Virus record (IMG/VR): IMGVR_UViG_3300018719_000003
Coordinates: 1 to 64,000 of that record
DNA: 64,000 bases
DNA from: a virus
Strand: one strand, 5' to 3'
In this document: one piece after another, positions 1-64,000 of the stretch
Position numbering within the stretch: position 1 is the stretch's first letter
Layout: each line of letters begins with the position of its first letter
The notes under the pieces: model-generated
Databases searched by the model: none
Told to the model about the DNA's origin: nothing
Seen by the model: only the letters and a program-made list of their open reading frames with translations
Program-made: the position numbers and the translations under genes

Positions 1-25
1 CTTTGCTGGGGATATTGAGCAATAC

Positions 26-2716
26 GTGAGGCTTGGGACTGCTGAACAAGCAGCGATCGCCCAGTTCCCCTTTTACTCCCAAGCCATCAGCCCCAACACC
101 AATACATCACTAGGGGTTGACCTTCGGGGTGAAGCTAAACGAATCAACAGCACAACCAGGGAAACAGCGGTGACCGGAACTCCGGTCGGTGGCTTTCTGG
201 CGTCAGTCAACCCAACTCGATTAGTTAAGAACGCTCTTGAAGTTGCAACACTTACCAGTGACCAGCAGATTCTACGTGATGACGGTTGGGTGCAAGGTCA
301 GGTTTTGAGCAATGACCGATTACTGAAGTTGGGACTATTTATTAACAACAGTCTGCGGTTCCATATCCAGATTCAGGATAACGGGCACTATGCAGTAGTT
401 GAAGATAGTGTGGTAGTCTTTCTCTCTGGTACGCCGCCTCTGGCTCCCACGTATTTAGTCAATGATGTTTTCAGGGTTGAGTATCAGTCAGGCACTTTAC
501 TTTATCGAAAAAATGGCAATGTGGTTTACACGTCAACTCAGATTCCTTTATACCCTGCTAGGTTACAAGCACAGATTTTAGACTCCACTGTTTCAGCCAA
601 CGGCACCTCATTCAATGATCTAAAGTTGGCAGACGTGATGATTGACGAGCTAGGCAATGTGCAGCCTGTCACTGGCAGTACCACTATCAGGGTGGATGAG
701 GAGGATATCGAGAAATTCACCCCTAGCGATCGCTACAGAGTTAATGGGGTTGACTTCAGCATTATTGATAAAAACGAAAACACGCTAACAGTTGATAAAC
801 CCATCACCGTTGGTGGCAATGATGAAATCTATGCCGTCTACACTGCGAAATTTGAAAACACTCAACCTGTCTCCAGGATTGACTTTAACTTCGTGTTTTC
901 ACTGTGGGGAAGGGACGACAAAGGCAAACTGAAACGCCACGCGATCGCCTTCGATATCTTCATCAAAAAGACAGGCGCACCCAGTTTTACCCGACTCTAC
1001 AGAATCTTCGTCGCCAACAAAAATCAGGGTGAGATTCGGCGTTCACTCAAAATCAAGAATTTACCATTTGGCAAGTATCAATTTGAGTTTCGTTCCCTTG
1101 AAAGAGTATCAGGCGGATTCCCAATTTTGCGATTAAGTGATGGGGGTGCATTGGCTGATACTCCAACTGGGGTGATGATTGATGGCAAGCAAATCATTAT
1201 CGAGACTGAATTTGCCAGCGCCCCTAGTGAATCCAGTGCCAACAAAGACTTAAGTTTTGATGGCAAAGACCAAGTAAGCTCTGAATCTGCACCGCCGGGA
1301 CGAATCACCAGCCTGAATGAAATTACTCTACCTGCTGACTTGGGTCATTCCCGTGTGTCGCGGTATCCCAAGCTTTCGCTACTGGGACTAAAAGCGATCG
1401 CATCTGAGCGCCTCAACGGAACCCCAACCCCCAGCGCATTAATCCAACGAGGGCGAATCGGCTGGCTACTGCTATCGGCGAGTGAGGCGACTCCCGCGTC
1501 TATTCCAACTCAGTTAGTGTGCTTCGGTGAGGATTTCCTCTCATTCGGAATACAGCCAGGCAATAGGATTCGTAATCTAGATAAGAAGCTAGAGGATACC
1601 ATCGTCTCTGTGACAAGCAATACCATTACAACTACACTGGAATTGAATTGGGAACAGGGCGATCGCTTTGTGGTTTACGTCGAAGGCTCAACCTGTTACT
1701 TCCCTGATGTATTGGCTGATGGCATCCGCTCACCAGACGGTGGCTTGTCAGAGTTGGTGGATGCCGACCAAGTAATTGACTACTCCAGCTTCGTAAAGTC
1801 GAAGCGCTTCTGCATAAGGAACGGCTTCTTCTGGGATGGCACGCTGTCAGAACAGACCAACATTATCGAGTGGGCAGAACGAGAAGCGCCCCTTTCGCTG
1901 TTGTTTGCCTCAACGGTAGATGGCAGAATGGCACTGATACCGGAAGAATACGAGCCGCCAGCAGCTACTTTCACCGATAGTGTGATGGAGTCTTATAACG
2001 AAACGCTACTCCAACCCAAGGAGTTCAATCAGGTGACAGTGCGATTCAAAGACGGCAGTGATACCCGCTTCAGGGAGAAGACTGTTACCATTGCGACTCA
2101 AGAAGCATTCAACGGTTTGGAGCCAATCTACGAGGCTCCCACAATTGACGCAATGTCCAGCGTCAGCAATCCCGCGCAAGCTGAACGAATCGGACAAATG
2201 TTTCTTCAGTCATCCCGATTTCAGGACAGGGGAATTAACTTCACCGCCGGACTGCAAGGACTAGGGATTAAACCGGGTTCGCTCGTGGTTGGGGCGTCTG
2301 TCATTACCCAAATACACGCTGAAAGGTCAGGCTTCGTGGTAGCCGTGGAACCCTATGACGAGAATATGCAATCGCAAGTTGTCAAGCTGTCTCAGCCAGT
2401 AGAGGAGGGTTTTGACGGTAGCTATTCGGCATCTATTTATTACATTGACGGCACTACTAATCAGTCGAGTGTCCCCGTGGATACGGTAGACAGGGATGGT
2501 GAAACATGGCTACTGCTGTCAGAGTTGAATGCGCCCGTTAGCCCACCAGGTTTGAATCGAACAGGCGATTATTTAGCCGTAGGCAAGAATTCAGAATTGC
2601 GTCGGGTGTTTAGGGTTGCGGCGATTGAAATACAGTCAGAGTTCAAGTGTACGGTTGCGGCAACCCGATGGGATGAGCGGATGCTGGGAAGCGAGGGGTT
2701 GGTGACGATATTATGA
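26..2716 (+). CDS. Tail tip / host-specificity protein, lambda gpJ-like (probably 5' truncated by the window edge)
   Basis: 896-aa ORF whose frame stays open back to base 2. 'YPKLSLLGLKAIASERLNGTPTPSALIQRGRI' and the following region resemble the conserved core of J-family central tail fibre proteins (by eye). Confidence 0.6.
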   Translation: MRLGTAEQAAIAQFPFYSQAISPNTNTSLGVDLRGEAKRINSTTRETAVTGTPVGGFLASVNPTRLVKNALEVATLTSDQQILRDDGWVQGQVLSNDRLLKLGLFINNSLRFHIQIQDNGHYAVVEDSVVVFLSGTPPLAPTYLVNDVFRVEYQSGTLLYRKNGNVVYTSTQIPLYPARLQAQILDSTVSANGTSFNDLKLADVMIDELGNVQPVTGSTTIRVDEEDIEKFTPSDRYRVNGVDFSIIDKNENTLTVDKPITVGGNDEIYAVYTAKFENTQPVSRIDFNFVFSLWGRDDKGKLKRHAIAFDIFIKKTGAPSFTRLYRIFVANKNQGEIRRSLKIKNLPFGKYQFEFRSLERVSGGFPILRLSDGGALADTPTGVMIDGKQIIIETEFASAPSESSANKDLSFDGKDQVSSESAPPGRITSLNEITLPADLGHSRVSRYPKLSLLGLKAIASERLNGTPTPSALIQRGRIGWLLLSASEATPASIPTQLVCFGEDFLSFGIQPGNRIRNLDKKLEDTIVSVTSNTITTTLELNWEQGDRFVVYVEGSTCYFPDVLADGIRSPDGGLSELVDADQVIDYSSFVKSKRFCIRNGFFWDGTLSEQTNIIEWAEREAPLSLLFASTVDGRMALIPEEYEPPAATFTDSVMESYNETLLQPKEFNQVTVRFKDGSDTRFREKTVTIATQEAFNGLEPIYEAPTIDAMSSVSNPAQAERIGQMFLQSSRFQDRGINFTAGLQGLGIKPGSLVVGASVITQIHAERSGFVVAVEPYDENMQSQVVKLSQPVEEGFDGSYSASIYYIDGTTNQSSVPVDTVDRDGETWLLLSELNAPVSPPGLNRTGDYLAVGKNSELRRVFRVAAIEIQSEFKCTVAATRWDERMLGSEGLVTIL
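170..187. repeat. Palindrome family copy P1 (GTGACCGGA-AC-TCCGGTC)
   Basis: Read directly. Lies in frame inside the gpJ-like CDS and encodes VTGTPV. Confidence 0.85.
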
Positions 2717-2728
2717 TACGGCATATAC

Positions 2729-2938
2729 CTAATCCGGCACATACCGCTTCAAGTCTCCCACCGTACAGCCATACCGCTTACACAGGATATCTAGTATGCG
2801 ATCGCTCACGGTATTGTGGGGCTTATTCATCATCCACCGGCAGGTGCTTTCAGCTAACCCAGTCTCCTTAGCTAGCTGCATTGCATCTTTTACCTGGCAG
2901 TGGGTTGTGAGATATTCCTTCACTGTGTTGATAATCAT
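2729..2938 (-). CDS. XRE/Cro-CI-type helix-turn-helix regulator
   Basis: 69 aa. 'VKDAMQLAKETGLAESTCRWMMNK' looks like an HTH, and the C-terminal 'ILCKRYGCTVGDL' is typical of short XRE-family proteins. Divergent from the plus-strand small-gene block. Confidence 0.6.
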   Translation of the reverse strand: MIINTVKEYLTTHCQVKDAMQLAKETGLAESTCRWMMNKPHNTVSDRILDILCKRYGCTVGDLKRYVPD

Positions 2939-2940
2939 TG

Positions 2941-2980
2941 TGCTAATCCTATTGACGGGCTGACGATATTAGCATATCAT
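2941..2980 (+). promoter_or_regulatory. Sigma70-like promoter with flanking inverted repeat (candidate operator)
   Basis: TTGACG (2952-2957), a 17-nt spacer, then TATCAT (2975-2980). Inverted repeat TGCTAAT (2941-2947) / ATTAGCA (2968-2974). Sits between the XRE gene and the ORF at 3015. Confidence 0.45.
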
Positions 2981-3014
2981 AGATTTAGTGAGACAAGCAA
3001 AAGACGCCTAAACG

Positions 3015-3401
3015 ATGAAACTAAGAGTAATCAAAGACAGTGACACCAGCTATATTGGCACAATAGAAGCCAGGGTAGGATTGCCAACAAAAGACGGGAA
3101 AGTAATTGCAAAAGTGAATACCAAGAGCGTCATTGTTGAAGGCAGAGATTCAACGGATAAGGTTACAGACGCAAGTGTTTGGTATACGGATGCGGTGAAG
3201 TATGGTTTCGATGAAATTGAGTCTACCGTCCTAGAGCATGAGGCTGCTAAGAAACGTCAATTTTCAGAGGGCGAGTGGTGGTATGAGCAACGAGGCGAGT
3301 TTGTAGAGCCACACGTCTTGCAAAATTCAAGAGTAAAAGCCGGATATGAGTTTGCTAAGGCGACGGCAATGTTGAGAGAGTTAGCCCTCAAAGGTCTTTA
3401 A
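3015..3401 (+). CDS. Hypothetical protein
   Basis: 128-aa ORF with an ATG start, first gene downstream of the putative promoter. Confidence 0.6.
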   Translation: MKLRVIKDSDTSYIGTIEARVGLPTKDGKVIAKVNTKSVIVEGRDSTDKVTDASVWYTDAVKYGFDEIESTVLEHEAAKKRQFSEGEWWYEQRGEFVEPHVLQNSRVKAGYEFAKATAMLRELALKGL

Positions 3402-3418
3402 CCCACTCACACCCAAAA

Positions 3419-3466
3419 GCGATCGCCACTCCCACGAATACAACAAGCATAGGACACCCGAACATG
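3419..3466 (+). promoter_or_regulatory. Conserved leader cassette, copy 1
   Basis: GCGATCGCCACTCCCACGAATACAACAAGCATAGGAC...ATG. Near-identical to the copy at 3884-3935. Confidence 0.6.
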
Positions 3467-3844
3467 AACACAGCAAGAATCGCCCAGCTCAAGGCAGTCA
3501 AAGCCAAACTAGAAGAAGCCAAAGCGTATCTAGAATCCATCTACCAGTATGGGTGCGCTCCGGTTGATGGGATTAATCAGTCGATTGCTGATTTAGATGC
3601 TGATATCGCTGAACACGAGAAGGCAGGCACTCCTGAAGGTATTGAAGAAGAGATTCAGACAGCGATGATGTACTTAGAAGAAGACCTTGAGAAGCTGACT
3701 AAGGGAGCGCTGATGCATCATTACGAGCGACTGGTAACGCTTCGCAAGTCTTGGTCAAAGGCGCGAGTAATTAAGGAGATTCTTGAGTATTCAGCCAGAA
3801 AGAGGCGGGTACAACTTACGAGCAAGCTGACGGCTGAGGTTTAA
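3464..3844 (+). CDS. Hypothetical coiled-coil protein
   Basis: 126-aa ORF preceded by the conserved leader. Confidence 0.65.
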   Translation: MNTARIAQLKAVKAKLEEAKAYLESIYQYGCAPVDGINQSIADLDADIAEHEKAGTPEGIEEEIQTAMMYLEEDLEKLTKGALMHHYERLVTLRKSWSKARVIKEILEYSARKRRVQLTSKLTAEV

Positions 3845-3883
3845 GTCAAAAAGTGATCGCTCTGCAACTTGACGGGAACAGGA

Positions 3884-3935
3884 GCGATCGCTACTCCCAC
3901 GAATCACAACAAACATAGGAGCAAGAATTATCATG
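3884..3935 (+). promoter_or_regulatory. Conserved leader cassette, copy 2
   Basis: GCGATCGCTACTCCCACGAATCACAACAAACATAGGAGCAAGAATTATCATG, followed by TCACAG. Confidence 0.6.
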
Positions 3936-4376
3936 TCACAGCTAGATAACGCATTCAAGGCATTCAAGTCCAACCCCACAGCCGAGAGCGCTTGGAAACT
4001 CCAGCAAGAGATGGTGGCTTATGCCGCATCTCCCAAGGCTACCGAGGGCAAGTCATCAACACGAAAAGAATCAAGAAAACCAGCTCAACTGAAAACAAAG
4101 AAGGGTGGTAAATGGGATGCAAAACTGAAGGAGATTCTTGAGTTGTTTGCTGTTTTTGACTGGGAAGTTTTCCCGTACAAGTCGAACAAATATATTGAGG
4201 CGTGGAAAGTGACGGACGCTGAACTTAATCAAGCTGTGCTTTATCTCACAACAGACGGCTTCTCAATGGGAGGCAAGAAGCCGGATGAGGTTCTCACAGG
4301 CTCTTTTGAGGGGTATGAAGACCGCGATCGCTTCAATGATTTCTTAGCGTCTAACGATATTGAGATAGACGAATAA
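3933..4376 (+). CDS. Hypothetical protein
   Basis: 147-aa ORF that starts MSQ directly after the conserved leader. Confidence 0.65.
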   Translation: MSQLDNAFKAFKSNPTAESAWKLQQEMVAYAASPKATEGKSSTRKESRKPAQLKTKKGGKWDAKLKEILELFAVFDWEVFPYKSNKYIEAWKVTDAELNQAVLYLTTDGFSMGGKKPDEVLTGSFEGYEDRDRFNDFLASNDIEIDE

Positions 4377-4420
4377 CCATCTCCGACCTGTGGCGGCAGT
4401 CGTAAAAAGCCGCCACAGGT

Positions 4421-4455
4421 CGCAAATCACTACACATAGGAACAAGACCGTCATG
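4421..4455 (+). promoter_or_regulatory. Conserved leader cassette, copy 3 (3' half)
   Basis: ...CACTACACATAGGAACAAGACCGTCATG followed by TCACAG. Preceded by a 10-bp-stem hairpin (4387-4419). Confidence 0.5.
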
Positions 4456-4653
4456 TCACAGAAAATATGGTTTCAAGAATATGGCGACAGCTCAAAGACA
4501 AAGGTTGCAATCGATGAAGACGGAGATGTTGTTATTAAGCATCGGTCTTTTGATGGTGAAATGATGACTATTTACTTTACGACTGAAGACTTTGAGGAAA
4601 TAATCGCAGCTTATCAACAGAAAGCACAAAGCAGTATCCAGTCTTCGCTATAA
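4453..4653 (+). CDS. Hypothetical protein
   Basis: In-frame ATG at 4453 (MSQKIWFQ...) with a TAGGAA RBS. The ORF-track start at 4390 lies inside the upstream hairpin and is unlikely. Confidence 0.6.
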   Translation: MSQKIWFQEYGDSSKTKVAIDEDGDVVIKHRSFDGEMMTIYFTTEDFEEIIAAYQQKAQSSIQSSL

Positions 4654-4710
4654 TCCCAAAAAAGCATCGCAGCCACCCTGCCAGATTGAAGACCTACAGG
4701 ATGGCTGATG

Positions 4711-4747
4711 TCCACCACTATCACGCAATGGAACACAAAACATCATG
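4711..4747 (+). promoter_or_regulatory. Conserved leader cassette, copy 4 (divergent)
   Basis: CCACTATCACGCAATGGAACACAAAACATCATG followed by ACACAG. Resembles CCACTACGCAATGCAAACCACATAGGAG at 28478-28505. Confidence 0.4.
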
Positions 4748-5515
4748 ACACAGAATCAGCTCAATCAAGAATTCGTTGCATCAGTTTTAATTGCAGAGGA
4801 AAAAGGTGAACAGTTCCCAATCGACTTCGATGAGGCATGGCGCAAAGCTGGGTACAGAAGAAAGGACAACGCAAAACGAATACTGATTAAGCAATTAATT
4901 GAAGGGGAAGATTATACTCTGACCATAGCTTCCGATTCCTCAATTGAGCGGAATCGACCAACCACGGTACTTCCAGGCTCTCCAGAGTACGCGGCGATGT
5001 TTCGGAAGGAAATCATTAAGCTATCCCCTGACGGTTTCGATCATTTCTGCATGGCGGCTAATACCGACGCGGGACGAGAAGCTCGGAAGATGTTCATTCA
5101 ATACAAAAAGGAATACATTGCTTCTCTCAACCGCCGCTTACAGCTTAGTGAGGTTGAATCGTTAGAGCGATCACTTGAAGCCACCCGCGAAGCGTTGCAG
5201 CATTACCCTTACACACTGGAGAAGCTGTGGAAGAATTCTGGCATTGTGAACAAGTCACAAGTCAAAGGTGCAATCATTCGGGATTTCTTGGAGGGGCGAG
5301 ATTACATCTGGGCTGATGATATTCTCTGCCTCAATGAGTCTACTTTCATGATTTTGATTGTGAGTTTCAAAAGTCTCAAGGGTGCAGACATCAGCCAGTT
5401 GCCTGAAATTATTCGGCTCAATACCAAAGAATATTTTCAGCATCAGCTACAGAAAAAGATGAACCGACGTGTTGGGCAAGTTGACGAGAACCAGTTGAGC
5501 CTGTTCGAGATCTAA
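4745..5515 (+). CDS. Putative antirepressor-like (AntA-like) DNA-binding protein
   Basis: 256 aa. 'FPIDFDEAWRKAGYRRKDNAKRILIKQLIEGEDY' resembles the AntA/AntB antirepressor N-terminal pattern (by eye, weak). Confidence 0.4.
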   Translation: MTQNQLNQEFVASVLIAEEKGEQFPIDFDEAWRKAGYRRKDNAKRILIKQLIEGEDYTLTIASDSSIERNRPTTVLPGSPEYAAMFRKEIIKLSPDGFDHFCMAANTDAGREARKMFIQYKKEYIASLNRRLQLSEVESLERSLEATREALQHYPYTLEKLWKNSGIVNKSQVKGAIIRDFLEGRDYIWADDILCLNESTFMILIVSFKSLKGADISQLPEIIRLNTKEYFQHQLQKKMNRRVGQVDENQLSLFEI

Positions 5516-5554
5516 CCCTCAACCCAAAGCGATCGCACTCTCTCCCTCGAAAGT

Positions 5555-6103
5555 TTGAATGCGATCGCTATGTCCACCCACTCAAAAAGTAGACATCCCC
5601 CAATGATAACCACCACCGACTACGACCTGAAGTTCCTGTACCAGCTCACCGACCAAGTAATACATGGCGGCAATCACACGCAACTGATTCAGGAGATCGG
5701 TATTCCCGAACTACTAAACCATATCTCAACCACATTCTGGACACCAAAGGCACTGCTAGGATTGGATGTCAACCTAACCCCTGGCAAGGCATCACCCCTA
5801 GTTCAGGCAGCCATGCAGGCGCTGGGTATTCCTCAACTAATCGGCTTCACTCCTCTATACCCTCGCAGTAATCCCAAGTGTGGGGACGGGGCACTGCTTG
5901 AGGAATGCGAACGCAAGCTGATTAAGTTAGGACTGCGGTACTTATCAGCTAAGGGTAGGGCATTAGATTTTCCCAGTGGTGATGGCTGCTTTTTGTTGAT
6001 TGCTGCCACCCTGCAAGAGGCTGAGGTTGTGCTGAGTGATCAACTGAGTTGCGTTGTACTGCCAAGCGAGGGAGAGGCGACATTGGTTAGCTTGGTGGAT
6101 TAA
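5555..6103 (+). CDS. Hypothetical protein
   Basis: 182-aa ORF. An alternative ATG at 5570 is possible. Confidence 0.55.
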   Translation: MNAIAMSTHSKSRHPPMITTTDYDLKFLYQLTDQVIHGGNHTQLIQEIGIPELLNHISTTFWTPKALLGLDVNLTPGKASPLVQAAMQALGIPQLIGFTPLYPRSNPKCGDGALLEECERKLIKLGLRYLSAKGRALDFPSGDGCFLLIAATLQEAEVVLSDQLSCVVLPSEGEATLVSLVD

Positions 6104-6133
6104 TTCCGGCTCAAATCAATTGCAAAGTAAAAA

Positions 6134-6169
6134 CCCCGCAGCGTATCTCTCATCGGCTGCGGGGTTTTT
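6134..6169. terminator. Bidirectional intrinsic terminator hairpin
   Basis: CCCCGCAGC (6134-6142), 13-nt loop, GCTGCGGGG (6156-6164). Flanked by an A-run and a T-run, between convergent genes. Confidence 0.6.
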
Positions 6170-6199
6170 ATATCCTCTTGCACATTATCCTTTTGTATT

Positions 6200-6406
6200 C
6201 TAGGGCAACGACTCTTCATCTGTTGGCTGCGAAAATTTCCCTTCTAGCAGTTTCATTTCAACCAACAAAGTAGTTACACTATCTGACGCAGACTGGCTAT
6301 CCATTTTAGCGCCGTCTAGATATTTCATTAAGTAGTTGTAACCAGCACGAAGATGATCTGGAATTGGTTCACCTTGCTCTGTAAACTCTGGTAGTGATTC
6401 GTTCAT
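6200..6406 (-). CDS. Hypothetical protein (last gene of the minus-strand tail-tip block)
   Basis: 68-aa ORF abutting the stop of the upstream gene. Confidence 0.5.
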   Translation of the reverse strand: MNESLPEFTEQGEPIPDHLRAGYNYLMKYLDGAKMDSQSASDSVTTLLVEMKLLEGKFSQPTDEESLP

Positions 6407-6835
6407 TTAATATACCCAAACTCCCCCAATTCTGCTCTGTATTTCTGGTAATGGCATCCACACTGCACCCCGCTCGAATGACATAAATACCACACCACCG
6501 TTTACCACAGTCCCCAAGCCTTCTGGATTCCCCCCAAATCTTAGTACAACCAAATCCATCTGGGTCAGCCCATCCGTCCGTCTAGCTGCGTAGTGTCGCA
6601 ATATCTGGCTAACTATGGTGTGAGGGAGTGTGTCTTCTGTGTAGCGGCGATACAGCCATTCGAGGCAGGGGAGAGGATAGAGGTTGGTTTGGCTTCGTAA
6701 CCAGTTAGCTAGGGCGAAGCAATCCCATTCCTTCCACTGGTATGGCTTGTCTGGCAGGGTTAGGTTAAGTTTGCCGACAACCGACTGCTCTCGAAACGGT
6801 TGGTTAGTAACAAGCGTGTGTGGGATGGGAATCAT
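6407..6835 (-). CDS. NlpC/P60-like tail protein (lambda gpK / GTA g14-like), catalytic His not evident
   Basis: 142 aa. 'WDCFALANW' resembles the DCSG Cys motif and 'DLVVLRF...GLGTVV' resembles the GDLVFF...HVGI segment with no His. Positioned just after the gpL-like gene. Confidence 0.35.
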   Translation of the reverse strand: MIPIPHTLVTNQPFREQSVVGKLNLTLPDKPYQWKEWDCFALANWLRSQTNLYPLPCLEWLYRRYTEDTLPHTIVSQILRHYAARRTDGLTQMDLVVLRFGGNPEGLGTVVNGGVVFMSFERGAVWMPLPEIQSRIGGVWVY

Positions 6836-7359
6836 GACAAACGTAGTCCTGAAGAACTTCTAGGAACTTGAACCAACCCAGGCAAGTCGGGATTACCATT
6901 GCCGTTCCCTGTACGCCAGTGTACTGACGGTATTGCACCTCTGCCAGTGATGGACAGGGGACTCTGCATATTGACCCGAATTGAAGCGCCATCATACTGA
7001 ATCGGATCATCTGATAGCTGAAAGCGCCATATCTGCGGAGCGTCACCTGGCACATATGGCAGATACACTAGCTGGATATTCAGGAGACTTCGCCTTAGTC
7101 CGTTGTTATCCTCAATGAACTGCCGAAAGCTTTTCTCATTCGGTAACTCCAGTGTTGAATTCTGGGAGTTGGCTTCAAGGCTACGAGGCGGTGGTGTGAA
7201 CTCACCCATGGGTAAGTAGTCGTAGGCTCTGCCATCGCCTTGCCAGACGATAGTTTCAGGAGAGAAGTTTTGATATCGGAATATTCCGCCGGATGATCGG
7301 ACTTGCAATTGAGCGAGTAAGCCGATGCCGACTGATGCTAAATCGTAGGATTGGGGCAT
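6832..7359 (-). CDS. Minor tail protein, lambda gpL-like
   Basis: 175 aa. 'ETIVWQGDGRAYDYLPMGEFTPPPRSLEANSQNSTLELPN' parallels lambda L 'VTWQGRQYQPYPIQGSGFELNGKGTSTRPTLTVSN' (from memory). Confidence 0.45.
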   Translation of the reverse strand: MPQSYDLASVGIGLLAQLQVRSSGGIFRYQNFSPETIVWQGDGRAYDYLPMGEFTPPPRSLEANSQNSTLELPNEKSFRQFIEDNNGLRRSLLNIQLVYLPYVPGDAPQIWRFQLSDDPIQYDGASIRVNMQSPLSITGRGAIPSVHWRTGNGNGNPDLPGLVQVPRSSSGLRLS

Positions 7360-7592
7360 TATGCGGTTTCCTCAATCAAAGTAAATCGCTGCATCTGCAC
7401 ACCCTCATGGACAACAACCTCGCAAAACATATCGAGCGGTCGTAGCCAGATACCGCCGCTAGCGTTTCTGTACACGACCATTTGCTCCTCTGTTTCTGAG
7501 TGCCGACCGATGCCGATTACTTCGTATATTCCGCCTTTAAAGTGGCGATAGATTCCGTTAGTTGCTTCTAATTCTGTAGTAGTTTCTGTCAT
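7359..7592 (-). CDS. DUF1653-like protein
   Basis: 'GIYRHFKGGIYEVIGIGRHSETEEQMVVYR...WLRPLDMF' matches the DUF1653 pattern. The ATG at 7592 overlaps the upstream stop as ATGA. Confidence 0.6.
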   Translation of the reverse strand: MTETTTELEATNGIYRHFKGGIYEVIGIGRHSETEEQMVVYRNASGGIWLRPLDMFCEVVVHEGVQMQRFTLIEETA

Positions 7593-7882
7593 AATTTGTC
7601 CTGGGTGTCGTAAATTCCCCGGTAGCTGCAACCAATAGACTTTAGTGTTACTGCGTGATTGGCTAACATCCTCACCTCTTGTATTTTTCGGAGGAGTGTT
7701 GTCAATTCCGCAGGGTCGTCAATTACTTCAGATAGTGCGATCGCAAAATCTTCTGACGCAGTGTTGATAACATTGTATTTGTTGCGAGTTTCTTCCTTTG
7801 TTGTGGGGTGATAAACAAATAAATCTCTAAGCTTTAACCTGTTAATTTTCAAGCAATTATCTGTTCCTTTTTTACTGGACAT
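7589..7882 (-). CDS. Hypothetical protein
   Basis: 97-aa ORF, apparently translationally coupled to the downstream gene. Confidence 0.5.
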   Translation of the reverse strand: MSSKKGTDNCLKINRLKLRDLFVYHPTTKEETRNKYNVINTASEDFAIALSEVIDDPAELTTLLRKIQEVRMLANHAVTLKSIGCSYRGIYDTQDKL

Positions 7883-7912
7883 CCTTAGACATCCGTTTAC
7901 AAAATTCCTGCT

Positions 7913-9055
7913 TCAACCAAGGCAGTCGGCTGCTACTTGTTCACAGGCGTTAATTCGGGGCGAACCGACCCTACTGCACAATTCATCAGGTGCATTTGCC
8001 AGATTGATAGACGCTTGCAAATCTCTGTCCTCTGTATGCCCACAATTAGGGCAAACGAAAATCCTATCAGATAGCTTGAGTCCTGAATGCTTTTCCCCGC
8101 ACTTGCGACACATCCGAGACGAAGGGAACCACCGATCCACTATGTCTAACGAACAAGCAAAACTAGGCGCTTTGTAGGTTAACTGGCGACGGAATTCGTA
8201 GAACCCTAAATCGCTAATCGCTTTAGATAATTTACGATTAGCGATCATCCCGGACACGTTCAAGTCTTCAATGCGGATGTGACCATATTTCTGGCAAATA
8301 GATGTCGTTGTCTTATTCAGAAAATCCTTACGCTGATTTGCGATATCACGATGCAACCGCGCCAATTTTTTGAAATATTTCTTGGCTTTGTTAGAAGCTT
8401 TCTCTCCCGTGCGCCTATTCCCGAATTGTTTAAGCGGTTTTGGAGCTTCTCTTTCGGTTCCATCGCTAATCGTTGCGAATGTTTTAACCCCTAGGTCGAT
8501 ACCAACAGGTTCAACTACTTCGTGCAAGATTGGGGGAATTCTTTCTGCATCGACACAGAATGAAACAAACCAGTCACCCGCTTCACAAGACAGTGTGAAA
8601 GTTTGAGTTATATAGGATTCCCTTAAAGACTCTTGTAGTCGAAATGTTCCTAGCGTTGGTATCTTGATAGTCTTCCCCTCTTTAACAACCCTTTTGCCGT
8701 TACTGTCGTAAACAGTAAACGAACAATTGTTTTTACGACGCTTGTAATTGGGGCTTTTGCCTAATCCATTCCGCCATCTTTTGAGTGATTCACCTAACGC
8801 CTGAAAAGCGGTTTGATAAACTTTTGAGGATAACTGTTGAGTCCATTCAAAACCCTCGGTTTTCTTGGTGACATTAGTAAAGCACTTTTTGATAGCAGCT
8901 AGTCGCTTGGTGTCAGAGGCTTTTATCCCGGCGTCAATTGACTGCCAAAACAATGAAAGACCGTAGTTGTACACGAACCGAGAAAAGCCAGCGTGAGAGC
9001 TAAATTTCGCCTTTTCTTGACTATTTAGTTTTAAACGGCGTTTAACTGCAAACAT
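7913..9055 (-). CDS. tnpB: TnpB (OrfB) RNA-guided nuclease, RuvC triad apparently intact
   Basis: 380 aa. Contains 'VGIDLGVKTF' (D), 'IRIEDLNVSGM' (E), zinc finger 'CRKCGEKH...CPNCGHTEDRDLQASINLA' (D). Confidence 0.85.
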   Translation of the reverse strand: MFAVKRRLKLNSQEKAKFSSHAGFSRFVYNYGLSLFWQSIDAGIKASDTKRLAAIKKCFTNVTKKTEGFEWTQQLSSKVYQTAFQALGESLKRWRNGLGKSPNYKRRKNNCSFTVYDSNGKRVVKEGKTIKIPTLGTFRLQESLRESYITQTFTLSCEAGDWFVSFCVDAERIPPILHEVVEPVGIDLGVKTFATISDGTEREAPKPLKQFGNRRTGEKASNKAKKYFKKLARLHRDIANQRKDFLNKTTTSICQKYGHIRIEDLNVSGMIANRKLSKAISDLGFYEFRRQLTYKAPSFACSLDIVDRWFPSSRMCRKCGEKHSGLKLSDRIFVCPNCGHTEDRDLQASINLANAPDELCSRVGSPRINACEQVAADCLG

Positions 9056-9082
9056 TGATTTAACTTGGCTGTGATATGATTA

Positions 9083-9105
9083 TTGTAACGCAATTTTGGT
9101 TACAA
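9083..9105. promoter_or_regulatory. Inverted repeat TTGTAAC-N9-GTTACAA in the tnpB/RHH divergent intergenic region
   Basis: Read directly. Lies 6 nt upstream of the RHH ATG. Candidate operator. Confidence 0.4.
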
Positions 9106-9110
9106 AAAAC

Positions 9111-9269
9111 ATGGGCAAGTACAATCTCAACGTGAGAATTACTGAAGAAGAACGAGAGATCATCAATGAATATTGTGAACAGGAGGAGAGAAGTCAATCT
9201 GATGTGGTTCGCGAATTCATCAGATCTCTTAAAAGGAAACTTAAGAAGAATCGAGATGTTCGAGAATAA
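9111..9269 (+). CDS. Ribbon-helix-helix (CopG/Arc-like) protein, RHH-1
   Basis: 52-aa ORF not in the track (below 60 aa): MGKYNLNVRITEEEREIINEYCEQEERSQSDVVREFIRSLKRKL. A beta-strand followed by two helices, paralogous to three other ORFs in the window. Confidence 0.6.
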   Translation: MGKYNLNVRITEEEREIINEYCEQEERSQSDVVREFIRSLKRKLKKNRDVRE

Positions 9270-9318
9270 GCGAGAATGTCTGAAAAATCATTGTCCTAAG
9301 TCAGTCTCCTGTTGATTA

Positions 9319-9585
9319 TCAATCTTTCCTTGCTCTTAGCGAGTTCAAGCATTCTTGAAGTGCTGCAAGAGCCTCCTCGTTTTCAGGACAGGGAAAGTCT
9401 TTGTGTTTGTGCTCAAGCTCATCCAAACACGCCTCAAGTACTTCAATCAAAAACGCACCGTTCCTGCCTTGCTCTTGAAGCGAACCCCTCTGCCAAGCAA
9501 TGCAGTATCCGATTCCGTAGCTTTGACCTCCGTCTGGCTTCCCCTCGGTTTCCCAGTGGTGAGAATTCCATTGTGTGTCTGTCAT
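9319..9585 (-). CDS. Hypothetical small phage protein
   Basis: 88-aa ORF that overlaps the upstream gene stop by 4 nt. The antisense plus-strand ORFs here look spurious. Confidence 0.55.
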   Translation of the reverse strand: MTDTQWNSHHWETEGKPDGGQSYGIGYCIAWQRGSLQEQGRNGAFLIEVLEACLDELEHKHKDFPCPENEEALAALQECLNSLRARKD

Positions 9586-10034
9586 GCAATTACGCTTCTA
9601 AGTTCAACACCCACATTGTAAATTCCACACCCAGGGAAAACAATGTCTTCCCTGCCCGGTATTCTAATCACTTGCTCTGGACTGGACACAACCACTTCGA
9701 CCGATAGCTGCTCTTGATTGAATCGCCAATAAGTACTGAACGGATTCACTATCCTAGCTACTACTTCGGTTGGGTGATAAAACAGGCTATCAGTTAGCAG
9801 GAATGATTGCCCATACATCCCGCCTGCCAAGTCCCAAAAATTCCATACCGCTCCTATTGCAGACTTCGTGACTGCCTGATACTCCAGCGTAATTGTCTGC
9901 CCAGTGCTGACGAATTGAGTGCGAACGTTCTGGGTGTTACCATCCCTGAATTCTGACCGACTGCCTTTGTATGGTGCGGTGGTGACAGGGTTGATGCGGT
10001 TGGGCTTTGGGTCAGACGGATAGATTAGAGACAT
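9582..10034 (-). CDS. Minor tail protein, lambda gpM-like
   Basis: 'SEFRDGNTQNVRTQ...TITLEYQAVTKSAIGAVWNFWDLAGGMYGQSFLL' parallels lambda M 'VRFGDGYSQRAP...TYSVTLSVPREEATVLESFLEEHGGWKSFLW'. The internal ATG (MSLIYPS) is taken as the start. Confidence 0.5.
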   Translation of the reverse strand: MSLIYPSDPKPNRINPVTTAPYKGSRSEFRDGNTQNVRTQFVSTGQTITLEYQAVTKSAIGAVWNFWDLAGGMYGQSFLLTDSLFYHPTEVVARIVNPFSTYWRFNQEQLSVEVVVSSPEQVIRIPGREDIVFPGCGIYNVGVELRSVIA

Positions 10035-10078
10035 AAGGTTTTCTTTGAGTTTATCAGGGCATGAAAAAAGTTCCAGTC

Positions 10079-11686
10079 TCACCCCGATTCCGAAAACAAT
10101 TGCAACTGTTGCCAATCAGAACCCTTAATTTGCTTAGATTTTCGGGTTCGTTTTCGTGAGTTTTCTGTAACTGTTAACGGGATCTCAAATAAACAGAGTT
10201 GAGTTAAATTGTCGGGTAAACTAACCGATGTCAGGCTTACGCCTGTTCCTCCTTCATCCCGTCCATTGGACGATCCAGGGGCTTGACTTTCCCGCACAGA
10301 ACGCGGGTAGATTTCAGCAAAGCTTGCTTTACTGAGAATGTTAATAGCCGCTGCTACATCTCGTGGTGCCGTGTAGCCGCATTGCTCACACTTATGGGTG
10401 CGTTGGTTTAAAGCTTTACTCTGCCTATGCTTGCACTGTGGACAGTCTTGAGAGGTATAGTGTGGTGCTACTCTCTCGAATAATCTACCTGCGACTTTGG
10501 CTTTAGTCTCAATCATTGTAAGCAGTTGTCCCAAACCAGCGTCGGCAAAGGACTTGTTTAAGCCTGACTTTTGCGCGGCATTATTTTTCTCCCAGACTCC
10601 AGAACCTTCCTCAGTTTCTACGGGTTTAGGACGACGATTGAGGTTCGCTATTTTGACATCTTCGATTGCGATCGCTGCGTAAGTTTTAACGCGATAAGTA
10701 CTAATTTTGTGATTGAATAACCGACGCTGATTAGCTACTTTTTCGTGTAATCTAGCCAGTATCTTGTTAGTTTTCTCCCAATTCTTAGAACGCCCGTTCA
10801 TTTGATACTGTCGAGATGCTTTCCGTTGTAGCCGTTTTAATTTTTTCTCTGACTTACGATAATATTTAGGAGGTTCAACTACATTACCATCGTCATCAGC
10901 GATTATGTACTGAAGCCCTACATCTAGTCCGCAAGCTTTTACAGAAGGCTTAACGGGTTCAACAGGTAAATTGCCAGTTAACTGAACGTACCATCCGCTT
11001 GAACGCTTACGGAGATGTACTACTTTTGGTTTTATTTCTGGATTCCATCTTTCGTCTAATGTTTTAGCTGTTAGCCACCCCACCTTAGGCAATCTGATTT
11101 TATTGCCCTTGATTTCAGTAGAAGTAGCACAGTCTAAAGACGTAAGTGACTTAATTGGATTACGTGATGACTTGAATTTTGGGCGCTTGCGGTTGCCTTT
11201 GACATATTCAAACCAAGCTTTAGAGAGAGTGTCAAGCATACCCCTAATGAAAGAGTTGGGTATATCACTTAGCCACGGCTGGTTTTTAGCGCTGAAGCAT
11301 ATAGTAAGGCTTTTGTATGGATTTTTGCTTTTGATCAGGAAAGCTGGCGGCTGATTTGATGGACTTCGTCTAATAGGACAGCACAGCCGATAATCCCTGT
11401 CTGGTGAAGAATAAAGCTGATCGGCTTTACTATAACGTCGAGAGTGAGACGCTGTAATTGAGCAAGCTAAACCCCACCCTCTATCTTGATTGCCGTGCCA
11501 TTCCCAAGGGACAGGATAGAAGTCATCCTCAAACACAGCGTTATTCTTTTCTCTCCAATACCACTGCTGATTCTCTTCTAGGAGTTCAAGCCCCATATTC
11601 CAGACTTTACGCAAGTCTACAAGCCAAGTCTCAACTCTTTGGACTGTGGCTTTGTTGGGACGGATTTTGAACTCTATCGTCTTCAT
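10079..11686 (-). CDS. tnpB: TnpB-like RNA-guided nuclease (long form), RuvC triad apparently intact
   Basis: 535 aa. Contains 'CGLDVGLQYII' (D), 'IAIEDVKIANLN' (E), 'CPQCKHRQ...CEQCGYTAPRDVAAAINIL' (D). The last 60 codons or so are low-complexity with hairpins (CAGGCTTACGCCTG, CCCGCACAGAACGCGGG), consistent with read-through into omega-RNA DNA. Confidence 0.8.
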   Translation of the reverse strand: MKTIEFKIRPNKATVQRVETWLVDLRKVWNMGLELLEENQQWYWREKNNAVFEDDFYPVPWEWHGNQDRGWGLACSITASHSRRYSKADQLYSSPDRDYRLCCPIRRSPSNQPPAFLIKSKNPYKSLTICFSAKNQPWLSDIPNSFIRGMLDTLSKAWFEYVKGNRKRPKFKSSRNPIKSLTSLDCATSTEIKGNKIRLPKVGWLTAKTLDERWNPEIKPKVVHLRKRSSGWYVQLTGNLPVEPVKPSVKACGLDVGLQYIIADDDGNVVEPPKYYRKSEKKLKRLQRKASRQYQMNGRSKNWEKTNKILARLHEKVANQRRLFNHKISTYRVKTYAAIAIEDVKIANLNRRPKPVETEEGSGVWEKNNAAQKSGLNKSFADAGLGQLLTMIETKAKVAGRLFERVAPHYTSQDCPQCKHRQSKALNQRTHKCEQCGYTAPRDVAAAINILSKASFAEIYPRSVRESQAPGSSNGRDEGGTGVSLTSVSLPDNLTQLCLFEIPLTVTENSRKRTRKSKQIKGSDWQQLQLFSESG

Positions 11687-11813
11687 CAGGCAATCCTTTT
11701 ACAAAGTCTCTAACTACCTCAGCCATCGGCACACCCAACTTTTCAGACTCTCTCTTAAGCTTGCTGTATTCTCGCTCACTGAATAAAATTTGAAGTCGTT
11801 TGTCTCGCTTCAT
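11631..11813 (-). CDS. Ribbon-helix-helix protein, RHH-2
   Basis: MKRDKRLQILFSEREYSKLKRESEKLGVPMAEVVRDFVKGLP. Same pattern as RHH-1, RHH-3 and RHH-4. Confidence 0.6.
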   Translation of the reverse strand: MKRDKRLQILFSEREYSKLKRESEKLGVPMAEVVRDFVKGLPDEDDRVQNPSQQSHSPKS

Positions 11814-12034
11814 ACCTCTAATTATACCTCAGAAATGATGTATAATTAATATAGCATCAAAGCTCTACGGGGGTGACACTCCGAAAGTTAAGCCTCTGGA
11901 TCTAGCAATGCTAGGGATGAAGGAGGAACAGTTAAAAACTGATGCTGTAGTGCTGCTACAGTCGATAGATCACCAGCTGCGTCTTTATTATCCGATAGCA
12001 CAGTTAAGCTGGATAATAAAGACAAATTCTGGCT

Positions 12035-13435
12035 ATGCGATCACCTCTTACGCCCTCCACCGGACGCCCTCGACTTGTAGACCAAATCTGGCGTACCCTC
12101 AACCAGTTCCGGCGCACAGTCACAGAGGGCAGTAAGCGACCGCTCACGGGACTCTACAACACAGTCAGTATTGACCGCGACCTCTCCTTAGACGGGCGAA
12201 ACTATGACCAGGAGTTGTACGGATGGGTGATTCGCGACCCAGAACGAAACATCCCGATTGTGGAGATGGTAGCCAATTCACCTGAAATCAAACTATGCGT
12301 GAGCAGGATTCAGGATGGAATTTGGGGTTCTCACGAAGGGGAGAACGGATTCTCTATTAGTCCTACCTTGGACGATGACGCTACCCCGATTGACTCCCAA
12401 GTCTATGACGTACTGATGGATGTTCAGGAGAGGCTATTAGGTCGTAGTCGGCTCAAGCCCGTTACCAAGGAAATGCTTGAGCATGGCGATTGTTTTATGG
12501 GGATTGGCATTAATCCTCGAACTGCAAGCATTGATGCTCTTGTAGAACTTCCTACGTATGAGATGTTTAGGATTGAGGATAGGCAGGGTCGTTTACTTGG
12601 CTTTCAGCAAAGGTGGGAGACGACAGATGAAAGCAGAGCGATTAATTTTCATCCTCTAACTTGCATTCATTGGAGATTCGCCAGACAGTGGGGAAACTTG
12701 TATGGCACTCCTATGTTTTCAGCAAGCTTGAATGACTGGAATCGGTTATGTCAGGCTGACCAAGACTTGGCTAAAGGTGCGAATGCTGTTGGGGTGAATC
12801 CGTTGATTCATGAACTTGACGAAAGATATGATGACGAGAAAGCGACGGCTTATAAGCGCGGGATAGAGGAACAACAATCTCAGGGGGTACTAAGTGCATA
12901 CTATCCTCCTGATGGTGTAGTTATTCGTCCGGCATACACATCAACCCCGAATATCGACGGACTGATTCGGTATTTTGAATTGAGGAGCGATCGCATACTC
13001 GACCAGTCTTCAGTCCCACCCTACCTGAGTGGCAGAGAGACGACAGGGGCGCAAGAGATAGGAGAGCAGCCTGCGATGGCATTTGCAAGGCTGATTAACT
13101 CCATCAGAAACGACTTTACTGGGTTGGGGCAACCTGGGTACGACTCAGGACTACGGCATCTGTTCAACTTGTCTCTGGCATTGGCAGGCATACCCAAAGA
13201 GCGCTGGCTATATCGAATCATTTTCCCGCCTGCGTATGTGAGCGTGTACAATTCGGCGCAAGGGTTGGGTGGTGAGGCTAATGTGAAGGGCATTGACGAT
13301 GTGTCCAGTGTGTCTAATCCCAATAAGTGGAATGGGTTGTCGCTACCTGATTCGCTGTGGGACTTAGAGAGTGATAGCTGGGGTGAAGTACCAAAGGTTG
13401 TTCGTGAACGGCTAGCGGAGTCTATCTTTCGATGA
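12035..13435 (+). CDS. Putative portal protein
   Basis: 466 aa. '...LYGTPMFSASLNDWNRLCQADQDLAKGANAVGVNPLIHEL' and downstream '...EQPAMAFARLINSIRNDF...FNLSLALAGIP' resemble portal wing, stem and clip motifs (by eye). Confidence 0.55.
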   Translation: MRSPLTPSTGRPRLVDQIWRTLNQFRRTVTEGSKRPLTGLYNTVSIDRDLSLDGRNYDQELYGWVIRDPERNIPIVEMVANSPEIKLCVSRIQDGIWGSHEGENGFSISPTLDDDATPIDSQVYDVLMDVQERLLGRSRLKPVTKEMLEHGDCFMGIGINPRTASIDALVELPTYEMFRIEDRQGRLLGFQQRWETTDESRAINFHPLTCIHWRFARQWGNLYGTPMFSASLNDWNRLCQADQDLAKGANAVGVNPLIHELDERYDDEKATAYKRGIEEQQSQGVLSAYYPPDGVVIRPAYTSTPNIDGLIRYFELRSDRILDQSSVPPYLSGRETTGAQEIGEQPAMAFARLINSIRNDFTGLGQPGYDSGLRHLFNLSLALAGIPKERWLYRIIFPPAYVSVYNSAQGLGGEANVKGIDDVSSVSNPNKWNGLSLPDSLWDLESDSWGEVPKVVRERLAESIFR

Positions 13436-13854
13436 TTATTGAGTCCGATTACTTTTACGCAAGAGTCCCACTAAGGACTATCAAATCTACAATGCGTTTA
13501 TCCGAGGCAAACTATCCTATCCAAGTTGACTGGGGAGTGGCTATTTGTAAAAATAGCAAAACGCCTGAGACTACAGGAGAGTTGGATAAGCCTGTTTTGG
13601 GTCTAAACTTTTTGCGGGTTGCTGATCTTTTTCTGCCTGTTCCAATTCCCGTGACGTGCAGTGATGACATCTTCTACCGAGGCTATTGCCCAGCAAAAAG
13701 CCCAGAGGCAGCGATCGCTCATTGGAGAAACTATATTCTTGACCGTAGAAGTAATCATGGTTTTCGGGTGACAACTGCCGAATTAAAATCGAATGCAGAG
13801 AGAATAGAAGAAGTGCTAAAAACTTTTAAAAGGAGTCATCTCAATGACGATTAA
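13432..13854 (+). CDS. Hypothetical protein
   Basis: 140-aa ORF with an ATGA overlap with the portal stop. Confidence 0.55.
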   Translation: MIIESDYFYARVPLRTIKSTMRLSEANYPIQVDWGVAICKNSKTPETTGELDKPVLGLNFLRVADLFLPVPIPVTCSDDIFYRGYCPAKSPEAAIAHWRNYILDRRSNHGFRVTTAELKSNAERIEEVLKTFKRSHLNDD

Positions 13855-14095
13855 ATCCATCCAAGACTACTTTGCTGAAATGCAAGCCGCTGGTCATACT
13901 TTGACCGACATCGTGAAAGCCCTCGACTCTCACTTGTCAGAAAAACGCGACTCTATGAGCAACAGCCCAGCCGCACAGTACTTAGCAGCGGCTAGGAATA
14001 GTACTCAGACTGCTTCTATGTACTTGGAGCGGTACGAATTGGAGGCTAAAAGCAGCACTCCTGCGGCTACTGTCGATATTGATGGTAGAGATTGA
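13844..14095 (+). CDS. Hypothetical protein
   Basis: 83-aa ORF within a tightly packed operon. Confidence 0.55.
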   Translation: MTIKSIQDYFAEMQAAGHTLTDIVKALDSHLSEKRDSMSNSPAAQYLAAARNSTQTASMYLERYELEAKSSTPAATVDIDGRD

Positions 14096-14107
14096 GGGCG
14101 ATCGCTA

Positions 14108-14320
14108 ATGCCATACACAGATAGTTTACTGAACGAAGTGATGAGCCAAGGGTGCAGCGACACTGGATTTGTCGTTTGCTTTTGTGGCGGCGATTTGTGC
14201 GTTTGTGGATTAGACGGGCAAGAATGCATAGGGTGTCATGAATGCGACAATGTTGTGGATGAAGATTGGTCGCAAGACTGGCAGGAGCCGTGGAAACGAT
14301 CTGACACTTGGTGGGAGTAG
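14108..14320 (+). CDS. Cys-rich small protein
   Basis: 70 aa with 10 Cys ('CSDTGFVVCFCGGDLCVCGLDGQECIGCHEC') and an acidic, Trp-rich tail. Confidence 0.5.
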   Translation: MPYTDSLLNEVMSQGCSDTGFVVCFCGGDLCVCGLDGQECIGCHECDNVVDEDWSQDWQEPWKRSDTWWE

Positions 14321-14328
14321 CGATCGCT

Positions 14329-14652
14329 ATGGATACTTGCCGTAACTGCCAGCATTGGACTCACTTTATGATGGCTTGGAAAAATCAGTTTGCTGGGACT
14401 GTTGGGGAAAATACTACAACTAGAGAAGACGCCAATTATGGGCATTGCCTTTTGACTGAAAATACTGACTATGGTTTTGATAGGTCGGCTTTAGCTAAGG
14501 TCGGCATTACAGACGGTGTTTTAATCACCAGTGCTGAGTTTGGCTGCAATCAGTTTCAATCTTTGAGCGATCGCTATGCTTTCTCCAAAACTTTCAATTC
14601 AGCTGTTATTGATTTTGAGCCAATATACCCAGCAGGCAATAAGAGAGAATGA
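14329..14652 (+). CDS. Hypothetical protein
   Basis: In-frame ATG at 14329 (MDTCRNCQHW...). Confidence 0.5.
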   Translation: MDTCRNCQHWTHFMMAWKNQFAGTVGENTTTREDANYGHCLLTENTDYGFDRSALAKVGITDGVLITSAEFGCNQFQSLSDRYAFSKTFNSAVIDFEPIYPAGNKRE

Positions 14653-14782
14653 GTTTAAGCGGTGGATGGCGGGGCTTTATGCTAATAGCTTTTCTTTGTC
14701 TTCGTTAGATGCCGCTAAGTACCAACAGATGCTCAACGCTAAGTCGGAACCAGGCTTTCCTGATTTTTGAGGTGCGATCGCT

Positions 14783-15070
14783 ATGCCCACACCTCCCAAA
14801 CCCAAGCCGACCAAGATTCGCCGTAAGCCAGTCCCGCCTGGACTACGCTTTGATGTCTTGCAGCGAGATAAGTTCAGATGCAGAGCTTGCGGCGTTGAGG
14901 CGAAAGATGCGCGGTTGGAAATCGATCACATTGTCCCAGTCTCCAAAGGCGGGTTGACTACCTTGAAGAACTTGCAGACTCTGTGCGGTAGCTGCAACAG
15001 AGGAAAAGCTGCGAAGCTGAAGTCGGTTAAATCGGTAGCGAAGAAGGTTAGAAAGAGTGCAGCCAAGTGA
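14783..15070 (+). CDS. HNH endonuclease
   Basis: 'FRCRACGVEAKDARLEIDHIVPVSKGGLTTLKNLQTLCGSCNRGK' is a canonical HNH motif. The stop TGA lies inside palindrome P2. Confidence 0.85.
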   Translation: MPTPPKPKPTKIRRKPVPPGLRFDVLQRDKFRCRACGVEAKDARLEIDHIVPVSKGGLTTLKNLQTLCGSCNRGKAAKLKSVKSVAKKVRKSAAK

Positions 15071-15085
15071 CCGGAACTCCGGTCA
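15068..15085. repeat. Palindrome family copy P2 (TGACCGGA-AC-TCCGGTCA)
   Basis: Read directly. Its first three bases are the HNH stop codon. Confidence 0.85.
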
Positions 15086-15161
15086 ATTCTTTGTGTTGTC
15101 AGTTGCTTTTGGTTGTACCCGCATCCGATAATGGCGGTTGCGATCGCCATTATCTCGTCAG

Positions 15162-16832
15162 ATGCTGTCTAAACCTTGCCCATTTTGCCAAAAACCTTTC
15201 GTCCATCCAACCCGCAAATATTGCTCTCGTAGCTGTGCTGCCAAAAGTTCAACTTTCAAACGAATAGGAAGAGAAGTCTGGATGGATGAACAGCTTGAGC
15301 TTCTGGCGAGTTGGATAGGCAAGAAAGCGTCAAAACAGATAATTGAGGATTTTCACTGGGAGTGCATTCAGAGAGGCTGGACTATCCGAACTGACACAGC
15401 CGTTGATGTGAAGCTCGGACGATTGGCGATAAAACTCAAGAAATCCTTGCAAGCAAAGTCAGACAATTGGTCAATGCGCCAGCTAGAAAGGATGTTCGAT
15501 ATTCCTGTAGACAGGATAAGGAATTGGGTAAGGCAAGGCTTGCCATGTCGCAAGTATGCAAGGAATCTATCTGGAATTAGCAAGGAAGATTTAAGGCAGT
15601 TTGCCAAGCAACATCCAGAGAAGTTTTGGGGGATAGAGCCGAAATACTTGCAACCGATTCTTGGCACAGTCACGGCGTCGGCTATCAGCAAAATCCCTCA
15701 GCAGACAATGGGGGTGACAATCCCTGTCATTAGATTAGATACAGGCGAAGTCATCAAGAGCGCAAGAGCAGCGGCGATTCAATTAATAGGCAGTAATGAC
15801 CAAGCCGACACCGATAGAGTAAAAGCCAGTATACTTCGCTCTTGCCATCAACTCACCCCAACCAAGACAGAAGGTAAGAAAGTTCAGTGGTATCAACTGG
15901 TGTATCCGATGTGGTGGGTTCAGTTATCACTGCGAAAAGAATTTGAGCAACAGGCAGGTAGATTATTTTTTGCCGCTTACCGTGAACTAAAAAAATTGCC
16001 AGGTGTGAGTAAAACCCAAGCTATGGGAACAGCCCACCGATTAGCTGGGGATGTGTCGAAGATTTGCTACCAGAGCGATCGCATATTGATGCTGATAGAC
16101 ATCGACGCTGAAGCTGACAGGCTTTTAAGTTGGAGGTTATCCAATATCAAGCAAGACTTGAGTAAAGGAATAGCTCACGCCGAAAAGTTTACCCGTGAGC
16201 TTATCGGTAGATTTGCGTGGTCAGTCTTTAGCGGGAATCCTTGGTTGGGCAGAACTCCTAAACAATCTTGGTACTGGGCAACTCAATATGCTCAACATAT
16301 GATGACGGTAGCCTTGCAGAGGTTTCGATTTGAGCGCAATCTGCCACTTGATTGGCAAGCCGACACCAATCTAAAAGTAGCTGAATTCTTGCTATTTACT
16401 CGTCGGTGGATAACTCGAAGAATTGGTCGAAAGCGACGGCAAATAGTAGAGCTAAGAGCAATCGATTTTATTAATGCAGAGGTGAAGCGGCGAAAAAATG
16501 AATACCTAACAGATTTATCTAATGATGCTCGGACAGAAGAGGGAGAGCTTAATAATGTTGGGCGATCGCTTTCTCATGTCTGCGTTGCTCAATACGAAAG
16601 CTACTCTTCAAGGCTAGAGACAGAGGAATTCTTTGAGCGCCTAGAAGCCTACTTGATAGACAAGAATCGACTTGACGAAGCAAAGTATCTCAGGCTGTAC
16701 CTGCAAGGCTATCAGGCTCGTGAGATAGAGAAGGAGCTTGGAATAAGTCAAAGAGAGCGGGACTACCTGAATCAGAGGTTTGTTGACCATGCCAGGAAGT
16801 TTGCACTAGTGACGGGGGAGATGGTTGCCTGA
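15162..16832 (+). CDS. Large putative DNA-binding / regulatory protein
   Basis: N-terminal 'CPFCQKPF...YCSRSCAA' zinc-ribbon-like segment, 'WSMRQLERMFDIPVDRIRNWVRQGL' HTH, and C-terminal 'LRLYLQGYQAREIEKELGISQRERDYLNQRF' resembling sigma70 region 4 / LuxR HTH. Confidence 0.5.
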   Translation: MLSKPCPFCQKPFVHPTRKYCSRSCAAKSSTFKRIGREVWMDEQLELLASWIGKKASKQIIEDFHWECIQRGWTIRTDTAVDVKLGRLAIKLKKSLQAKSDNWSMRQLERMFDIPVDRIRNWVRQGLPCRKYARNLSGISKEDLRQFAKQHPEKFWGIEPKYLQPILGTVTASAISKIPQQTMGVTIPVIRLDTGEVIKSARAAAIQLIGSNDQADTDRVKASILRSCHQLTPTKTEGKKVQWYQLVYPMWWVQLSLRKEFEQQAGRLFFAAYRELKKLPGVSKTQAMGTAHRLAGDVSKICYQSDRILMLIDIDAEADRLLSWRLSNIKQDLSKGIAHAEKFTRELIGRFAWSVFSGNPWLGRTPKQSWYWATQYAQHMMTVALQRFRFERNLPLDWQADTNLKVAEFLLFTRRWITRRIGRKRRQIVELRAIDFINAEVKRRKNEYLTDLSNDARTEEGELNNVGRSLSHVCVAQYESYSSRLETEEFFERLEAYLIDKNRLDEAKYLRLYLQGYQAREIEKELGISQRERDYLNQRFVDHARKFALVTGEMVA

Positions 16833-16898
16833 AGCATAAAAAAGCGATCGAGTTGGGCGCGATCGCTTGTGAAGAAAGTTATTTAATTGAAGCAAGAC

Positions 16899-17642
16899 TT
16901 ATTTGCCAATCCCCCATCCATCGAACAAATCACCTTGATCAACTCCATATCTGCGTTGAATCATCCGTCTTAACTCTGGAACAGAATTGGCAATCAGCAT
17001 ATAGTTCATCACGCACTGGATGTGTTCTGCCAGTCGCTGTTTTGTCTCATCGTCAAGCATCTGATGGATTTTGTACTTGCGTCGTCCGTTTGGCTGCACG
17101 GGGTTAGCTGTTTCATGCTTTGCCTTATCCTCGGCTGTCATCCAGTTATAGATGAACTCCCAATACAAAAGACCGTTGCGGATATCCCGCTTGTGTAGTC
17201 CACTGATTCGACTTAACTCTAACTCGAAGGTTCGCTCAAAAGTTAACGTCCAGGGTTTAGGTGCTTCTAAGATTGGACATTGGCGAGTTGAATGTTGGTT
17301 CTGGTAAGCACCTTTAGCCCATTCTTCTACCCACTCTTCTACTGCATATCCAAAGTCATCCGATAGCCATATAGCAAATCTGATGGCTAACTTCGGGTGA
17401 ATGTAAGTTCCGCCACCAACGCCTCGGCGCTTTTCTACGAGCCGATTAACGGGAATTCCCGTCTTTTCGCTAAGGTGCTTTAGAGACTCTTTTGTTCGGG
17501 AATTACTAAGCCACTCTGATGGTTCTCGGCGCTCCCCTGTGGCTTTTTCGCAAGCCTTACTCAAAGCGGTAGCGTTCACATAACCATCTTCAGATCTTTG
17601 AGCAACAGTAATTCCGTGCATGGAATGAGAGATAATATTCAT
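16899..17642 (-). CDS. KilA-N domain protein (paralogue 1)
   Basis: 'GITVAQRSEDGYVNATALSKA...GGGTYIHPKLAIRFAIWLSDDFGYAVEEWV'. The internal ATG at 17642 has an AGGAAAG RBS. Confidence 0.7.
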   Translation of the reverse strand: MNIISHSMHGITVAQRSEDGYVNATALSKACEKATGERREPSEWLSNSRTKESLKHLSEKTGIPVNRLVEKRRGVGGGTYIHPKLAIRFAIWLSDDFGYAVEEWVEEWAKGAYQNQHSTRQCPILEAPKPWTLTFERTFELELSRISGLHKRDIRNGLLYWEFIYNWMTAEDKAKHETANPVQPNGRRKYKIHQMLDDETKQRLAEHIQCVMNYMLIANSVPELRRMIQRRYGVDQGDLFDGWGIGK

Positions 17643-17774
17643 CGGTTGCTTTCCTACTAGTACTAGGTGAGTGGCAAGTGACTGGCGAGTGGTTCCAACA
17701 CACGTCAGTTGCGCCATTTGTATTATCTCATAACCAATCGATTATTATTAATTAGAAAGCGATCGCACCCCTAC

Positions 17775-18278
17775 ATGGCAAAGTCGAAATACAACCAAGA
17801 GATTCAAGAGATAATCTGCGAAGCGATCGCTAACGAGGGAGGCGACGAAGTTGGTTGGCTAGCTGGGGGGATTGGTCGTGACACATTTTACACTTGGATA
17901 AGAAAATACTCAGACTTTGCGGATGCCGTTGCGACTGCGCGATCACAGTTTAGAAAGCGCTGTCCACCATACCAGAAAGGGCTTGCGTTAGCAAAGTTGA
18001 CAGAGGCTTTGGAGCATGGTCAAGTCATTCGGTGGAAGACGCGCAAAACTAGGCGACTAGAGCATTATGTCCCTGGCAAAGATGGCGATCCTGATGTTCT
18101 GAAATGGTATCAAGAGGAAGTCACAGAAGACGACCATGAGGAGCATCGACCTTGCCCTAAATGGGCAATCGAAAGGGTAGTGCCTCGACCGATTGAGGAT
18201 GATATTAATGCAGCGATCGCATTCATTCAGCGACAAGGTTATGTAGTGAGCGAACCACCGGATGAGGATGCGGAATAG
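17775..18278 (+). CDS. Putative terminase small subunit / HTH protein
   Basis: 'KYNQEIQEIICEAIANEGGDEVGWLAGGIGRDTFYTWIRKYSDFADAVATAR' resembles a TerS N-terminal HTH. Lies upstream of TerL. Confidence 0.45.
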   Translation: MAKSKYNQEIQEIICEAIANEGGDEVGWLAGGIGRDTFYTWIRKYSDFADAVATARSQFRKRCPPYQKGLALAKLTEALEHGQVIRWKTRKTRRLEHYVPGKDGDPDVLKWYQEEVTEDDHEEHRPCPKWAIERVVPRPIEDDINAAIAFIQRQGYVVSEPPDEDAE

Positions 18279-18292
18279 GGCTTCATCCGGTG
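18256..18292. terminator. 10-bp-stem hairpin between convergent genes
   Basis: CACCGGATGA (18256-18265) / TCATCCGGTG (18283-18292). Confidence 0.4.
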
Positions 18293-18303
18293 ACGGCGAT
18301 CGC

Positions 18304-19581
18304 TTAGGCTTTATTCTTTCGTGACGTGGGGTGTTCAGCCGTCGATCTCCAGCTAGGGATACCGAGAGAATACCTAAGCATTTGGATACTCTTTTTAGAC
18401 ACTCCAGCCTCCTTAGCTAACACAACATCCTGAACCTTACCTAGTCTTTCGACAATACTAGATGGCAGATTACTGTAACAATTCCCTGGACGAGGGCAAA
18501 CTGGAATGCCTCTTTTAGTTCTCTCTCTGAAAATCTTGTTTTCTGTGACACCAGCTTCTCTTGCTAATTGAGAGTCTGGTCTTTTACCTAACTGTTGAAT
18601 AATTGAGTCAGATAAATACGTTTTGTATACTGGCTCAGATCCGGGTTTGTAACCATACCGAGTCGGGTGATTGTTTTGCTCTGAATGACTAGGAATGCCA
18701 AGCTCTGTCCGTCGAGTCCAGATGATGCAATGCGGGACACCCGATAATTTTGCTAAGTCACTATCAGGCATTGTGCCAAGCTTGCCTAGTACCCACTGAG
18801 GGACACTGATTTTATTGTGTGGAGTTTTTGGAAAAGCTTTAATCCCTAACTCTTTTCTGTATCTACTTACAGATCCACTTGATACGCCGACGCTTTGAGC
18901 TATGGACTTGTCTAGCTCTTTCCCTAGCCGATGGATCACTTTTTCCCTCCAGTTGCTTTTATAGCCTTCGCCAGCTTTCTTCATTGGCTTTATCGCTGGT
19001 ATCCCCAGTTTGCGACGACGTACACCTACCACACTTGCGGTACATCCGATTGTTTTAGCGATTGCTTCGTCAGATTCTTTCCCCATCCTGCTCACCACGT
19101 CAGGCGTCCACTTAAGCTCCGTGAACTTCGGGATACCTAGGCTTTGCCGCTTGTCCATAACAGCATTAACGCTAATACCTGTATCTCTAGCTATGTCATA
19201 ATCCGATGCCGTGCCTAGCCTTGCAAGTATTTCTGGCGTCCAGTTATATCGAACGCCATTGCCGTTACCAATGCCACCCGCAGCGGCTGGCTTAACGTTC
19301 AGCAGGGTATTGGCAATAGAAAGATAGTCGATCCAGACTTGCTCTGCTTCCTCTGCTTCCTCTAGCGATGCATTCTCTACTCTGGCTATCTCTGCAATGA
19401 CTGGTTTAACCCCATCCTTAAGCATTTGAGCGATTCTCCTTGCCTTTGGATTTTTGTTGCGCCTAGAGTCTTTTAGATGCCCTCTCAAGCGCTTAACTAG
19501 AGTTATCTTGGTTCTGCCGACATAGAAGACTTTGCCGTCTCTAGGATCGACTAGAGAATAAATAAGCGTGGTACGATCCAT
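18304..19581 (-). CDS. GIY-YIG endonuclease with six tandem HTH-like repeats
   Basis: N-terminus 'LIYSLVDPRDGKVFYVGRTKITLVKRLRGH...E' is GIY-YIG. Six repeats of about 45 aa follow the pattern 'W.P.i...LG...D..iA...Gvs...V...R..LGIP'. Confidence 0.75.
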   Translation of the reverse strand: MDRTTLIYSLVDPRDGKVFYVGRTKITLVKRLRGHLKDSRRNKNPKARRIAQMLKDGVKPVIAEIARVENASLEEAEEAEQVWIDYLSIANTLLNVKPAAAGGIGNGNGVRYNWTPEILARLGTASDYDIARDTGISVNAVMDKRQSLGIPKFTELKWTPDVVSRMGKESDEAIAKTIGCTASVVGVRRRKLGIPAIKPMKKAGEGYKSNWREKVIHRLGKELDKSIAQSVGVSSGSVSRYRKELGIKAFPKTPHNKISVPQWVLGKLGTMPDSDLAKLSGVPHCIIWTRRTELGIPSHSEQNNHPTRYGYKPGSEPVYKTYLSDSIIQQLGKRPDSQLAREAGVTENKIFRERTKRGIPVCPRPGNCYSNLPSSIVERLGKVQDVVLAKEAGVSKKSIQMLRYSLGIPSWRSTAEHPTSRKNKA

Positions 19582-19705
19582 TTAAGTTCATTGATACTGG
19601 ACTACAAGCTCTCAGGTGGTTGCCAAACTATACCTGAGAGTTAACTATTATTATAAACTGAAAGCCTTGTGTAGTATATATTTTGGCGATTAAAGTAAAT
19701 CATTT

Positions 19706-21298
19706 ATGACGGCAATCTTCCTAACTCCAAAAACTAGAAAAAATATAAAACCTCCTACGTCACTGGCGGCTATTGAAAAGTGTGCAAAGTACCGCGATCG
19801 CCCTATTGAATTTGCTTATGAAATGCTAGGGATTCAGTACTTAACAGACGATCAAAGATGCATCCTTGAGAGCGTGAGAGACAACCAGTCTACTACGTGT
19901 GTCGCCGCACACGGCGTGGGAAAGTCAAGCGTTCTAGGCGCTGTTCTAGTCCCTTACTGGGTGTTTGCTATGCAAGGATTGTGTATCACGACAGCACCAA
20001 CATTCCGACAGGTTAGGCAGATTTTGTGGAGTGAAGTGAGGAAGTCATACGCACGAAATAAAAAGCAATTAGGTGGCATCTGTGGGGAGATGTACTTGAA
20101 GTTAACAGAGGAAGCGAGGGCGCTAGGATTTTCCTCTGACCGAAGTGACAACTTCCAAGGGATTCATCACCCTAGGCTCTTGTGCATCCAGGACGAGGCA
20201 TCAGGGATTTCCAAAGAAATAGACGACGCATCCGAAGCCTGTGTCGTAGGCGTTGATAATCGCATAGTCCGCGTCGGCAACCCGATCGCCGCTGGTACTC
20301 CCTTCGAGAAAGCTTGCAAGCGTAGCCATATCAGAATCCCGGCATGGACTCACCCAAATGTAGCGTGGGCATATCGTCAAGACGCTGATGGCATCCACCG
20401 GATAAAGGAGGAACTACGCCACTGCCTGCTAGATAAAAATAAGCATATCCTAGACAGAGACAAATGGGGCGAACCGGCTCGTACTGCAATGCAGACATAC
20501 CTCGAATCAATCAAAGCTATCGAAATCAAAGGCGCAATCTCGGTCGAGTGGATTGAGAATGTTCGAGAAAAGCACGGCGAAAGTAGTGCCTATTGGGAGT
20601 CACGAGTCGAAGCCAGATTCCCCCTAGACGCTGGTCAGTCTATAATCCCACGCCGCTACTTCCTGATGGCACGAGTCAAATTCGACAATCTCACCACCGA
20701 GGAGTGGAACAAAAAGCTTATCAGTCAACCATCCCGCTACGGCTTAGATGTTGGCGACGGTGGCGATCCTCATGCACTGTCACGCTGGCAAGGTTCGGTG
20801 CTGTGGAGTGTGCGGAGTCATGCCACCTTGGGTGATGAGCGGGATGCACACAGAGCAGCGGCAATGGTGGCAAAAGAGTCCAAGACTTTTGGGAAGGGTT
20901 CTGTGGCTGTTGATAACGTGGGCGTCGGTGCGGGGGCGTTGTCTATTCTTCACGAGGAAGGATATCCCTCTCAGGGATATCGCTGGGGTTCTGCCGCTAA
21001 GGATAAAGAGCGTTTTGCCAACCTAAAGGCAGAGCAGTTCTGGACGCTACGCGAAGCTATGGGAAAAGGCGAGATTGCGATCGCACCATTAGGCGAATAT
21101 GAAGACGAATTGATGGAGGATTTTGCCTCGACATATTACGAGGAGACGGTTAGCGGCAAAATTAAGATCGAGGAGAAGAAGGTCACTAAATCGAGATTAG
21201 GTAGAAGTCCCGACTTGGGGGATGCAGCCGTGTATGGGTATCACGCTAAGTCTGGAGGAAATAGGAAGCCACTGGTGTCGGTTTCGCCTAGGAGATGA
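19706..21298 (+). CDS. terL: Terminase large subunit
   Basis: 530 aa. Walker A 'AAHGVGKSS', Walker B-like 'LLCIQDEASGI', and a C-terminal nuclease-like region. Confidence 0.8.
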   Translation: MTAIFLTPKTRKNIKPPTSLAAIEKCAKYRDRPIEFAYEMLGIQYLTDDQRCILESVRDNQSTTCVAAHGVGKSSVLGAVLVPYWVFAMQGLCITTAPTFRQVRQILWSEVRKSYARNKKQLGGICGEMYLKLTEEARALGFSSDRSDNFQGIHHPRLLCIQDEASGISKEIDDASEACVVGVDNRIVRVGNPIAAGTPFEKACKRSHIRIPAWTHPNVAWAYRQDADGIHRIKEELRHCLLDKNKHILDRDKWGEPARTAMQTYLESIKAIEIKGAISVEWIENVREKHGESSAYWESRVEARFPLDAGQSIIPRRYFLMARVKFDNLTTEEWNKKLISQPSRYGLDVGDGGDPHALSRWQGSVLWSVRSHATLGDERDAHRAAAMVAKESKTFGKGSVAVDNVGVGAGALSILHEEGYPSQGYRWGSAAKDKERFANLKAEQFWTLREAMGKGEIAIAPLGEYEDELMEDFASTYYEETVSGKIKIEEKKVTKSRLGRSPDLGDAAVYGYHAKSGGNRKPLVSVSPRR

Positions 21299-21356
21299 CG
21301 CAAAAAAGCGATCGCCGTTGATGTATGCGATCGCTCTTAAGCTAATTATTCATACC

Positions 21357-21375
21357 GACCGGAGACTCCGGTCAC
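21357..21375. repeat. Palindrome family copy P3 (GACCGGAG-A-CTCCGGTCAC)
   Basis: Read directly. Bases 21372-21374 are the TGA stop of the minus-strand gene 21372..21692. A T-run follows on the plus strand, 59 nt after the TerL stop. Confidence 0.85.
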
Positions 21376-21692
21376 TTTTCAGTCGGTACTCGATGCAACT
21401 CCTTCCTCTGATAAAGCCCCTCGCCATCTCGCCGCTGTACTACCACTTCACCTAGCACGAAAGCCTTGACGATGCCAGGAACGTTGGGCTTGAGGTCGTA
21501 CTTGGCAGGCAGAATGAGGACGCGATCGCCTATGCCGAGGATGCTTGTGATGTCGGGACTGTCGGGGATGGTGAAGTCAAACCAAGGCGATACTTCTGGT
21601 ACTGGTTCAGGTTCGGGTTGTCCCGGAGCGGGGATGGAGAGAGACTCGAGTTCGGGGTTTGGGGTGAGGTCAAAGATTGATAGTTGGTTCAT
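21372..21692 (-). CDS. Hypothetical protein
   Basis: 106-aa ORF whose stop lies within palindrome P3. Confidence 0.55.
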   Translation of the reverse strand: MNQLSIFDLTPNPELESLSIPAPGQPEPEPVPEVSPWFDFTIPDSPDITSILGIGDRVLILPAKYDLKPNVPGIVKAFVLGEVVVQRRDGEGLYQRKELHRVPTEK

Positions 21693-21771
21693 GGGTATTG
21701 GGTGTTAGGTATTGGGTGTTAGGTAGATGCACCCGCCTTGTTAGACAGAGACAAAGCGGGTGTGATTGGGA

Positions 21772-22437
21772 TTACTCCAGCGAGTCAATATAAGCTTTCA
21801 ATTCACCTTCGTACTTAAACAACTCTTTTCTTTTGTTGATTCGGTACTTAGCGAAAGTTTTATGCATCTCAGCTTCCTTCGTTCTTCCACCTGGAATAGC
21901 TTTGAGAATCGTCAGCTTATCAAGTGTTCCAGCACGGAATGTGTTTACTCGCCATTCTGGGTTGCATGAATATCCAATTTTGACAATATTCCGATCCTCA
22001 TTGAGCATGAAGTAAACCCAAGATTTACAACTAGGATTTATTACCTCCCTCACAGTGTGTTGGTGAGTCAAAAATAGTAGTTCTGTTGCTGCATCAATGT
22101 GGTTGATACTTGCCTCTACTATCGCTTCGTCAGTAGCTGGCGTGTCCTGGCTGATCATTAGCATTAGTTCAACAGAAGCCTTGCCGAAAGCAGCGAAAGC
22201 GCTACGAAGCTCAATGTTTTTTGATTTAGCCGCGTCATTCTGTGCTTTAAGTAATACCATTGACGGCGACAGTGTTTCGTAATCATCTAGTTGATTGGTA
22301 ACGATAAAAACAAATGCCTCAAACTGTGCCTGTGTCCGCGTAAGTTTTTCTGCAATTTCTTCTGACACCAACTTTACCTCCTCAGCTACAATTACTGGCA
22401 CTTTGCTCTGATGTTGCTCAAACTTGATAGAATCCAT
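21772..22437 (-). CDS. T5orf172 (MUG113, GIY-YIG-like) domain protein
   Basis: C-terminus 'VYFMLNEDRNIVKIGYSCNPEWRVNTFRAGTLDKLTILKAIPGGRTKEAEMHKTFAKYRINKRKELFKY' matches the T5orf172 pattern. Confidence 0.7.
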   Translation of the reverse strand: MDSIKFEQHQSKVPVIVAEEVKLVSEEIAEKLTRTQAQFEAFVFIVTNQLDDYETLSPSMVLLKAQNDAAKSKNIELRSAFAAFGKASVELMLMISQDTPATDEAIVEASINHIDAATELLFLTHQHTVREVINPSCKSWVYFMLNEDRNIVKIGYSCNPEWRVNTFRAGTLDKLTILKAIPGGRTKEAEMHKTFAKYRINKRKELFKYEGELKAYIDSLE

Positions 22438-22548
22438 GTTGCTTACTTTCCTTCTTTTCGGTTTGTGAGTGCGATCGCCTTGGGGCTTTTCAATCTACCA
22501 AGGCGATTCGTTGCGGCTTTTAACGACATCCGTCCAGGTCGAGATTGC

Positions 22549-22722
22549 CTAATTAAACCGCTTCAGTGTACAGCTCAATATCACCCCATTCAGCCTTGCT
22601 GCCAGCCTACGGGCTTCCTGCCGTGTCGTGACGTTGACAGCTACCTCTTGTTTGACCCAATACCCTGCTGTGTTCAGGTATTGCCCCGTGGCTTTGTTTT
22701 GAATGGTTGCTCTGTATGGCAT
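22549..22722 (-). CDS. Small hypothetical protein (57 aa, not in the ORF track)
   Basis: MPYRATIQNKATGQYLNTAGYWVKQEVAVNVTTRQEARRLAARLNGV... preceded by the conserved leader on the minus strand. Confidence 0.45.
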   Translation of the reverse strand: MPYRATIQNKATGQYLNTAGYWVKQEVAVNVTTRQEARRLAARLNGVILSCTLKRFN

Positions 22723-22770
22723 GATGGTCTTGCTCCTATGTGGTTTGTTCTGGATGGGAGTAGCGATCGC
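22720..22770 (-). promoter_or_regulatory. Conserved leader cassette, copy 5 (minus strand)
   Basis: The reverse complement reads GCGATCGCTACTCCCATCCAGAACAAACCACATAGGAGCAAGACCATCATG. Confidence 0.55.
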
Positions 22771-22840
22771 CCCTGCCGTGAGATAGTGTGGGGCGATTTG
22801 CTTTTGGGGCTGGGGTTAACACCCTAGCTGTTTAAAATGC

Positions 22841-23281
22841 TCAGGTGGGCTTAAATTCCTGATCGTAGAAATCCAAGCAAATTTGGAGAAGCTTGTTTTT
22901 TTCTACGACTTTCCCCCAAAGCTCTTGAGATGACAAATCTAGCCACTCAATTTTATTAGGCTCATCTTCAAGCATTTGATAACCATAATAGCCATCAGCT
23001 TTGATTTGAGAACGGTATTTATTTACCTCGGCATAAAGCTCCCCTGAGCCTTTTTGCTCTAAAACAAAAATTACGGCATACACTGCAATTTTTTCAGCTA
23101 TTCGCTCCAAATCTGACTTAAGTATCTGATCTTCTTGCCACATCCGATACACCTGACCAGCACGTTCTTTTATTTGTGAATATTTTTTTTCAAAGATTTC
23201 ATTAGCTTGCTCTTCTATTACCGCTTTTGCCTGAAAAACAGAATTGGGATCTATGAGCGAAAAAACCGAATCGTGATTCAT
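22841..23281 (-). CDS. Hypothetical protein
   Basis: 146-aa ORF. Confidence 0.6.
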   Translation of the reverse strand: MNHDSVFSLIDPNSVFQAKAVIEEQANEIFEKKYSQIKERAGQVYRMWQEDQILKSDLERIAEKIAVYAVIFVLEQKGSGELYAEVNKYRSQIKADGYYGYQMLEDEPNKIEWLDLSSQELWGKVVEKNKLLQICLDFYDQEFKPT

Positions 23282-23460
23282 TTTTTGTACCTATCATTGT
23301 TTGTTGTTTTACGTGTACGCAACAGTAGCGATCGCTCTGCCTACTTTTGCCGGGAAACAGGCAATCGCTTTTGGATACTCAAGTTGCGTATTCACTGCAT
23401 TTGACGAACGTCTTATAACCAAGTACTCTTTAACTATACACACTATTGAAGAGTCGGTCA

Positions 23461-23862
23461 ATGGGGACACAGAATGTCAAAGGCAGGGCAAAAAAAGGTG
23501 AGGCAAGAACCGACTACGAAGAAGTGAAAATTAGGGTGAATATGACGCTCACCCAAACAGCGATCGCATTTGCAAAAACAGCAGCCAGTAGCCTCGGCAT
23601 CAGTCGCAGTGAGTTGATTGAGCGATCGCTGAGAACGCTTCAGCTTATGAATAACTTACAACAGCAGTATCACCTCACAATCAGAACCCCTTTTGAAGTT
23701 GGCGAACCTTACTTTGCTAGTGCGACTCAACTGGGGTTTACGGGGTGGAATGGTAAGCCAGACTATGAAGCGAGTGGCACGACATTGGATGAGGCGGTGA
23801 AGAATTTAGCTGAGGCAATTGGCTCTGCGTCGGGAAATGATAGGATTCCGACCGAGGGTTGA
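23461..23862 (+). CDS. RHH-like N-terminus plus HicB-like C-terminal domain protein
   Basis: 'VKIRVNMTLTQTAIAFAKTAASSLGISRSELIERSL' looks RHH-like. 'EPYFASATQLGFTGWNGKPDYEASGTTLDEAVKNLAEAI' looks like a HicB/UPF0150 fold (by eye). Confidence 0.45.
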   Translation: MGTQNVKGRAKKGEARTDYEEVKIRVNMTLTQTAIAFAKTAASSLGISRSELIERSLRTLQLMNNLQQQYHLTIRTPFEVGEPYFASATQLGFTGWNGKPDYEASGTTLDEAVKNLAEAIGSASGNDRIPTEG

Positions 23863-23881
23863 GTGACCGGAGACTCCGGTC
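23863..23881. repeat. Palindrome family copy P4 (GTGACCGGAG-A-CTCCGGTC)
   Basis: Read directly. Starts on the first base after the TGA stop at 23860-23862. Confidence 0.85.
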
Positions 23882-23993
23882 GGTAGCTGCTAAGGTATCC
23901 CAAAACACGGGGTTATATCTAGGCGTGGCGATCGCAGCCGCCAAACCCGCATTCTATCGTCGAGTGTCGAAAATACCGGGAAAATGCAAGCAA

Positions 23994-24296
23994 ATGGAAC
24001 AACGTATTTTTTTCATCGAGGTCAAGCCAGAAGATCAAATCCCCATAAGCGAACTACTGAATATGACGTTTGAATCGGATAAAGACGCTGCGATCGCACT
24101 AGGAAAGACCGAGGGTTCACAGAATGCGGTGCTTTATCCTCCTGGCGACTTCAGTTGGTACGCGATGCCGCCTCGCGGTGAGGTATTTGCTTATCCACCA
24201 GAAGTTCATCAGGCTCGGTTTATTGCCGAAGAAGGTAAGTGTCGCTGGCAGTGGGTAAAAAGGAGAGAAGGAAGTCCAGGAACTCCAATCAGGTAA
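23994..24296 (+). CDS. Hypothetical protein
   Basis: The internal ATG (MEQRIFFIEV...) is preferred, because the track start at 23859 would translate through the palindrome. Confidence 0.45.
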   Translation: MEQRIFFIEVKPEDQIPISELLNMTFESDKDAAIALGKTEGSQNAVLYPPGDFSWYAMPPRGEVFAYPPEVHQARFIAEEGKCRWQWVKRREGSPGTPIR

Positions 24297-24390
24297 TGTC
24301 CAAAATATTGGGGTTGTACCTGATCGCGGTAAGGAGGCGACTCAAGCCCTGATTTTCGTGTTGGGTGTTTAAAAACACGGGAAAATACCA

Positions 24391-24419
24391 AAGAAAAGCC
24401 ACCTCTGGATGGGGTGGCT
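24391..24419 (-). terminator. Intrinsic terminator for the minus-strand operon
   Basis: GCCACC (24398-24403) / GGTGGC (24413-24418), with a T-run on the minus strand. Confidence 0.5.
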
Positions 24420-24473
24420 TGCGCTTGTCCTACTAGCTCTTGTTACCTTGTCATACGTCGTGAGGCGGAAATT

Positions 24474-24836
24474 TTAAGCGGCGGCTAGCTCTTCCGCCTT
24501 GGGCTGGGGCAAAAGAATTACTCCAGCTTTGACTACTGGCTCCTCAAAATAAGAGAAGAATAGCTCGTAATTGAAAAGAGGATGGTAGGCTACGTTGGCA
24601 ATCATGCCAAAGACGGGATGGCTATCGAGTGCTAGCTGAATCTCTCCCTTTGTTAACTTTCTGCTAAGTATCAACTCCTCTTTCAGTTTTGCCATTACTG
24701 CGTACTCTGCTGTGTACTGAATTAACGCCTCATAGAACTCTGGGTAGAAGGCGTCAAACAATACATCGGTATCACCTCTAGAACATCGTTCAAGGATTGA
24801 CCATATCTCATCAGCCGACCAAAGACAGGCGCTCAT
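24474..24836 (-). CDS. Hypothetical protein
   Basis: 120-aa ORF. Confidence 0.55.
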   Translation of the reverse strand: MSACLWSADEIWSILERCSRGDTDVLFDAFYPEFYEALIQYTAEYAVMAKLKEELILSRKLTKGEIQLALDSHPVFGMIANVAYHPLFNYELFFSYFEEPVVKAGVILLPQPKAEELAAA

Positions 24837-25027
24837 TCGTCCTCTCCAATATTTCGCCTAATCTCAGCAGCTGCCAGTCCCCATGAACTCAACCCGACGA
24901 GGAACCATACTTTCTTGAGTGGTGGCAATTCTCCAAGCATTAGGATAAGTGCGCTTGTGAATACGGCTAGGCTGATGGCGGTGAAGATTGCGCGGTGGGT
25001 AGACTCTCTCATGCTGCTACTCCCCAA
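24833..25027 (-). CDS. Small membrane protein with two TM segments (holin-like topology)
   Basis: 64 aa with two hydrophobic segments and a charged C-terminus. Not adjacent to the endolysin. Confidence 0.45.
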   Translation of the reverse strand: MGSSSMRESTHRAIFTAISLAVFTSALILMLGELPPLKKVWFLVGLSSWGLAAAEIRRNIGEDE

Positions 25028-25826
25028 TCAGCATTTGACGATTGCCTTTGCGCTGTGCCCATAACTGCTTTAGTTTTGGCATTATTTCCCGTGGCAGTTT
25101 CGATGTGGCATGAGCCGTCATCTCCTGTCGCCAATCTTCATCCTTAACACCAATCGACTGAAGCCATTTCTTGCACTGTTGGTTCGCATTCTTGCCAGTG
25201 AAGCCGAGTCGTTTTGCAATCTCAGTGATACCCATGCCGTCGAAGGTCGCTACAGGGTTGAGATTTTGGTCTACCATCACGGTTTCACGAACGACTTCTT
25301 TTTCTGTGATAACAGCATCAGGACACCCCTTGATAAGTGCCAGCTGCCCGAAGCCGTGCATCTCTGCAATAGTTTTGCTCGTCAGCATTAGCCGCTCTTG
25401 GGCTAGGACTGTTGAGTTTTGAGCTTGAGCGATCGCAAGTTGCAACTCTAACTCTCGGAGGCGTTCTGATTGTTGAGGGATGATTACCTCAGCTTCGCGG
25501 GTTTTGATAACAAAGTAGTTTTGGGCAGCGGCGATCTCTGGTTTACGTGGATCGCCGTTCATTGCTGTGAGATAACAGCCGTAACGGGAAAGTCGATAAT
25601 CCTCTTTTGGGCGTCCCTGAGTTTTTGCGACTGAACGCCAAAAGTGCGCGGCTACGTCGTTTTGGCTATTTTGCTGTGCAATCATAGCTCGTTCGATTGC
25701 GTCGCTAAACTGTCTCCACTGATAGTAGCCAAGCACTGGCATCAGCTCACGAGCTAGCCAATACTCGCCTTGATCGTCTTCGTGGCGTATTGAGTCAAAG
25801 GGGCTTGATTGAGATAAATTAGACAT
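25017..25826 (-). CDS. DinD / Bro-N-like DNA-binding (antirepressor-like) protein
   Basis: 'FDSIRHEDDQGEYWLARELMPVLGYYQWRQFSDAIERAMIAQQNS...HF' matches the DinD/Bro-N pattern. The internal ATG at 25826 is taken as the start. Confidence 0.6.
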   Translation of the reverse strand: MSNLSQSSPFDSIRHEDDQGEYWLARELMPVLGYYQWRQFSDAIERAMIAQQNSQNDVAAHFWRSVAKTQGRPKEDYRLSRYGCYLTAMNGDPRKPEIAAAQNYFVIKTREAEVIIPQQSERLRELELQLAIAQAQNSTVLAQERLMLTSKTIAEMHGFGQLALIKGCPDAVITEKEVVRETVMVDQNLNPVATFDGMGITEIAKRLGFTGKNANQQCKKWLQSIGVKDEDWRQEMTAHATSKLPREIMPKLKQLWAQRKGNRQMLIGE

Positions 25827-25934
25827 TGGTCGATTCCTAGCTTCATTAGGGTTGACTGTTGGGGTGGTGGTTAGACTCACCACCCTTTTTATTGTCCCAT
25901 ACCACAAGCCGAATGCGATCGCCCCTTTAAGCTG

Positions 25935-26456
25935 ATGGTTGCAAACACCACCCCACAAAAATCAAGCGATAATGGGCATAGTGTTGGCACTGACCAAATG
26001 ACGCCCGCCGCAATCCTCAAAATCAAATACAAATCAGGTGATGAGACTGAGTTTCGACTAGAGAGCGATCGCCTGTTCTATGTCTTTGGTCGTGCAGCTG
26101 AGTGTCACTTCAAGTTCAAGTCAGGCAAAATCAGCCAAATTCACTTCACCATTTTGGCTCGACCCACAAAACACACGATAGTCGATGGCTTCCCAGGTAA
26201 GAGAAAGGGTGACGAGATTTTAGGAAGAAAATCCTCGACCAATAGCTTTTTGCTTAATGGCGTTGTTATTACAACTGAAGAGGCGAAGAGGATTAATCCC
26301 GCCGCTCAAGGTAGGGCAGACTTAGTACACGGGGATAAGCTACTACTGCCAGATGGGACAGAGATTGAGTATGTCTTAGTCCGACCAACGCATCTACCAA
26401 GGTACGACGATACCGAAACCGGAGAACCTTTCACAGATGTAACCCCAAGTGGATAA
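25935..26456 (+). CDS. FHA domain protein
   Basis: 'YVFGRAAECHFKFKSGKISQIHFTILARP...SSTNSFLLNGVVI' is FHA-like. An alternative ATG lies at 25998. Confidence 0.55.
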   Translation: MVANTTPQKSSDNGHSVGTDQMTPAAILKIKYKSGDETEFRLESDRLFYVFGRAAECHFKFKSGKISQIHFTILARPTKHTIVDGFPGKRKGDEILGRKSSTNSFLLNGVVITTEEAKRINPAAQGRADLVHGDKLLLPDGTEIEYVLVRPTHLPRYDDTETGEPFTDVTPSG

Positions 26457-27099
26457 GAGTAATCGCAAGCAAATCTACGTTCTGCTACGAAACGCAGTAA
26501 TCGCGTTTGTGGTATTCCTTGCGTTGCTAGAGTCTATCCATTTAATCGACTGGAGGCGTATTAATTGGGAGGTAGTAGCGCCTACCATCTTGAGCCTTGC
26601 CTGTAGCCTAGGAATTTGGGGTGTTGACCGTTACGGAAAAAATCGTGAGCAAAAATTAGCTCTTGCTGCTGCAATTAGGGCAGAGCAAGACGCAGCGATA
26701 AGACAGCGACAGGAAGCGAACCTTGCTCTAATTAATGGACTTCAGGAGAGCCTAGACTCGTCCGTAATTACCCTAGCTACCTTCGAGGATGAGCTGATGT
26801 CCATGAAGGCGACAGATACCGAAACGCTGAAGCGATTATCTGAGCTAGAGAGAGACTTGCAAACGCACCGAGAGAAGTACGCCCATACTGGCGCTGAGAA
26901 TGCATTGCGATCGCAGCAGAGGGCACTCTACAAACTACGCGCTCAACTGGACGGACTTTCGGGGCGTCATGAAACCGAGAAGCGGATCGATACTGTACTA
27001 GAGGCGGTGAACCAAACGAATGCACAGATGGAGCGGTTGCGGCATATCGTTAGGGATTTGTCGGGATGCATTGATGGTGTAGAGGAAACAGAAAAGTGA
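26449..27099 (+). CDS. Membrane-anchored coiled-coil protein
   Basis: 216 aa with two N-terminal hydrophobic segments followed by long coiled-coil-like sequence. The stop TGA lies inside palindrome P5. Confidence 0.6.
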   Translation: MDKSNRKQIYVLLRNAVIAFVVFLALLESIHLIDWRRINWEVVAPTILSLACSLGIWGVDRYGKNREQKLALAAAIRAEQDAAIRQRQEANLALINGLQESLDSSVITLATFEDELMSMKATDTETLKRLSELERDLQTHREKYAHTGAENALRSQQRALYKLRAQLDGLSGRHETEKRIDTVLEAVNQTNAQMERLRHIVRDLSGCIDGVEETEK

Positions 27100-27116
27100 C
27101 CGGAGACTCCGGTCAC
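27096..27116. repeat. Palindrome family copy P5 (GTGACCGGAG-A-CTCCGGTCAC, full 21 nt)
   Basis: Read directly. Bases 27097-27099 are the stop codon of 26449..27099. Confidence 0.9.
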
Positions 27117-27163
27117 TTGATTCTTGAGAATTTCTCTTCTAAGGATTGGATGTAGGTTAAACC

Positions 27164-27343
27164 TTATCGTGGCTTGTAAGTCGCTATTCCACTCGCTCCG
27201 TGTTCCTTGGCTATTTTTTTAACCTCTTCTTTCGGGTTGTAGTAGTTTTTGGCATCAGCAGATTTAGCTGTCCAGTTGCCGCTCTGGTCGATGTACTCAG
27301 TTGATTCTTTCCCTGGTCTAGTGATTCTATGAAATTCGGTCAT
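27164..27343 (-). CDS. Small hypothetical protein (59 aa, not in the ORF track)
   Basis: MTEFHRITRPGKESTEYIDQSGNWTAKSADAKNYYNPKEEVKKIAKEHGASGIATYKPR. Confidence 0.4.
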   Translation of the reverse strand: MTEFHRITRPGKESTEYIDQSGNWTAKSADAKNYYNPKEEVKKIAKEHGASGIATYKPR

Positions 27344-27391
27344 AGCTTTACTGGTGGTTGTGGGATGGTGGGTGATTCGTCAGGTTTAGCG

Positions 27392-27640
27392 CTAATCAAT
27401 AAATCGCTCTTTGGCGTGAGATAGCCATTTTTTCTTGACTTGATCTCGTTCTTGAGCTGCCATCCAGCCGTCGCAGAGTGCGGAGTCTTCTATAGGGCAA
27501 CTTACTCCTTGAGAGAAAAGATCCATGCCGCGATGAAAATTTTTTATTACTTTCATTTCTTGTCTGTGGACAACCTCTGCTCTTGTGGTTGCGGCTACGA
27601 CTTCTGGCTCTATCTTGCGAACTTTGTCTCTAAGGTTCAT
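27392..27640 (-). CDS. Hypothetical protein downstream of RHH-3
   Basis: 82-aa ORF with a 4-nt overlap with the RHH-3 stop. Confidence 0.5.
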   Translation of the reverse strand: MNLRDKVRKIEPEVVAATTRAEVVHRQEMKVIKNFHRGMDLFSQGVSCPIEDSALCDGWMAAQERDQVKKKWLSHAKERFID

Positions 27641-27816
27641 AGTTTTACCTCGTAAATAACTTTTGCTATTGGGACGCTTTCTGTGTTGTCAGGAAGGGCG
27701 TTCACTAGTTCCCTTACAACTACTGCTAACGGAACTCCGCGAACCTTGGCATGACGCTCTAGCTTGTCGTATGTTTGCTCTTCAAATCTGATTTTCAGTG
27801 ACCTTGTCTTGCTCAT
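27637..27816 (-). CDS. Ribbon-helix-helix protein, RHH-3
   Basis: MSKTRSLKIRFEEQTYDKLERHAKVRGVPLAVVVRELVNALP. The internal ATG at 27816 is used; the hydrophobic N-terminal extension in the track ORF is unlikely. Confidence 0.6.
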   Translation of the reverse strand: MSKTRSLKIRFEEQTYDKLERHAKVRGVPLAVVVRELVNALPDNTESVPIAKVIYEVKL

Positions 27817-27826
27817 ATTGAAATTA

Positions 27827-27845
27827 TGTACTCTTTTGGGGTACA
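27827..27845. promoter_or_regulatory. Inverted repeat TGTAC-N9-GTACA within a TTGACA...CATAAT promoter-like region upstream of RHH-3
   Basis: The minus strand reads TTGACAGTGTACCCCAAAAGAGTACATAAT. The repeat resembles the one next to RHH-1. Confidence 0.4.
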
Positions 27846-27878
27846 CTGTCAACAGATAAACAAAACAAGAGGCTATCA

Positions 27879-28151
27879 ATGGCAACCAAACCAGCATCCA
27901 GCGCTTTTCCTTATTCAGAAGAGCAGACTACAGGGTTAACGAAACGAGAGTATTTCGCTGCTATGGCTTTACAGGGACTATTGGCGAACGGTTCGCATCG
28001 CCTTCAAGTCGCAGAAGCGTGCGTAATCGGTGAGGGGCGATTTGCTGAAGTCGCCGTATGGATGGCAGACAAACTAATTCAAGAGTTAAATAGTGACAAG
28101 CGGTCTACACCTCAAGAACCGCCAGCAGATGCCAACGAGGCTGAAGACTGA
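27879..28151 (+). CDS. Hypothetical phage protein
   Basis: 90 aa. 'TKREYFAAMALQGLLANG' is a motif recurrent in small phage proteins (by eye). Confidence 0.55.
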   Translation: MATKPASSAFPYSEEQTTGLTKREYFAAMALQGLLANGSHRLQVAEACVIGEGRFAEVAVWMADKLIQELNSDKRSTPQEPPADANEAED

Positions 28152-28224
28152 TTCCACGGCTGGCATGACGGCATTGGATACGACTTGTAAAGACTGTCAA
28201 CAGGTAAAACAATCATGAATTCTG

Positions 28225-28428
28225 ATGAACGACACAGAAGCGCTTGATTGGTGGGATTTATGCAAACCCATCAGAGAAGATAGCAACGGTCAAAGAATCT
28301 GGCAGTACTTTGCAGAGGAGGTGAAAGGCGTTTGGCGATATGCGATAGTGATTCGTTTCGATGATGGCGAACCACTAACTGCTACTGTCTTTGAAAATGG
28401 AACCGTCGAAATCTACGACTACGAATAA
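28225..28428 (+). CDS. Hypothetical protein
   Basis: 67-aa ORF. Confidence 0.5.
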   Translation: MNDTEALDWWDLCKPIREDSNGQRIWQYFAEEVKGVWRYAIVIRFDDGEPLTATVFENGTVEIYDYE

Positions 28429-28466
28429 ACAAAGGCGATCGCACCGTCCCCTGAGAAGTTCTGGAT

Positions 28467-28519
28467 GCGATCGCTGCCCACTACGCAATGCAAACCACAT
28501 AGGAGCAATCAGAATTATG
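28467..28519 (+). promoter_or_regulatory. Conserved leader cassette, copy 6
   Basis: GCGATCGCTGCCCACTACGCAATGCAAACCACATAGGAGCAATCAGAATTATG followed by TCACAG. Confidence 0.55.
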
Positions 28520-29278
28520 TCACAGATTATCGACCGCGAATGGAAAGGATTGCTGATCGGACAGCGAAAGCACAATGGTTACGTGAATGCAACTCAACTA
28601 GCCAAGGCATACTACCAAGCAACGAGTATCAGAAGAGAACCTGCGGATTGGTCGCGAATTAAGCGGACGAAAGAGTCAATCGCTTACCTGGCAACTGTTA
28701 CGGGAAATCCGGTATCAGATCTAGTCGTCGTAGTTCAAGGCAATTTCACAGGTAAAGAGCAGGGCACTTGGATTCACCCAGATTTAGCCGTTAACTTTGC
28801 TGTCTGGCTGTCGGTTGAGCTTGAGTTCATTGTTTTTGGGTGGGTTGAAGAGTGGCTAAAAGATGAACAAGCTAGTCAGCAGCAACAACGTATTGCCCCA
28901 AGCCCAGAAGAGCGATTAGCGATGGGAGTTGACGCCCTCAGTAAACTAGGCATTGAATTAGATAATCCTCGATTCTCCCAAGGATTACGCGATTGGGGAC
29001 TCAATTTACTTGGTATTGCACCCCGGCAACCTGAAATTGAAGGAGAGCGCTGGCTAGGTGCTGCTGAACGCGCCGAGGAGTTGGGCTTCGGTCGAATTGG
29101 TGCTGACCTTTCTCGTCGGGTAAAGCTTGGTAACTGGCTATCAAAATATGAGCTAGTCCGACGCAAGGAGAAACGATACTGCACTGGAACAGATCGGAGT
29201 ATCTGGTGTTATCAGCTTTGTGATGAACTCGACAAAGCGATCGCTGAATACTTCGAGGACGAGGAGCAGATGGGTTGA
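28517..29278 (+). CDS. KilA-N domain protein (paralogue 2)
   Basis: 'GLLIGQRKHNGYVNATQLAKAY...GTWIHPDLAVNFAVWLSVELEFIVFGWVEEWL'. The ATG at 28517 follows the leader cassette. Confidence 0.7.
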   Translation: MSQIIDREWKGLLIGQRKHNGYVNATQLAKAYYQATSIRREPADWSRIKRTKESIAYLATVTGNPVSDLVVVVQGNFTGKEQGTWIHPDLAVNFAVWLSVELEFIVFGWVEEWLKDEQASQQQQRIAPSPEERLAMGVDALSKLGIELDNPRFSQGLRDWGLNLLGIAPRQPEIEGERWLGAAERAEELGFGRIGADLSRRVKLGNWLSKYELVRRKEKRYCTGTDRSIWCYQLCDELDKAIAEYFEDEEQMG

Positions 29279-29630
29279 CACTCCCCGTGCTAAAGCAGCG
29301 GGGATTCTTAGTTCGCAGAGACCACTTAAATTAGACTCCTTGCGTTATCTAACCCAGAGGTGGGACTCTCCCTAAGCGTTACTTCCCGGATGCCCTCCGG
29401 TAGTTGCATTACTGCAAGTCCTGTTTAGATTGAAACTAATTGTCTCAAAATTCTGATTCGCCTAGCTCCCCTGAATCTTTTACCTACTGCGAGGAAAGAA
29501 GCTAGAACAATGCAGTAGAACCGCATAGATTCACTTGTCAAGGTTCAGATTGCTGTTAAGCAGTGTAGGGTTTTTATACAGGTTAGTTACCCCGCCTGTT
29601 ATACTTAATTGTACTGACGAATGGCATGGT
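29279..29630. other. 352-nt non-coding region rich in short hairpins (candidate structured RNA or IS end remnant)
   Basis: No credible ORF. Hairpins include CCCCGTGC-TAAA-GCAGCGGGG, GGGA-CTC-TCCC, CCGGA-TGCCC-TCCGG and TTGCA-TTAC-TGCAA. Confidence 0.3.
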
Positions 29631-29780
29631 ATGTCAAGAACAAAAAAGCTAGATATTCGAGTATCTGAATATGAATACAAGCAATTACAGCAAGAGGCGG
29701 AAAAACAGGGCTGTTCAATGTCTGACTTGGTTCGGAAGTATATTTCTAAACTTCCAAAACCATTTTTCAAGGCAGGATAA
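29631..29780 (+). CDS. Ribbon-helix-helix protein, RHH-4 (orphan)
   Basis: MSRTKKLDIRVSEYEYKQLQQEAEKQGCSMSDLVRKYISKLP. Uses the internal ATG of the track ORF 29535..29780. Confidence 0.55.
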   Translation: MSRTKKLDIRVSEYEYKQLQQEAEKQGCSMSDLVRKYISKLPKPFFKAG

Positions 29781-29869
29781 ATCCTGCCAGCTCCCTTTCA
29801 TCCCTCCTCTAAAGAGAGAGGGTTTTCAGGTTTGTTTCTTATAACTCCTTCTCGCTTTACTCTACTCAG

Positions 29870-29896
29870 CCGCCCTCGGATGAAGGCGGTTTTTTG
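29870..29896 (+). terminator. Intrinsic terminator
   Basis: CCGCC (29870-29874), CTCGGATGAA, GGCGG (29885-29889), then TTTTTT. Confidence 0.65.
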
Positions 29897-29912
29897 TTAC
29901 CTGATCTCTAGT

Positions 29913-30170
29913 TCAAATAATTCTGTCTGGATCAATTGCTAAAATCACTTTGACAAGCTCTGGTTTTCCTTCACCCTCTGGCTGCTCCAAATCTTCCCAT
30001 AAGCGATCGCTTTCCCAAAACCATAGTAGAGGGGTTTTCTCTTCCTTTGTCGGGTGAGGAACTAAGCAAGATTTGCATTGAAAGATATCGCCACGATATA
30101 GACTTACACGAACTATCATTGACTCGCCACCGCATCTAGGGCAGTTGTTAGCTGTAATTGAGTACGCCAT
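29913..30170 (-). CDS. Zinc-ribbon small protein
   Basis: 'CPRCGGES...FQCKSCLVPH' forms a CxxC...CxxC pair. The internal ATG (MAYSIT) is preferred. Confidence 0.5.
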   Translation of the reverse strand: MAYSITANNCPRCGGESMIVRVSLYRGDIFQCKSCLVPHPTKEEKTPLLWFWESDRLWEDLEQPEGEGKPELVKVILAIDPDRII

Positions 30171-30247
30171 GCTAACTTTTTGGTTAGTGCGATCGCCATT
30201 ATAGAAGGCTACGATAAAAAGCAACTCAATCTTACCCTCATGCAGAC

Positions 30248-30748
30248 ATGGCTAAATTCTCGAAGGAAGACCTCGACTGGATTACCACTTGGACAGGATG
30301 CACCGCTGCTGTCTGCATTGGTTTAGCCAGCACTATTGCCACGACTATCTCCTCAGTTCCCGGCAATAAAGTAATAGGCATAGACAAAGCGCCTCTGACG
30401 GCTCTCAGTACGCTGCTGGGAGGAGTGGGTGCGATCGCCCTTGGGGTCAAGAGTGTTTTCACCAACAAAACTGCTACGATGCATCCTACCACGGAAGACT
30501 TGGAGCGGGAAGCTACCGTACAAGAGCAGGCAGACTACTTTAAGTATTCAGCTCAACCACTGCAACCTGAGCGTCCTAGGAGCCGTCAAAGCCCGGAAGA
30601 GGTAAGTCAGGTGATGGGGCGTAATGTCTACGAGCAAGCTTTTGTTCCAGAACAGCGTTTCGATGGCGCTCAACGCCCACGACCTAGCACAAGATATCCT
30701 GCGAGGAATCCGACTGAGCGAGTGAGTTATTTTGATGATGAACCTTAA
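30248..30748 (+). CDS. Membrane protein
   Basis: 166 aa with 2-3 hydrophobic segments at the N-terminus and a polar C-terminal tail. Confidence 0.55.
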   Translation: MAKFSKEDLDWITTWTGCTAAVCIGLASTIATTISSVPGNKVIGIDKAPLTALSTLLGGVGAIALGVKSVFTNKTATMHPTTEDLEREATVQEQADYFKYSAQPLQPERPRSRQSPEEVSQVMGRNVYEQAFVPEQRFDGAQRPRPSTRYPARNPTERVSYFDDEP

Positions 30749-30751
30749 TCC

Positions 30752-30961
30752 TCAACACGGCATCTGATACTCATTATCTTCAGTTGCTAGCGATCGCCCC
30801 TGATTCCGACAATACTCGCGGTATTGTTCAAGCTCAATCTTTGTCATAGGTCGAGCCATTGTAACATCACCCCCATTGAAGTCGGGACGGCGCATTCCCT
30901 TGTATCGTTTCTCAAATTCGTCGCGCTGGGGGTCGGATCTTGTGAAGTCGGGGGCTGGCAT
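30752..30961 (-). CDS. Hypothetical protein
   Basis: 69 aa. An AGGAGA RBS lies 6 nt upstream of the ATG. Overlaps the 3' end of the upstream ORF. Confidence 0.5.
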   Translation of the reverse strand: MPAPDFTRSDPQRDEFEKRYKGMRRPDFNGGDVTMARPMTKIELEQYREYCRNQGRSLATEDNEYQMPC

Positions 30962-31710
30962 GGCGTTTCTCCTGTAGTAAGTTCGGTGTTTTCTGATTCA
31001 GTCTCTATTGGTTCAGAAAGAAGCTCGCTAGGGCGATAAACCTCATTCCCGTACATATCTCGCCCTACCGCCCCTTCTGATAGTAATCGGCGGTATAACT
31101 TGCCTAAAAGATTGCTGGCTGTGTTGTAGAGCTTTTTAACAAGCAATCCCTTGTGTTCTGGTAACTCCTCGAAGGAAACATACCAGTAATTGAGCAAACT
31201 CTCCTCAAGCATTTCGTACAAAACAAACAAACCAGCCACATCTATGTTTCTAAACACCGACCAGCTATAACCGCCTTTGTGAGTTTTGATAGCCTTAATT
31301 AGTCCCATCTCATGTAAAGCGTCACGGACAGCGCGAACAGCATTGCCGTTAGAAGATGCCATCTTCCAATGATCTTTTACGTAAGTCCTTAACCCCATGA
31401 TGCTTGTCTTGAGGTAGTCACAGCCATTCTTGACTAGCCTCTGGAGTTTGTTGCGATGGATGGTATAATCACGCTTTTCACTCTCGCCGTCATCAACCAT
31501 GACATACGTTACAGCACCATACCTCTTGGCAATGGAGTAGATTATTCCGTTAACCACAGCCATTGCATTTAGAGTTTTACGCTTGTTCCAGTTGGCTATG
31601 TAGAGAGAGAACAAGTGCCGCTGTTCTGGACTATTAGGGGCAAGGAATTTTGTAGCGAATCCCTGTGCGGGGGTCTTGGCTTTATCGTAAAATACTGGTA
31701 AGTTGTTCAT
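30844..31710 (-). CDS. Putative winged-helix DNA-binding / replication-initiator-like protein
   Basis: 288 aa. 'NAVRAVRDALHEMGLIKAIKTHKGG' looks like a wHTH. Sits next to the AT-rich repeat region. The functional assignment is weak. Confidence 0.35.
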   Translation of the reverse strand: MNNLPVFYDKAKTPAQGFATKFLAPNSPEQRHLFSLYIANWNKRKTLNAMAVVNGIIYSIAKRYGAVTYVMVDDGESEKRDYTIHRNKLQRLVKNGCDYLKTSIMGLRTYVKDHWKMASSNGNAVRAVRDALHEMGLIKAIKTHKGGYSWSVFRNIDVAGLFVLYEMLEESLLNYWYVSFEELPEHKGLLVKKLYNTASNLLGKLYRRLLSEGAVGRDMYGNEVYRPSELLSEPIETESENTELTTGETPCQPPTSQDPTPSATNLRNDTRECAVPTSMGVMLQWLDL

Positions 31711-31902
31711 TGCTAATCTGGTATGAGATTGGCAGCACTGGGTTAAGTCCCAAGATCCCTGTAAGTGTCTTCATCGCTTGCGGGGATTGTGCTTTTTAGT
31801 TCTTTATATTATACCGCTGTTTGGTGAAAACTGAGCTAAGTATAAGTACCTAAAAACGGGCAATCTTAATTAAGCGCAAAATAACACATATTCGCTTAGA
31901 TT

Positions 31903-32045
31903 AAAACCGTGCTACTTAATCCTTTTCTTGGGACATTCGAGAGCTTTTTCTTTTCAACGAATAGAAATTTTATATTCTCCTGGGTAAATAAAAGATATAA
32001 GCGTACCATGAATGTCAAGAGAAAAGGATTAAGTAGCACGGTTTT
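31903..32045. repeat. 26-bp perfect inverted repeat pair around a 91-nt AT-rich spacer (MITE-like or cruciform/origin element)
   Basis: AAAACCGTGCTACTTAATCCTTTTCT (31903-31928) and its exact reverse complement (32020-32045). Confidence 0.85.
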
Positions 32046-32078
32046 GTTTTTGCCTGTTTTTTGAGTATTTATACTTAC

Positions 32079-32117
32079 TTGGTTTAGTTTGGTTGACTCT
32101 TGGTAAGCTTGGGGTAG
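32079..32117. repeat. Four TTGG(T/G) motifs at about 10-bp spacing (iteron-like)
   Basis: TTGGTTTAG, TTGGTTGAC, TTGGTAAGC and TTGGGGTAG start at 32079, 32089, 32100 and 32109. Confidence 0.3.
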
Positions 32118-32211
32118 CAATAGCCAAATACCCTCACTACGCTTCAAGTTTACCCATTGTGGTTAACGCCACTGAAGTAACGGCTAGAGGTATAGCAATC
32201 AATAGTTTTTG

Positions 32212-32244
32212 TGTCTGTCTATATCGTGCTATAATAGACAGACA
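32212..32244. promoter_or_regulatory. 10-bp perfect inverted repeat enclosing a TATAAT box
   Basis: TGTCTGTCTA (32212-32221), TATCGTGCTATAA, TAGACAGACA (32235-32244). Lies 18 nt upstream of the ATG at 32262. Confidence 0.45.
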
Positions 32245-32261
32245 GTTACTTATAAATAAAC

Positions 32262-32462
32262 ATGAGGAAGCCCGATTGGGGAGAAGGTGAAGCCAAACAG
32301 CGCCACACGCTAAGGATAACTCCGACGTGTTGGGCAAGGCTTAAAGAGATAGCCATCCTTGAGGAGTTGCCATCCAGAGCCGAAGCGCTTGAGTTTTGGG
32401 TGAGGGAGTATCCGGGAGTGTTGGTGGTGGATGCAGTTATTGAGGAGAGCGATCGCATATGA
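32262..32462 (+). CDS. Small RHH-like regulator
   Basis: 'RHTLRITPTCWARLKEIAILEELPSRAEALEFWV' has a beta-strand plus helices pattern. Confidence 0.45.
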   Translation: MRKPDWGEGEAKQRHTLRITPTCWARLKEIAILEELPSRAEALEFWVREYPGVLVVDAVIEESDRI

Positions 32463-32920
32463 GCTTGGATGTATCCCTAGAAGTAGAAGTGCCAATCAGA
32501 AAAAAAGCCAGTAGTGGAATATTTATTCGCGAAAGCGGTGGCACTAGAGAAATTTCTGTAGAGGAGTGGAATAGCCGATTTCCCGACAAAGAACCTGTAG
32601 TTGTTGCTGGCGACGAAGAAGAGTGTCAAACAACTGAGGTTTTTAGCTATAACATCACTCATAACTTAGGACAGATGGCTAGAGAGTGCGATGCTTACGA
32701 GGTGGTGTGGCAACCAAAGGAGAGTGGAATTACTAAAGCACGTCAATTGGTTAAGCCATTACAGGAAGCGATAGCAAAGCTCAAAGGCAATCCTGAGTAT
32801 TATAAGCAGTTTAATCCTGCCAATAACTGGGGAAACTACGAAGGGTTTCTGATGTTTTTAGAAAACTACTTGCAGGCGGCTGTCGAAAACCCAGACTCTA
32901 ATGTTTCAGCTTGGAGGTAA
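32459..32920 (+). CDS. Hypothetical protein
   Basis: 153-aa ORF with an ATGA overlap with the upstream gene. Confidence 0.6.
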   Translation: MSLDVSLEVEVPIRKKASSGIFIRESGGTREISVEEWNSRFPDKEPVVVAGDEEECQTTEVFSYNITHNLGQMARECDAYEVVWQPKESGITKARQLVKPLQEAIAKLKGNPEYYKQFNPANNWGNYEGFLMFLENYLQAAVENPDSNVSAWR

Positions 32921-33023
32921 AAGCGATCGCGCATGAACAGATCTCCGGTCAGTCCGGGAAGTAAGCTAAAATAGCGTTAACTACAAAAACGCTGAACAGT
33001 TCTCAAGTGAAGCAAGCTCAACT

Positions 33024-33056
33024 CCAGCCAAGCGCAACGGCTGGGGTTTTTGTTTT
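33024..33056. terminator. Terminator hairpin between convergent genes
   Basis: CCAGCC (33024-33029), loop, GGCTGG (33039-33044), then GGTTTTTGTTTT. Confidence 0.5.
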
Positions 33057-33066
33057 ATGGGGCGGT

Positions 33067-34515
33067 TCATTTAGAAACAAAATGAAGCCATAAATCCCCG
33101 TCAGTTCCGCAAGTCTGTTTCATCATTTCGTAGGAGTATGTGAGCTTTGCCCCGCTGCGATCGCAATCATAACCACTTGAATACCACTCGCCGTAGGGAT
33201 CGTTCACAACGAATCCTTTTTCGTTGTAGCCAATGATGGCGATGATGTGTCCAGTCCGGGTGAAGTAGCCGTGAACAATGAGTGGATTCCCCCCGGCTAA
33301 ATGAGTCTTGGCATTTGCCCACTTTGCATCAAACTGAAAGTCATCTTTGCAACCGTAGGCTTCCAAGACTTTCTTTAAGTCTGTCGGTACGTGTCGATCT
33401 AAGCCGTTGCTGTAGCAGTACTGGTTTAACTCATCCTCAAGTTGTATTCCTTGACTATTGCGAATTGGATGCCCATAGTAGGCGAGACACATTGCGACTG
33501 AGGTTACATTGCACGTTCCGTAAGGGTCGCCAGCGTTATCCAATTGGCTTAGGTAAGGAACCTTCAGAATGACCGAGCTTGATGGTATTGCCAAAGGTTT
33601 CGGCATTGCAAGTTGAGCCGCTGTCGGAGTTGGGTTGGTCGTAGCAATCGGCAGTGACGGATAAACTTCGACGTGCGGACTGGGTGAGGCTGGAGTACCA
33701 TACACGTACCATTCACCCTCTGACACTGCAAAGCTTCGCATTAACCCCGCACGTTCCCAAGCTATCCTCTGAGTTTCTAGCACGACTTTATAGTGTCTGC
33801 CCACTGATTGGAAGTCCAGAGCTTTGAGATACACGCCTTCTGGCAGTTCAACCTTTTTTTCAGGAGGAAGGCTAGCCGCGCTTGACGGTTCTTTTTTGAG
33901 AAAGGTGTTGCAACGGGTTCGGAAGACAGCAGGATTTGGCATAGTGGATGAGGTGAGGTGACCGGAGACTCCGGTCACTGAGCTTTGTTGAAGTGCGATC
34001 GCCGCAACCGATCGCAATAATTCTTTCTCCCATTGTGCCGCCAACTTTGCGATATGCTCGGCTCTATCCGTCCCGTTGATTATGCGTCGAGCATTGTAGT
34101 AATCGCACTTTTGGCTGTTAATGTAATCACTTAATTTGACTCCTGCGAACAGTCCTTGAGTCATGCCCAGAATAAGAATGCGATCACTCACGTCTTCTTT
34201 CAGTGCCAATTCTGGATTTCCCTCCAAATCAATCCCCAGCAACTCTCCGAATACGCGATAGTTGCGTCTGCCAGTAATCTGTGACGCGCCTCTGCCCTTG
34301 AATCGCCTACCATCCCCTGGCTGGGTATTGCCTAAATCTTCGCGCCATTCGTAATCGTCACCACTTGCCCACTCCTCAATCGCCTGGTATGTTCCAGCAG
34401 TTTCATGCTCTACCGTGGCGAGTACATACGCTGTTTGCTGTGGGGTAAGGTTGGCAGTGGCACAGGCGGCGAGAATGCTTTGTTTGCTCATGGGGGTAAA
34501 TATGGAAAAAGCCAA
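33067..34515 (-). CDS. Endolysin: GH19 lysozyme/chitinase-like domain, central domain, and C39-like cysteine peptidase domain
   Basis: N-terminus 'VEHETAGTY...LGNTQPGDGRRFKGRGASQITGRRNYRVFGELLGIDLEGNPELA' is the GH19 signature. C-terminus 'PYLSQLDNAGDPYGTCNVTSVAMCLAYYG...GHIIAIIGYNEKGFVVNDPYG' is Peptidase_C39_2-like. Confidence 0.8.
   Translation of the reverse strand: MAFSIFTPMSKQSILAACATANLTPQQTAYVLATVEHETAGTYQAIEEWASGDDYEWREDLGNTQPGDGRRFKGRGASQITGRRNYRVFGELLGIDLEGNPELALKEDVSDRILILGMTQGLFAGVKLSDYINSQKCDYYNARRIINGTDRAEHIAKLAAQWEKELLRSVAAIALQQSSVTGVSGHLTSSTMPNPAVFRTRCNTFLKKEPSSAASLPPEKKVELPEGVYLKALDFQSVGRHYKVVLETQRIAWERAGLMRSFAVSEGEWYVYGTPASPSPHVEVYPSLPIATTNPTPTAAQLAMPKPLAIPSSSVILKVPYLSQLDNAGDPYGTCNVTSVAMCLAYYGHPIRNSQGIQLEDELNQYCYSNGLDRHVPTDLKKVLEAYGCKDDFQFDAKWANAKTHLAGGNPLIVHGYFTRTGHIIAIIGYNEKGFVVNDPYGEWYSSGYDCDRSGAKLTYSYEMMKQTCGTDGDLWLHFVSK
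33958..33978. repeat. Palindrome family copy P6 (full 21 nt), in frame in the endolysin interdomain linker
   Basis: Encodes VTGVSGH within 'ALQQSSVTGVSGHLTSSTMP'. Confidence 0.9.
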
Positions 34516-34772
34516 CCGGGAGATGGCTGGCTGGGGTTGGGAGATTTAAGACGCTAAACACAAATTGTAGATGCCTTCAAGTATTTCACAATCAGCTAGC
34601 CAATGAATCCGTAGTATCACTGATTTGTGGTTCTTTTGTGGCGACTATATTTTGGCACAGTTTGGCGATCGCACTCACCACTTCATGGGATAATTAAAAC
34701 GACGCAGCCGACGAGTGGTTGGAACACTCATCAGCTGCTGGCACGAAAACCTAGTATTAGTAGGAATCGACC

Positions 34773-35543
34773 GTGAGAAATTCTATCATTCCGCATGACT
34801 TCAAGGGAAATTTGATTCAGCAGTTATCTGAAGACACCTTGATAAATGAGATTTTGATTCCAAAGGGCTATGTCAATGCCACTCAAATCTGTCAAACAAA
34901 CGGGAAGCGCTGGGCAAAATACATGGAGTTCAGTAAGACTCCTGCGTTCCTAGAGGCACTGGAAGAGGTCAGTCCCCCAGAAGGACTGACCCATATTATC
35001 GTTATTTCAGAAGGTGCTAACGAGTACCGAGGGACTTGGGTTTGCTTGCCAGTAGCAATGAATCTTGCTCAGTGGTGTTCCCCAATCTTTGCCGCATGGG
35101 CAGCTATAGTGTTGAGTGCTGTTATTAGTGGTGACTATGAAGCCTTAACCGAGGAAGCTGCTTTCGCTCAAGCCAAACTTCAAGAAATATGGGATAAGGT
35201 AAGGGCTGAGGGTATTTTGACGCGGCGGGGGCTAACTAATGCAATCCAAGACTGGTATCAGCGCAATCCGGGCGCAACTAGCCGCCCTCCGTTTGTTATG
35301 TATGCCCAGACTACCAATGCCATCTATCAAGCGTTGTGGGATATGACAGCGCTGGAGTTAGAGGAGTATCTAGAGTGCGATCGCCACGAATCTCGCAACA
35401 ATCTTTCAGCTACTGACTTAAGACATCTGGAACGCGCTGAAGCTGCGGTGATGGATTTCATTGATGAGGACAACATCAAGCCTATAGATGCGGTGGCACT
35501 GTCTAATATCCGGCGTAGAAAAGAAGCGCCAACCACCAAGTAA
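34773..35543 (+). CDS. KilA-N domain protein (paralogue 3)
   Basis: 'EILIPKGYVNATQICQTNGKRWAKYMEFSKTPAFLEAL...GTWVCLPVAMNLAQWCSPIFAAW'. GTG start. Confidence 0.65.
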   Translation: MRNSIIPHDFKGNLIQQLSEDTLINEILIPKGYVNATQICQTNGKRWAKYMEFSKTPAFLEALEEVSPPEGLTHIIVISEGANEYRGTWVCLPVAMNLAQWCSPIFAAWAAIVLSAVISGDYEALTEEAAFAQAKLQEIWDKVRAEGILTRRGLTNAIQDWYQRNPGATSRPPFVMYAQTTNAIYQALWDMTALELEEYLECDRHESRNNLSATDLRHLERAEAAVMDFIDEDNIKPIDAVALSNIRRRKEAPTTK

Positions 35544-35565
35544 AGTTTCCTGTTCTCATTGACAA

Positions 35566-35946
35566 TTACGAGCCACCTTCCACGGGTGGCTTTTTTGTTA
35601 GCGCTGCGATCGCTTCCCTAATATCTGCAATCGTATAAGGCTTTGTCAGGTACAAATCTGCCCCCAGCTTCTCCCCAACTTCTTTGTCAGACTTCGACAC
35701 CATTGCCGTCAAGTAGCAAAATGGTGTCATAATGCCACGGCTACGCATCTCCAAAAGGATTGTGTAGCCTGTAATCCCAGGCATAATTACATCACAGAAA
35801 ACTAAGTCAAACACCTCCGACTTGATCGCTGCCATTGCCTTTTGCCCAGAATCACAGCCGACTACTTCGTGTCCTTCTGCTTCTAGTAGTTCAATCAATC
35901 CTTCAAGGACTAAAGCTGTGTCTTCAATTACCAATATTTTTAACAA
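35566..35946 (-). CDS. Single-domain response regulator (CheY-like receiver)
   Basis: 'ILVIEDT...DLVFCDVIMPGITG...YLTA...KP' contains the canonical acidic pocket, phospho-Asp, Thr and Lys. Confidence 0.85.
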   Translation of the reverse strand: MLKILVIEDTALVLEGLIELLEAEGHEVVGCDSGQKAMAAIKSEVFDLVFCDVIMPGITGYTILLEMRSRGIMTPFCYLTAMVSKSDKEVGEKLGADLYLTKPYTIADIREAIAALTKKPPVEGGS

Positions 35947-35950
35947 AAAT

Positions 35951-36217
35951 TTATGCCTTTCTACGGAACAATAGCACGTCCCCTTTATCTAGATTATTAT
36001 TATTATTCTCAAGAATTTCAATCGCGGCATTAATAGAGTTTTTGATTTTACTTAGGTGTTTCTGCCTTTGTTGGGGTGTCATTCTATTCCAACCGTCTTC
36101 TAGTAACTCTACACTTGATAAACCCGGTGTTAAAGCGTTTCTTGTTTGGTGGTTGTTTTCCTCGATTGCGACGCTAGCATTGACCGGAAGGTAAGAGTGA
36201 GGGGAAAGACACATCAT
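35951..36217 (-). CDS. Stand-alone HisKA/DHp-like mini-protein (88 aa)
   Basis: 'NHQTRNALTPGLSSVELLEDGWNRMTPQQRQKHLSKIKNSINAAIEILEN' parallels the H-box/DHp 'AHDVKLYLQPILTSSELMQRYGNSNPQKFANWLNNIFRSVRRINELASD' of the adjacent kinase. No ATPase domain. Confidence 0.45.
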   Translation of the reverse strand: MMCLSPHSYLPVNASVAIEENNHQTRNALTPGLSSVELLEDGWNRMTPQQRQKHLSKIKNSINAAIEILENNNNNLDKGDVLLFRRKA

Positions 36218-36267
36218 AACGATCTAAAATAGCAATAGACTCAAGTATGGCAGTATGCCTGTAACGA

Positions 36268-37647
36268 ATGTTCTACCTAGGGAGAGTAATCACAAAACTA
36301 CAGCATTCGTCACAATCCCTTAAAGTCGCTTCATTATGTGGGATTGCAGTACTGCTGATTGCTCCAACAACTTTCTACCTTCAGGCTGAAATTGATAATT
36401 CGCTTAAAGTTATTGAGCGATCGCATATTCTTTCAATCAACCTGGAACGCACGTTGTCCAGCTTCCTGAGCATGGAGTTAGCGGCTAGGTCAATTACCTC
36501 GTATGAGTTACTAGAAGGGTCTGACAAAGAAGAGTTTGTCAATTCGTTTCAGAATAATTCTCAGCAGCTTGAATTGTATATTACTGAGCTAAAGGGGCAG
36601 TTAACGGAATCTACGCTCTTCGAGATGAATCAGCTTGTATACGCTAAGACAGATAGCCTGAATAAATTTATTAATTCATTCGCCATTGACCAAAAAGGCT
36701 CAATTCTGCTGATTAGGGCAGGGCGATTCATCTCTGATGATTTTCGGTCGTTGGTAAGAGAAAATCAATACAAGATAGTGGAACAGCAAGAGGCTCTGTT
36801 GCGTAAAGTGGGGTTGTTGTTAGTTGGGCGATTTGCGGCGATTGCATCTCTTTCTTTCTCGGTCATGGGTCTGGTGGGTGCGATCGCCTGGAGGAACCAC
36901 ACCCTCAGTATTCAGCGTCAATCTGATGCTTGTCAGTTGGACATTAGAGAACACGTCAGACAAGAGAAAGCTAAAGCCATTAGTCAATTAGCCCATGACG
37001 TAAAACTGTACTTGCAGCCGATTCTCACCTCTAGTGAGTTAATGCAAAGATACGGCAACAGCAATCCTCAGAAGTTTGCAAACTGGCTCAACAACATATT
37101 CAGAAGTGTTCGTCGCATCAATGAATTAGCCAGTGACTTAACCTTAGTTTCCTCCCTTGAATTAAACCAATTTCAGCCAGAGCTAGAATCTGCTTCTTTG
37201 GTAGAACTAATCAATTCGATAGTGGAAGATTTTACAAACCTAATTAAGCGGCAAATCAACCCGCCTCGTCAGCTTGTCCATCACATCAAAGGGGAGCCAA
37301 GAGATGTCCTGATTGATGTAAGGCTATGTGATAGGGCAATCAGGAATTTACTTAGCAATGCAATGAAGTATTCTCCTAATGGCGGACTAATATATGTTTC
37401 TGTTGACTTAAACACTTTGTCTATATCAGTGGCAGACGAAGGCATTGGTATCCCTGATGGGATTAGCAGTAAATTATTTGATGCATTCCAGAGAGCCGAT
37501 AACGTTGGGATGACTGAAGGCTTTGGCTTGGGTTTGTCGGTGGCTAAAGCAACTGCGATCGCTCACGGGGGGAGTGTGTCGGTAATGAGTCCTGGGAGTT
37601 TAGATGGCTATGAGTTTAAGACGGTATTTGAGTTGAGGCTGGGGTAG
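36268..37647 (+). CDS. Sensor histidine kinase
   Basis: An N-terminal TM segment and sensor region, a second TM, H-box 'AHDVKLYLQPI', N-box 'RNLLSNAMKYSP', G1 'VADEGIGIP' and G2 'GFGLGLSVAKA'. Confidence 0.85.
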   Translation: MFYLGRVITKLQHSSQSLKVASLCGIAVLLIAPTTFYLQAEIDNSLKVIERSHILSINLERTLSSFLSMELAARSITSYELLEGSDKEEFVNSFQNNSQQLELYITELKGQLTESTLFEMNQLVYAKTDSLNKFINSFAIDQKGSILLIRAGRFISDDFRSLVRENQYKIVEQQEALLRKVGLLLVGRFAAIASLSFSVMGLVGAIAWRNHTLSIQRQSDACQLDIREHVRQEKAKAISQLAHDVKLYLQPILTSSELMQRYGNSNPQKFANWLNNIFRSVRRINELASDLTLVSSLELNQFQPELESASLVELINSIVEDFTNLIKRQINPPRQLVHHIKGEPRDVLIDVRLCDRAIRNLLSNAMKYSPNGGLIYVSVDLNTLSISVADEGIGIPDGISSKLFDAFQRADNVGMTEGFGLGLSVAKATAIAHGGSVSVMSPGSLDGYEFKTVFELRLG

Positions 37648-37729
37648 TCCACCGTGCTGGACTCGAACCAACTCCAGGTAGTAGCGAGGTTTGCGTATCT
37701 CGTCTATCAGCTCCCATGAACTACCCCGC

Positions 37730-37999
37730 CTATCCTTCGGATAGACGAGGTTTCTGACGCTTCTTCGCCCCTAGTTGCTTCATGCTTCCGCAAGAAGTAG
37801 AGCTAGGCGACTCCACATCTAAAGAGGCAAGTCCCTTGCCCCTTGCCCAAGTTATGTTGACTTGGGCAGCATTAACATCACGGTCTTCTATGTGACCGCA
37901 TTGAGGATTAGAACAAACATGAGTTCTATCCTTAAGAGTTTTGGGAGTTAATTCCCAACACTTAGCACAACGTTCCGTGAGTTTCAATTGTGGGAGCAA
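37730..37999 (-). pseudogene. tnpB: 5'-truncated TnpB (C-terminal zinc finger and RuvC-III only)
   Basis: 'CAKCWELTPKTLKDRTHVCSNPQCGHIEDRDVNAAQVNI' with no upstream RuvC-I/II. The downstream 80 nt is hairpin-rich, which fits an omega-RNA remnant. Confidence 0.7.
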
Positions 38000-38134
38000 T
38001 GGGATGCCTGGGAAATGTACCTTAAAAAAACCTGCCTGACGTTACTGAGATAAAAACATGAATCAAAACACGCAGCAAGCGATTGCCCAAGCTCAAGCTA
38101 CAGTAAAACTATTCAAAACCTTTGGGTATTCACA

Positions 38135-38482
38135 ATGATGACAAGAAACGAGACTAATGTAACGGCAAGTCAAACTACACACGTCACAACCCACCCTCCT
38201 GACCCCCGTGTTGCAGGTAGAACAACAACATCGACTGAACCGAAATGGAAAAAAGAATTAGAAATTGAGTTAGCCAATCAGGAAGAAACTTTTGAGAGTA
38301 TTAATTATTTGACAATGGCTGGCGATGATGACGAAGAGGCTAGATGGCACATCATTCCGCCCTTTACGGCATGGACAGAGAAGCGGGTTTATTTTCCAGT
38401 CGAGCATGATGGCATGGAGTCGGTTGCCTCTGTTCCGCGTCATCCGTGCGAGGAGAGAACCAATCACGTAGGGGGTGGTTAA
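38135..38482 (+). CDS. Hypothetical protein
   Basis: 115-aa ORF. Confidence 0.5.
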   Translation: MMTRNETNVTASQTTHVTTHPPDPRVAGRTTTSTEPKWKKELEIELANQEETFESINYLTMAGDDDEEARWHIIPPFTAWTEKRVYFPVEHDGMESVASVPRHPCEERTNHVGGG

Positions 38483-38596
38483 GCGATCACTCTTAGGATA
38501 ACCGCGCTCGGTTGGACTAAACGAGAGCAAGTATACAACAGCAAAAGCCCTCAATGTTGGGGGTTTTTGTTTGGGACGTTAGGCTAATGCAACAAT

Positions 38597-38615
38597 TGAC
38601 CGGAGTCTCCGGTCA
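38597..38615. repeat. Palindrome family copy P7 (TGACCGGAG-T-CTCCGGTCA)
   Basis: Read directly. Bases 38613-38615 are the TGA stop of the minus-strand glycosyltransferase gene. Confidence 0.9.
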
Positions 38616-39506
38616 TCTAAACAACCCCGTTCGCCCCTTCTCCTCAATACTCCGCTCCCGAAAATTCACCCCACACAGCTGCTGATATTCTTCAAGCGAT
38701 CGCACACTCCCCAGCCCATACACCCCATAATCCCATTCGGCGTCATCCATACCCATGATCTCTCGATACCTCTCATAGCTAGCAAGCTCTTGTTCAACCA
38801 TATTCTGGTCAGTAAAAGGTCGATGGGCTTCGGGTCTACCGTAATTGTGGTAGATGAAGACTTTGTGAGGGTGGTAAATATTCCACCCATTCGTCACATA
38901 CCTGGCAGCAAGAGACGACTCCTCGCCGTTGAAGATCATGCCCGGATCGTAGGGAATGCCCAGGATTGCTGTGGGGGCAAAGATAAACCCAGCCGACAGG
39001 AAATAACCTTGATGGGGCGTATCTACAACGGTAGTGCAAGCCTGAAGGACTAACACTCCGTAATCATTAAAGAAGTTTGCCCCAATTGAGTAAGGCTGTG
39101 CATCGGGCTGCACTTCACCTGTAGCCGGGTCGTAGCTAGCAGGATAGGCAGTGAGCAGCGACTTCTCTGGCAATTCTTCCACCATTTCAATCAGCTTGGA
39201 GTCCCAGTCCTTAGCTAGTCGAGAGTGGGAGTCAATCTGTAAGACATAATCCTCGTCCCCTACCATCGTTTGGGTGATTAGCCGCGCCCACCCGACGCCT
39301 TGACACTGGCTGTGGTCGTAGTAGGAGACGCGACAGTTAGGGATAGCGGATAGCTCCCCAACTTGCCACTCGACCTCAGCTGCTCCCTGCCAGCAGATAG
39401 AGAAAGATATGCGATCGCTATGCTCGGCTTGTTCTAAGCAAGATTTGATTGTGTCCAGCAACTCAGGATCACGGTAAGCAGCAATTAGTACACAGATTTT
39501 TTTCAT
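38613..39506 (-). CDS. Glycosyltransferase (GT-A fold, GlcNAc-transferase-like)
   Basis: 'KICVLIAAYRDPELLDTIKSCLEQ' is a Rossmann-like start and 'LQIDSHSR' a DxH motif. Last gene of the minus-strand operon. Confidence 0.6.
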   Translation of the reverse strand: MKKICVLIAAYRDPELLDTIKSCLEQAEHSDRISFSICWQGAAEVEWQVGELSAIPNCRVSYYDHSQCQGVGWARLITQTMVGDEDYVLQIDSHSRLAKDWDSKLIEMVEELPEKSLLTAYPASYDPATGEVQPDAQPYSIGANFFNDYGVLVLQACTTVVDTPHQGYFLSAGFIFAPTAILGIPYDPGMIFNGEESSLAARYVTNGWNIYHPHKVFIYHNYGRPEAHRPFTDQNMVEQELASYERYREIMGMDDAEWDYGVYGLGSVRSLEEYQQLCGVNFRERSIEEKGRTGLFR

Positions 39507-39581
39507 CGAATTAACCCTGCGCCTAATGGAATAGCACGGGAGTCAGGACGCAAGCTGAATACTGGTGCGCCTTCGGCATAC

Positions 39582-41324
39582 TTAGCCAGGAGCGGACGAG
39601 GATGAGTTACCTACTATTAGGGTATGACCTAGCAGACGAAGTCTCTGGGCAGATCCTAAACTTGTCTCTAGATTGAATACTCGTCCAGCAGTAGTGTAAG
39701 CATTCTGTAGCGACTGCCCTGACTGGAAGGTAATAGTAAACGGCGCAGATGTTCCAGTAATTGAAGCAATAGTTAGGGGGTTGGTCACGCTACTGGTTGC
39801 AGTCGTACCCTCTTGGAGCATGATGCGATCGCCTACACCCAATCCAGTAGTCGAGTTTACTGATATTGAAGTAGCGCCATTTGCAGCAGCAGCAGCTAAA
39901 GATAAAATGTTTCCGGTTACTGGGTTGGGTGTTCCAGCTCTGCTAATTTCAAGAGTGAGCGCTGGTGTTGTCCGATTTCCTACAACTCGCGCTAGTGCCA
40001 CCAGCACTGAGGTAACAAAAGCCTCGTTATAAAAACCTACAAATCGCGTCTCTCTTAGTATGAAAGATGTTAGATTTACGCAATCCCTAAGGAACGAAAA
40101 AGGAACTGGATCTGCAAAGTGTGTATTTACACCGGAATTTTCGTGATAGGTATCATACCGGAAGCTAGTCAGGTTGGCACAGCCTACAAGATTAGGGAAT
40201 TTTGCAGTGGCTTGGAATCCGGGCTGGTACTTGCCAAGGTCTTGTGTGTGCCCAAGGCGAAGCACTCTTAATGCAGTTCTTCCAGCAAAGTTAAAAGCTT
40301 CTGGCAGCATTATAGGAGCAGCGTCAAATCTTCCTCCAGCGTCAAACTGAAATTGGAGCAATTCAAATAATATTTGCTCACAACCGCTAGGGATATTCAA
40401 CTGTGAAGTAATTGCGACAAACCTTCTTTGGAATCTATCGGCGGGATTCGGCGGGTTTTCAAGTAGAGGAAATCGAGTAATAAACCGAATTGACTTAAGC
40501 CCAGTGACAAGGCTCAAATCAGGTGGAGTGTAACGCCCATCTATCCTAAGTATTGGCAAAATCAGGCTTGAAATATTTGCGACCCCTGATGGAATCTCTA
40601 ATCTAATTAAACTTGTGTAAGGGACATCTGGGATGAATTTATCGGGCGTATAATCGGTTGAAGTTGTCCCATCTGGAAAATGCCAAGTAACAGGTTGGGC
40701 GTTAGTTACCGTTACAGCCAGTACCGATTGCTCGTTATTTCTGAGTCTTAACTCGCCCTCAAGTGGGATGTATATATTTTTAGTTGGATCTAATACTCCC
40801 GGTTGCTGTGTTGCACCGAAGATAATAACATTGGTCAAACGACATCCATTTTTTCCGGCAAGGATGATGAACTCCGATACCAACGGGAGTGCTGACAATG
40901 TTACCGAATGCCTTAGAGTTTGTACTCCACCAATGACGGTAAAAAAGTTTATTGTGTTACCTGCTTTCTCGATCCTTAGGCGAACGGATGAACTCTGGTC
41001 AACCGTTGTATCAATATAAGTATTTACAGCTTTGACAAAGATTCTATTAGAGTTCTCATTCCCCCTCACACAAAAGCCATACGAAATCAAGTTAAACGCA
41101 GACATACTATTACGTACTGCGTGAGGGTAAATAGCATAACTAATCCCCGCCGCTAGAATTGCATCTGGTGCGGTGTTTTGGTCAAAGCCAAACTCAATAT
41201 AGCCGTTGCCGATGAGCTGCTGAAGTGTTGCGTACCCTCTAGTATTAGCAGCAAAACCAGTGCCCACGTCTCGCAGGAAATTTGTATTAACTGGATTGTT
41301 AGTCCGTGTTGCAGTTAAAGACAT
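39582..41324 (-). CDS. Large protein with a lectin/jelly-roll-like N-terminus and leucine-rich-repeat-like centre (possible receptor-binding protein)
   Basis: 580 aa. Repeats such as 'CANLTSFRY', 'CVNLTSFILRETRF' and 'LRVLRLGH' look LRR-like (by eye). Function is speculative. Confidence 0.35.
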   Translation of the reverse strand: MSLTATRTNNPVNTNFLRDVGTGFAANTRGYATLQQLIGNGYIEFGFDQNTAPDAILAAGISYAIYPHAVRNSMSAFNLISYGFCVRGNENSNRIFVKAVNTYIDTTVDQSSSVRLRIEKAGNTINFFTVIGGVQTLRHSVTLSALPLVSEFIILAGKNGCRLTNVIIFGATQQPGVLDPTKNIYIPLEGELRLRNNEQSVLAVTVTNAQPVTWHFPDGTTSTDYTPDKFIPDVPYTSLIRLEIPSGVANISSLILPILRIDGRYTPPDLSLVTGLKSIRFITRFPLLENPPNPADRFQRRFVAITSQLNIPSGCEQILFELLQFQFDAGGRFDAAPIMLPEAFNFAGRTALRVLRLGHTQDLGKYQPGFQATAKFPNLVGCANLTSFRYDTYHENSGVNTHFADPVPFSFLRDCVNLTSFILRETRFVGFYNEAFVTSVLVALARVVGNRTTPALTLEISRAGTPNPVTGNILSLAAAAANGATSISVNSTTGLGVGDRIMLQEGTTATSSVTNPLTIASITGTSAPFTITFQSGQSLQNAYTTAGRVFNLETSLGSAQRLRLLGHTLIVGNSSSSAPG

Positions 41325-41327
41325 GAA

Positions 41328-42932
41328 TCAAAAATCCTCGAAGAATATAGAAAGATTGACTTGAATGTTGGGCGTAATAGTTGGAGGGCTACCAGTAGCA
41401 TATTCGATTAATAGCTCCTCAGTGTTCGTTGCTAACCCTGGCACTATTGCTGGGGTGTTGTAGCCAGGAACTAAGGGCGTTGCTACGAAGTAAAGTCGTG
41501 ATTGTGCAAGGACTGCCAAGAAATCAGACGAACCTTCTACCTGATAAGGATTATTGAATTGCGCCCCCATAATCGCTCGGACTCTGGCGAAGATATTTTT
41601 TAAGTCAAAGGTTCCCTGACCAAAAACGGGGAACGATGCGATCGCTTGCCCACCAAAGACTTGCTCACTCAACGAGTAATATTCAACCAAGTAATTGGCA
41701 TAGTAATTGGATGCAATACGCGATCGCATCGGATCATTTGTTGGGTTCAGTACAAGCGTTATCATTACCGGAAATTCACTAAATGCCGATAGCTGAACAG
41801 GCAAGACAATGCTCGACATTGGGCGATTATTTACCAGCGCTTTAGCCTCAAGCATGGCGATCGCTGTAGCGGGGATATCTCGCCTAACCATACCCGACGT
41901 GGCAACCGAACCGTTGCCGCTCGGTGTTGCCCCTTCTTTGTCACCGGATAACGTTACCGAAACGCCGTACTTAGCCAGTAGCTGGTCTGTCGATGGGGAA
42001 GCTAACCCAATATTAGAGAGCGTAATGGGCAGCCCTTCCTCCATGATTGCCCGAAGCAAGGAAGAGTCAGTCGCGCCAACAGTAGCAAACTTAATCCAAC
42101 GGAATACACCGTTATTTGCCCCATCCTCGCAGTACACATAGCAATCAGCTACCCCACCATCACTAGCAGAGATTTGGAATCCCCACATCGTAACGTTGGT
42201 GATAGAGACAAAAGCTTTGCTTGTGCCTGTACCGTCGAGTGGGTCTGCCCATTGAGAGCGGGGGATAGGTTGATTCTTGACAATGCCAGCCTCTACGTAT
42301 CGTCTAACAATTCTGAGCTTGTCCCCAGCCCCGTCGCCAATCGACTCCATGAAGAATCCAGTGTTACTACTGAATGCTCCCCACTGCTTGATAAAATTCT
42401 CGCCTTGCCCCACGCACCGAACACCCATCGTAAAGAAGACGGGACTGCCAGGAGGGACGCGGAACCGACGCTTACTGACGAGTAGCGCTTGACGAGTGCC
42501 ACGAGTAGCAAGATTACTGGCTGGCAACAGTGTTTGGATGCCACTAGACTCAAAAAACACCGTTGCAATACTGGGGTCAGTTTCGTAACTAATCACCATG
42601 TTTTCGATGTTGGTAGCAAGCCCTGGGTGTACCCCTTCAAATTGCTCTACAAACGAGTCGGTGAAAGAGTTAGAGACATCCCAGTCTTGAAGGTCTAGCC
42701 CGTACCTGTTTACGTCTGCGTACAACAGCTTCCGGTTTTTGGTGTTGTTCATCCCGAATTGGTCGAACAACAAATCCTTGTTTTGTGGGATGTTCTGTTG
42801 AGTTGGGGCTTTACCTGCTAGGTCATTAGTTAGTGTGATTGCGTAGCATTCCTCAGCTGGCTTCTGCCCTCTTTCGCTCGGTCGTTTACCTAAGTCAGCG
42901 GGGAAGTGGAGTCTAGTGATTTCTGTTGGCAT
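41328..42932 (-). CDS. Large structural-like protein, paralogue B
   Basis: 534 aa. Shares 'DQFG...', 'K..F...PG' and 'QWG.FS...G' blocks with 42934..44658. Confidence 0.5.
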   Translation of the reverse strand: MPTEITRLHFPADLGKRPSERGQKPAEECYAITLTNDLAGKAPTQQNIPQNKDLLFDQFGMNNTKNRKLLYADVNRYGLDLQDWDVSNSFTDSFVEQFEGVHPGLATNIENMVISYETDPSIATVFFESSGIQTLLPASNLATRGTRQALLVSKRRFRVPPGSPVFFTMGVRCVGQGENFIKQWGAFSSNTGFFMESIGDGAGDKLRIVRRYVEAGIVKNQPIPRSQWADPLDGTGTSKAFVSITNVTMWGFQISASDGGVADCYVYCEDGANNGVFRWIKFATVGATDSSLLRAIMEEGLPITLSNIGLASPSTDQLLAKYGVSVTLSGDKEGATPSGNGSVATSGMVRRDIPATAIAMLEAKALVNNRPMSSIVLPVQLSAFSEFPVMITLVLNPTNDPMRSRIASNYYANYLVEYYSLSEQVFGGQAIASFPVFGQGTFDLKNIFARVRAIMGAQFNNPYQVEGSSDFLAVLAQSRLYFVATPLVPGYNTPAIVPGLATNTEELLIEYATGSPPTITPNIQVNLSIFFEDF

Positions 42933-42933
42933 C

Positions 42934-44658
42934 TTATTGCTCTCCCCACGTCAGTGCCACGTTCACATTGGCAGTTCCCCCAGTCAGCGCCCGTGCCATC
43001 ACAATTAACACATCTCCGGGTGCATCTGGAGAAGTTTGTTCGGCTCGTCCTAGCTGCTCTCTTTTGGGTGAAAAGATAGGCTGAAGGTCGATAAATTCTG
43101 AATCATTTGCCGCGCAATAATAAGCACCGAATAGCTTTCCACCATTGGAATCAGCAGGTCTGCCGCCGCTGAGTGAGTAGGTTCCCGTGAAGCTGCTAGT
43201 CGTACCAACTACCTTAAGGTTCTCGTTTGCCCCTGTTCGTGCGTACCACCCCGCTAAGTCAGGGCTTCCAGCACCTTGTAAGGATGTGGGATTTTTGATT
43301 AGGTAGACTTCGACTGGCACACCACCCGTTGCAGAAATACTTAAGCTGATTGGGAACACCCGCGATTTTTGGGGACGGCGTTGCTGTGCGGGGGGAACGT
43401 TAGAGTTAAAAACGAATGACTTAACAGCGATCGCCATCAATGGTCGATATGCAGTCTCTGTTACCGCAGCAATCGGACTACCAAAAGACCCCATCACCAT
43501 CGGCTCAGGGTCGCCACCAGGAATCCAACAAGAAATGCCATACCGACGCATGAAGGCTGCACTACTGACGGTTTCACTTAAGCGATCGCGCCGCTGTGCC
43601 ATCTGTAACGTAATCGGTAAGTTAGGCGACTCCATCGTGGGAACCGGGAGCGTGTCGCCGTGCCGAATCTCGTGAGCTTGCACCCAGCGAGTTGAGCCAA
43701 GTGAGGGAGAATTCTGGTCAGGAACATAGACGTGCCCACTACCACCAGATGCACCGTACCAGCTAAAGCGAGTCAGATACATAGTAATATTGCTGACTTC
43801 GCTGCTGTTCAGCCCAACAACTGGCTTAAGTAATGACAGCGGGTGAGCTGATGTTCCACGGGTGCTTGAACCTGATGGATTGCCATCATTCACAGCACCT
43901 GTCAGCTTGTCTCGATTGAACTGGCTGTAGTGGATAATCTCCTCGAATGTGTCGAGGTCGATTAACTTAGTGTCCCCACCCGTGCCAACTAGGTAAGCGG
44001 GGCGGAAGTGAATAGCAGAACCCAGGGCTACACCAGAAGTGTGAACCCCATTGGTTGAATCAACAACACCAACTATTGTCCCTGCCCGCGACTCTAGCTC
44101 AGTCCCTCTTATCGCAGACGTGCGGCGGAAGAAGTACAGGTCACCTTCCCAGCGAGTTAGAGTAGCATTCCATCTAGTCAAGTAACGCCAACCGTAACCA
44201 TCTCTACGTGAAAAATTTCCCCACTGGTACATAACAGCCGAAGCCGCCGCCCCTTTGTTGACTTGGATGGCGTAGCTGGTATCAATCTCTTTACCAGGCT
44301 GATATTGGAAGGCAAACTTACTTTGCTTGATGATTGCGGAGTCGTTTTGAGCCAGTCTAAACTCAGCCGCTGACACTTCAGGAAGATAGGTTATTGTGCC
44401 TTTGCCACCGTCAGTATCTGAAAACCAGATATTTGGGTCAATACCAAACGAGAGAACGTTTTGGAGGTAGTAAAACGGTTCCTGGTTTACACTGAAGCCG
44501 AATTGATCTGTCTGAAGCTCTGAGATTGGCTTCGTGGCGTCATACGTGGGGATAGGTGATTGGTCAATTGGTAAAACAGCGGGGATTGAATTCTTTGCCG
44601 TTGCCTGTCCTTTGGCAACGGGTTCGTTATACGCAATTACAACTTGTGGATCTGCCAC
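42934..44658 (-). CDS. Large structural-like protein, paralogue A
   Basis: 574 aa. 'TDQFGFSVNQEPFYY', 'SKFAFQYQPGKEID' and 'YQWGNFSRRDGYGW' align with paralogue B. Confidence 0.5.
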   Translation of the reverse strand: MADPQVVIAYNEPVAKGQATAKNSIPAVLPIDQSPIPTYDATKPISELQTDQFGFSVNQEPFYYLQNVLSFGIDPNIWFSDTDGGKGTITYLPEVSAAEFRLAQNDSAIIKQSKFAFQYQPGKEIDTSYAIQVNKGAAASAVMYQWGNFSRRDGYGWRYLTRWNATLTRWEGDLYFFRRTSAIRGTELESRAGTIVGVVDSTNGVHTSGVALGSAIHFRPAYLVGTGGDTKLIDLDTFEEIIHYSQFNRDKLTGAVNDGNPSGSSTRGTSAHPLSLLKPVVGLNSSEVSNITMYLTRFSWYGASGGSGHVYVPDQNSPSLGSTRWVQAHEIRHGDTLPVPTMESPNLPITLQMAQRRDRLSETVSSAAFMRRYGISCWIPGGDPEPMVMGSFGSPIAAVTETAYRPLMAIAVKSFVFNSNVPPAQQRRPQKSRVFPISLSISATGGVPVEVYLIKNPTSLQGAGSPDLAGWYARTGANENLKVVGTTSSFTGTYSLSGGRPADSNGGKLFGAYYCAANDSEFIDLQPIFSPKREQLGRAEQTSPDAPGDVLIVMARALTGGTANVNVALTWGEQ

Positions 44659-44713
44659 TGGTTTCCTGCTCCTTAAATATTGGCTAAAAGTGCGGTCACT
44701 AAGCTTCGCCGAA

Positions 44714-44732
44714 GTGACCGGAGTCTCCGGTC
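44714..44732. repeat. Palindrome family copy P8 (GTGACCGGAG-T-CTCCGGTC)
   Basis: Read directly. Lies between two genes of the minus-strand operon. Confidence 0.9.
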
Positions 44733-44739
44733 GGTTTGA

Positions 44740-45876
44740 TTAAATAAAGTCGCTGACATACCCGTCGAACTTGATAGTGCCCTTCATGATTGCCAGCTTC
44801 TCTCCATCAGCAAGTCTTGCAATCAAGTCGTAGTTGTACTGATTGAGGTGCAGTCCCCTAGTGTCATCAGCGGTGATGCCAATATTCAGTGCGCTAAAGG
44901 GAATCGTCCCGAAGTATGCGACAGCCCCGACAGGTAAGTCTCTATCAGCTTGGTCAAAGGCAAGTGTTGTGCTACCTACAGGTGCAGTGTCTTGTACGGT
45001 AAGCCCAGCTAAGTACTCCCAACCAGCGCCTGTCCTACGAGAGAAGTTCAACACTGTCCCTGTTGGGACGCCTGCGGGTATAGGTGGGACGGTTAGAGTG
45101 TCACCGCCTTGCAATGTTTCAGCGGTCAGGATGATCGCAAAAGCGTCAATGTTTGCGATCGCACCTGCTGCAATATCCTGACCTAACGGCTCAACCGCTA
45201 GTAATCGCCCTCCCAAAGGAGCAACGTCAACAAGGGTTGCGAGTGAAATGCTGCTATTGGTATCTGCAAAAACGAGGGTAGTTTTCGCAGGTAGTTCCCG
45301 TGGCAAGGACTGGGTAAATAGAGTAGTAGCACCCAGAACAGCAGGCGACTCAAGCGCAACTATTTCAGGGGTGAAGGCTGGCGAAACAAAGAAGCTAGCG
45401 TCACTTTTAAACCGAAAGAACACCCGACCTTTTGCAACGTCACGAGTCGCTAACCCCTCCACAAGGATGTTATTAGCGGTCACTGAAAGGATAGGGAACA
45501 TCGTCACCCCCGAACCTTCGAGCGTTACAAAATCGCCTTCATTAATTGGCAATGACTCCAGCTTTTTGATATCCCTGTCCGTTTTGCATTCGCCACTACA
45601 GTCCAATTTCTCAAATTCGAGCTTGATAATGCTGGTATTGACGGCGGCACTGCCTAAGACATTTTTAATTTGCCTGACATCGCCGTTGGGAGGGCGAATC
45701 TCCATTGCAAAGGACGCACCCCTGAAGTCAATTGGGAAGTCTGCGACCAACAGAGAAAAAGTAAAGTCTGCACCTTTGTAAAAACACAAATCTTGGCGAT
45801 GGGGTTTAAATATAGGCTCAAAGCATAAAGCCGGAACCCTTGTATCAGTACCTCTTGTGATAGGTAATGTAAGCAT
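44740..45876 (-). CDS. Hypothetical virion-like protein
   Basis: 378-aa ORF whose start overlaps the upstream stop. Confidence 0.55.
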   Translation of the reverse strand: MLTLPITRGTDTRVPALCFEPIFKPHRQDLCFYKGADFTFSLLVADFPIDFRGASFAMEIRPPNGDVRQIKNVLGSAAVNTSIIKLEFEKLDCSGECKTDRDIKKLESLPINEGDFVTLEGSGVTMFPILSVTANNILVEGLATRDVAKGRVFFRFKSDASFFVSPAFTPEIVALESPAVLGATTLFTQSLPRELPAKTTLVFADTNSSISLATLVDVAPLGGRLLAVEPLGQDIAAGAIANIDAFAIILTAETLQGGDTLTVPPIPAGVPTGTVLNFSRRTGAGWEYLAGLTVQDTAPVGSTTLAFDQADRDLPVGAVAYFGTIPFSALNIGITADDTRGLHLNQYNYDLIARLADGEKLAIMKGTIKFDGYVSDFI

Positions 45877-46430
45877 TATTTTCTACGCCTCGCTGCCATT
45901 TCAATTAAAAGTTTGGTTTTACGATCAACAAGGACTGGCTTGACTTCTTCCTCTACTTCTTCCTCTGGTTCCTCGGCTGCCAATTCTTCACCTTTACGTT
46001 GAGCATCGTTTTGCCCTGACCCTTCGACAAACTCCTCGCGCTGCCAATAATCCGGTTCTTCGGCGCTGCCTTCTCTTGGGTTAAGTTCTGGAGGCGGGAG
46101 TTTTTTTAGTCGCTCAATCTGATTGGGGTTAACGGGCTTATTCATAGGAGGCTGGGATGGATGAGCAGGCACAGATTTAGGCTTGAATTCCTCGAACAAC
46201 TCTGCCCACGTCACCCGTTCACTCATAGGTATCCGAACCGTGACTTCCGGCACAGTTCCGTCAGGCTTCTCAGAAATCAGCAATGCCTGGTATTTGCCCT
46301 CCGGTATGTTTATTTCCTCGAAGTAGCCGTTGAGAACATCTATCTTGGTGATAGACTCCTCGTTTGATAGTTCAAGGGTTCCTGTTAGTGCAATGCCGTC
46401 ATGGATTATTTGTCCTGTAAGTAAAGTCAC
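45876..46430 (-). CDS. Hypothetical protein with an acidic C-terminal tail
   Basis: 184 aa. First gene of the minus-strand operon. Beta-rich N-terminus and an 'EEPEEEVEEEV' tail. Confidence 0.55.
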   Translation of the reverse strand: MTLLTGQIIHDGIALTGTLELSNEESITKIDVLNGYFEEINIPEGKYQALLISEKPDGTVPEVTVRIPMSERVTWAELFEEFKPKSVPAHPSQPPMNKPVNPNQIERLKKLPPPELNPREGSAEEPDYWQREEFVEGSGQNDAQRKGEELAAEEPEEEVEEEVKPVLVDRKTKLLIEMAARRRK

Positions 46431-46588
46431 CTAAAATTAGCCCTACCTTTGCTGGCTGGAGGGTTGTTTTCTCTATTGCAGCTATCTTAAATTGGATGGT
46501 TTTACTGTGGAGGTTTTGCGCCCATAGCGTATACTAAATCGCCCAAAATGTTGTTATTTTGGTAAGGTATGGGAAATTATATTAATCT

Positions 46589-46852
46589 ATGGCGCTTGTA
46601 CTCACCACAGAGGAAGAAAGAATAAATACTGCGATATGTGAGGAGTTCCGTGTGTTGAAGTCTCGACGCAACTGGGATAACAAACAGGTATTGGCGGTAT
46701 TTAGGCACAGAGGGTTGCCAATTAGCCATCGGCGGTTGAGTCGATTGCTCCTAGGACAGCGTAGGTTAACGGCAGCTGAGTTGCTGATATTGGAGAGCGA
46801 GGGGCTGTCAGTCAGCTCGGTCAAGGAATTATTGCAAAAGAAGCCACGATGA
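46589..46852 (+). CDS. Small putative HTH protein
   Basis: 87 aa. 'NWDNKQVLAVFRHRGLPISHRRLSRLLLGQRRLTAAELLIL' looks HTH-like (weak). Confidence 0.4.
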   Translation: MALVLTTEEERINTAICEEFRVLKSRRNWDNKQVLAVFRHRGLPISHRRLSRLLLGQRRLTAAELLILESEGLSVSSVKELLQKKPR

Positions 46853-47094
46853 AAGAAACAGTTCAGGAGTGGCTAGACGTATTCTTCTGGAGGCTTTCGC
46901 TGGTATCGTCGGTTAGTGGGTGGCAAGTGGGTAGAGATTAGAATCACGGCTATCCCGCTTTGGATGTGGACACGCGATCGCCCGTTACTCAAGCACGAAA
47001 CTGAAGTGAAGAGTGAAGAGTATGACAAAAGTTACTGACTTGACTCGACAAAAGAAAAGTACCTCCACCGTATTTCACCCGCTAGGTTTGAGCA

Positions 47095-47119
47095 GAAAAA
47101 AGCCACCCATTGAGGTGGC
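47095..47119 (-). terminator. Intrinsic terminator of 47147..47800
   Basis: The minus strand reads GCCACC-TCAATG-GGTGGC followed by TTTTTT. Confidence 0.6.
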
Positions 47120-47146
47120 TCGTGATTGTCAACGAGAACCGAAATC

Positions 47147-47800
47147 TTAAGCGGCAATTCTGTCTAGCACTTCACCCCAAGGTAATCCCGCGTCAAGCAA
47201 CACCGCTGCCGTGTTTTGTGCCATTGCCAGCCGTGCTAACTTTTCAGGAGGAAGTTTGTCACGAGTCCCACTCTCTACTCCTTGGCTATCCTGAAACTGT
47301 TTGATGTACTTTCCCCACTCACTAGGTTTTGGGTTGACGTTGCGTTGGATAGAGTCAGTTAAGACGGGGTGAAAGTCGAGACGGGTAATCTGTCGCCACT
47401 TTAAAAACTCTTGTCGTTCCTCTTCCTCGAACTTAACTTTGAACGCATCTGAAAAAAGTTGGTGTAGAGATAAGCCAATCAAGTTGTCACAGATAGACTC
47501 CGCCACAGGGTTACCCGCCTTGTCTAACTTGCGAAGCAATCGCTCAAAATCCACAAGAGTTAGTACATTAACAGCTTTAGGATTAAGAGGCGTTTTCCAT
47601 TTTTGGTGGGACTGAAAAACTATGCCTAGCAAGCTTTCTAGCTGTTTAAAGGAGCGGTTTGGTGGGACTAAATCTAGTGCCGCAACTTGAGGTACAGCAA
47701 TACCAAACTCTTCCAGATCTGACCTTAAACCCTCAAAACTTAGATATCCAATATTTACAGGAGCTATAATTGCGCGGATGATAGAATTCTTCATGGTCAT
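47147..47800 (-). CDS. Hypothetical protein
   Basis: 217-aa ORF. Confidence 0.6.
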   Translation of the reverse strand: MTMKNSIIRAIIAPVNIGYLSFEGLRSDLEEFGIAVPQVAALDLVPPNRSFKQLESLLGIVFQSHQKWKTPLNPKAVNVLTLVDFERLLRKLDKAGNPVAESICDNLIGLSLHQLFSDAFKVKFEEEERQEFLKWRQITRLDFHPVLTDSIQRNVNPKPSEWGKYIKQFQDSQGVESGTRDKLPPEKLARLAMAQNTAAVLLDAGLPWGEVLDRIAA

Positions 47801-47973
47801 CTCCTAGGTGTTTTCTAGTTGTTGAGCCAGCGGTTGATTGGTGGTTAGAACGCCAGTCAACCGCGTCGTTTTAATTATCCCACGAATGGCGATCGCACTC
47901 ACCAGTTCTGGCTACTTTTTGATATCTGCGATGTGCCATAGGTTAATGTTTTTACCCATAGCGGGATTATTCA

Positions 47974-49923
47974 GTGACGCTATGGGGTTTTTTAAAGTAT
48001 CTATTTCTGGGGATAGCTAAGATAAACCCTAAACTATGTGACGGGTTATTGTTAGTGAAAATCCTCAAAGAAATTAGGCGAATCGAGTCGAACGCTAACA
48101 ACGACGATTCGCACCGCAATGTAATCAATAAAATTTATTCACAAAAAATCCAAGGTAGTGCGGCGGCAAGCAATGGTGAAGTGCCACCTGAACAGCCAAT
48201 CATCCCCCCTCCACCTGAAGCCAAGCCTCGTGTAGTAGGTTCAGGTTCTGGGACGGAAGCACCACCAGAGCAGCCAGTAACACCCTCTCAGCCTCAAGCG
48301 ACTTCGCTGTTATCTGATGACGAACAGGTGATTCAGGCGATCGCACTTGGGCAGCGTCGTCAAGTCGAAGCTGAGTACTCTGCCAAGGTCAAGGCTTTAG
48401 AGGATCAGATCACTGCCGCGCAAGAGCGGATTGAGCAAGAAGCTAACGCCAGAGAACAAGTAAGGCAAGAATCAGCCGCAGCATTGGAAGCTCAAGAGCG
48501 AAGATTTAAGCTAATTCAAGCGGCTAGCAATGCACTTGGCTTTGGCGATTATGTACCAGGCTTGAACATTGAATCAGCAGCGGTTCCCACGGATTCTTTC
48601 ATTGCCCCAATGTCAATGAGAGGCGGCATCAGCGGAAGCGATGCTGTGCGTGAGTATCAGAAAATTTTTGATGACAAAGCTGCTTCGCCTCGTGTTCAGG
48701 TTGCCAGTCCAACGGGTTCAGTAGAAACCCAGATGGACACTCGTAATCTTGATAGCTTTCTGATTGAAAACCGAGCGTCCTTAGTCAAAGGCTTTGAGAA
48801 TTATGCCAAGAATAAGCTGGGATTACTAAGAGGCGGCAACGTTTCGATGGAGCAGTCAGCCGCTGCCACTGGTTTTAGCAATATCCCCGGCGCATTCCTG
48901 ACATTCCTTTCGTCTGAAATGCGATTGACGCACCAAGCTAGATTTGTCCTCTGGCAGTTCTGCAACAACCGTGTAAATTTGGGTGTTCCTCCAGGGCAAA
49001 CAGCCTCGGTTCCTCGGATGCTGCTACTAGAAGAAGGGGATGTCCCCAGCGACTGGCATTTGCTTCCTGGTGTGCCCTTAACAGACCAGCGCCAGCCGTT
49101 GAATGCCACATCAGAGCCGATTTTCATCAGAGAAAACGGTGTCGGTCGTGATGGGAAAGTTCGCCCAGTATCAATCCCAGAATTCATCACTGCTTACTCG
49201 TTGATGGATTTGTTGACCGTCTTGCGTCAGCGGCTTCGTTATAACTACGAGTTGTTTGAGGACATCTCAATCAGCAATCTTTGGTTTCAATCCACCATCA
49301 CTGCCTACAACAACGGCGGCGACATGGTTTTGACCCCAGCGCAGGTTACGGCTAACGGTGGTGGGCAGTTCACAGTTGATTTTTTGGGTAGCCTTGCCGC
49401 TTATATGGCAGACGAGCTGAAAGTCCCACCTTACGATAACTGCTACGGATTGGTGCTAAACGCGACCCAGCTGGAGCAACTAAACCGCGATCCAAAGTTG
49501 AATGATCGCTGGTATGAAGGCTCACCAGTTAACGAGTTGACGAATTACTTGGCAATGGAGACAGGACAACCGATAACTGGACGAGTCTCTGGCTACGTTG
49601 GAATGATCTCTAACTTCCATATCTTCCGTCAGAACAGCTTTGGTGTTGGTCAACCTGGCTCTCGTGGCGTTCAGACAGAGACGTTAGGCGGTACGCCACG
49701 GACTACAAATACAGCTTTCGCTTTCGGTATGGGAACTGTGGGCAGAGCGCAAGCACTCCCGTTCAACATCCGCGAAATCATTGTCAATGACGGTCGTAGC
49801 CGCGACTTTTATTGGCTCTCACACGAGGGATTTGGAAGCCTCGATGTCGATAGCGCAATCTCACCAGGACAGCAATCACGGGTGATTCAGGTGCGGACGA
49901 GTAAAACAAAAGTGGGGGCGTAA
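47974..49923 (+). CDS. Putative major capsid protein with an N-terminal Pro-rich and coiled-coil scaffold-like region
   Basis: 649 aa. Residues about 110-190 are coiled coil ('VEAEYSAKVKALEDQITAAQERIEQEANAREQVRQE'). The C-terminal 400 aa or so resemble an HK97-fold capsid (by eye), and the gene sits upstream of connector and tail genes. The start codon is uncertain. Confidence 0.5.
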   Translation: MTLWGFLKYLFLGIAKINPKLCDGLLLVKILKEIRRIESNANNDDSHRNVINKIYSQKIQGSAAASNGEVPPEQPIIPPPPEAKPRVVGSGSGTEAPPEQPVTPSQPQATSLLSDDEQVIQAIALGQRRQVEAEYSAKVKALEDQITAAQERIEQEANAREQVRQESAAALEAQERRFKLIQAASNALGFGDYVPGLNIESAAVPTDSFIAPMSMRGGISGSDAVREYQKIFDDKAASPRVQVASPTGSVETQMDTRNLDSFLIENRASLVKGFENYAKNKLGLLRGGNVSMEQSAAATGFSNIPGAFLTFLSSEMRLTHQARFVLWQFCNNRVNLGVPPGQTASVPRMLLLEEGDVPSDWHLLPGVPLTDQRQPLNATSEPIFIRENGVGRDGKVRPVSIPEFITAYSLMDLLTVLRQRLRYNYELFEDISISNLWFQSTITAYNNGGDMVLTPAQVTANGGGQFTVDFLGSLAAYMADELKVPPYDNCYGLVLNATQLEQLNRDPKLNDRWYEGSPVNELTNYLAMETGQPITGRVSGYVGMISNFHIFRQNSFGVGQPGSRGVQTETLGGTPRTTNTAFAFGMGTVGRAQALPFNIREIIVNDGRSRDFYWLSHEGFGSLDVDSAISPGQQSRVIQVRTSKTKVGA

Positions 49924-49926
49924 CTC

Positions 49927-50184
49927 GTGGCATCACGTAAAAAGGTCACTGAATCGGGTGAAATGGTTGACGAGGAGATCCCAGAGGACGCTATCCAGGC
50001 TGCAATTGAACCGAACCCCACGCTTACACCGCCCCCCTCTCCTTCCGAGCCAAAAGACTACAAGTTTTCTCTTGTCAATGGGGTGATGCTCTGCGGTGCT
50101 TGCCAGAGCACTCGCCATACCGACCCCGTAGCACGAAAAGACCTTTGCGCCATTGCCGACCCTGATTGCCCTAGAAACAAATGA
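49927..50184 (+). CDS. Hypothetical protein
   Basis: 85-aa ORF directly after the capsid gene. Confidence 0.5.
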   Translation: MASRKKVTESGEMVDEEIPEDAIQAAIEPNPTLTPPPSPSEPKDYKFSLVNGVMLCGACQSTRHTDPVARKDLCAIADPDCPRNK

Positions 50185-50981
50185 TCCTAACTCTCGACGA
50201 TAAAGCCATTTTCTTCCCTTCAGTTGAACTGGAGGAGAATGCTTTGCTGGGGTTTTTGGTTCGGGCGCAAGCGATCGCAGAATCACCCCTTGGGGCTAAT
50301 CGTCCACTGGAGTTGCAGGAGCATATATTCCATATCGAGATTCCCGCAAGTCTCTTTTACCTACCCAATACGCCAATCGCACTCTTACCAATCCCAGTAA
50401 TAGAGCAGCGGGTAACAAGTAATCCATACCCCCACAGCTTTGGCTATGGAAGACAAAACTGCGGACTATATCCCCATAGCAGGGGAGGCGGCTTGTACCC
50501 ACTTGGCTTGACAAGAGCTAGGGGAAACATGGGCGGGTTAGTCACTCAAGACATTGCCCCTGTCGGCTTTGGTCGTGACGGGCGGCTGATTCCTGTGACG
50601 CAATACGAGGTCGAGTCGGAGTCAGGGCGTGTTGAGCTGAATCACTGGGCGATCGCTACTTCATTAAAAGTCGTTTACACCGGAGGTTATGACTTTTCTC
50701 TTGCTTCTCCTGTGATTTTGGCTATCAAGTCAGCAGTAGCAGCCATCCTCAAGTATCTCCTCTACTCAGACGGGTTGATTGGTGCAGTGCAAGCTGGTGA
50801 CGGTGTTGATGAAAAAGGTGGAAATGGTGGTATTCCGATTGAAATTGACGTAATTGACGATATCAAGGTCAAGTACAGCGATCCAGGTAACGCTGGCAAT
50901 CAAGGTGCAATCGGTCGAGCTTACGATAACGCTTTGGCGTATCTTCGCTCTTTCAACAGGAGACGAGTCTATGCCCACTAG
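50181..50981 (+). CDS. Putative head-tail connector (gp6-like N-terminus)
   Basis: 'LTLDDKAIFFPSVELEENALLGFLVRAQAIAESPLG' resembles the gp6-like connector N-terminus. Supported by position. Confidence 0.4.
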   Translation: MILTLDDKAIFFPSVELEENALLGFLVRAQAIAESPLGANRPLELQEHIFHIEIPASLFYLPNTPIALLPIPVIEQRVTSNPYPHSFGYGRQNCGLYPHSRGGGLYPLGLTRARGNMGGLVTQDIAPVGFGRDGRLIPVTQYEVESESGRVELNHWAIATSLKVVYTGGYDFSLASPVILAIKSAVAAILKYLLYSDGLIGAVQAGDGVDEKGGNGGIPIEIDVIDDIKVKYSDPGNAGNQGAIGRAYDNALAYLRSFNRRRVYAH

Positions 50982-51405
50982 CGTGCCTCGCATTAATACG
51001 TACTGGCTGTATAGCCGATTGACAGCCGGACGTGCCACTGGTCGATTGAGGTTAGTTGAGTATCCCCAAATAGTTCAACACAATCCTTATTCAGTTCCTA
51101 TACCAGAACGCCCTCAGATTATTCTTGATATCCCTTGCGCGGCAATCAAGCTAATCAATGGTGGCAAGTCAGGAGATCGCAATCCATCCGGCAATCTAGA
51201 CGCCAAAATGTATCGGCTGATGGTTAACCGAATTGATGACCCGACTCTCTTTAAGATTGGGAGTTTTGCTGTTGTAACTTGGGCAGAGCAAACCATCAAG
51301 GGAGTGCTAGACCGAGTTGACCCTAAAGCAGTCTCTGAGCGCTTCCACTTGTTTATAGATGCCGCTCAAAATGTTCCCTTTGACCCTGTTAATTTAGGAG
51401 CCTAA
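50971..51405 (+). CDS. Hypothetical head/tail completion protein
   Basis: The internal ATG at 50971 has an AGGAG RBS. Confidence 0.45.
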   Translation: MPTSVPRINTYWLYSRLTAGRATGRLRLVEYPQIVQHNPYSVPIPERPQIILDIPCAAIKLINGGKSGDRNPSGNLDAKMYRLMVNRIDDPTLFKIGSFAVVTWAEQTIKGVLDRVDPKAVSERFHLFIDAAQNVPFDPVNLGA

Positions 51406-51407
51406 AA

Positions 51408-51767
51408 ATGACAGAAATCGCAACAACGATTAGCAAGCAGACAGGGAGTAAAATCAATCCGATCACTCTGGTAGCAGGGGAAAAATACACCTACAAAAAC
51501 ACTGCGTCAACCGTCTTAGTGGTCGAGCATTACAGCGCAGCCGTGCCTGCGGGGGGTGCTGGTATCCATATAATCACCCCTGAAAAAGCAGCGTCTTACC
51601 TAGATATTGAAGACCCAGATTATGTAATAGCACCGGGGGAAGCTAGGGTCTTTGGTGCTTTACCCAGTACAACCTTTGGGTCAGTTGTTGAGTTTATGGC
51701 ACTAGGCGCTGATGTTGCGGCGGGTTTATTAAAAGCCTATGTGCTAGAGGTGCGTTCTTATGGCTAA
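51408..51767 (+). CDS. Hypothetical protein
   Basis: 119-aa ORF. Confidence 0.55.
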   Translation: MTEIATTISKQTGSKINPITLVAGEKYTYKNTASTVLVVEHYSAAVPAGGAGIHIITPEKAASYLDIEDPDYVIAPGEARVFGALPSTTFGSVVEFMALGADVAAGLLKAYVLEVRSYG

Positions 51768-52146
51768 TGTCACCATCAACCAGCAAGCACTAAATAGTTT
51801 TGTTGCAGGGCTAGCCAACCAATTTGGTGAGGCTGTGGGTGACACTGTGCCGTTTGTGCAGTCGCTGACGCCGATTGATACCAAGCGCCTTTATAACAGT
51901 ACCAGAGCAACCGATCCGATAGTGTCAGGCAAGCTGATTGAGTGTGACATCGTAGCGGGTGGTATTTCGCTCTATGGAGAAATCAGAGAACAGGAAATTA
52001 GGCGGGATGTTGATTACGCCTATTGGGTAGAAATTAAGAATCCCTACATTCGCTCTAACCTGCCTGCTATTGGAAGCGAAATTATTGCCAACCTGAAAGC
52101 AAAACGACCGGAGTTCCGGTCGTTAGGAATGGGGAGGCAAAACTAA
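51760..52146 (+). CDS. HK97 gp10-like tail completion protein
   Basis: 'VQSLTPIDTKRLYNSTRA' resembles the gp10-family 'PvdTGrLrnS' motif. Contains palindrome P9 near its 3' end. Confidence 0.4.
   Translation: MANVTINQQALNSFVAGLANQFGEAVGDTVPFVQSLTPIDTKRLYNSTRATDPIVSGKLIECDIVAGGISLYGEIREQEIRRDVDYAYWVEIKNPYIRSNLPAIGSEIIANLKAKRPEFRSLGMGRQN
52105..52122. repeat. Palindrome family copy P9 (CGACCGGA-GT-TCCGGTCG)
   Basis: Read directly. In frame, encoding RPEFRS, 8 codons before the stop of 51760..52146. Confidence 0.85.
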
Positions 52147-52575
52147 ATGCTTTCCACCCCTCCATCTACTGTTGAGCTGAAGTTTGCAATGTGGGCTTGT
52201 GTGCGATCGCATTTGCCTGAAGCTGTCGAGTTGACGAACGCTCACCCAACCACATTGGAAGACATTTTGCTCTCAGGCGGACGGATTGTGATAAGCGAAG
52301 TTGACAATCGCACTATTGCTCGGCAACTAACAACTAACCGCGCATCTTCCCCCGCATTGCAATTTACCGCTTACCACCAGAGCGAACCAATTGCAGGACA
52401 GTTAATGGAATGGGTGGACGAAATAGTGAAGCGTCGGTGTTGCTGTGTCCATATGGAGGGGCAGCGACTAGACCACGTACAGCGTCGGCAATGGTTGCCA
52501 GTCAGATTTATTGGGATTCCCTCGTTATACGTGGGGGCTTGTGTGTTTGAATTTTTTACGCAACGGAGGGGATAG
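52147..52575 (+). CDS. Putative tail terminator / completion protein
   Basis: 142 aa. Called on position only. Confidence 0.35.
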   Translation: MLSTPPSTVELKFAMWACVRSHLPEAVELTNAHPTTLEDILLSGGRIVISEVDNRTIARQLTTNRASSPALQFTAYHQSEPIAGQLMEWVDEIVKRRCCCVHMEGQRLDHVQRRQWLPVRFIGIPSLYVGACVFEFFTQRRG

Positions 52576-52578
52576 AAA

Positions 52579-53154
52579 ATGCCAAGGAATTTATTCACTG
52601 GCCCAGTCTACATTTATCTAAAGTTCGGGACTGAGGGCGAAATAGTCTTGACGCCGGATGACCAGATGGGCACAGCGACTATCACCGACACTGAGACTTT
52701 CACCGAGCAAATGACGCAGGCTAGCACTGCACCAGCCGACCAGATTGTCAGTGGCTACACCTGGAGTATGGCTTTCAGTCTTGCTCGTGTATGGGGTGGG
52801 GATGCACTGGAAATCTTTGAGCTGGCATACCACGGTGCATCAATGATTTATGACGAGGAAGACCGCAGTCGTAAGGCATTGGGCTTTTATGATAGAGCGG
52901 GTTGTCCTGTTGATAAGTTCCCAATTATGTTGAAAGCGGCGTCCTGCGAGGGACCATCTAGAAATCCTGATTTGTGGTGGTACTCTCCCTATGCAGCTTT
53001 GCGTACTCAGGATGCTAACTTTACCTTCTCAAATACCGAGCAAACCTCGACTGGCTTGGTGATTGACGCATTCCCGCCGCCACCTGAGTTGGCACTACCT
53101 AAAGTGATTCGAGGCGATTACACTCTATTTGGAGTAGGTGTTGATAATGACTAA
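52579..53154 (+). CDS. Putative major tail tube protein
   Basis: 191 aa. Lies immediately upstream of the chaperone pair and tape measure (positional). Confidence 0.45.
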   Translation: MPRNLFTGPVYIYLKFGTEGEIVLTPDDQMGTATITDTETFTEQMTQASTAPADQIVSGYTWSMAFSLARVWGGDALEIFELAYHGASMIYDEEDRSRKALGFYDRAGCPVDKFPIMLKAASCEGPSRNPDLWWYSPYAALRTQDANFTFSNTEQTSTGLVIDAFPPPPELALPKVIRGDYTLFGVGVDND

Positions 53155-53785
53155 GAAAATATTAAACGGCGACGAACTTTTCGAGATTTGCTCACGACTT
53201 CAAGAGCCGATTGCTAGCTTCTCTATTGGCGAGAAGGAGTTCGACATTTACGACACTTCGGTTTTGAGTGATGCTTCTCACAAATTACTGGCTCGTTCTA
53301 ACGCAATGCTGCAAAGGTTCTTTGAGCCTATTATCAAAATTCAACAGAGACAAGAAGCCGGAGAAATTGTCACTGAAGAAACCTATCAACAGGCGGCATT
53401 GGTAGGACTTCGCCAAGACAAAGATATGCTCAACGCGAACCTCGATTACATCAGCGCCCATATTGAAACTGAACCTCGCGTAATTATTGAACTCATAGAA
53501 GAAAAGCTAGCTGAATTCAAAGAGAGATTACAGAAAACTATTAGCGACCCACACGAAATTAACAAGCGTATTGGACTGCAACGAATTTCGTTTTGTGCCA
53601 AGTTGTCGCTGACAATTAGGCAAGAAATCCAGAAGGCTCAAGCTACTGTAACTGAAGCGATCGCATCTATCGAGCCTGAGAAAAATATTGCAATGCTCAG
53701 TGCAGTGTCTGAACCCTCTGACGATATCCAAAATAGCCTGAACGGTGCAAGCCGGAAGAAAGAAAAAGTTGCTCAAACTGCGTGA
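53138..53785 (+). CDS. Tail assembly chaperone (gpG-like)
   Basis: 215 aa, upstream of the tape measure and overlapping the next ORF. Confidence 0.5.
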   Translation: MLIMTKKILNGDELFEICSRLQEPIASFSIGEKEFDIYDTSVLSDASHKLLARSNAMLQRFFEPIIKIQQRQEAGEIVTEETYQQAALVGLRQDKDMLNANLDYISAHIETEPRVIIELIEEKLAEFKERLQKTISDPHEINKRIGLQRISFCAKLSLTIRQEIQKAQATVTEAIASIEPEKNIAMLSAVSEPSDDIQNSLNGASRKKEKVAQTA

Positions 53786-54512
53786 TGAATTTATTGAGTT
53801 ACTGCTATTTGGTGAACTAGATACAGAAATCTCGTTCGTCTTAGGTCGTAATACCTTCCAAGTTCCCCACCCCGTCACCCTCCAAAAACGCCACTATCTA
53901 CGATTACAAATTGCACAGGCAAAGTTAGCAGATAGTGGTTTTTCTTATGGGGTTGCAATCGACTATATTTCTGCTTGCTGCAATCAGGAAAGCTTAGTTC
54001 TGCGAGGATTAGTAGACGAGAAACACGCCGCTGATAGGGCTAAGAATGCATGGGCTGGCATGATGGCAAACAATATCCGTGGCGCTTTGGCTGAACTGCC
54101 CAGTGTTTACGAACCCCAGGAAACGAAGCCCTCAACCACTGTCAGAGGAAGCGCCACACAACAAGCGATCGCCCATTGCCGAGAAGTCCTAGAAGAAGCC
54201 GTCCCAACAATGCTTCGAGTTTATGGGATGGCTCGGAGTCAAGCGCTTGACTTGCCCTCGTGGGAATTTGATTTACTCTTTGAGTCCGCTGTCAAATTTC
54301 GAGCGCGGGAAAGCTTAGATAAATTCCACATGACAGCGATGGCTTTTGGTGGCAAGCCAGAGGACATCAAAGCCACGGTTTCAGACTTGCAAAGACAGGC
54401 AGGATACAGGGGCAGAGAACCCAAAAAAGTAGCATTGCCGACCGAGGAAGAATTGCTGCTGGTTGCCAAGCAAATTAACCTGATGGACAGGCGAAAAGTC
54501 CACTACAAGTGA
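53745..54512 (+). CDS. Tail assembly chaperone extension (gpT-like), possibly made by a frameshift from 53138..53785
   Basis: This frame is open from 53742 and overlaps the end of the G-like ORF across the A-rich run CGGAAGAAAGAAAAAG. No obvious RBS precedes the GTG at 53745. Confidence 0.45.
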   Translation: MQAGRKKKLLKLRDEFIELLLFGELDTEISFVLGRNTFQVPHPVTLQKRHYLRLQIAQAKLADSGFSYGVAIDYISACCNQESLVLRGLVDEKHAADRAKNAWAGMMANNIRGALAELPSVYEPQETKPSTTVRGSATQQAIAHCREVLEEAVPTMLRVYGMARSQALDLPSWEFDLLFESAVKFRARESLDKFHMTAMAFGGKPEDIKATVSDLQRQAGYRGREPKKVALPTEEELLLVAKQINLMDRRKVHYK

Positions 54513-54522
54513 GGGGTGAGCG

Positions 54523-57500
54523 GTGGATTACGTCGCTAGTATCGGCATTGGCACGGGATTAGATTTATCGGGACTGTACGCTGGATTACAGCAGATTCAG
54601 TCCGTCAAAGTTCCGAAGTTACACATAACCCCAGCGGTTGACCATGCTCAACTTACTGCCCTTAATCGACACTTAGATAAAAAAGTTGAACACGTCAAAC
54701 AGGTTAATACTTGGATGTCTCGAAATCCTATCAAGGTGCGAGTTGATACGTCTGAGTTAAGAATAATAACTACGGAACTAGAGAAGTTTAAAAGTAAGTA
54801 TTCGTCTACTAGTGTCAAGCTGAACGTGTCAGGTGGCAGCTCGACAGACCTTGAAAAAATAGGACAAAAGATAGCGGACTCCGTGGGGAATGCCGTTACT
54901 AAGTCCATGTCCCAGTCCCTACCGTCAAAGCTTGCTCAAGGCTTAGGCAGTAGCATTGGTGGACTATTAGAAAACACGTTAGGCAGTGTGTTTAGAGGTG
55001 TTTTTGAGAATGTTGGTAGAGAATTATCAGGTGGATTAACGAAAGGAATAAGCGCTGCGCTAGAGAGTGCAATGGGGAACACAATCGGCAGCACTGAATT
55101 ATTGGGTGAAAACATAGGGAAATCTCTGTCTAATGCGATTACAAAAAAGCTACCCAAAGACTTAAAACAAGACCTGCAAGAAGTTTTTAAAGAAACCCTT
55201 GGAGAGGCGAATATTGTCACAGCTTCCCGCTCAACTAGAGGGCGGCAGGGACAACAGAAGCGAACATCAACTCGACTAGCTCAAGAAGAAATAACTATAG
55301 AAAGAAGGGACTCCCTTAGGGGACTTAAGGCACTAAGACAAGAGCAAGACTCAATTACATCTAGGTTAGGTAATGGTGTAGCAGCTCAAGAAAAAGGCAG
55401 GGAATTACAGGAGAGATTGCAGTTTAATCGTAAATTGCCTGGGTTATCAGATAAGCAAATAGCTGAGATTGATGCAACTTTTGCTCAACTCAATACAGCA
55501 ATGGAGCAGCTAATAGAAGAAGAAGCTGAATTACTGAAACAGCAAGAGCAAATAGTCAAAAAAATTGAAACAGCCAAAAACCAAGTTCAAAAAGTTAAGT
55601 CAGCCCAAGCTGCAATTGCACCAAAGGAACAACCCAAAGCTTACACGGACGCTATTAGGAATCTTACTGGAAGTGATTTACCTGAAGACAAGATTCCTCA
55701 GTTAATTGTTGACGACAAAACCTTAAAGGCAAAAGGTGCAAGAGCGGGATATTTCGCGGAAAGAAATGCGATCGCTGTAACCTCGGCTATGTATAAATCC
55801 ATTCAGTCAAACACTCTCAACCAAAGCGAGCTAGAAAGCCTTTACCACGAACTTCAGCACGGCGTTCAAACTGGTTTTGGATCGTTTAAGGGTCTTCAAG
55901 CTGACAAGCAAGGAAGGATTTTGAATACCCCTGTCCGTGCCACGGGTAAAGAACTAAGGGCGATCGCTCCTCTTATTGGTCAGTATGAGCCGTCCTTGCG
56001 AATGTCTGAGACGGATGCCGAAATCATAGGAAGGCGTCAAGCTCGTTCTGTGATGGCTCAAAGGGAGAGGCAACAAAGGATTGAAAGCTTAAATCAAATG
56101 ACAGGATTGGGGGGAACTCGATATGAAGAGTTAACCAAAAATCAGATAGGCGCATTAAAAGGAAGACTGAAAGAAACCTTGACACTCGCTCAATCGTCGG
56201 GACAAGGAATCAAAGACCAAGTAGAGGAATTCTTTGGCAAACTAATCAAAATTCAATCAGATATAGATAAAACTATTGACAGTATAGCGATCGCCCCTCA
56301 AGACTTTGACGCTAGCCAAATTAATGAATTAGAAGAAGGAATCAAAAAACAGATACAAGAGATTAAGGCGTTATCTCAAGAGTTAAACGAGATTGATCGA
56401 TCAATTATTACTGAGCTACAGATTCCTGTTAATACTGCAACGCCTGAAATGGAAATGGCAATGAATCAGACTCCAAAAACCAATGCCGCTGCCGCTAGCT
56501 CTCAGGTAACCAGAAATGCCATCAATCCTAAGTCCAATACAGTACTTAATGCAGCTACATCTAGCGGGGCTGATAGCGCGATTGCCAGAGCCAAAGAAAT
56601 ATCAGCAAGCTTTAGAACTGCATATTCTCAGCTCAAGAAAGCGCTAGGCGAAGGCAATCAAGAGTTGGCAAGGACTCTGGCTGATACTATCAATAAAAAC
56701 ACTGAAGCTGCAAAGAAAGAAATCAAGAAAATTACCAAAGACCTAGGAGACGAAGCAAAGTTTGGAACTAGGGTAGGTTCCCAACTTGCTAACACACAGG
56801 GACAAATTGGACGCGCCGATAAGTTGTCTCAACAGGCGATCGCTAAATATGGCTATCTAAACCCCCCTAACTCTTCAAGTCCCGACTCTTCGGGCGATGA
56901 AGACGAGATGAAAGCAAGGCTCTTGGAATTTAGGAGTGTTGCGTCTACTCGGTCAATGAATCCTGACGAATTAAAGCAGATTGAAGAGCTAAACAATCTA
57001 CTTCAAGAGTCAATACAATCCTCTGATGAGTTTGACTTGGCTTTCAAGCAGGTTAACCGCAACACTAGAAAAGAATTCAAGCAAACGTCTCAAGCGCTTG
57101 ATGAAACTATCCAAAAGATGGAGCAAGGTGTAAGCCCAGCTGACGAACTTGAAGAACAAGTAGGGGGATTGGCTAAGTCAGCTTACAACGGTGTCAAGGC
57201 ATTTCTTTTGTTCAATGTGGCGTTAGCGGTTGCGTCTAAAATGCTCCAGTTAACTCAACAGGCTTATGAAACAACCAAGGCTTTTGATAGTTTAGAGCGT
57301 TCAATTGTATTTACTGCTGACTCTACAGGCGAAGGGGTTAAAAACTTAGAGTATGTACGAAAAGAAGTTGACAGGCTGAACGCTCCTGTTCAGGATGCAA
57401 CAGAGTCTTTCAACCAGCTATCAGCAGCACTAAAAGGAACAAAAATTGAGGGTAACGCTCAGGAGATATTTTCAGCACTCAACGAAGCGGCATTGGTAAG

Positions 57501-60500
57501 ACAGCTTACTCCAGAACAAAGAAAAAGATTTTTCTACGGTGTTGTTCAGGCAGCAGGGAAGCCAGTTCTTTCAAGTGAAGAGGTCAATCTCCAAATCGGT
57601 GAAGCTTTTCCAGGCGCACAGAACATTTTTGCCAGAGCATTAAACGAAACACCTGAAGACTTTAGGAAGAATTTAAGAACAGGACAGTATGGTGGCGCTG
57701 ATTCAGTTCTCAAGTTTTCACGGCAGTTAAGAACCGAGTTCGCTGGAGGTACTGAAGATGCGGCTAACTCTGTTCAAGGACTAGAGAATCGACTAGGTAA
57801 TACTAGAGTCCAGCTAGAGCGAATGCTAGGCGGTGCAATTATGCCGCTTGTGAGTACCGGGTTGAAAGCTCTTAACTTGGCGCTTGAATTAGTAATTAAT
57901 AATGCTGACAAAATAGCCTTAGTCCTTGGGGCGTTGGCACTTCAGCAATTACCAAGTGTTATAGCAACAATAGGAAAACTAGCCAATTTTCTTTTGCCCA
58001 AAATGGGGCAGGGATTCAAAGTGGTGGCGGCTGAAGCTGTGGGCTTCTCTATACAAACGGCTGCCTTGGCATTGGCGCTAAAAGTGGTTTTTGATACTTT
58101 AGGCTCTTTTAAAGGTTCTGATGTTTTAGACTCAGCTATCGAGAAAAATATTAAGCAATTTAAACGACTAGAAGAAGCGGCAAACAAAGCCAGTGGTAGC
58201 ACCGCAAAAACATTTAATGATTTAGACAAAAAGCTGAATCGCGATCGCTCTCAAACAACATTCATGGAGCGATTCTCTCGAAACTTCAACCCAATTGAAA
58301 GAATATCAGGCACTTACAATCAGTTTCAATCAGGAATTCGCACCAAGTCTAGGCAGGATGATATTCGAGAATTCAACAAACGGGTTGATCTTACTCTGGG
58401 CAACTCTCAGATTAAATCAGGGGACGCTGAACGGGCAAGAGAACTGAGCAAGCTAACAGCCGATCCATTCCTTGGTAGTGCCCAACGGGAAGCTTACGCA
58501 AAGGAAAAAGAAACTATTGATGTTCGGGTTCGTGCCCAAAAAGAGTTAGTCGATAGTTTGCTAGAAGCGGCAAATGCAGAGATAGAAGCTATTGATGAGC
58601 TATGGGCAAAAAGTGACATAAGTAGAGCGCAAGCCGATATTTTAAAGAAAGACGCTCAAAGCAAAATTCCGGCGTTAGAAGCTGCCAAGAAAGAAATAGA
58701 AAATTTCTCAAACGGTCAAGTCTCACTAATCAAGGTAATGCGTGAACAGCTAACCAAGGTGATAGGAGCTTACGCGGACGCCAACACTGCGATCGCAACC
58801 AATACATCCATCTTCCAAGCCCGAATTTCTAGGGCACAGCTTAACGGCTTAACACCAGGGCAAGCTCAGTACGCCCAGCAAATGCTACAGCAGCGAAGTT
58901 TAGAGGCACAGATACAGAGCGGTCAAGGGACGTTAGGGCAGTTAAATAAGTATGTCTACACTCCTGATAACAAGCAAATACTTTTCAACCAAGGCATCGA
59001 CCCCGCAACAGTAGGAGTCGAAGAGCTTAAGCGACTCTCGGATTTGTCAAACAAGCCAGAGGAAAAGCTACTCTACGAGCGCCTGACCAAAATCAGAGAA
59101 ATAGAGGGCACTGTTGCACAACAAGAGGCGCAACTAGCCCAATCACAGGCAGAGGTAGCAACCCAACTTTATGAGCTAGGCAAATCAGTCGATGAGTACT
59201 TGCGTGGTATCACTCGACAGACATCAGAACTTGAGCTGACAGTTGAAGCAAGCCAAGCTAGTTTTGCTCTCGCCGCCGAGAAAAACCGCCTCGTCTCCAA
59301 GCTGCAAGGATTTCAATCCAACTTCTTTTCGGGGTTTGTAGACTCGTTAATCTCAGGGTTAGATAGTATCAACGCAGCACAGCAAGCCGAAACACAGCGC
59401 AAGCAGGCTTTGTTGCAGAATCAATTCCAAGCAGAAGACACGATACGCTCTGGCAGTGAATTGATGCGTACCTTACCCGATGGACTGCCCTCTGATTTAG
59501 TCCCTCAGTCTATCCCTGCTATACCAGTCAAGCTAGACGTGGATGCATTGCAGGCTAGTGCGGGGATTCAGGACTTAAAGGGTGCGATCGCTGAAGCGGT
59601 AGGGATTAGTCGTGACCTAAATGCGGCTACTGTAGCGGTTAATATATCCTTGGCTCAGACGGCGATCGCTGGGGCATCAGTGTCTAGTGAGTTCAAAGAA
59701 GTTAATACCGATCTCCAAGGCTGGGATAAATTCTTGGCTGATATCGGATTCACCTGGAACTATGTCCAGAAAGAATTCCAGGCTGGAACTAAGGAAAACC
59801 TAGAACTACAGCAGCGATGGAATAACTTGCTCTCGATACCCGGAATATTGATGCAGCGATTAGCGGGAATAGTCGGAGTAACACTGCTGAAGTCATTTAA
59901 CCCCGTCCTTGCTGCTGTTGCAGAGCTATTGGTAAGGCTGGGGCTATTCCCTGATTCTGTTGAAAAGATTCGCTCCAAGGTTCTTAGCTTGGGTTTTGAC
60001 TTCAAAGGGGTGACTGAAACTGTCACTGGATTAGGTCAAAGCATTGTTGATTCAATCGGCAATGCAATCGATACCGTTAAACAAAAGATTCAAGAACTAA
60101 AAGACGGTGGTACAGCAGAGACAGCACAGGAGGGAATAGCTGCTAGCTTTTCGGGGTTTGGTGGAACAGGTGGAAGTGCGGGTGCTTCGGGTTCTGGCGC
60201 TTTTGCTAGCGGATTGTACACTGGGCCAGCCGCGAATATTGGTGGAAGCGCTGATTATCACATCGATAGCAAGATAGCTAAGTCCATCGGCAGGGACATG
60301 GCGATTCAGCTAATCGACCAAATGGCGGCGGCATACAATGCCCAAGGTCGAGAGATGTTGTTTAGCAACGCTGCTGTAGCTGGTAAAACTTGGCGAACCG
60401 ATGCGTCTAGAGAGGAGAAATATGCTCTACTTGAACAAATAGATGCTGCCCACAGTCATAGCCCTAATCCAACGCTCTGGGACTTCGACTATTACGTGCC

Positions 60501-63500
60501 TAAGAAGGGACGGGGCTTGTATGACAAGTCTACAGAGGGAGCAGAGTTCTTGCTTCCTTCCGTAGCTGGTGGACGGGTTGAATATGCCAGTGGAGGCGGA
60601 TATGGGAATTATGCTGTTATCTACGACTCCAAGGGCAACCTTGTAATGAAAACGGGACATGGTGATAATCGGAAGAACCTACCCGCCAATAGAACCCTTG
60701 CAAGTGTGACAGCCTCGACTAACTTGAATGTTGGTAGTGGCAGCAAGGGACAATTTCAGTTACCCAATGTTGGAGGTGCAGGACGAATACCTCGCGGTGG
60801 AACTATAGGTAGTGCCGAGCGGGTACAATCTGACCCAGCGGGAGCAGTGGCATTAGTGAAAGCGGCACAAAGGCTGGGATTAGACCCAATCGAGTTTGCC
60901 TCATTGATGAGCTGGGAATCGGGCGGAACTCTTAACCCCAATGTATTTGGCGGTGACGGTAATGCCTACAAGGGAATTATTCAGTTCTCCCCAGACAACC
61001 AGCGCACTTATGGCACATCAGGTCAGCAGAGCATCGCACAGCAGATACCCGCAGTTGAGCGCTATTTAAAGGACAGAGGATTCCAGCCTGGAAAGCACGA
61101 TATCCGCCACGCATACTCTGCTGTACTAGCAGGTCAAGCCTCAGAACGTTATTGGGATGCCTCAGATTCTAATGGCACGACAGTTCGTAATGCTGCACCC
61201 AAATTCCGGCAGGGCGAACACAACGCCCGTGCGCGGCAGTTCCTCAAGGACAGCGGGATTAACTTGAATAACGTTGCTAGCAGTGGGCAGCGCTCGGCTG
61301 TGTTGGGCGTACAGATGAATAATCCCAATACTGGCAATGCACAACGAATTGCATCGGGGCAGTCTCAGGTAATGCAGAATCGGTCAAGTCAAGACCAACT
61401 AGCCATTCAGCAGGAACAGCAGGCTTTAACCGATCTGAAAACTAGAGGGGAGTTGGAGCAGAAGAGCCGAACAGAGCAAACTCGCCAATCTCTGAACCAA
61501 CTATATGAGCAGTCACTAGCTAATACGCGAGAGTTTCGTAACTTAGGCTTTGCAATTGGCGACCCCACACCGTTACGTGAGTTTCAGCAGCAAACGACTG
61601 CCACCAAGGACTCTTATGATGATATGCGTCGAAAGTTGGTTGAGTTTCAGCGTCAGACGAGGGCGGGTGTTGAGCAGGCAAAACGCACTGAATCCGAGCT
61701 GACGGCACCTGGCTATCAAGTCCAACCAGGGCAGAACCTACAGGAAGATATCGCTACAACGAGGAAGGCGATCGCCGCAGGTAGCAAAACCTTGTCCGAA
61801 GTAGACGCAATACTGGCTGGGATTGATGACCAACAAAAGCGTCGTGAAGCCTTTGAAAAAGAGCGCTTCACCAGAGAAGAAAAGCTAAGGCGGTTGGCAG
61901 CGCGAGATATGCTAACCCAGGAGAAAATAGCCGAAACACAAGCACAGCTACGCAGGGCGCAATTAGCTCAACAGCGCAATCCTAGGGACTTCTCCCAAGG
62001 CGACCCTATTGCATTGCAGGCTCAACTTGACCTGATGCAGCAGTTGTTACCGCTAGACCAAAAGCGTCGGCAATTGGCGGAGCAGTTGAGATTAGAGCAG
62101 ATTAAGCCAGAGGAATATAACCAGGCGATCGCATCCCTCCAAAAGCAAGAGAAAGACATTGTTGATAACACTGAAGCTGCTAAAAAGTTTGGCTTGCAAG
62201 AGCGCCAGATGCAATTTAGGGAAGCAGACTTCGCATTCTTGCAACGCCAAAACCAAGCTAGCGGGGCACTAACACAAGAGCAATTACGAGCGGCTGAATT
62301 GTTCCAGCAGACGCGACCCTTTGACACTACCCAAGGCGACCCCAACACTATCAGGTATGGGCAGTCAGTCATTCAGATTGAGCAGGAGAGGCAACAGCAG
62401 TTACTGGAGCAAGACCGCTTTGCTCTGACCAATACCAACCGCTCTCAGGAAGAACTCAACGCCATTCGAGCCAAGATAAACCAAGCGTCAGATAAGCGAC
62501 TGGAGAATGCACGGGTTGAGTTCGAGCAAAATCAGCAGCGGGCAAATCAAGAAAGACTGGACTTTGAACTCCGACGGAAGCAACAGAATCAGCAGTCAGA
62601 TTTGGCTGTCACCCAAACTCGAATGGCTGGATTGGGGGCTGCGGGGATTGATTCTAGCTTCCTTACTCAGCAAGTTCAGGATGCCCAGAACCAGATTCAG
62701 TACGACTCTGCTATTCGTGAATTAGAGAAAACACGGGCACTGACCAACCTCACGGCTGAAGACTATGCTCGGCAAAAGACTAACCTTGACCAAGTACTGA
62801 CACTTCAAAAAGAGCAGAGTGCGATCGCTCGGTCTATGTCCATCTTTTCTAAACGTGCTGAGTACGGAAACCTTAAAGCTGACGTGTTGGCAGGTAACGG
62901 AGCCGAATTCACAGCCCAGGCAATCCGTCGGGAAACAGCACTGGCACAGCAGACGCTAAATTTCACAGCTCAGATAGCTCAACTAGACGCCCTCAAAGGG
63001 AAAATTCCCAACGAGGAATTGGAGAGAATGCGCCGTCAGATTATTGAAATTGACAGGCTTAAAACTGACCAAATTCGTCAGCAGTTTGCAGACTTGAGCC
63101 GCGAAATTGAATTAGCTGGGAGGGATGCCACCAAGGGATTCTTTAAAGGATTTTTGGTTGAAGGTAAGGGTATTTTTGAAAGCCTAAAAGATTCGTTCAA
63201 TCAGCTCAAGAATCAGATTATGGGACGCTTGGTTGATATCGGTGTCGAGGCATTGTTCAAAGGGAAGAATACAGGCAAAGACACGGGCGGCGGTTTGCTG
63301 GGAACTATCCTAGGGAGCGTCACGGGAGCGGCTACAGGCGGCAGTCCTTTCGGCTTCCTCTCCGGTGTCTTGGGCTTCTCAGAGGGCGGCATGGTTCCTG
63401 GTCGTGATATCGGCGTTGATACGGTTCCGGCAATGCTGCGTCCCGGTGAGTATGTGATGTCACGAGACGGCGTTGCAAACATGGGGAGCGCTTTCTTGGA

Positions 63501-63744
63501 GTCAGTCAACTCTGGGGAAATGCCCTCCTATCAGCAAAGGGAATACAGCAGTGGCGAACCTGTTGAGCGAGGTGGCAGTATAAGCATTCAGTACGAAAAA
63601 ATAGGGGAACGAGACTATGTTACTCGTGAACAGTTTGAAGAAGGCGTTCGCTATGCTGCTCAACAAGGCGCTCAAGGCGGCGCAAGGATTACGTCAAATT
63701 GGTTACGCAATTCTCCAAGCGAAAGAAGGCGGCATGGTGTCTGA
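54523..63744 (+). CDS. Tape measure protein (3073 aa) with embedded M23-like peptidase and lytic transglycosylase-like domains
   Basis: Long coiled-coil repeats and TM-like segments ('FLLFNVALAVASKML', 'ALVLGALALQQLPSVIATIG'). 'ADYHIDSK...HSHSPNP...GNYAVIYDSKGNLVMKTGHGD' (about 60240-60680) looks M23-like. 'FASLMSWESGGTLNPNVFGGDGNAYKGIIQFS' (about 60838-61140) looks SLT-like. Gly-rich C-terminus. Confidence 0.85.
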   Translation: MDYVASIGIGTGLDLSGLYAGLQQIQSVKVPKLHITPAVDHAQLTALNRHLDKKVEHVKQVNTWMSRNPIKVRVDTSELRIITTELEKFKSKYSSTSVKLNVSGGSSTDLEKIGQKIADSVGNAVTKSMSQSLPSKLAQGLGSSIGGLLENTLGSVFRGVFENVGRELSGGLTKGISAALESAMGNTIGSTELLGENIGKSLSNAITKKLPKDLKQDLQEVFKETLGEANIVTASRSTRGRQGQQKRTSTRLAQEEITIERRDSLRGLKALRQEQDSITSRLGNGVAAQEKGRELQERLQFNRKLPGLSDKQIAEIDATFAQLNTAMEQLIEEEAELLKQQEQIVKKIETAKNQVQKVKSAQAAIAPKEQPKAYTDAIRNLTGSDLPEDKIPQLIVDDKTLKAKGARAGYFAERNAIAVTSAMYKSIQSNTLNQSELESLYHELQHGVQTGFGSFKGLQADKQGRILNTPVRATGKELRAIAPLIGQYEPSLRMSETDAEIIGRRQARSVMAQRERQQRIESLNQMTGLGGTRYEELTKNQIGALKGRLKETLTLAQSSGQGIKDQVEEFFGKLIKIQSDIDKTIDSIAIAPQDFDASQINELEEGIKKQIQEIKALSQELNEIDRSIITELQIPVNTATPEMEMAMNQTPKTNAAAASSQVTRNAINPKSNTVLNAATSSGADSAIARAKEISASFRTAYSQLKKALGEGNQELARTLADTINKNTEAAKKEIKKITKDLGDEAKFGTRVGSQLANTQGQIGRADKLSQQAIAKYGYLNPPNSSSPDSSGDEDEMKARLLEFRSVASTRSMNPDELKQIEELNNLLQESIQSSDEFDLAFKQVNRNTRKEFKQTSQALDETIQKMEQGVSPADELEEQVGGLAKSAYNGVKAFLLFNVALAVASKMLQLTQQAYETTKAFDSLERSIVFTADSTGEGVKNLEYVRKEVDRLNAPVQDATESFNQLSAALKGTKIEGNAQEIFSALNEAALVRQLTPEQRKRFFYGVVQAAGKPVLSSEEVNLQIGEAFPGAQNIFARALNETPEDFRKNLRTGQYGGADSVLKFSRQLRTEFAGGTEDAANSVQGLENRLGNTRVQLERMLGGAIMPLVSTGLKALNLALELVINNADKIALVLGALALQQLPSVIATIGKLANFLLPKMGQGFKVVAAEAVGFSIQTAALALALKVVFDTLGSFKGSDVLDSAIEKNIKQFKRLEEAANKASGSTAKTFNDLDKKLNRDRSQTTFMERFSRNFNPIERISGTYNQFQSGIRTKSRQDDIREFNKRVDLTLGNSQIKSGDAERARELSKLTADPFLGSAQREAYAKEKETIDVRVRAQKELVDSLLEAANAEIEAIDELWAKSDISRAQADILKKDAQSKIPALEAAKKEIENFSNGQVSLIKVMREQLTKVIGAYADANTAIATNTSIFQARISRAQLNGLTPGQAQYAQQMLQQRSLEAQIQSGQGTLGQLNKYVYTPDNKQILFNQGIDPATVGVEELKRLSDLSNKPEEKLLYERLTKIREIEGTVAQQEAQLAQSQAEVATQLYELGKSVDEYLRGITRQTSELELTVEASQASFALAAEKNRLVSKLQGFQSNFFSGFVDSLISGLDSINAAQQAETQRKQALLQNQFQAEDTIRSGSELMRTLPDGLPSDLVPQSIPAIPVKLDVDALQASAGIQDLKGAIAEAVGISRDLNAATVAVNISLAQTAIAGASVSSEFKEVNTDLQGWDKFLADIGFTWNYVQKEFQAGTKENLELQQRWNNLLSIPGILMQRLAGIVGVTLLKSFNPVLAAVAELLVRLGLFPDSVEKIRSKVLSLGFDFKGVTETVTGLGQSIVDSIGNAIDTVKQKIQELKDGGTAETAQEGIAASFSGFGGTGGSAGASGSGAFASGLYTGPAANIGGSADYHIDSKIAKSIGRDMAIQLIDQMAAAYNAQGREMLFSNAAVAGKTWRTDASREEKYALLEQIDAAHSHSPNPTLWDFDYYVPKKGRGLYDKSTEGAEFLLPSVAGGRVEYASGGGYGNYAVIYDSKGNLVMKTGHGDNRKNLPANRTLASVTASTNLNVGSGSKGQFQLPNVGGAGRIPRGGTIGSAERVQSDPAGAVALVKAAQRLGLDPIEFASLMSWESGGTLNPNVFGGDGNAYKGIIQFSPDNQRTYGTSGQQSIAQQIPAVERYLKDRGFQPGKHDIRHAYSAVLAGQASERYWDASDSNGTTVRNAAPKFRQGEHNARARQFLKDSGINLNNVASSGQRSAVLGVQMNNPNTGNAQRIASGQSQVMQNRSSQDQLAIQQEQQALTDLKTRGELEQKSRTEQTRQSLNQLYEQSLANTREFRNLGFAIGDPTPLREFQQQTTATKDSYDDMRRKLVEFQRQTRAGVEQAKRTESELTAPGYQVQPGQNLQEDIATTRKAIAAGSKTLSEVDAILAGIDDQQKRREAFEKERFTREEKLRRLAARDMLTQEKIAETQAQLRRAQLAQQRNPRDFSQGDPIALQAQLDLMQQLLPLDQKRRQLAEQLRLEQIKPEEYNQAIASLQKQEKDIVDNTEAAKKFGLQERQMQFREADFAFLQRQNQASGALTQEQLRAAELFQQTRPFDTTQGDPNTIRYGQSVIQIEQERQQQLLEQDRFALTNTNRSQEELNAIRAKINQASDKRLENARVEFEQNQQRANQERLDFELRRKQQNQQSDLAVTQTRMAGLGAAGIDSSFLTQQVQDAQNQIQYDSAIRELEKTRALTNLTAEDYARQKTNLDQVLTLQKEQSAIARSMSIFSKRAEYGNLKADVLAGNGAEFTAQAIRRETALAQQTLNFTAQIAQLDALKGKIPNEELERMRRQIIEIDRLKTDQIRQQFADLSREIELAGRDATKGFFKGFLVEGKGIFESLKDSFNQLKNQIMGRLVDIGVEALFKGKNTGKDTGGGLLGTILGSVTGAATGGSPFGFLSGVLGFSEGGMVPGRDIGVDTVPAMLRPGEYVMSRDGVANMGSAFLESVNSGEMPSYQQREYSSGEPVERGGSISIQYEKIGERDYVTREQFEEGVRYAAQQGAQGGARITSNWLRNSPSERRRHGV

Positions 63745-63898
63745 AGAACGAGGACGAGGCGTCAGAATTATTTTTGTCCAAGATAGAAACTCTGAAAAGA
63801 CAAATTATGTTACTCGCGAACAACTTGAGGAGGCTATTCAACGCGCTACGGAGCAAGGCGCTCAAGGCGGGGCAAAAATTGCTAGGCGACTTCCTTAG
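63734..63898 (+). CDS. Small ORF duplicating the tape-measure C-terminal module
   Basis: MVSEERGRGVRIIFVQDRNSEKTNYVTREQLEEAIQRATEQGAQGGAKIARRLP. The ATG overlaps the tape-measure stop (ATGgtgtcTGA). Similar to TMP '...ERDYVTREQFEEGVRYAAQQGAQGGARI'. Confidence 0.4.
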   Translation: MVSEERGRGVRIIFVQDRNSEKTNYVTREQLEEAIQRATEQGAQGGAKIARRLP

Positions 63899-63952
63899 CG
63901 AAGTCGCCTAGCAAAAGACGTAGACATGGGGTGTGAGATGCCGACAAAAAAA

Positions 63953-63973
63953 CCGCCCTCGTGGTGAAGGCGG
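63953..63973 (-). terminator. Hairpin CCGCC-N11-GGCGG with an A-run on the plus strand (a terminator if read on the minus strand)
   Basis: AAAAAAACCGCCCTCGTGGTGAAGGCGGTT. Near-identical to the stem-loop at 29870-29889. Confidence 0.4.
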
Positions 63974-64000
63974 TTAATACTCGGATGGTGTTGTGGGGAT

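What the first reader, a model, noticed from the sequence alone, without database searches (positions are those of the whole stretch)
170..52122. Nine-copy palindrome family (GTGACCGGAG-W-CTCCGGTCAC) dispersed over the phage region
**Copies found**
- 170-187
- 15068-15085
- 21357-21375
- 23863-23881
- 27096-27116
- 33958-33978
- 38597-38615
- 44714-44732
- 52105-52122

**Subtypes.** Six copies share the core GACCGGAG-W-CTCCGGTC, with up to 10-bp arms around one central base. Three share GACCGGA-AC/GT-TCCGGTC.

**Why it matters.** A 16-21-nt palindrome recurring nine times in 64 kb cannot be chance, and it is distinct from HIP1. Six copies sit at or just after gene ends and three sit in frame inside genes. 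As RNA it could fold into an 8-bp stem with a 5-nt loop.

**Possible roles**
- A REP-like mobile palindrome.
- A 3'-end or terminator hairpin.
- An operator for one of the many dimeric DNA-binding proteins encoded here (KilA-N x3, XRE, RHH x4).
- A nuclease or packaging recognition site.
Basis: seen in the sequence. Interest (0 to 1): 0.8.

Follow-up and report, generated by a model that had tools for sequence, protein, structure and literature searches.

The report
Conserved gene-end palindrome sites in cyanophage
A roughly 107-kb virus of a cyanobacterium carries at least eleven copies of one 16/17-base palindrome, held almost unchanged at the ends of its genes in related viruses, which looks like a set of docking sites for an unidentified sequence-reading protein.

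Summary
All nine copies are present exactly where reported, against zero expected by chance.

**What the window is.** It is the middle of a 107.7-kb HIP1-rich siphophage contig, not a prophage inside host DNA. The phage holds at least 11 perfect copies and 2 near-copies.

**What the family is.**
- There are only two sequences, each found in either orientation: GACCGGAG-W-CTCCGGTC, and a 16-mer lacking one base next to the centre.
- Both sit in a symmetric ~25-bp consensus, AASY…RSTT.

**Conservation in relatives at about 80% identity.**
- Every copy that a relative covers keeps its position.
- The arms are 137/140 identical, against 79% identity in the flanks.
- The centre flips or switches between 16 and 17 bases.
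- One copy is coding in three phages and intergenic in a fourth, so the DNA is conserved, not a peptide.

**Position.** Copies sit at stop codons (7 of 10 within 70 nt of a gene end, P≈2.5e-4), often supply the TGA, and often mark seams between exchangeable gene blocks.

**Against a terminator or structure-only hairpin.** There is no U-tract, no stem covariation, and the genome has many other, sequence-diverse terminators. A sister clade uses a different palindrome, GTCTAATATTAGAC, in the same post-stop placement.

**Verdict.**
- Best reading (confidence ~0.42): dispersed sites for a symmetric DNA-binding protein.
- The closest analogue is the unexplained 7-3-7 repeats of Cluster O mycobacteriophages.
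- The host genome could not be checked.

The parts
172..187 (.). 16-mer copy GACCGGAACTCCGGTC inside the 1098-aa tail (GpJ-like) gene, encoding VTGTPV in a variable loop.
   Evidence: Found. Gene call. The ortholog in L185 (84% identity) carries the same 16-mer with the centre flipped. The protein alignment shows a variable, indel-rich loop.
15069..15084 (.). 16-mer copy. The TGA stop of the HNH endonuclease gene (14783-15070) lies in its left arm. It sits 197 nt before the next gene (15282).
   Evidence: Orthologs: L138 has a 17-mer with one C>T, and L210 has the 16-mer in flipped orientation.
21357..21373 (.). 17-mer copy 59 nt after the large terminase gene (19706-21298), in a convergent gap. 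Homology with L138 breaks 10 nt to its right, where L138 has about 400 extra nt.
   Evidence: PHROG 2 terminase large subunit, E=1.4e-24.
23865..23881 (.). 17-mer copy 2 nt after the TGA stop of a 133-aa gene (23461-23862), at or before the uncertain start of the next gene.
27094..27118 (.). 17-mer copy with 12-bp arms (AAGTGACCGGAG-A-CTCCGGTCACTT). The TGA stop of a 216-aa gene (26449-27099) lies in its left arm. It sits in a convergent gap of 292 nt.
   Evidence: The ortholog in L177 is the 16-mer.
32935..32950 (.). Decayed relic GAACAGATCTCCGGTC (2 mismatches) at a block seam after the endolysin region. Orthologous variants are GACCAGAGGTCTGGTC in L177-L179 (both arms changed, still palindromic) and GACCGGACTTCTGGTT in L180.
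33957..33979 (.). 17-mer copy inside the linker between the GH19 and C39 domains of the 474/482-aa endolysin (minus strand), encoding TGVSGH.
   Evidence: The relative P0101/L177 has the 16-mer there (TGVPVT, a different frame), and L180 has the 17-mer.
38598..38614 (.). 17-mer copy overlapping the stop (TCA at 38613-38615 on the plus strand) of the 297-aa glycosyltransferase gene (minus strand). It sits in a convergent gap that also holds a separate canonical bidirectional terminator.
44687..44700 (.). 'Empty' partner site AAGTG-CGGTCACT, 29 nt left of the 44716 copy. In relative L165 this position carries the full palindrome and the other position is empty. The difference is the same 11 nt, ACCGGAGWCTC.
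   Evidence: The GTGCGGTC motif is unique in 80.7 kb.
44716..44732 (.). 17-mer copy between two minus-strand genes, 7 nt after the stop of the 378-aa gene and 57 nt before the start of the 574-aa gene.
   Evidence: L166 has a 16-mer with one mismatch at the same place.
52106..52121 (.). 16-mer copy in the non-conserved tail of a 128-aa head-tail module gene, 25 nt before the next ATG. Perfectly conserved in L165, L166 and L167, and lying after the stop codon (intergenic) in L165.

Best explanation
The palindromes are a clade-specific set of cis-acting recognition sites in a roughly 107-kb HIP1-rich cyanobacterial siphophage. Purifying selection holds them at fixed places, nearly always at the stop codon of a gene or at the seam between exchangeable gene blocks.

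**The site.** It is a symmetric ~25-bp element, AASY-GACCGGAG-W-CTCCGGTC-RSTT. It exists in two fixed forms: the 17-mer core, and a 16-mer lacking one base beside the centre.

**Most likely mechanism.**
- The site is read base by base on duplex DNA by a symmetric (dimeric) protein, probably phage-encoded.
- That would make it a dispersed operator set of the kind seen as the 7-3-7 repeats of Cluster O mycobacteriophages.
- Because the sites are anchored to gene ends and not to promoters, I infer they punctuate transcription, by roadblock or pausing between gene blocks, or otherwise organise the genome.
- The hairpin the transcript can form (-10 to -17 kcal/mol) would be a secondary contributor.

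**Shown versus inferred.**
- Shown: existence, copy set, positional conservation, base-specific constraint, symmetry and gene-end anchoring.
For: **(1) Sequence, not structure, is constrained.**
- All 56 half-sites from 28 sites share arms GACCGGA, with only 4 deviations in total and no covarying stems.
- Position -1 is a pyrimidine in 56/56 half-sites and position -3 is A in 45/56.
- Positions -1 and +1 are complementary in only 15/28 sites, against 53% expected if independent.

**(2) The flank preferences are mirror-symmetric when sites are oriented by the upstream gene.**
- -4/-3 are A in 10/16 and 13/16 sites; +3/+4 are T in 14/16 and 12/16.
- T is not enriched from +5 on (5/16), so there is no U-tract.

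**(3) Purifying selection.**
- In 10 orthologous pairs the arms are 137/140 identical against 79% in 100-nt flanks.
- P=4e-11, or 3e-7 using one pair per site.
- Every window copy covered by a relative is retained: 172, 15069, 21357, 27098, 33960, 44716 and 52106.

**(4) Conservation is independent of coding.**
- 52106 is coding in three phages and intergenic in L165.
- The endolysin copy reads TGVSGH or TGVPVT.

**(5) The genome already has many strong terminator hairpins of diverse sequence.** One lies in the same gap as copy 38598.

**(6) A sister clade at 66-71% amino-acid identity lacks this motif.**
- It has GTCTAATATTAGAC in nearly every short gap, 5-30 nt after stops, including right after the terminase homolog.
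- Its hairpin is only -2.9 kcal/mol, so a shared logic is unlikely to be RNA stability.

**(7) Precedent.** Cluster O mycobacteriophages have about 34 copies of TGTTCGG-N3-CCGAACA. The arms are invariant, the centre is variable, there is no orientation to transcription, and about a third are in genes. The authors predict a dimeric DNA-binding protein (PMC4351075).
Against: - No binding protein is identified. Nearby small proteins give only weak RHH or DUF6364 hits.
- The half-site spacing differs by 1 bp between the 17-mer and the 16-mer, and both forms are stably kept. Rigid dimers usually do not tolerate this.
- The centre is not free. Only GAC/GTC or AC/GT occur, which a non-contacted spacer does not predict.
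- Tight anchoring to stop codons even in long gaps (27098, 38598) is not an obvious need of an operator.
- In three unambiguous cases the arm substitutions give G·U on the sense strand (L138 twice, L177 1051). This hints at an RNA-level constraint, although n is tiny and C>T bias confounds it.
- Only 80.7 of about 107 kb of the phage was readable, and the host genome not at all.
Confidence: 0.42

Rival explanations
1. RNA-level gene-end hairpin. Once transcribed, the palindrome folds into a stable stem-loop right after the stop codon. It then ends, pauses, processes or protects the upstream mRNA, as a terminator, a 3' stabiliser or an RNase site. Because it is symmetric it would work in both directions.
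For: - 7 of 10 copies have their centre within 70 nt of a gene 3' end (P=2.5e-4), and 5 are within 16 nt.
- Relatives show the same placement, from -2 to 31 nt from the stop.
- Predicted RNA stability is -9.5 to -16.9 kcal/mol.
- Some copies look like full terminators: L003 AAAACC-pal-GGTTTT, L138 pal-ATTTTTTT, L177 pal-GGTTTTCG. The simple scan flags 15068, 21357, 27118(-), 33957 and 44715.
- A 16/17 loop-size change is harmless to a hairpin.
- Three arm substitutions give G·U on the sense strand.
Against: - No U-tract in the family consensus: T is at background from +5 on.
- Stems never covary across more than 25 sites, whereas the genome's other terminators all differ in sequence.
- Outer positions are constrained to Y/R without pairing.
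- A canonical terminator sits beside copy 38598.
- Copies inside the tail, endolysin and (in relatives) tape-measure genes would be harmful as terminators.
- The innermost G and C of the 17-mer are invariant although they would be loop bases.
- The sister-clade palindrome in the same placement is too weak to be a structural hairpin (-2.9 kcal/mol).
Confidence: 0.22
2. Recombination or endonuclease site. The palindrome is the target of a phage nuclease or recombinase, or simply portable micro-homology, at which gene blocks are cut and rejoined. Genes would then behave as 'ORF plus 3' palindrome' cassettes.
For: **Palindromes sit exactly where homology between relatives breaks.**
- L003 5112, where the window has a TnpB block.
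- Window 21357 versus L138, with +400 nt.
- L012 1569 versus window 72966, with a 2.2-kb block containing Csx3 inserted before it.
- L177 13321 and L180 5302, matching the window 32935 relic.
- The tape-measure variable region in L217 and L213.

**Other support.**
- The stop codon often lies inside the arm, at 5 independent sites.
- The centre shows flips and one-base losses at orthologous sites. All 16/17 differences are compatible with repeated 17-to-16 loss.
- One spacer shows a neat 11-nt filled/empty swap.
- The genome is rich in HNH, GIY-YIG and T5orf172 nucleases.
Against: - No recombinase or integrase appears in 80.7 kb of precomputed Pfam calls.
- No consistent adjacency of nuclease genes to sites.
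- Mosaic seams fall at gene boundaries in phages generally, so the coincidence may be passive.
- Most copies are positionally stable across the clade.
- The Cluster O authors saw no link between their repeats and indels.
Confidence: 0.14
3. Selfish or host-derived small repeat. This would be a REP/REPIN-like or SDR-like mobile palindrome of the host cyanobacterium that has spread into phage intergenic DNA, as HIP1 has. It would have no function for the phage.
For: - The phage mirrors host-type repeats. It has 88 HIP1 sites in 64 kb.
- A related lineage (L173) carries STRR-like heptamer arrays in the equivalent gaps, for example after the terminase homolog.
- Another clade carries a different palindrome.
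- One site has decayed and one shows a filled/empty swap.
- Very small mobile hairpin repeats are known in cyanobacteria (Elhai 2008, as cited in PMC4390886).
Against: - No insertion polymorphism among relatives: all covered copies are orthologous.
- Arms are far more conserved than flanks, the opposite of neutral decay.
- No GTAG/CGTC tag.
- No Y1 or RAYT transposase in 80.7 kb.
- Every HIP1-rich contig with the motif in IMG/VR that was compared with the window is a relative of this phage.
- The JGI metagenome scan with the 19-mer gave 17 single hits, none in HIP1-rich DNA.
- No match of about 20 nt or more in 50,697 phage or 72,556 plasmid records.
- None in 20.9 kb of HIP1-rich Microcoleus sp. 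ZQ-A2 chromosome.
Confidence: 0.12

Closest known systems
17-bp dyad repeats of Cluster O mycobacteriophages (TGTTCGG-N3-CCGAACA; Cresawn et al. 2015, PMC4351075)
   Same: - Siphophage genome with a 7-bp + 3 + 7-bp architecture.
- Arms essentially invariant.
- The centre carries no orientation relative to transcription.
- Dispersed over the whole genome, with a mix of intergenic and in-gene copies.
- Not tied to promoters, function unknown, no integrase seen.
   Different: - Different sequence and host phylum.
- About 1 copy per 8-10 kb here, against about 1 per 2 kb.
- Strong anchoring to stop codons and to mosaic seams, which the Cluster O authors saw little or none of.
- A second fixed 16-bp form.
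- The centre is restricted to two sequences rather than loosely variable.
Dispersed repressor operators: stoperators of Cluster A mycobacteriophages (named in PMC4351075), and phiC31 CIRs and P1 C1 operators (from my own knowledge)
   Same: - One protein-binding sequence repeated 10-30 times across a phage genome.
- Often in short intergenic gaps.
- Specificity differs between related phage groups, as with the switch to GTCTAATATTAGAC in the sister clade.
   Different: - Stoperators are asymmetric and oriented with transcription, whereas these sites are symmetric and unoriented (A versus T centre 7:6 relative to the upstream gene).
- A temperate lifestyle, repressor or integrase has not been found here.
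REP/REPIN elements with RAYT transposases; GTAG/CGTC-tagged palindromes (PMC3116915, PMC3733652)
   Same: - Short GC-rich hairpin-forming palindromes, mostly after genes.
- Sequence-conserved within one genome.
   Different: - No GTAG/CGTC tag, no RAYT, no doublets and a low copy number.
- Located in a phage.
- Positionally conserved under selection rather than showing insertion polymorphism.
Intrinsic (bidirectional) terminators
   Same: - A GC-rich stem-loop just after the stop codon.
- A few copies have A/T tracts.
   Different: - Family consensus lacks a U-tract.
- All copies have an identical stem.
- Canonical terminators of other sequences coexist in the same genome and even in the same gap.
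Integron attC sites
   Same: A palindromic site immediately following, and sometimes overlapping, the stop of a promoterless ORF. Gene blocks differ on one side of it.
   Different: - attC sites are 57-141 bp and imperfect, with extrahelical bases, and need an IntI integrase.
- Here the site is a 17-25-bp perfect palindrome and no tyrosine recombinase was found.

Membership tests
Cluster O-type dispersed dyad repeat (descriptive class, function unknown) | Two invariant 7-bp inverted arms separated by about 3 bp. | tested here: met
   GACCGGA-N3-TCCGGTC in the 17-mers. 52 of 56 arms are identical. A 2-bp-spaced form also exists.
Cluster O-type dispersed dyad repeat (descriptive class, function unknown) | Many copies spread through the phage genome, both intergenic and in genes, with no orientation relative to transcription. 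| tested here: met
   At least 11 perfect copies plus 2 near-copies in about 107 kb. Three or four lie in ORFs. The centre A/T relative to the upstream gene is about 7:6 (my tally).
Dispersed operator / stoperator set | A cognate sequence-specific DNA-binding protein (repressor). | not testable with these tools
   Only weak RHH (27637-27897), DUF6364 (23461-23862), KilA-N and Bro-N candidates were found.
Dispersed operator / stoperator set | Asymmetric site oriented with transcription (stoperators). | tested here: not met
   The site is a perfect palindrome, and its flank preferences are mirror-symmetric.
Intrinsic terminator | GC-rich stem-loop downstream of a gene. | tested here: met
   -9.5 to -16.9 kcal/mol. 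7 of 10 copies are within 70 nt of a 3' end.
Intrinsic terminator | U-tract directly after the stem on the transcribed strand. | tested here: not met
   In 16 sites oriented by the upstream gene, T is enriched only at +3/+4, mirroring A at -3/-4, and is at 5/16 from +5 to +8. Individual copies such as L003, L138 and L177 do have T-runs.
REP / REPIN | GTAG or CGTC tag at one end of the palindrome. | tested here: not met
   The flank consensus is AASY/RSTT, with no GTAG or CGTC.
REP / REPIN | Associated RAYT (Y1 transposase), and high copy number in the cellular genome. | tested here: inconclusive
   No Y1_Tnp hit among precomputed Pfam calls over 80.7 kb. The host genome is unknown.
Small dispersed repeats of cyanobacteria (SDR, Elhai 2008) | Precise presence/absence of the unit between otherwise identical sequences (mobility). 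| tested here: inconclusive
   All covered copies are orthologous. The only case is the 11-nt filled/empty swap at 44687/44716 versus L165.
Integron attC | IntI integrase, and a 57-141-bp imperfect site with R/L boxes. | tested here: not met
   No Phage_integrase hit in 80.7 kb. The site is a 17-25-bp perfect palindrome.
ParB/KorB-type dispersed palindromic sites (parS, OB) | A ParB-family protein encoded by the element. | tested here: inconclusive
   No ParBc hit in the 80.7 kb read. About 27 kb of the phage was not seen.
HIP1 | The octamer GCGATCGC. | tested here: not met
   Different sequence. HIP1 is present separately, 88 times.

The most novel reading that the evidence does not exclude
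The palindrome is the working site of a cut-and-rejoin system in a lytic cyanophage. A phage nuclease or recombinase would act at the centre of the site, so that genes behave as 'ORF plus 3' palindrome' cassettes that can be swapped between co-infecting phages.

One mechanism would then explain:
- the stop codons inside the arms;
- the seams of mosaicism at the sites;
- the centre flips;
- the repeated one-base loss from 17 to 16;
- the 11-nt filled/empty swap;
- the replacement by a different palindrome in the sister clade.
Probability: 0.1. Interest if true: 0.8.

Novelty: new member of a known kind. Interest (0 to 1): 0.5.

Why it matters
**A second example of an unexplained phage feature.**
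- Dispersed, invariant dyad repeats have been noted in a few phage groups, and for the closest analogue (Cluster O) the function is still unknown.
- This is an independent example in cyanophages.
- It comes with comparative evidence the earlier case lacked: purifying selection on the arms, conservation irrespective of coding, a symmetric 25-bp consensus, anchoring to stop codons and mosaic seams, and replacement by another palindrome in a sister clade.

**It makes the question testable.** The two clades give a natural specificity swap with which to hunt for the protein that reads the site.

**If the sites punctuate transcription or mediate block exchange,** they would be a general organising device of large siphophage genomes. 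That would be relevant in hosts said to lack Rho (from my own knowledge, not tested here).

**If instead they are a host repeat,** the finding is ordinary.

Tried and rejected
**Searches that gave nothing.**
- Megablast of 24 kb against INPHARED phages: no match.
- tRNA scan and Rfam scan of the window: nothing.
- Literature search for the motif strings: no paper.
- The vB_AphaS-CL131 paper does not mention such repeats.
- Elhai 2008 could not be read.

**Attempts to survey other genomes.**
- The JGI metagenome scan with the 19-mer gave 17 single hits, none HIP1-rich. The samples holding this phage appear not to be in that collection.

**Attempts to identify the host.**
- Via endolysin homologs: Microcoleus vaginatus MAG and a 7.25-Mb JGI genome. 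Both loci are HIP1-poor, so they are probably not the host, and neither has the motif.
- Via TnpB homologs: the closest named cellular copy is 80% identical, in Microcoleus sp. ZQ-A2. Its 20.9-kb locus is HIP1-rich but has no copy. This is weak evidence, since only about 2-3 copies would be expected at phage density.

**Other ideas tested.**
- *Copies as insertions into proteins.* This is not demonstrable. They lie in variable loops, linkers or tails, and a 58% homolog of the tail protein has a similar TGT-V peptide.
- *Link to TnpB / IS605 ends.* No copy lies at the two TnpB genes in the window. Only in L003 does a copy occupy the equivalent place.
- *Avoidance of isolated half-sites.* GACCGG occurs 3 times outside copies against 6 expected by a Markov model. 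Not significant.
- *Strand-specific G·U analysis.* Too few cases to decide.
- *Chance.* Rejected.

Full report
**1. Observation**

Exact searches recover the six 17-mers (21357, 23865, 27098, 33960, 38598, 44716) and the three 16-mers (172, 15069, 52106). No match occurs in any of 100 dinucleotide-preserving shuffles. Allowing three mismatches to the 19-mer adds nothing.

The two 'subtypes' reduce to two sequences:
- GACCGGAGACTCCGGTC, whose reverse complement has T at the centre.
- GACCGGAACTCCGGTC, whose reverse complement is ...GGAGTTCC.... This is the 17-mer minus the base next to the centre.

**2. What the window is**

- The window has 88 HIP1 octamers and 43-51% G+C.
- It encodes the following:
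  - a GpJ-like tail protein;
  - an HNH nuclease;
  - a large terminase (19706-21298; PHROG 2, E=1.4e-24);
  - a capsid protein 33% identical to that of Cylindrospermopsis phage Cr-LKS4;
  - a 3073-aa tape-measure-like protein;
  - a GH19+C39 endolysin;
  - two TnpB genes;
  - several GIY-YIG, KilA-N and Bro-N genes.
- Exact-protein look-ups place the window inside a 107,687-bp ENA contig. A related phage assembles to about 103 kb in three data sets. The whole window is therefore phage, not a prophage in a host chromosome.
- Joining the fetched flanks gives 80.7 kb (window -6985 to 73744). This holds a tenth perfect copy at 66802, 1-mismatch copies at -6287 and 72966, and a 2-mismatch relic at 32935.
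- A further perfect copy of the same phage lies in L190.

**3. Where else the motif occurs**

- In IMG/VR the 17-mer and 16-mer occur more than once per contig only in HIP1-rich contigs. Every HIP1-rich contig that was compared with the window is the same phage or a relative. All other hits are single and mostly GC-rich, as chance predicts.
- The JGI metagenome scan with the 19-mer gave 17 single hits, none HIP1-rich.
- BLAST of the extended palindrome found nothing in 50,697 phage or 72,556 plasmid records. A local control showed the query is not masked.
- The host was not identified. A 20.9-kb HIP1-rich chromosome piece of Microcoleus sp. ZQ-A2, which holds the closest named cellular TnpB relative, has no copy.

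**4. Comparative anatomy**

Relatives at about 72-93% nucleotide identity (L003, L138, L165-L167, L177-L180, L185, L210, L213, L217) cover seven window copies, and all seven are retained in place.

*Arm conservation.* Across ten orthologous pairs the 14 arm positions are 137/140 identical, while 100-nt flanks are 79% identical. P=4e-11, or 3e-7 with one pair per site.

| Site | Window | Relatives |
|---|---|---|
| 15069 | 16-mer | flipped 16-mer in L210; 17-mer in L138 |
| 27098 | 17-mer | 16-mer in L177 |
| 33960 | 17-mer | 16-mer in L177; 17-mer in L180 |
| 44716 | 17-mer | 16-mer in L166 |
| 172 | 16-mer | same form, centre flipped |
| 21357 | 17-mer | same form, centre flipped |

*Conservation does not depend on coding.*
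- At 52106 the palindrome lies in a non-conserved C-terminal tail in three phages but after the stop codon in L165. The sister clade's ortholog lacks it.
- In the endolysin linker the 17-mer reads TGVSGH and the 16-mer reads TGVPVT.

The DNA is conserved, not the peptide.

*One site has decayed.* At 32935 the window and two relatives each carry a different degenerate version, one of them a compensated double mutant.

**5. Position**

- Using the deposited gene calls, 7 of 10 copies have their centre within 70 nt of a gene 3' end (P=2.5e-4 against random placement), and 5 are within 16 nt.
- A 409-aa ORF ends 1 nt before 66802.
- In relatives the distances are -2 to 31 nt.
- At five independent sites the TGA stop is the TGA of the GTGACC arm.
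- This holds even where the gap is long: 292 nt at 27098 and 130 nt at 38598.

Palindromes also coincide with breaks of homology between relatives:
- L003 5112;
- 21357 versus L138;
- 72966 versus L012, with a 2.2-kb block containing Csx3 inserted before it;
- 32935 and its orthologs;
- the tape-measure variable region.

In one spacer the element occupies alternative neighbouring positions in two phages. The difference is the same 11 nt, AAGTG[ACCGGAGWCTC]CGGTC.

**6. Structure or sequence?**

The RNA hairpin would be stable, at -9.5 to -16.9 kcal/mol. Several results argue against a structure-only element:

- The genome has many other strong gene-end hairpins, all of different sequence, including a canonical bidirectional terminator in the same gap as 38598.
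- Across 28 sites the stems never covary.
- The flanks carry base-specific preferences. Position -1 is a pyrimidine in 56/56 half-sites and position -3 is A in 45/56. Positions -1 and +1 are complementary no more often than chance, 15/28 against 53% expected.
- Oriented by the upstream gene, the preferences are mirror images (A at -4/-3, T at +3/+4), and T falls to background from +5. There is no U-tract.

The unit is thus a symmetric ~25-bp sequence, AASY-GACCGGAG-W-CTCCGGTC-RSTT. This is the signature expected of a site read base by base on duplex DNA by a symmetric protein.

Points that do not fit neatly:
- The 1-bp spacing difference between the two forms.
- The restriction of the centre to two sequences.
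- The stop-codon anchoring.
- Three arm substitutions that give G·U on the sense strand.

**7. Sister lineages**

- Phages with 66-71% identical terminase and capsid proteins lack the motif. They carry GTCTAATATTAGAC in almost every short gap of the same operons, 5-30 nt after stops, including directly after the terminase homolog. One copy is a symmetric variant, GTCCAATATTGGAC.
- Their hairpin is only -2.9 kcal/mol.
- Another lineage has heptamer tandem arrays in these gaps, and another has nothing.
- A change of palindrome between clades fits a co-evolving reader protein. The heptamer case keeps a host-repeat origin alive.

**8. Comparison with known systems**

- The closest described thing is the 17-bp repeat of Cluster O mycobacteriophages: 7-3-7, invariant arms, about 34 copies, a third in genes, no orientation, function unknown. 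The authors predicted a dimeric DNA-binding protein (PMC4351075).
- Stoperators differ in being asymmetric and oriented.
- REP/REPIN membership fails on the GTAG/CGTC tag and on any sign of a RAYT.
- attC fails on size and on an integrase.
- Intrinsic-terminator membership fails on the U-tract.

I therefore file this as a new member of the 'dispersed dyad repeat in siphophage genomes' kind. It has unusual extras: gene-end anchoring, two fixed forms, mosaic seams and a clade swap.

**9. Verdict**

- Best explanation: a selected, clade-specific recognition site for a symmetric DNA-binding factor, acting as gene-end punctuation. Confidence 0.42.
- Rivals:
  - RNA 3'-end hairpin, 0.22.
  - Recombination or nuclease site, 0.14.
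  - Host-derived selfish repeat, 0.12.
- Interest is moderate. The phenomenon is real and conserved. Its kind is known, but the mechanism is unresolved both here and in the precedent.

Noticed in passing
window 34600-34790 (minus strand) and 47780-47975 (plus strand): A second repeat of about 115 nt lies upstream of the endolysin and capsid genes. It has conserved blocks (GATAGAATT..., GCCAGC, GCGTCGTTTTAATTATCCCA) around a 14-bp hairpin. The hairpin arms differ between the two copies by compensating changes (GCGGTTGATTGGTG versus GCAGCTGATGAGTG). It is also present in relatives L016 and L011. It may be a late-gene leader, promoter or regulatory RNA.
   Followed up: partly
window 35570-35592 (+) and 47100-47121 (-): Two canonical terminators share the same stem (GAGCCACC...GGTGGCTT followed by TTTT). 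Terminator hairpins are therefore also duplicated within this genome.
   Followed up: no
L168, L169, L171, L172 (IMG/VR 3300036939_000039 and 3300035686_000004): A sister phage clade has a different dispersed perfect palindrome, GTCTAATATTAGAC. There are 7 perfect copies and 4 variants within two mismatches in 15.6 kb, in nearly every gap of the structural and packaging operon. Two copies sit at the tip of longer GC-rich hairpins.
   Followed up: partly
L173 (IMG/VR 3300021392_000010), e.g. 11607-11680: A third related lineage has STRR-like heptamer tandem arrays, (AGGCAGG)n, (AATTCTA)n and (GGGAATA)n, in its intergenic gaps, including right after the terminase homolog.
   Followed up: no
window 7913-9055 (-) and 10079-11686 (-): The phage carries two TnpB-family genes without TnpA. 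The 535-aa one is 43-46% identical to proteins named type V CRISPR-associated C2c8. Relatives carry TnpB genes at other places (L177, L175, L185), so these are mobile within the phage group.
   Followed up: partly
window 7589-7882 (-), 9319-9585 (-); L161 27334-28215: Anti-defence-type genes are present: two weak Acb2/Tad1-hairpin hits, and a Csx3 ring-nuclease-like gene just beyond the window. The Csx3 block is absent from relative 3300041964_000077.
   Followed up: no
window 35566-35946 (-) and 36268-37647 (+): A response regulator and histidine kinase pair is encoded by the phage and conserved in relatives L177, L178 and L180.
   Followed up: no
whole window / 80.7-kb composite: Short palindromes are depleted, suggesting restriction avoidance. 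CCGG occurs 120 times against 244 expected and TCCGGA 3 against 17. GGCCGG occurs 0 times. GACC/GGTC occurs 290 times against 503 expected. HIP1 is at host-like density, 1.4 per kb.
   Followed up: partly
window 65571-66800 equivalent (L161 21049-22278, + strand): A 409-aa ORF ends 1 nt before the 66802 palindrome. In the deposited gene calls it is replaced by a 114-aa call on the opposite strand, which is probably a mis-call.
   Followed up: no
window 19706-21298 versus L171/L172: Gene order differs between clades. In the sister clade the terminase is followed directly by a 304-aa gene and the capsid gene. In the window the capsid gene is 27 kb away from the terminase.
   Followed up: no

Follow-up and report, generated by a model that had tools for sequence, protein, structure and literature searches.

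Two cyanophage cassettes pairing ribbon-helix-helix genes with predicted RNA-guided nucleases: an arc-tnpB element and an RHH-preceded type V-U2 effector

Introduction

Zedaveinyte et al. (bioRxiv 10.1101/2023.11.20.567912, Science 2024) described genes for Arc-like ribbon-helix-helix (RHH) proteins adjoining tnpB. Moon et al. (2026 preprint, bioRxiv 10.64898/2026.09.24.754181) reported that Arc binds at the tnpB promoter and represses it, also in elements composed of arc and tnpB only. In such IS605-family elements the small RHH gene is internal and sits by tnpB, typically divergent from it, with a short two-promoter region that carries inverted binding motifs. The Arc proteins tested were clostridial; those described here are cyanobacterial or cyanophage proteins, likened to them by gene layout. 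Arc-like ORFs are known beside Cas12k as well as TnpB. Archaeal RHH/MazE-TnpB pairs have been read as toxin-antitoxin systems (Altae-Tran et al. 2023, PMC10691335), and for the type V-K CAST of cyanobacteria Ziemann et al. (2023, 2025) report the MerR-type regulator CvkR and, in some, an Arc-like RHH regulator. TnpB-driven transposon retention is reported by Meers et al. 2023, and a V-U2 system is already known in the cyanophage vB_AphaS-CL131 (PMC6293099).

Here we describe two RHH-nuclease gene pairs located in the accessory-gene block of a ~108-kb cyanophage, within a window (the whole stretch analysed) of 64,000 nucleotides. The initial annotation did not recognise this pairing as a described IS architecture; to take it for undescribed is wrong in the light of the reports on Arc-like and archaeal RHH/MazE pairs cited above. 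The pairing is genuine and conserved, yet it is the known 'Arc'-TnpB arrangement, and the locus therefore adds a further example with some novel twists rather than founding a new class.

Results

The four ORFs (TnpB-1, TnpB-2, RHH-1 and RHH-2) exist where the initial annotation had placed them, and the 55-bp spacer, its TTGTAAC-N9-GTTACAA repeat and the 56-nt RHH-2 overlap are likewise present (Table 1). The reported lack of a TnpA beside either TnpB was also borne out, as neither the adjacent ORFs nor 54 mid-size ORFs of the window yielded a Y1 or a serine TnpA. Rfam gave no match to a group I intron.

Table 1 Features of the two cassettes, in window coordinates.
Feature	Coordinates	Strand	Description
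Presumed guide of the TnpB-1 RNA	7839..7858	-	First ~20 nt beyond the right end, AATTGCTTGAAAATTAACAG; placed from the right-end boundary
TnpB-1 right end and putative omega-RNA-like scaffold	7859..7980	-	From within the ORF 3' part to 54 nt beyond the stop
TnpB-1	7913..9055	-	380 aa; NF040570 guided_TnpB, 248 bits; Pfam domains
Divergent control region	9056..9110	.	55 bp; candidate operator TTGTAAC-N9-GTTACAA at 9083-9105
RHH-1	9111..9269	+	52 aa; Arc/CopG-type ribbon-helix-helix; Pfam RHH_1
Presumed TnpB-2 (C2c8) guide/spacer	10050..10069	-	TTTTTTCATGCCCTGATAAA...; directly after the terminal repeat
Single V-U2-type repeat	10070..10106	-	GTTGCAATTGTTTTCGGAATCGGGGTGAGACTGGAAC; overlaps 3' end of the TnpB-2 ORF
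TnpB-2 guide-RNA scaffold (predicted)	10070..10300	-	Within the ORF tail; RNAalifold
TnpB-2	10079..11686	-	535 aa; type V-U2 (C2c8) Cas12-like effector; NF038192 V_cas_c2c8
49-nt inverted repeat, downstream arm	10243..10291	.	Equivalent to scaffold stem-loop helices 3 and 4
RHH-2	11631..11813	-	60 aa; ribbon-helix-helix; co-oriented with TnpB-2, overlaps its start by 56 nt
Candidate RHH-2 operator	11819..11848	.	TAATTATAC-N12-GTATAATTA; right arm holds TATAAT -10 box
49-nt inverted repeat, upstream arm	11883..11931	.	84% complementary to 10243-10291
Left limit of the TnpB-2 unit	11932..11961	-	L141/L004 homology starts at ~11944 (blastn); terminator-like hairpin 11945-11961

One family profile scored both RHH-1 (E 1.6e-24) and RHH-2 (E 3.4e-23). 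All 28 profile matches with E <= 1e-9 in 889 kb of related loci lay no more than 160 nt from where a TnpB begins, and an RHH match by TnpB was present at 23 of 80 reference-genome loci, nearly always divergent as in RHH-1. The RHH-TnpB linkage therefore holds in other genomes and is not due to chance. Since the genes are linked elsewhere and a master copy with TnpA did not turn up, the RHH genes are read neither as chance neighbours nor as flanking phage DNA, the two outcomes named in the initial annotation. Its claim that RHH-1 and RHH-2 are paralogues stands at the family level; compared directly, the two are weakly similar (26% over 35 aa, E 0.003), and the closest relatives of RHH-2 are RHH-3 and RHH-4 of the same phage, not RHH-1. 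Neither RHH-3 nor RHH-4, both encoded in the window, has a TnpB beside it, nor has the P0326 lineage, and the family is thus not exclusive to TnpB. Many chromosomal cyanobacterial RHH partners carry a conserved C-terminal tail, G[AV]LNP[IL]D.P.IP.D, beyond the RHH core; RHH-1 and RHH-2 lack it. Perfect inverted repeats upstream of RHH genes were not significant across the family in a crude test (median p 0.54).

Cassette 1 (about 7859-9270) is classified as a TnpA-less IS605-family (IS1341-like) arc-tnpB element, a very common cyanobacterial type. TnpB-1 contains the OrfB_IS605 and Cas12f1-like_TNB domains (Pfam) and keeps the RuvC residues D187/E263/D345 and the four Cys of the zinc finger. 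Both TnpB proteins had been annotated as intact, and the D/E/D residues and zinc finger are indeed present in each; the status of TnpB-1 is doubtful because it lacks, by an in-frame deletion after residue 208, a 16-aa segment present in 119 of 120 homologues. This unusual deletion, missed initially, may impair the protein. RHH-1 matched Pfam RHH_1 (24 bits, cutoff 20.5) and belongs to the TnpB-associated subfamily 'YC...DVVREFIRSL'. All TnpB-1 relatives examined keep the RHH-1/TnpB-1 layout with differing flanking genes, and divergent homologues of 51-55 aa with a spacer of 52-55 nt were present in L115, L118-121 and L122-125. The palindrome TTGTAACGCAATTTTGGTTACAA at 9083-9105 occurs once in the window (0.00 expected by chance), and towards tnpB-1 its half-site GTTACAA overlaps a -10-like box, TACAAT. 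GTAAC...TTGCGTTACA is invariant across five relatives, and L114 carries TTGTAACG-N7-CGTTACAA. At the right end, nucleotide conservation extends beyond the stop codon and ends at ...AACAGAT (L114, L115, L118, L122), with L114 position 5245 opposite window 7859 (blastn). The presumed guide matched only itself in the sequence data searched, and no target was detected there.

We assign cassette 2 (10070 to about 11944) as a type V-U2 (C2c8) effector that forms an overlapping operon with RHH-2 ahead of it. TnpB-2 scored 421 bits against NCBIfam NF038192 V_cas_c2c8 (cutoff 350), contains OrfB_IS605 and Cas12f1-like_TNB domains (Pfam) and is 39% identical to the V-U2 protein of CL131; the D255/E342/D443 triad and four zinc-finger Cys are invariant across its family. 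Its V-U2 Cas12-like identity had not been noted in the initial annotation. Relatives of TnpB-2 carry CRISPR arrays of up to at least 17 repeats of 36-37 nt (form G[AT]TGCAA...TTGGAAG), and L004 has three copies of the TnpB-2-type repeat unit with spacers of 26 and 32 nt; the array in the window is down to one repeat, fused to the scaffold.

RNAalifold predicted 75 pairs in this scaffold, and the anti-repeat at 10195-10211 is predicted to pair with the repeat 3' half at 10074-10091. Changes on both sides were counted for 17 pairs, compared with 8.3 +/- 2.0 after shuffling (17 reached in 0 of 500) and 1-5 when partners were slid, which supports the predicted TnpB-2 guide-RNA scaffold. The downstream-arm hairpin also covaries (CGTCC/GGACG, CTAGC/GCTAG, CGACT/AGTCG). 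The upstream arm is found in L141 and L004, partially in L003 and not in L001, and is 96% identical, in inverted orientation, to a segment of the L003 scaffold. The sequence after the terminal repeat differs from locus to locus at every locus, and the presumed TnpB-2 guide had no other match and no target in the sequence data searched.

RHH-2 was not recognised by Pfam, and its AF2 model (core pLDDT 94-98), with CopG and other RHH proteins as best Foldseek matches, identifies a predicted ribbon-helix-helix fold. The RHH-2/TnpB-2 layout is common to L141, L003, L001 and L004, and the overlap is kept in all five distinct members of the TnpB-2 close clade, with unrelated flanks. The -10 box (11821-11826) lies 7 nt upstream of the RHH-2 ATG. 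The perfect 9-nt arms of the candidate operator were matched by 0 of 200 shuffles, its half-site is found nowhere else in the window (0.26 expected), and L141 retains ATTATAC-N11-GTATAAT.

L003, L141 and L114/L115 come from related phages (77-97% DNA identity, shared genes) with cassettes at other sites. RHH-1 lies within a homology block common to L114, whose cassette occupies another site. Against window 2632-2653, in an intact, uninterrupted tail gene, the guide of L114 shows 2 mismatches, compared with 8 against the recoded gene end of L114 itself, and the remnant copy still encodes the ancestral C-terminus. A guide that matches the intact window tail gene, together with a recoded gene end of its own, reads as a homing signature in L114/L115. 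No flanking duplication of the window's own cassettes was found beyond chance.

Discussion

We consider it fairly probable (about 0.65) that two mobile cassettes, independent of one another, occupy the region, each with an RHH repressor gene, a RuvC nuclease gene and a guide RNA. The regulated, non-autonomous homing module proposed in the initial annotation is the best-supported reading, backed by private repeats over promoter elements, variable sites and the L114/L115 guide match. The analysis establishes that the genes are linked, and it establishes an RHH fold, inverted repeats that are private and conserved, an RNA scaffold, variable positions in related phages and one guide-to-empty-site match; from these we infer DNA binding, repression, nuclease activity and homing of both cassettes. 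The RHH genes probably encode small repressors that would keep the partner nuclease turned down. As a dimer of dimers, each RHH protein would bind the inverted repeat in front of its own gene. RHH-1 and tnpB-1 diverge from the 55-bp region, in which the conserved palindrome overlaps the predicted promoters, and RHH-1 would repress transcription; RHH-2 would autorepress from a candidate operator that covers the -10 box of the RHH-2/TnpB-2 operon. The nuclease would then be expressed in a short burst once the phage genome enters the cell, and at a low, constant level from then on. With the guide encoded at the 3' end of its own gene, it would cut DNA matching the cassette flank, that is, unoccupied sites in related phage genomes, and recombinational repair would copy or retain the cassette. 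Alternatively, a host TnpA acting in trans could move it.

Cassette 2 could instead be a phage weapon, a minimal V-U2 CRISPR-like system in which the single guide, or in relatives the several spacers, would target competing phages, plasmids or host defence DNA, with RHH-2 setting no more than the timing and level of expression. The C2c8 score, multi-spacer arrays in relatives (many IMG/VR viral contigs and CL131 included, PMC6293099), the three repeats of L004, a member of the close clade whose spacers are not from the flank, and the Acb2/Tad1-like anti-defence gene that adjoins cassette 2 would all fit. However, the window, L141, L003 and L001 have one repeat each, and the 'spacer' is adjacent DNA that varies with insertion site, as in a TnpB omega-RNA; adaptation genes are absent, and spacers and guides had no match in the sequence data searched. 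We regard this explanation as unlikely, though it is the strongest of the alternatives. In a toxin-antitoxin-like pair RHH would bind the nuclease and block guide or target binding, DNA binding being secondary; Altae-Tran et al. 2023 (PMC10691335) proposed this for the archaeal genes on the basis of an AF2 co-fold. The RHH-2/TnpB-2 overlap may allow translational coupling, and the tail on many chromosomal partners is antitoxin-like, but RHH-1 and RHH-2 are without it, the catalytic sites are canonical, unlike those of the rearranged archaeal clade, and the cassettes are mobile rather than fixed. Operator-like palindromes over promoters and the Arc experiments point to transcriptional control, which leaves such pairs with a small probability.

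Domestication had been offered in the initial annotation as an alternative, and would make the nucleases RNA-guided repressors (TldR-like) or fixed phage genes under RHH control. Exapted TnpB proteins have precedents, and the TnpB-1 deletion could abolish cleavage and spare binding; yet intact RuvC triads and zinc fingers, positions that vary among close phages and flank-derived guides all speak against domestication. We judge it very improbable. Slightly more remote still is incidental adjacency, with the RHH genes as ordinary phage regulators flanking inserted TnpB genes, in the manner of RHH-3 and RHH-4, which sit away from any TnpB and to which RHH-2 is nearer than to RHH-1; a solo RHH lineage also exists. 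Identical layouts nevertheless recur with differing flanks in chromosomes and phages, and RHH-1 is inside the L114-shared block although the L114 cassette site differs. The linkage data contradict incidental adjacency, and the differing flanks exclude a single vertically inherited locus.

Judged by sequence, cassette 1 agrees with the Arc-element description in every respect. In cassette 2 the RHH gene is co-oriented and overlapping and the nuclease is a V-U2 effector; neither cassette has a TnpA or group I intron. Cassette 2 shares with the CL131 system the C2c8 model, a 37-nt repeat type that overlaps the ORF end, the phage location and a cyanobacterial host range. CL131 has a 10-spacer array compared with one repeat here, and neither it nor other array-bearing relatives have an RHH gene upstream. 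The archaeal RHH/MazE-TnpB pairs resemble cassette 2, but are non-mobile with rearranged catalytic sites, whereas the window units have canonical DED and variable positions. Cyanobacterial V-K CAST, mobile elements described in the reports cited above, similarly encode a small transcription factor beside a TnpB-derived Cas12, whose gene it represses; Cas12k there is nuclease-dead and works with Tn7-like TnsB/C/TniQ, whereas the window is without transposition genes. The novelty is modest: a V-U2 effector accompanied by an Arc-type gene, and cassettes at differing sites in related phages, one with a homing signature. Like phage homing endonuclease genes, the L114/L115 cassette interrupts its own target, brings a recoded gene end and has a guide that matches the intact gene; unlike them, its target recognition would be RNA-guided, and we infer its TnpA-independent homing from phage to phage from sequence.

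Gene content of the cassettes

The window, in which genes for a large terminase, tail and virion proteins and an endolysin were found, is phage DNA. HIP1 motifs (GCGATCGC) are scattered across its entire length, and its exact proteins sit on a contig of ~107.7 kb; a DNA search of the cassette region against deposited phages returned no match. A plus-strand ORF of 3073 aa occupies 54523-63744, and in a related phage (locus L001) a 4170-aa protein with TMP_3 (tape-measure) and Glyco_hydro_19 domains lies directly downstream of the cassette.

The four ORFs described in the initial annotation, two nuclease genes each with a ribbon-helix-helix (RHH) neighbor, were all found in place, and the 56-nt overlap of RHH-2 with the start of TnpB-2 was confirmed. 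TnpB-2 matched the NCBIfam model NF038192 (C2c8) with 421 bits (cutoff 350) over profile positions 1-456 of 457 and is, by this match, a type V-U2 (C2c8) effector. The description of both nucleases as intact held for the catalytic residues, since TnpB-2 keeps the canonical D/E/D triad as does TnpB-1 (D187/E263/D345, together with the four Cys). It did not hold for the whole of TnpB-1, which lacks 16 residues after residue 208; the missing segment (KKAITKLRKLQCHNRN in relatives) was found in 119/120 homologues, and the activity of TnpB-1 is therefore uncertain.

The reported absence of TnpA was borne out. No Y1 (PF01797) or serine (PF00239) domain was detected in the adjacent ORFs or in 54 mid-size ORFs of the window, no TnpA was found among the genes called near the relatives, and none was found near chromosomal RHH-TnpB pairs among 25 of 48 matched families of the neighborhood scan. 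On these searches neither cassette is an autonomous IS200/IS605 or IS607 transposon, in which TnpA lies within the element. Rfam yielded nothing at gathering score in the region, and since no group I intron was found, the cassettes are not IStrons.

Features of the two cassettes, further RHH genes of the window, and positions of cassettes in related phages
Feature	Position	Strand	Description
TnpB-1	7913-9055	-	ORF; OrfB_IS605 and Cas12f1-like_TNB domains
RHH-1	9111-9269	+	ORF; Pfam RHH_1
TnpB-2	10079-11686	-	ORF; OrfB_IS605 and Cas12f1-like_TNB domains
RHH-2	11631-11813	-	ORF; AlphaFold2 fold
RHH-2 candidate operator	11848-11819		TAATTATAC-N12-GTATAATTA; inverted repeat preceding RHH-2
49-nt inverted repeat	10243-10291 and 11883-11931		arms 84% complementary
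RHH-3	~27637-27816	-	RHH-family profile; E 2.3e-8 / 2.4e-10 for the pair RHH-3 / RHH-4
RHH-4	~29631-29780	+	RHH-family profile; E 2.3e-8 / 2.4e-10 for the pair RHH-3 / RHH-4
L003 cassette	between homologues of window 37638 and 38598		RHH-2/TnpB-2 type
L141 cassette	beside homologue of window 32421		RHH-2/TnpB-2 type
L114/L115 cassette	in tail gene (window 26-2716), 85 nt before stop codon		RHH-1/TnpB-1 type

RHH proteins and their linkage to the nucleases

RHH-1 matched Pfam RHH_1 with 24 bits (cutoff 20.5), and RHH-2 gave nothing significant against Pfam. An AlphaFold2 model of RHH-2, built from 56 family sequences, showed two helices after an N-terminal segment in extended form; the core pLDDT was 94-98. 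Its best Foldseek matches were to CopG (2cpg/1ea4; rmsd 1.2-1.3 A over 37 residues), with E-values that are weak for this 60-residue query, and the top PDB matches (CopG, VapB, TacA and NikA) were all RHH proteins. A PDB sequence search with the RHH profile returned only chance matches to a portal protein. Both are small stand-alone RHH proteins, RHH-2 by its predicted fold. Their proposed paralogy was supported at the family level by strong scores on one profile, but pairwise similarity was weak (E 0.003). Two further RHH genes of the window, RHH-3 and RHH-4, adjoin no TnpB and are nearer to RHH-2 than RHH-1 is. They flank a KilA-N gene (28391-29278), and RHH-3 is the first gene of a small minus-strand operon. 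RHH-1 is of the type that accompanies TnpB ('YC...DV[VL]RE[FL]IRSL'). In many chromosomal TnpB-associated RHH proteins (L018-L059, e.g. L033 3534-3722) the C-terminal tail is conserved as G[AV]LNP[IL]D.P.IP.D; RHH-1 and RHH-2 do not have this tail, which by analogy with antitoxins could be a protein-interaction motif.

Co-occurrence was assessed in other genomes, and the linkage of RHH to TnpB was real and conserved across relatives. Four close relatives of TnpB-2 (L003, 87% identity; L141, 78%; L001, 72%; L004, 68%) are each preceded by an RHH ORF of 59-61 aa that overlaps the nuclease start by 56 nt, with unrelated flanking genes. In the TnpB-1 family (L115, L118-121, L122-125), a divergent RHH gene of 51-55 aa is separated from the TnpB start by 52-55 nt, and the surroundings are ordinary chromosomal DNA. 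An RHH profile scan of 889 kb of loci, fetched by similarity to TnpB-2, gave 28 matches (E <= 1e-9), and all 28 lay <=160 nt from a TnpB start; chance adjacency was rejected on these linkage data. When the search was reversed and started from RHH, two homologues had a divergent TnpB 34-38 nt away, one had a TnpB at 690 nt, one ran off the end of its contig and one lineage was solo; seen from the RHH side, linkage is strong, not absolute. Comparison of these loci places the RHH gene inside the mobile unit, beside tnpB, and shows it conserved in relatives.

Candidate operators

The repeat TTGTAAC-N9-GTTACAA reported in the 55-bp spacer between RHH-1 and TnpB-1 was found at 9083-9105; it is unique in the window, and its palindrome core is invariant in TnpB-1 relatives. 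The candidate operator of RHH-2 carries a TATAAT box in its right arm, 7 nt from the ATG. Its arm length was reached by 0/200 shuffles, and its half-site occurs nowhere else in the window. Both cassettes of the window have private, conserved inverted repeats over -10-like boxes, which are putative operators as judged from sequence. A promoter scan gave sites no more numerous than in shuffles, and a crude family-wide test for perfect inverted repeats upstream of RHH genes showed no significant enrichment.

Upstream of the RHH-2 homologue, L141 keeps the repeat of the window. Other repeats occur in the remainder of the clade (TGCTA-N9-TAGCA in L003 and L004, AACGCTA-N7-TAGCGTT in L001), and the RHH beta-strands differ as well. 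The concordance of differing repeats with differing beta-strands suggests that regulator and operator were exchanged as a single module.

Predicted guide RNAs of TnpB-2 and TnpB-1

Relatives of TnpB-2 were collected by alignment-based scans; single-protein scans of reference genomes and of a metagenome gave no close relatives. Full-length relatives of 38-53% identity, found in cyanobacterial genomes and on numerous viral contigs, have CRISPR arrays with as many as 17 or more repeats of 36-37 nt, the first repeat overlapping the 3' end of the ORF, and are without an RHH gene. At some array-bearing V-U2 loci a small XRE-type HTH gene, in place of RHH, adjoins the effector (L011 ~3419-3631; L100/L103, upstream of the C2c8 gene), which suggests that small regulators were recruited repeatedly at V-U2 loci.

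Downstream of TnpB-2 in the window there is a single repeat and no CRISPR array of at least two repeats. The terminal 37-mer (10070-10106), which ends at the TnpB-2 right end at 10070, matches array repeats in length and end motifs. Within the close clade, L003, L141 and L001 likewise have one repeat each and L004 has three, in a mini-array (6139-6307) whose first repeat is the ORF 3' end. In L001 a second, incomplete repeat (GATTAGACTGGAAC, ~7645-7658) lies 18 nt past the first. The mini-array and the partial repeat look like intermediates between an omega-RNA and a CRISPR array. With members that carry multi-spacer arrays, three repeats, or guides fused to a single repeat, the V-U2 clade offers a compact series in which to study the interconversion of omega-RNA and CRISPR array.

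The last ~230 nt of the TnpB-2 ORF encode a conserved folded scaffold of 75 pairs. In a covariance check of this 3' region, 17 of the 75 pairs were changed on both sides, compared to 8.3 +/- 2.0 in shuffles, with the caveat that one set of five sequences served both for predicting the structure and for counting the pairs. None of 500 shuffles reached 17, and 1-5 pairs were obtained with partners slid. In one scaffold helix an internal anti-repeat (10195-10211) pairs with the 3' half of the repeat (10074-10091), an arrangement that resembles a tracrRNA:crRNA duplex joined in cis.

The TnpB-1 right end lies at 7859, and nucleotide conservation reaches 54 nt beyond the stop codon. Each cassette accordingly combines a nuclease bearing the RuvC triad with a 3' omega-RNA ending at the right end, that of TnpB-1 being predicted from nucleotide conservation. 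An adjacent minus-strand ORF (7589-7882) matched an Acb2/Tad1-hairpin domain (Pfam 31.2 bits, cutoff 27) and on that basis may encode a sponge protein with anti-CBASS or anti-Thoeris function. The ATG annotated for this ORF, together with the first 8 codons, falls within the conserved right end of the TnpB-1 element, which may supply the start codon; alternatively, translation may in fact begin with the TTG at codon 11.

Scaffold helices 3 and 4 form the stem-loop that makes up the inner arm of a 49-nt inverted repeat in cassette 2, and the outer arm lies between the left limit of the cassette and the RHH-2 promoter. L141 and L004 retain the outer arm, L003 has part of it and L001 none; it is 96% identical, inverted, to a scaffold segment of L003. 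Terminal repeats of a transposon were rejected as an explanation because homology between loci extends ~170 nt past the inner arm; the repeat may be what remains of a head-to-head copy, or it may serve in regulation or processing. At a relaxed threshold, Rfam placed a sub-threshold RAGATH-18 match on the same stem-loop (10246-10281, minus strand; 26.7 against 44.9 bits, E 0.065), which was treated as chance.

Comparison with known systems

The initial annotation did not recognize the pairing as a described architecture, yet RHH-TnpB pairs are already known. Zedaveinyte et al. (bioRxiv 10.1101/2023.11.20.567912) reported ORFs for Arc-like RHH proteins in association with TnpB and with Cas12k. 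Moon et al. (preprint 28 Sep 2026, bioRxiv 10.64898/2026.09.24.754181) used ChIP-seq and reporter assays to show binding of Arc to the intergenic promoter and repression of tnpB; some of their elements consist of arc and tnpB only, and the typical layout is divergent. The Arc clade under experiment is represented by the seeds WP_003367503.1 and WP_094548610.1. Given this precedent, cassette 1 is a new cyanobacterial and cyanophage member of the same architecture by its layout. Cassette 2 is a variant in which the Arc-type gene and the gene of a V-U2 effector overlap in one operon, the effector's array being collapsed to one repeat. Cyanophage CL131 has a V-U2 system with 10 spacers (PMC6293099); its effector is 39% identical to TnpB-2, and no small regulator gene is annotated upstream.

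Two other kinds of system were compared. Altae-Tran et al. (PMC10691335) described archaeal RHH/MazE-TnpB pairs, read as toxin-antitoxin-like, in which the RuvC site is rearranged and the pair is non-mobile; here the D/E/D site is canonical, positions vary and the hosts are cyanobacteria and phages. TldR-type repressors are nuclease-dead through loss of RuvC residues, whereas both nucleases of the window keep theirs. The earlier proposal of a regulated, non-autonomous homing module holds in part: the cassettes lack TnpA and are probably regulated and homing, and their architecture was already on record. Putative Arc-type control of TnpB is widespread in cyanobacteria, with an RHH partner, almost always divergent, at 23/80 sampled chromosomal TnpB loci of reference genomes. 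Its extension to a Cas12-like V-U2 effector would broaden a principle of regulation for which clostridial IS605 elements have until now been the only demonstrated case.

Mobility and a proposed model of homing

Phages related to that of the window (L003, L141 and L114/L115; shared genes 77-97% identical in DNA) carry their cassettes at other sites. They provide natural pairs of occupied and empty sites, one with a guide-target match and a recoded gene end, and make TnpA-independent homing by TnpB-family nucleases directly testable. Comparison of empty sites, suggested earlier as a way to define the element ends, gave one usable pair, L114 against the window tail gene. No clean junction was obtained for L003 and L141, as the corresponding window sites are rearranged or hold a TnpB remnant, and no conserved left ends were identified. 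The remnant, a TnpB zinc-finger (TNB) segment at 37730-37999 on the minus strand (Pfam 29.6 bits) within intergenic 37647-38583, occupies the site of the L003 RHH-C2c8 cassette, a possible hot spot of insertion.

The right end of the L114 cassette (...AACAGAT) adjoins the last 85 nt of the tail gene, in a little-changed copy where the C-terminus of the window protein is still encoded, and the functional tail gene is completed on the other side of the cassette by a strongly diverged copy. The guide of the L114/L115 cassette has 2 mismatches to window 2632-2653 (preceded by TTGAA); to its own recoded copy, that of L114 has 8. One of the 2 is a synonymous change at the TAM-proximal end, and the window tail gene is therefore a potential target, or an escape variant, of the L114/L115 element. 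TTGAR is a candidate TAM, drawn from this one occupied/empty pair. The L114 arrangement is that expected of a homing element which eliminates its target site. At the window's own cassettes, flanking target duplications were not above chance, and neither guide had a detectable target or an exact match in IMG/VR.

We tentatively propose, with a probability of roughly 0.3, that RNA-guided homing carries TnpA-less RHH-nuclease cassettes from one co-infecting cyanophage to another, both those with TnpB and those with a V-U2 effector that has reverted to a single guide. Insertion would interrupt the cassette's own target, and within a gene a recoded gene end would both restore the gene and escape the guide. 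RHH would time a burst of nuclease upon entry into a naive cell and then shut it off. If true, the V-U2 sub-clade would show that a CRISPR effector has gone back, in nature, to the selfish and transposon-like way of life of a nuclease with a single guide.

Two minor observations concern intergenic sequences. On the minus strand at ~37650-37735, just past a kinase gene, a T-arm-like motif (GGTTCGAGTCC) with tRNA-like flanks may be what is left of a tRNA or of an attachment site; ARAGORN and Rfam called nothing there. The palindrome GTGACCGGAG[AT]CTCCGGTCAC has six intergenic copies in the window (21355-21376, 23863-23884, 27096-27117, 33958-33979, 38596-38617 and 44714-44735), also flanks the L003 cassette (~5548-5568), and may be a phage-specific terminator or regulatory site.

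What the first reader, a model, noticed from the sequence alone, without database searches (positions are those of the whole stretch)
27096..27116. Palindrome copies donate the TGA stop codon of four unrelated genes
The TGA in GTGACC, or its mirror on the other strand, is the actual stop codon of four genes:
- the HNH gene (15068-15070)
- 26449..27099 (27097-27099)
- the minus-strand gene 21372..21692 (21372-21374)
- the minus-strand glycosyltransferase (38613-38615)

A fifth copy begins on the first base after a stop (23863). This suggests one of two things. The element may insert preferentially at, or create, gene 3' ends. Alternatively, a hairpin directly at the stop codon may be selected, for termination, mRNA stabilisation or translational coupling control.
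Basis: seen in the sequence. Interest (0 to 1): 0.65.

Follow-up and report, generated by a model that had tools for sequence, protein, structure and literature searches.

The report
Stop-codon-hugging palindrome repeat in a cyanophage
A 17-21 base perfect palindrome found only in one lineage of cyanobacterial phages sits at or against the stop codons of unrelated genes and often supplies the TGA itself; it is a real, conserved feature, most likely a family of 3'-end RNA hairpins, and not an insertion that cuts genes short.

Summary
The window has nine copies of YGACCGG-AG(W)CT-CCGGTCR, where none is expected by chance. Four copies supply the TGA stop of real, unrelated genes: an HNH endonuclease, a 216-aa protein, a 106-aa protein and a glycosyltransferase. 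A fifth copy starts on the base after a stop.

- **Relatives:** in related phage contigs (66-99% identical) I found about 20 distinct loci. Six share the TGA, and about seven more have a stop 0-8 nt upstream.
- **Distribution:** the palindrome is absent, beyond single chance hits, from 185,579 representative genomes. It is specific to this phage lineage.
- **Conservation:** at orthologous sites the arms are 98% identical and the 40-nt flanks 58-65%. The centre flips (A/T, AGTT/AACT) or loses one base.
- **Protein ends:** homologues without the palindrome end at the same residue (glycosyltransferase) or within 3 residues (216-aa protein). The element does not truncate or extend these proteins.
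- **Position:** three of the four window cases lie at the ends of transcription units in convergent junctions.

My best reading is a REP-like family of 3'-end RNA hairpins that act as terminator or mRNA stabiliser, with a built-in back-up stop. Copies appear to exchange sequence with each other, and the element doubles as a module boundary. I class it as a new variant of a known kind. Function is inferred, not shown.

The parts
27094..27118 (.). Copy D, the locus of the finding: AAGTGACCGGAGACTCCGGTCACTT, an 11-bp stem. TGA 27097-27099 is the stop of the 216-aa gene 26449-27099. It lies at a convergent junction; the next genes are on the minus strand and end at 27392.
   Evidence: RNA fold -21.3 kcal/mol, z -3.8. 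Flagged as terminator-like on the minus strand. Conserved in L245 as a 16-nt variant that still uses the TGA.
15066..15086 (+). Copy A, a 16-nt variant: GTGACCGGAACTCCGGTCAA. TGA 15068-15070 is the stop of the HNH endonuclease gene 14783-15070. A T-rich tract follows.
   Evidence: The TGA inside the palindrome is kept in four lineages (window, L245, L249, L250), although the C-terminal protein sequence and the downstream DNA differ.
21355..21375 (-). Copy B: CCGACCGGAGACTCCGGTCAC. TCA 21372-21374 is the stop of the minus-strand 106-aa gene 21372-21692. It lies at a convergent junction with the 530-aa gene 19706-21298, probably the large terminase.
   Evidence: L245 has TAG-TGA in tandem here. 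In L248 the same palindrome and downstream flank end a different, extra 130-aa gene.
23863..23883 (+). Copy C: GTGACCGGAGACTCCGGTCGG. It starts on the first base after the TGA (23860-23862) of the 138-aa gene 23446-23862.
   Evidence: L245 has a 45-nt 'composite' extension between the stop and the palindrome.
38596..38616 (-). Copy F: TTGACCGGAGTCTCCGGTCAT. TCA 38613-38615 is the stop of the glycosyltransferase 38613-39506, the last gene of a long minus-strand operon (46430 to 38613). It lies at a convergent junction.
   Evidence: Homology with L117 stops exactly at the stop codon. L117 and L121 end at the same residue without a palindrome.
44690..44734 (-). Copy G: a full palindrome at 44716-44732, 7 nt after the TAA (44740-44742) of the 378-aa gene, plus a 'collapsed' second copy GACCGCAC (minus strand) at 44690-44697. 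It lies between two genes of the same operon.
   Evidence: L117, L013 and L121 have the opposite arrangement (upstream copy collapsed, downstream copy full). L276 has a single simple copy.
33958..34001 (-). Copy E in composite form: CGCACTTCAACAAAGCTCAGT followed by GACCGGAGTCTCCGGTCAC. It lies inside the 482-aa lysin-like ORF 33067-34515 and encodes part of the interdomain linker (..AAIALQQSSVTGVSGH..).
   Evidence: L255 (92% identical) has the simple 16-nt form, 8 codons shorter. L256 (65% identical) keeps only the right arm, TTCCGGTCA.
52104..52123 (+). Copy H, a 16-nt variant: AACGACCGGAGTTCCGGTCGTT. It lies inside the 128-aa gene 51760-52146, 8 codons before its stop. The sense-side flank is CGA (Arg), not TGA.
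   Evidence: It is conserved in L262, L276 and L281, always with CGA. The codons after it vary.
170..190 (+). Copy I, a 16-nt variant. It lies inside the tail-protein ORF that runs off the window start and is read as V-T-G-T-P-V-G.

Best explanation
The palindrome is a cis-element specific to this phage lineage that acts as an RNA hairpin at the very end of open reading frames. It resembles REP elements as a terminator or mRNA 3'-end stabiliser. It marks the ends of genes and transcription units, and because it is symmetric it can work in both directions at convergent junctions.

Its 5' foot reads (G)TGA. When the hairpin abuts an ORF, that TGA is either the stop codon itself or an in-frame back-up stop.

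The identical sequence at many loci is probably kept uniform by exchange between copies (gene conversion or template switching at the hairpin). That exchange also makes the palindrome a preferred joint where neighbouring gene modules are swapped.

Shown: position, conservation, native protein ends, hairpin stability, loop inversions, module breakpoints.
Inferred: termination or stabilisation activity, and the conversion mechanism.
For: 1. Position depends on translation landmarks. Of about 20 distinct loci, 6 share the TGA and about 7 have a stop 0-8 nt upstream. Nine loci show zero gap to the 21-nt form. Only an RNA-level process can sense stop codons.
2. Purifying selection. Arms are 110/112 identical at orthologous sites, against 58-65% for the 40-nt flanks. 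Sites A, B, C, D, E, G and H are kept in relatives 72-90% identical.
3. Structure rather than half-site spacing is what is tolerated. The 17-nt and 16-nt forms alternate at the same orthologous site (A, D, E), which should disturb a DNA-binding dimer but not a hairpin.
4. The hairpins are stable, at -12 to -21 kcal/mol.
5. Copies B, D and F lie at operon ends in convergent junctions (gene map). T-rich tails occur on at least one strand at A (all four lineages), B and D, and by my reading of the flanks at J, K and P.
6. Back-up stop. AAG-TGA in the window corresponds to TAG-TGA in L245 at site B, and L004 also has TAG-TGA.
7. When the copy lies inside a gene in the xGA frame, the T is replaced by C, giving CGA, in all lineages (site H).
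8. Protein C-termini are native.
9. The same spacer, CGCACTTCGGC..GCTCAGT, accompanies the palindrome at 5 or more non-homologous loci and is present or absent between close relatives. This points to exchange between copies.
Against: - No transcript data were available.
- Several copies lack a U-tract (C, F, G in the window).
- Copies A, G and H lie inside apparent operons, where a strong terminator would block downstream genes.
- There is no compensatory covariation in the stem. The arms are simply invariant, which also fits sequence-specific recognition or recent spread.
- Ordinary terminator-like hairpins of other genes in the window sit 8-21 nt after the stop and differ in sequence. Termination alone therefore does not require contact with the stop codon.
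- The centre is restricted to A/T, which is also typical of sites read by symmetric DNA-binding dimers.
Confidence: 0.45

Rival explanations
1. It is a selfish or neutral dispersed palindromic repeat, like a REP or a tiny MITE. It spreads by insertion or by conversion between copies and survives only where it does little harm: at gene ends, in linkers, or in frames that avoid the TGA. On this view the association with stops reflects tolerance, not function.
For: - Identical sequence at many unrelated loci cannot arise by point mutation.
- Simple and composite forms, and full and collapsed forms, differ between close relatives.
- In-frame copies lie inside a lysin linker, a tail protein and the giant ORF of relatives.
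- The genome carries TnpB/IS605-type, HNH and GIY-YIG elements.
Against: - No clean naive empty site with both flanks conserved was found.
- There are no target-site duplications, no terminal repeats beyond the palindrome itself, and no RAYT/Y1 transposase or integrase among about 58 window ORFs scanned.
- Sites are inherited vertically across 20-30% divergence with near-invariant arms. A neutral 17-mer would have decayed like its flanks.
- Tolerance alone does not explain zero-gap contact with the stop where 70-290 nt of non-coding DNA was available (sites A, B, D).
Confidence: 0.2
2. It is a double-stranded DNA operator for a symmetric dimeric phage protein, such as one of the KilA-N or Bro-N proteins or a repressor. 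It would act as a roadblock or global regulator, as stoperators do in Cluster A mycobacteriophages or KorB sites on plasmid RK2.
For: - It is a perfect 17-21 bp palindrome with invariant arms and no covariation.
- The centre is restricted to A/T, as expected under two-fold symmetric recognition.
- It is phage-specific and absent from host genomes.
- The window encodes several KilA-N and Bro-N DNA-binding proteins.
Against: - 16-nt and 17-nt forms interchange at the same orthologous site, changing half-site spacing by 1 bp.
- A DNA-level site has no reason to track the stop codon to the nucleotide or to avoid TGA in frame.
- No conserved promoter lies next to the copies.
Confidence: 0.15
3. Its main role is as a recombination linker: a portable 17-25 bp homology at which gene modules are exchanged between related phages, like boundary sequences in lambdoid phages or the promoter/stem-loop cassettes (PeSL) of T4-type phages. 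Genes travel with 'their' palindrome, so the stop stays inside it.
For: The same palindrome and one flank are joined to different genes on the other side.
- Site B: an extra 130-aa gene in L248.
- Site O: non-homologous upstream genes in L010 and L257 with a shared downstream flank.
- Site F: homology with L117 ends exactly at the stop.
- Site A: the downstream module is replaced in L245 and L250.
- Site J: the right end of a TnpB element in the window sits where L245 has the foot of the palindrome.
Against: - Mosaic breakpoints fall at gene boundaries anyway, and I did not run a rigorous control against gene ends without palindromes.
- Shuffling benefits lineages over long times and is a weak selective force for holding 17 nt invariant.
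- It does not explain the in-frame copies inside genes.
Confidence: 0.1
4. It is a recoding signal. UGA-C followed by a hairpin would promote read-through or selenocysteine insertion and so produce C-terminally extended proteins.
For: All shared stops are TGA followed by C. From my own knowledge, UGA-C is the weakest bacterial termination context, and bacterial SECIS hairpins start directly after the UGA.
Against: - In-frame extensions, as I read them, are short or unrelated: 6 codons at D, 9 at B, about 33 at A.
- Many copies follow TAA or TAG stops, or are out of frame.
- The stop codon lies inside the stem, not before it.
Confidence: 0.02

Closest known systems
Bacterial REP/BIME elements, including REPs within 15 nt of a stop codon (Liang, Rudd and Deutscher 2015, recalled from my own knowledge; REPs as stabilising 3' hairpins are cited in PMC12642595)
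   Same: Short GC-rich palindromic repeats dispersed at gene 3' ends, often between convergent genes. They form RNA hairpins that stabilise upstream mRNA, and some touch the stop codon and then affect translation termination.
   Different: REPs are imperfect palindromes present in hundreds of copies in host chromosomes and are mobilised by RAYT transposases. This element is a perfect 17-21 nt palindrome confined to a phage lineage, with no copies in 185,579 representative genomes beyond chance. No RAYT was found, and the rate of exact stop sharing is far higher.
Start-associated sequences (SAS/ESAS) of Cluster K mycobacteriophages (PMC3203893)
   Same: A short conserved repeat specific to a phage cluster and absent from the host. 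It is tied to a translation landmark within a few nucleotides, associated with genes of different families, and conserved across subclusters. Its function is unknown and may involve binding of a factor.
   Different: SAS is an asymmetric 13-mer placed 3-7 bp before start codons and contains a Shine-Dalgarno core. This element is a palindrome at stop codons and works irrespective of orientation.
Stoperators of Cluster A mycobacteriophages (PMC6550527, PMC9283540)
   Same: Many copies of one short motif across a phage genome, thought to stop transcription.
   Different: Stoperators are asymmetric 13-bp double-stranded DNA sites bound by the immunity repressor. They mostly point one way relative to transcription and are not hairpins.
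Promoter/stem-loop cassettes (PeSL) of T4-type phages and boundary sequences of lambdoid phages (recalled from my own knowledge)
   Same: Repeated regulatory sequences at the borders of variable genes that also serve as homology for module shuffling.
   Different: PeSLs are about 70-100 nt and include an early promoter. No promoter accompanies this palindrome. A separate ~110-nt repeated cassette in this genome is a better PeSL analogue.
Integron attC sites (recalled from my own knowledge: the inverse core RYYYAAC often contains the cassette's TAA stop)
   Same: A palindromic recombination site directly after a cassette ORF that often donates its stop codon.
   Different: attC sites are 57-141 nt imperfect palindromes with extrahelical bases and need an IntI integrase. 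Neither feature is present here.

Membership tests
REP/BIME (RAYT-associated) | High-copy repeat of the host chromosome | tested here: not met
   A scan of 185,579 species-representative genomes gave 98 single matches, almost all in high-GC, HIP1-poor DNA (one at 39% GC with no HIP1). None looked cyanobacterial and none had multiple family-like copies.
REP/BIME (RAYT-associated) | Associated Y1 (RAYT) transposase gene | tested here: not met
   Pfam scans of about 58 window ORFs found TnpB (OrfB_IS605), HNH and GIY-YIG but no Y1 transposase. The 43 kb of the contig outside the window was not scanned.
REP/BIME (RAYT-associated) | Extragenic position at gene 3' ends or convergent junctions, forming a stable hairpin | tested here: met
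   Six of the 9 window copies lie at or within 8 nt of a stop, and three are in convergent junctions. Fold energies are -12 to -21 kcal/mol.
Intrinsic (Rho-independent) terminator | GC-rich stem-loop followed by a U-tract | tested here: inconclusive
   The stem is always present. The consensus scan flags 27118-27094 (-), 15068-15085 (+) and 21357-21373 (+). Copies C, F and G in the window lack a T-run. Site A has T-rich tails in all four lineages.
Intrinsic (Rho-independent) terminator | Transcript 3' ends map to the hairpin | not testable with these tools
   No RNA data were available.
Phage cluster-specific positional motif (SAS/stoperator type) | Short motif repeated across the genomes of one phage clade, absent from the host, at a fixed position relative to gene landmarks | tested here: met
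   Copies occur in the window, in IMG/VR contigs from samples 3300041964, 3300049933, 3300035683, 3300035685 and 3300018984, and in the JGI contigs behind L117-L121 and L245. More distant relatives L246 and L247 have none. The position relative to stops is fixed.
Phage cluster-specific positional motif (SAS/stoperator type) | Asymmetric motif with one orientation relative to transcription; bound by a repressor | tested here: not met
   The motif is a perfect palindrome and its centre base shows no consistent orientation. Binding was not testable.
MITE / IS200-IS605-derived palindromic element | Filled versus naive empty sites with conserved flanks; target duplication or a defined target | tested here: not met
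   The only presence/absence differences are full versus collapsed copies (GACCG[GAGWCTCCGGT]CAC) within tandem composites, and composite versus simple forms. No naive empty site and no target duplication were seen.
Integron attC | 57-141 nt imperfect palindrome with R''/L''/L'/R' boxes and an IntI integrase nearby | tested here: not met
   The element is 17-45 nt. No integrase was found among the scanned ORFs.
Bacterial SECIS / read-through signal | Conserved in-frame coding extension after the UGA | tested here: not met
   Extensions are 6, 9 and about 33 codons and unrelated (read). Many copies follow TAA or TAG stops.

The most novel reading that the evidence does not exclude
The palindrome defines a dedicated 'stop-associated sequence' system in phages. 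A sequence-specific hairpin, read by the terminating ribosome or by a phage factor, would couple the end of translation to the formation of the transcript's 3' end or to the gene's expression level. The same hairpin, through loop inversion and copy-to-copy conversion in DNA, would keep itself uniform and act as the joint for swapping gene modules. That would be a mirror image of the start-associated sequences of mycobacteriophages, and a small self-maintaining regulatory repeat not described before in phages.
Probability: 0.2. Interest if true: 0.7.

Novelty: new variant of a known kind. Interest (0 to 1): 0.55.

Why it matters
- **Annotation:** the 21-mer predicts gene ends and probably the ends of transcription units in this poorly annotated group of phages of filamentous cyanobacteria.
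- **Termination in cyanobacteria:** cyanobacteria lack Rho, and canonical terminators explain only a minority of their transcript ends (PMC12642595). A phage element that sits on the stop codon is a compact test case for how translation termination and transcript 3'-end formation interact in these hosts.
- **Evolution of short repeats:** the element shows how a short repeat can stay invariant for a long time. Arms are fixed, loops flip as units, and copies collapse and are restored. This is a tractable example of hairpin-driven DNA dynamics.
- **Mosaic genomes:** the element coincides with module boundaries, so it may help explain how mosaic phage genomes are assembled.
- **Engineering:** if it terminates or insulates in both directions within 21 nt, it would be a useful part for cyanobacterial constructs.

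Tried and rejected
- **Host-genome repeat (HIP1-like or SDR-like):** rejected. The genome scan gave only single chance hits.
- **Metagenome pattern scan:** wasted.
- **Known RNA family or tRNA-derived sequence:** nothing in Rfam and no tRNA.
- **CRISPR-repeat mimic (Racr-like solitary repeat):** considered. No locus in the genome scan had array-like multiple copies of this core.
- **Restriction-site avoidance of GACCGG outside the copies:** my first naive expectation suggested avoidance, but the Markov expectation does not (10 observed against 5.7 expected). CCGG is only mildly low, whereas GGCC is truly avoided. Dropped.
- **Inversion of the whole site G segment to explain window versus L117:** rejected. 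The spacer keeps its orientation.
- **Simple deletion by direct-repeat slippage for the collapsed form:** the 11-nt deletion GAGWCTCCGGT has no microhomology and is uniquely placed, so it remains unexplained.
- **Link to TnpB element ends:** the right-end junction of the window IS coincides with the foot of the palindrome in L245. I could not define the element's target motif or show any dependence.
- **Lysin copy as a clean insertion:** only partly. L255 has the simple form and L256 has just the right arm, so the copy is old and not a recent insertion.
- **Literature search for the sequence itself:** no paper contains it.

Full report
**What the window is.** The 64-kb window is part of a 107.7-kb contig with a phage gene set:
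- a tail protein with gpJ-like domains, an HNH endonuclease, a glycosyltransferase and a lysin-like protein;
- a 530-aa protein that sits next to a small terminase (Terminase_2) in relatives;
- a 3073-aa ORF, whose counterpart in the relative L246 is a 3743-aa gene with a weak Peptidase_M23 hit;
- two TnpB genes, a GIY-YIG gene, and KilA-N and Bro-N proteins.

The window carries 88 HIP1 octamers (GCGATCGC). Homologues of its proteins come from Symploca, Nostoc, Desmonostoc and Chroococcidiopsis assemblies. It is therefore a phage or prophage of filamentous cyanobacteria. No deposited phage matches it by megablast over window 14000-34000.

The core GACCGG-AG(W)CT-CCGGTC occurs nine times, with none expected. 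The fifth copy starts on the base after a TGA. With about 76 genes and 91% coding sequence, four in-register overlaps among six non-internal copies has P below 1e-6, even if copies are allowed only in intergenic DNA.

**The element belongs to the phage lineage, not the host.** An exact scan of 185,579 representative genomes found only single hits. Almost all were in high-GC DNA, none in HIP1-rich DNA, and none looked cyanobacterial. Family-like copies turned up only in HIP1-rich relatives of the window:
- IMG/VR contigs from samples 3300041964, 3300049933, 3300035683, 3300035685 and 3300018984;
- the JGI contigs behind L117-L121 and L245.

Relatives at about 66% identity (L246, L247) have no copy. 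L248 and L249 have copies with one mismatch.

**More loci show the same rule.** Across these genomes I count about 20 non-orthologous loci.
- Six share the TGA: HNH, the 106/130-aa locus, the 216-aa gene, the glycosyltransferase, L009:1569 and L010:698.
- At C, L117:12071 and L257:1591 the stop is followed directly by GTGACC.
- At L004:8110 and L245:10463 the arrangement is TAG-TGA in tandem.
- At Q, M and G a stop lies 3-8 nt upstream.
- Four or five loci lie inside genes: the lysin linker, the tail protein, the end of the 128-aa gene, and the giant ORF of L280 and L284.
- The internal copies are always read in a frame without a stop (ACC GGA G.. = T-G-V/T..), or, in the xGA frame, with CGA replacing TGA (site H, conserved in four lineages).

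**Protein ends are native.**
- Glycosyltransferase homologues of 78-98% identity are all 297 aa. L117 and L121 end ...GLFR-TGA and L122 ends ...GLFR-TAA, none with a palindrome. In L117 and L121 a methyltransferase gene overlaps the end instead.
- The 216-aa protein ends ...EETEK. Its palindrome-free homologues end ...DGEK-TAA (L252) and ...EESSF-TGA (L251).
- The element therefore neither truncates nor extends these proteins. It abuts the native stop.
- At site B the window has AAG-TGA and L245 has TAG-TGA. A single base change moves the stop by one codon, which shows the palindrome's TGA working as a back-up stop.

**Conservation pattern.** In eight orthologous comparisons the 7+7 arm positions are 110/112 identical, while the 40-nt flanks are 58% and 65% identical. 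The centre differs in all eight. It is A, T or a 1-nt deletion, never G or C. In the 16-nt form the central AGTT and AACT interchange as a unit:
- L280 versus L284, within flanks that align closely;
- the window versus L250 at site A.

Inversion of a hairpin loop by template switching would produce exactly this pattern. I infer that the DNA palindrome extrudes as a hairpin in vivo. The four copies with an arm mismatch carry single transitions and no compensatory changes.

**Composite and collapsed forms.** At five or more unrelated loci the palindrome is preceded by (G)AYCGCACTTCGGC..GCTCAGT. The start of this spacer, GACCGCAC(TT), equals a palindrome that has lost its inner 11 nt: GACCG[GAGWCTCCGGT]CAC.
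- Downstream of the 378-aa gene, the window has full then collapsed copies. L117, L013 and L121 have collapsed then full. L276 has one simple copy.
- Composite and simple forms alternate between close relatives at sites C, D and E, and probably at the L004/L009 pair, which share a downstream flank.
- Because the same spacer recurs at non-homologous loci, copies must exchange sequence. This can explain their uniformity without invoking a binding protein.
- The recurrent 11-nt collapse has no microhomology and remains unexplained.

**Module boundaries.** The palindrome and one flank stay constant while the gene on the other side changes.
- L248 has an extra 130-aa gene ending in the same TGA. 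The homologue of the window's 106-aa gene ends upstream of it with a different tail.
- L010 and L257 have non-homologous upstream genes joined to the same downstream flank.
- Homology between the window and L117 ends at the glycosyltransferase stop.
- Downstream modules differ after the HNH copy in L245 and L250.
- In the window, the right end of a TnpB element lies where L245 has the foot of a palindrome.

I did not run a formal control against gene ends without palindromes.

**How it most likely works.** Only RNA-level processes can 'see' stop codons and reading frames, so the positional rule argues for an RNA hairpin acting at the end of translation.
- Copies B, D and F close transcription units at convergent junctions.
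- At B and D the antisense of the last Lys/Glu codons supplies a T-run after the stem on the opposite strand. The symmetric hairpin could therefore stop incoming antisense transcription exactly at the gene end.
- Site A has T-rich tails in all four lineages.
- The 16-nt and 17-nt forms are interchangeable, which suits a hairpin better than a dimer-binding operator.
- Against a plain terminator: several copies lack a U-tract, some lie inside operons, and other genes in the window use ordinary, diverse hairpins 8-21 nt after their stops.

I therefore favour a REP-like 3'-end hairpin (partial terminator, stabiliser and back-up stop) at confidence 0.45. The rivals are a tolerated selfish repeat (0.2), a double-stranded DNA operator (0.15), a recombination linker as the primary role (0.1) and recoding (0.02).

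**Comparison with known systems.** The closest are:
- bacterial REPs, including those close to stop codons;
- the start-associated sequences of Cluster K mycobacteriophages (PMC3203893);
- stoperators (PMC6550527);
- T4-type PeSL cassettes;
- integron attC sites.

The element fails defining features of each: host-wide copies and a RAYT transposase, asymmetry and start position, repressor-site asymmetry, an attached promoter, and size plus integrase. It shares their logic nonetheless. No paper contains the sequence. I class it as a new variant of a known kind, of moderate interest.

Noticed in passing
window 17620-17760 (+), 34630-34790 (-), 47770-47930 (+); L117 13300-13440 and 18230-18380: A second repeated intergenic element of about 110 nt. 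It has a long hairpin (GCGGCTGACGAGTG...CACTCGTCAGCTGC) with compensatory changes between copies, then TTTTATTATCCCAT and a hairpin containing HIP1. It looks like a repeated promoter/terminator cassette of the PeSL type. In L117 one copy lies about 20 nt from a palindrome.
   Followed up: partly
whole window: Strong avoidance of restriction sites. GGCC occurs 2 times against 179 expected, GGWCC once, and CTGCAG, GAGCTC, ACCGGT and other 6-bp palindromes are absent. At the same time the HIP1 octamer GCGATCGC occurs 88 times, unusual-looking for a phage genome.
   Followed up: partly
window 7913-9055 (-), 10079-11686 (-); L245 16534-17724 and from 20379; L250 7326-8591; L122 2195-3406; L255 3569-4777: TnpB/IS605-type (OrfB) genes are frequent in this phage family and sit at different places in different relatives. 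In the window the element at about 10062-11969 replaces a segment that in L245 and L003 carries a P63C-domain gene (annotated in L245) and a palindrome, and its right-end junction lies at the foot of that palindrome.
   Followed up: partly
window 35566-35946 (-) and 36268-37647 (+): A response-regulator receiver gene and a histidine-kinase gene (HATPase_c, HisKA) are encoded in the phage, and are conserved at 91% in L117. A two-component pair in a phage seemed unusual to me.
   Followed up: no
L245 5268-6927; L251 1404-2162; L117 13814-15305: Relatives carry a weak Radical_SAM hit, a weak PTPS hit and a QueC hit (possibly a QueE/QueD/QueC set), plus a DpdA homologue. These are the families associated, from my own knowledge, with 7-deazaguanine DNA modification. 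L117 also has dCMP-deaminase-like (DCD) and ThyX (Thy1) genes, and a DNA methyltransferase next to the glycosyltransferase. The window has different modules at these positions.
   Followed up: no
window about 35560-35600 (+) and about 47095-47130 (-): Two nearly identical terminator-like hairpins, ACGAGCCACCT(4-5 nt)GGGTGGCTTT, lie about 20 nt after the stops of two unrelated genes (34773-35543 and 47147-47800).
   Followed up: no
window 21300-21345: Two HIP1 copies form a hairpin (GCGATCGC-11 nt-GCGATCGC) flanked by an A-run and a T-run between the convergent terminase-like and 106-aa genes. It looks like a conventional bidirectional terminator, 20 nt from palindrome copy B. Similar HIP1 hairpins follow other genes, for example after 15138-16832.
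   Followed up: no
window 34480-34515 compared with L255: In the lysin linker a 7-nt segment between two HIP1-like CGATCG repeats reads GTTGCGG in the window and CCGCAAC, its reverse complement, in L255. This is another small loop inversion and suggests hairpin-mediated template switching is common in these genomes.
   Followed up: no
window 54523-63744: A single 3073-aa ORF whose L246 counterpart (3743 aa) has a weak Peptidase_M23 hit. It contains a segment around window 56800-57250 that is non-homologous between relatives. In L280 and L284 that segment carries an in-frame palindrome copy which the window lacks.
   Followed up: partly
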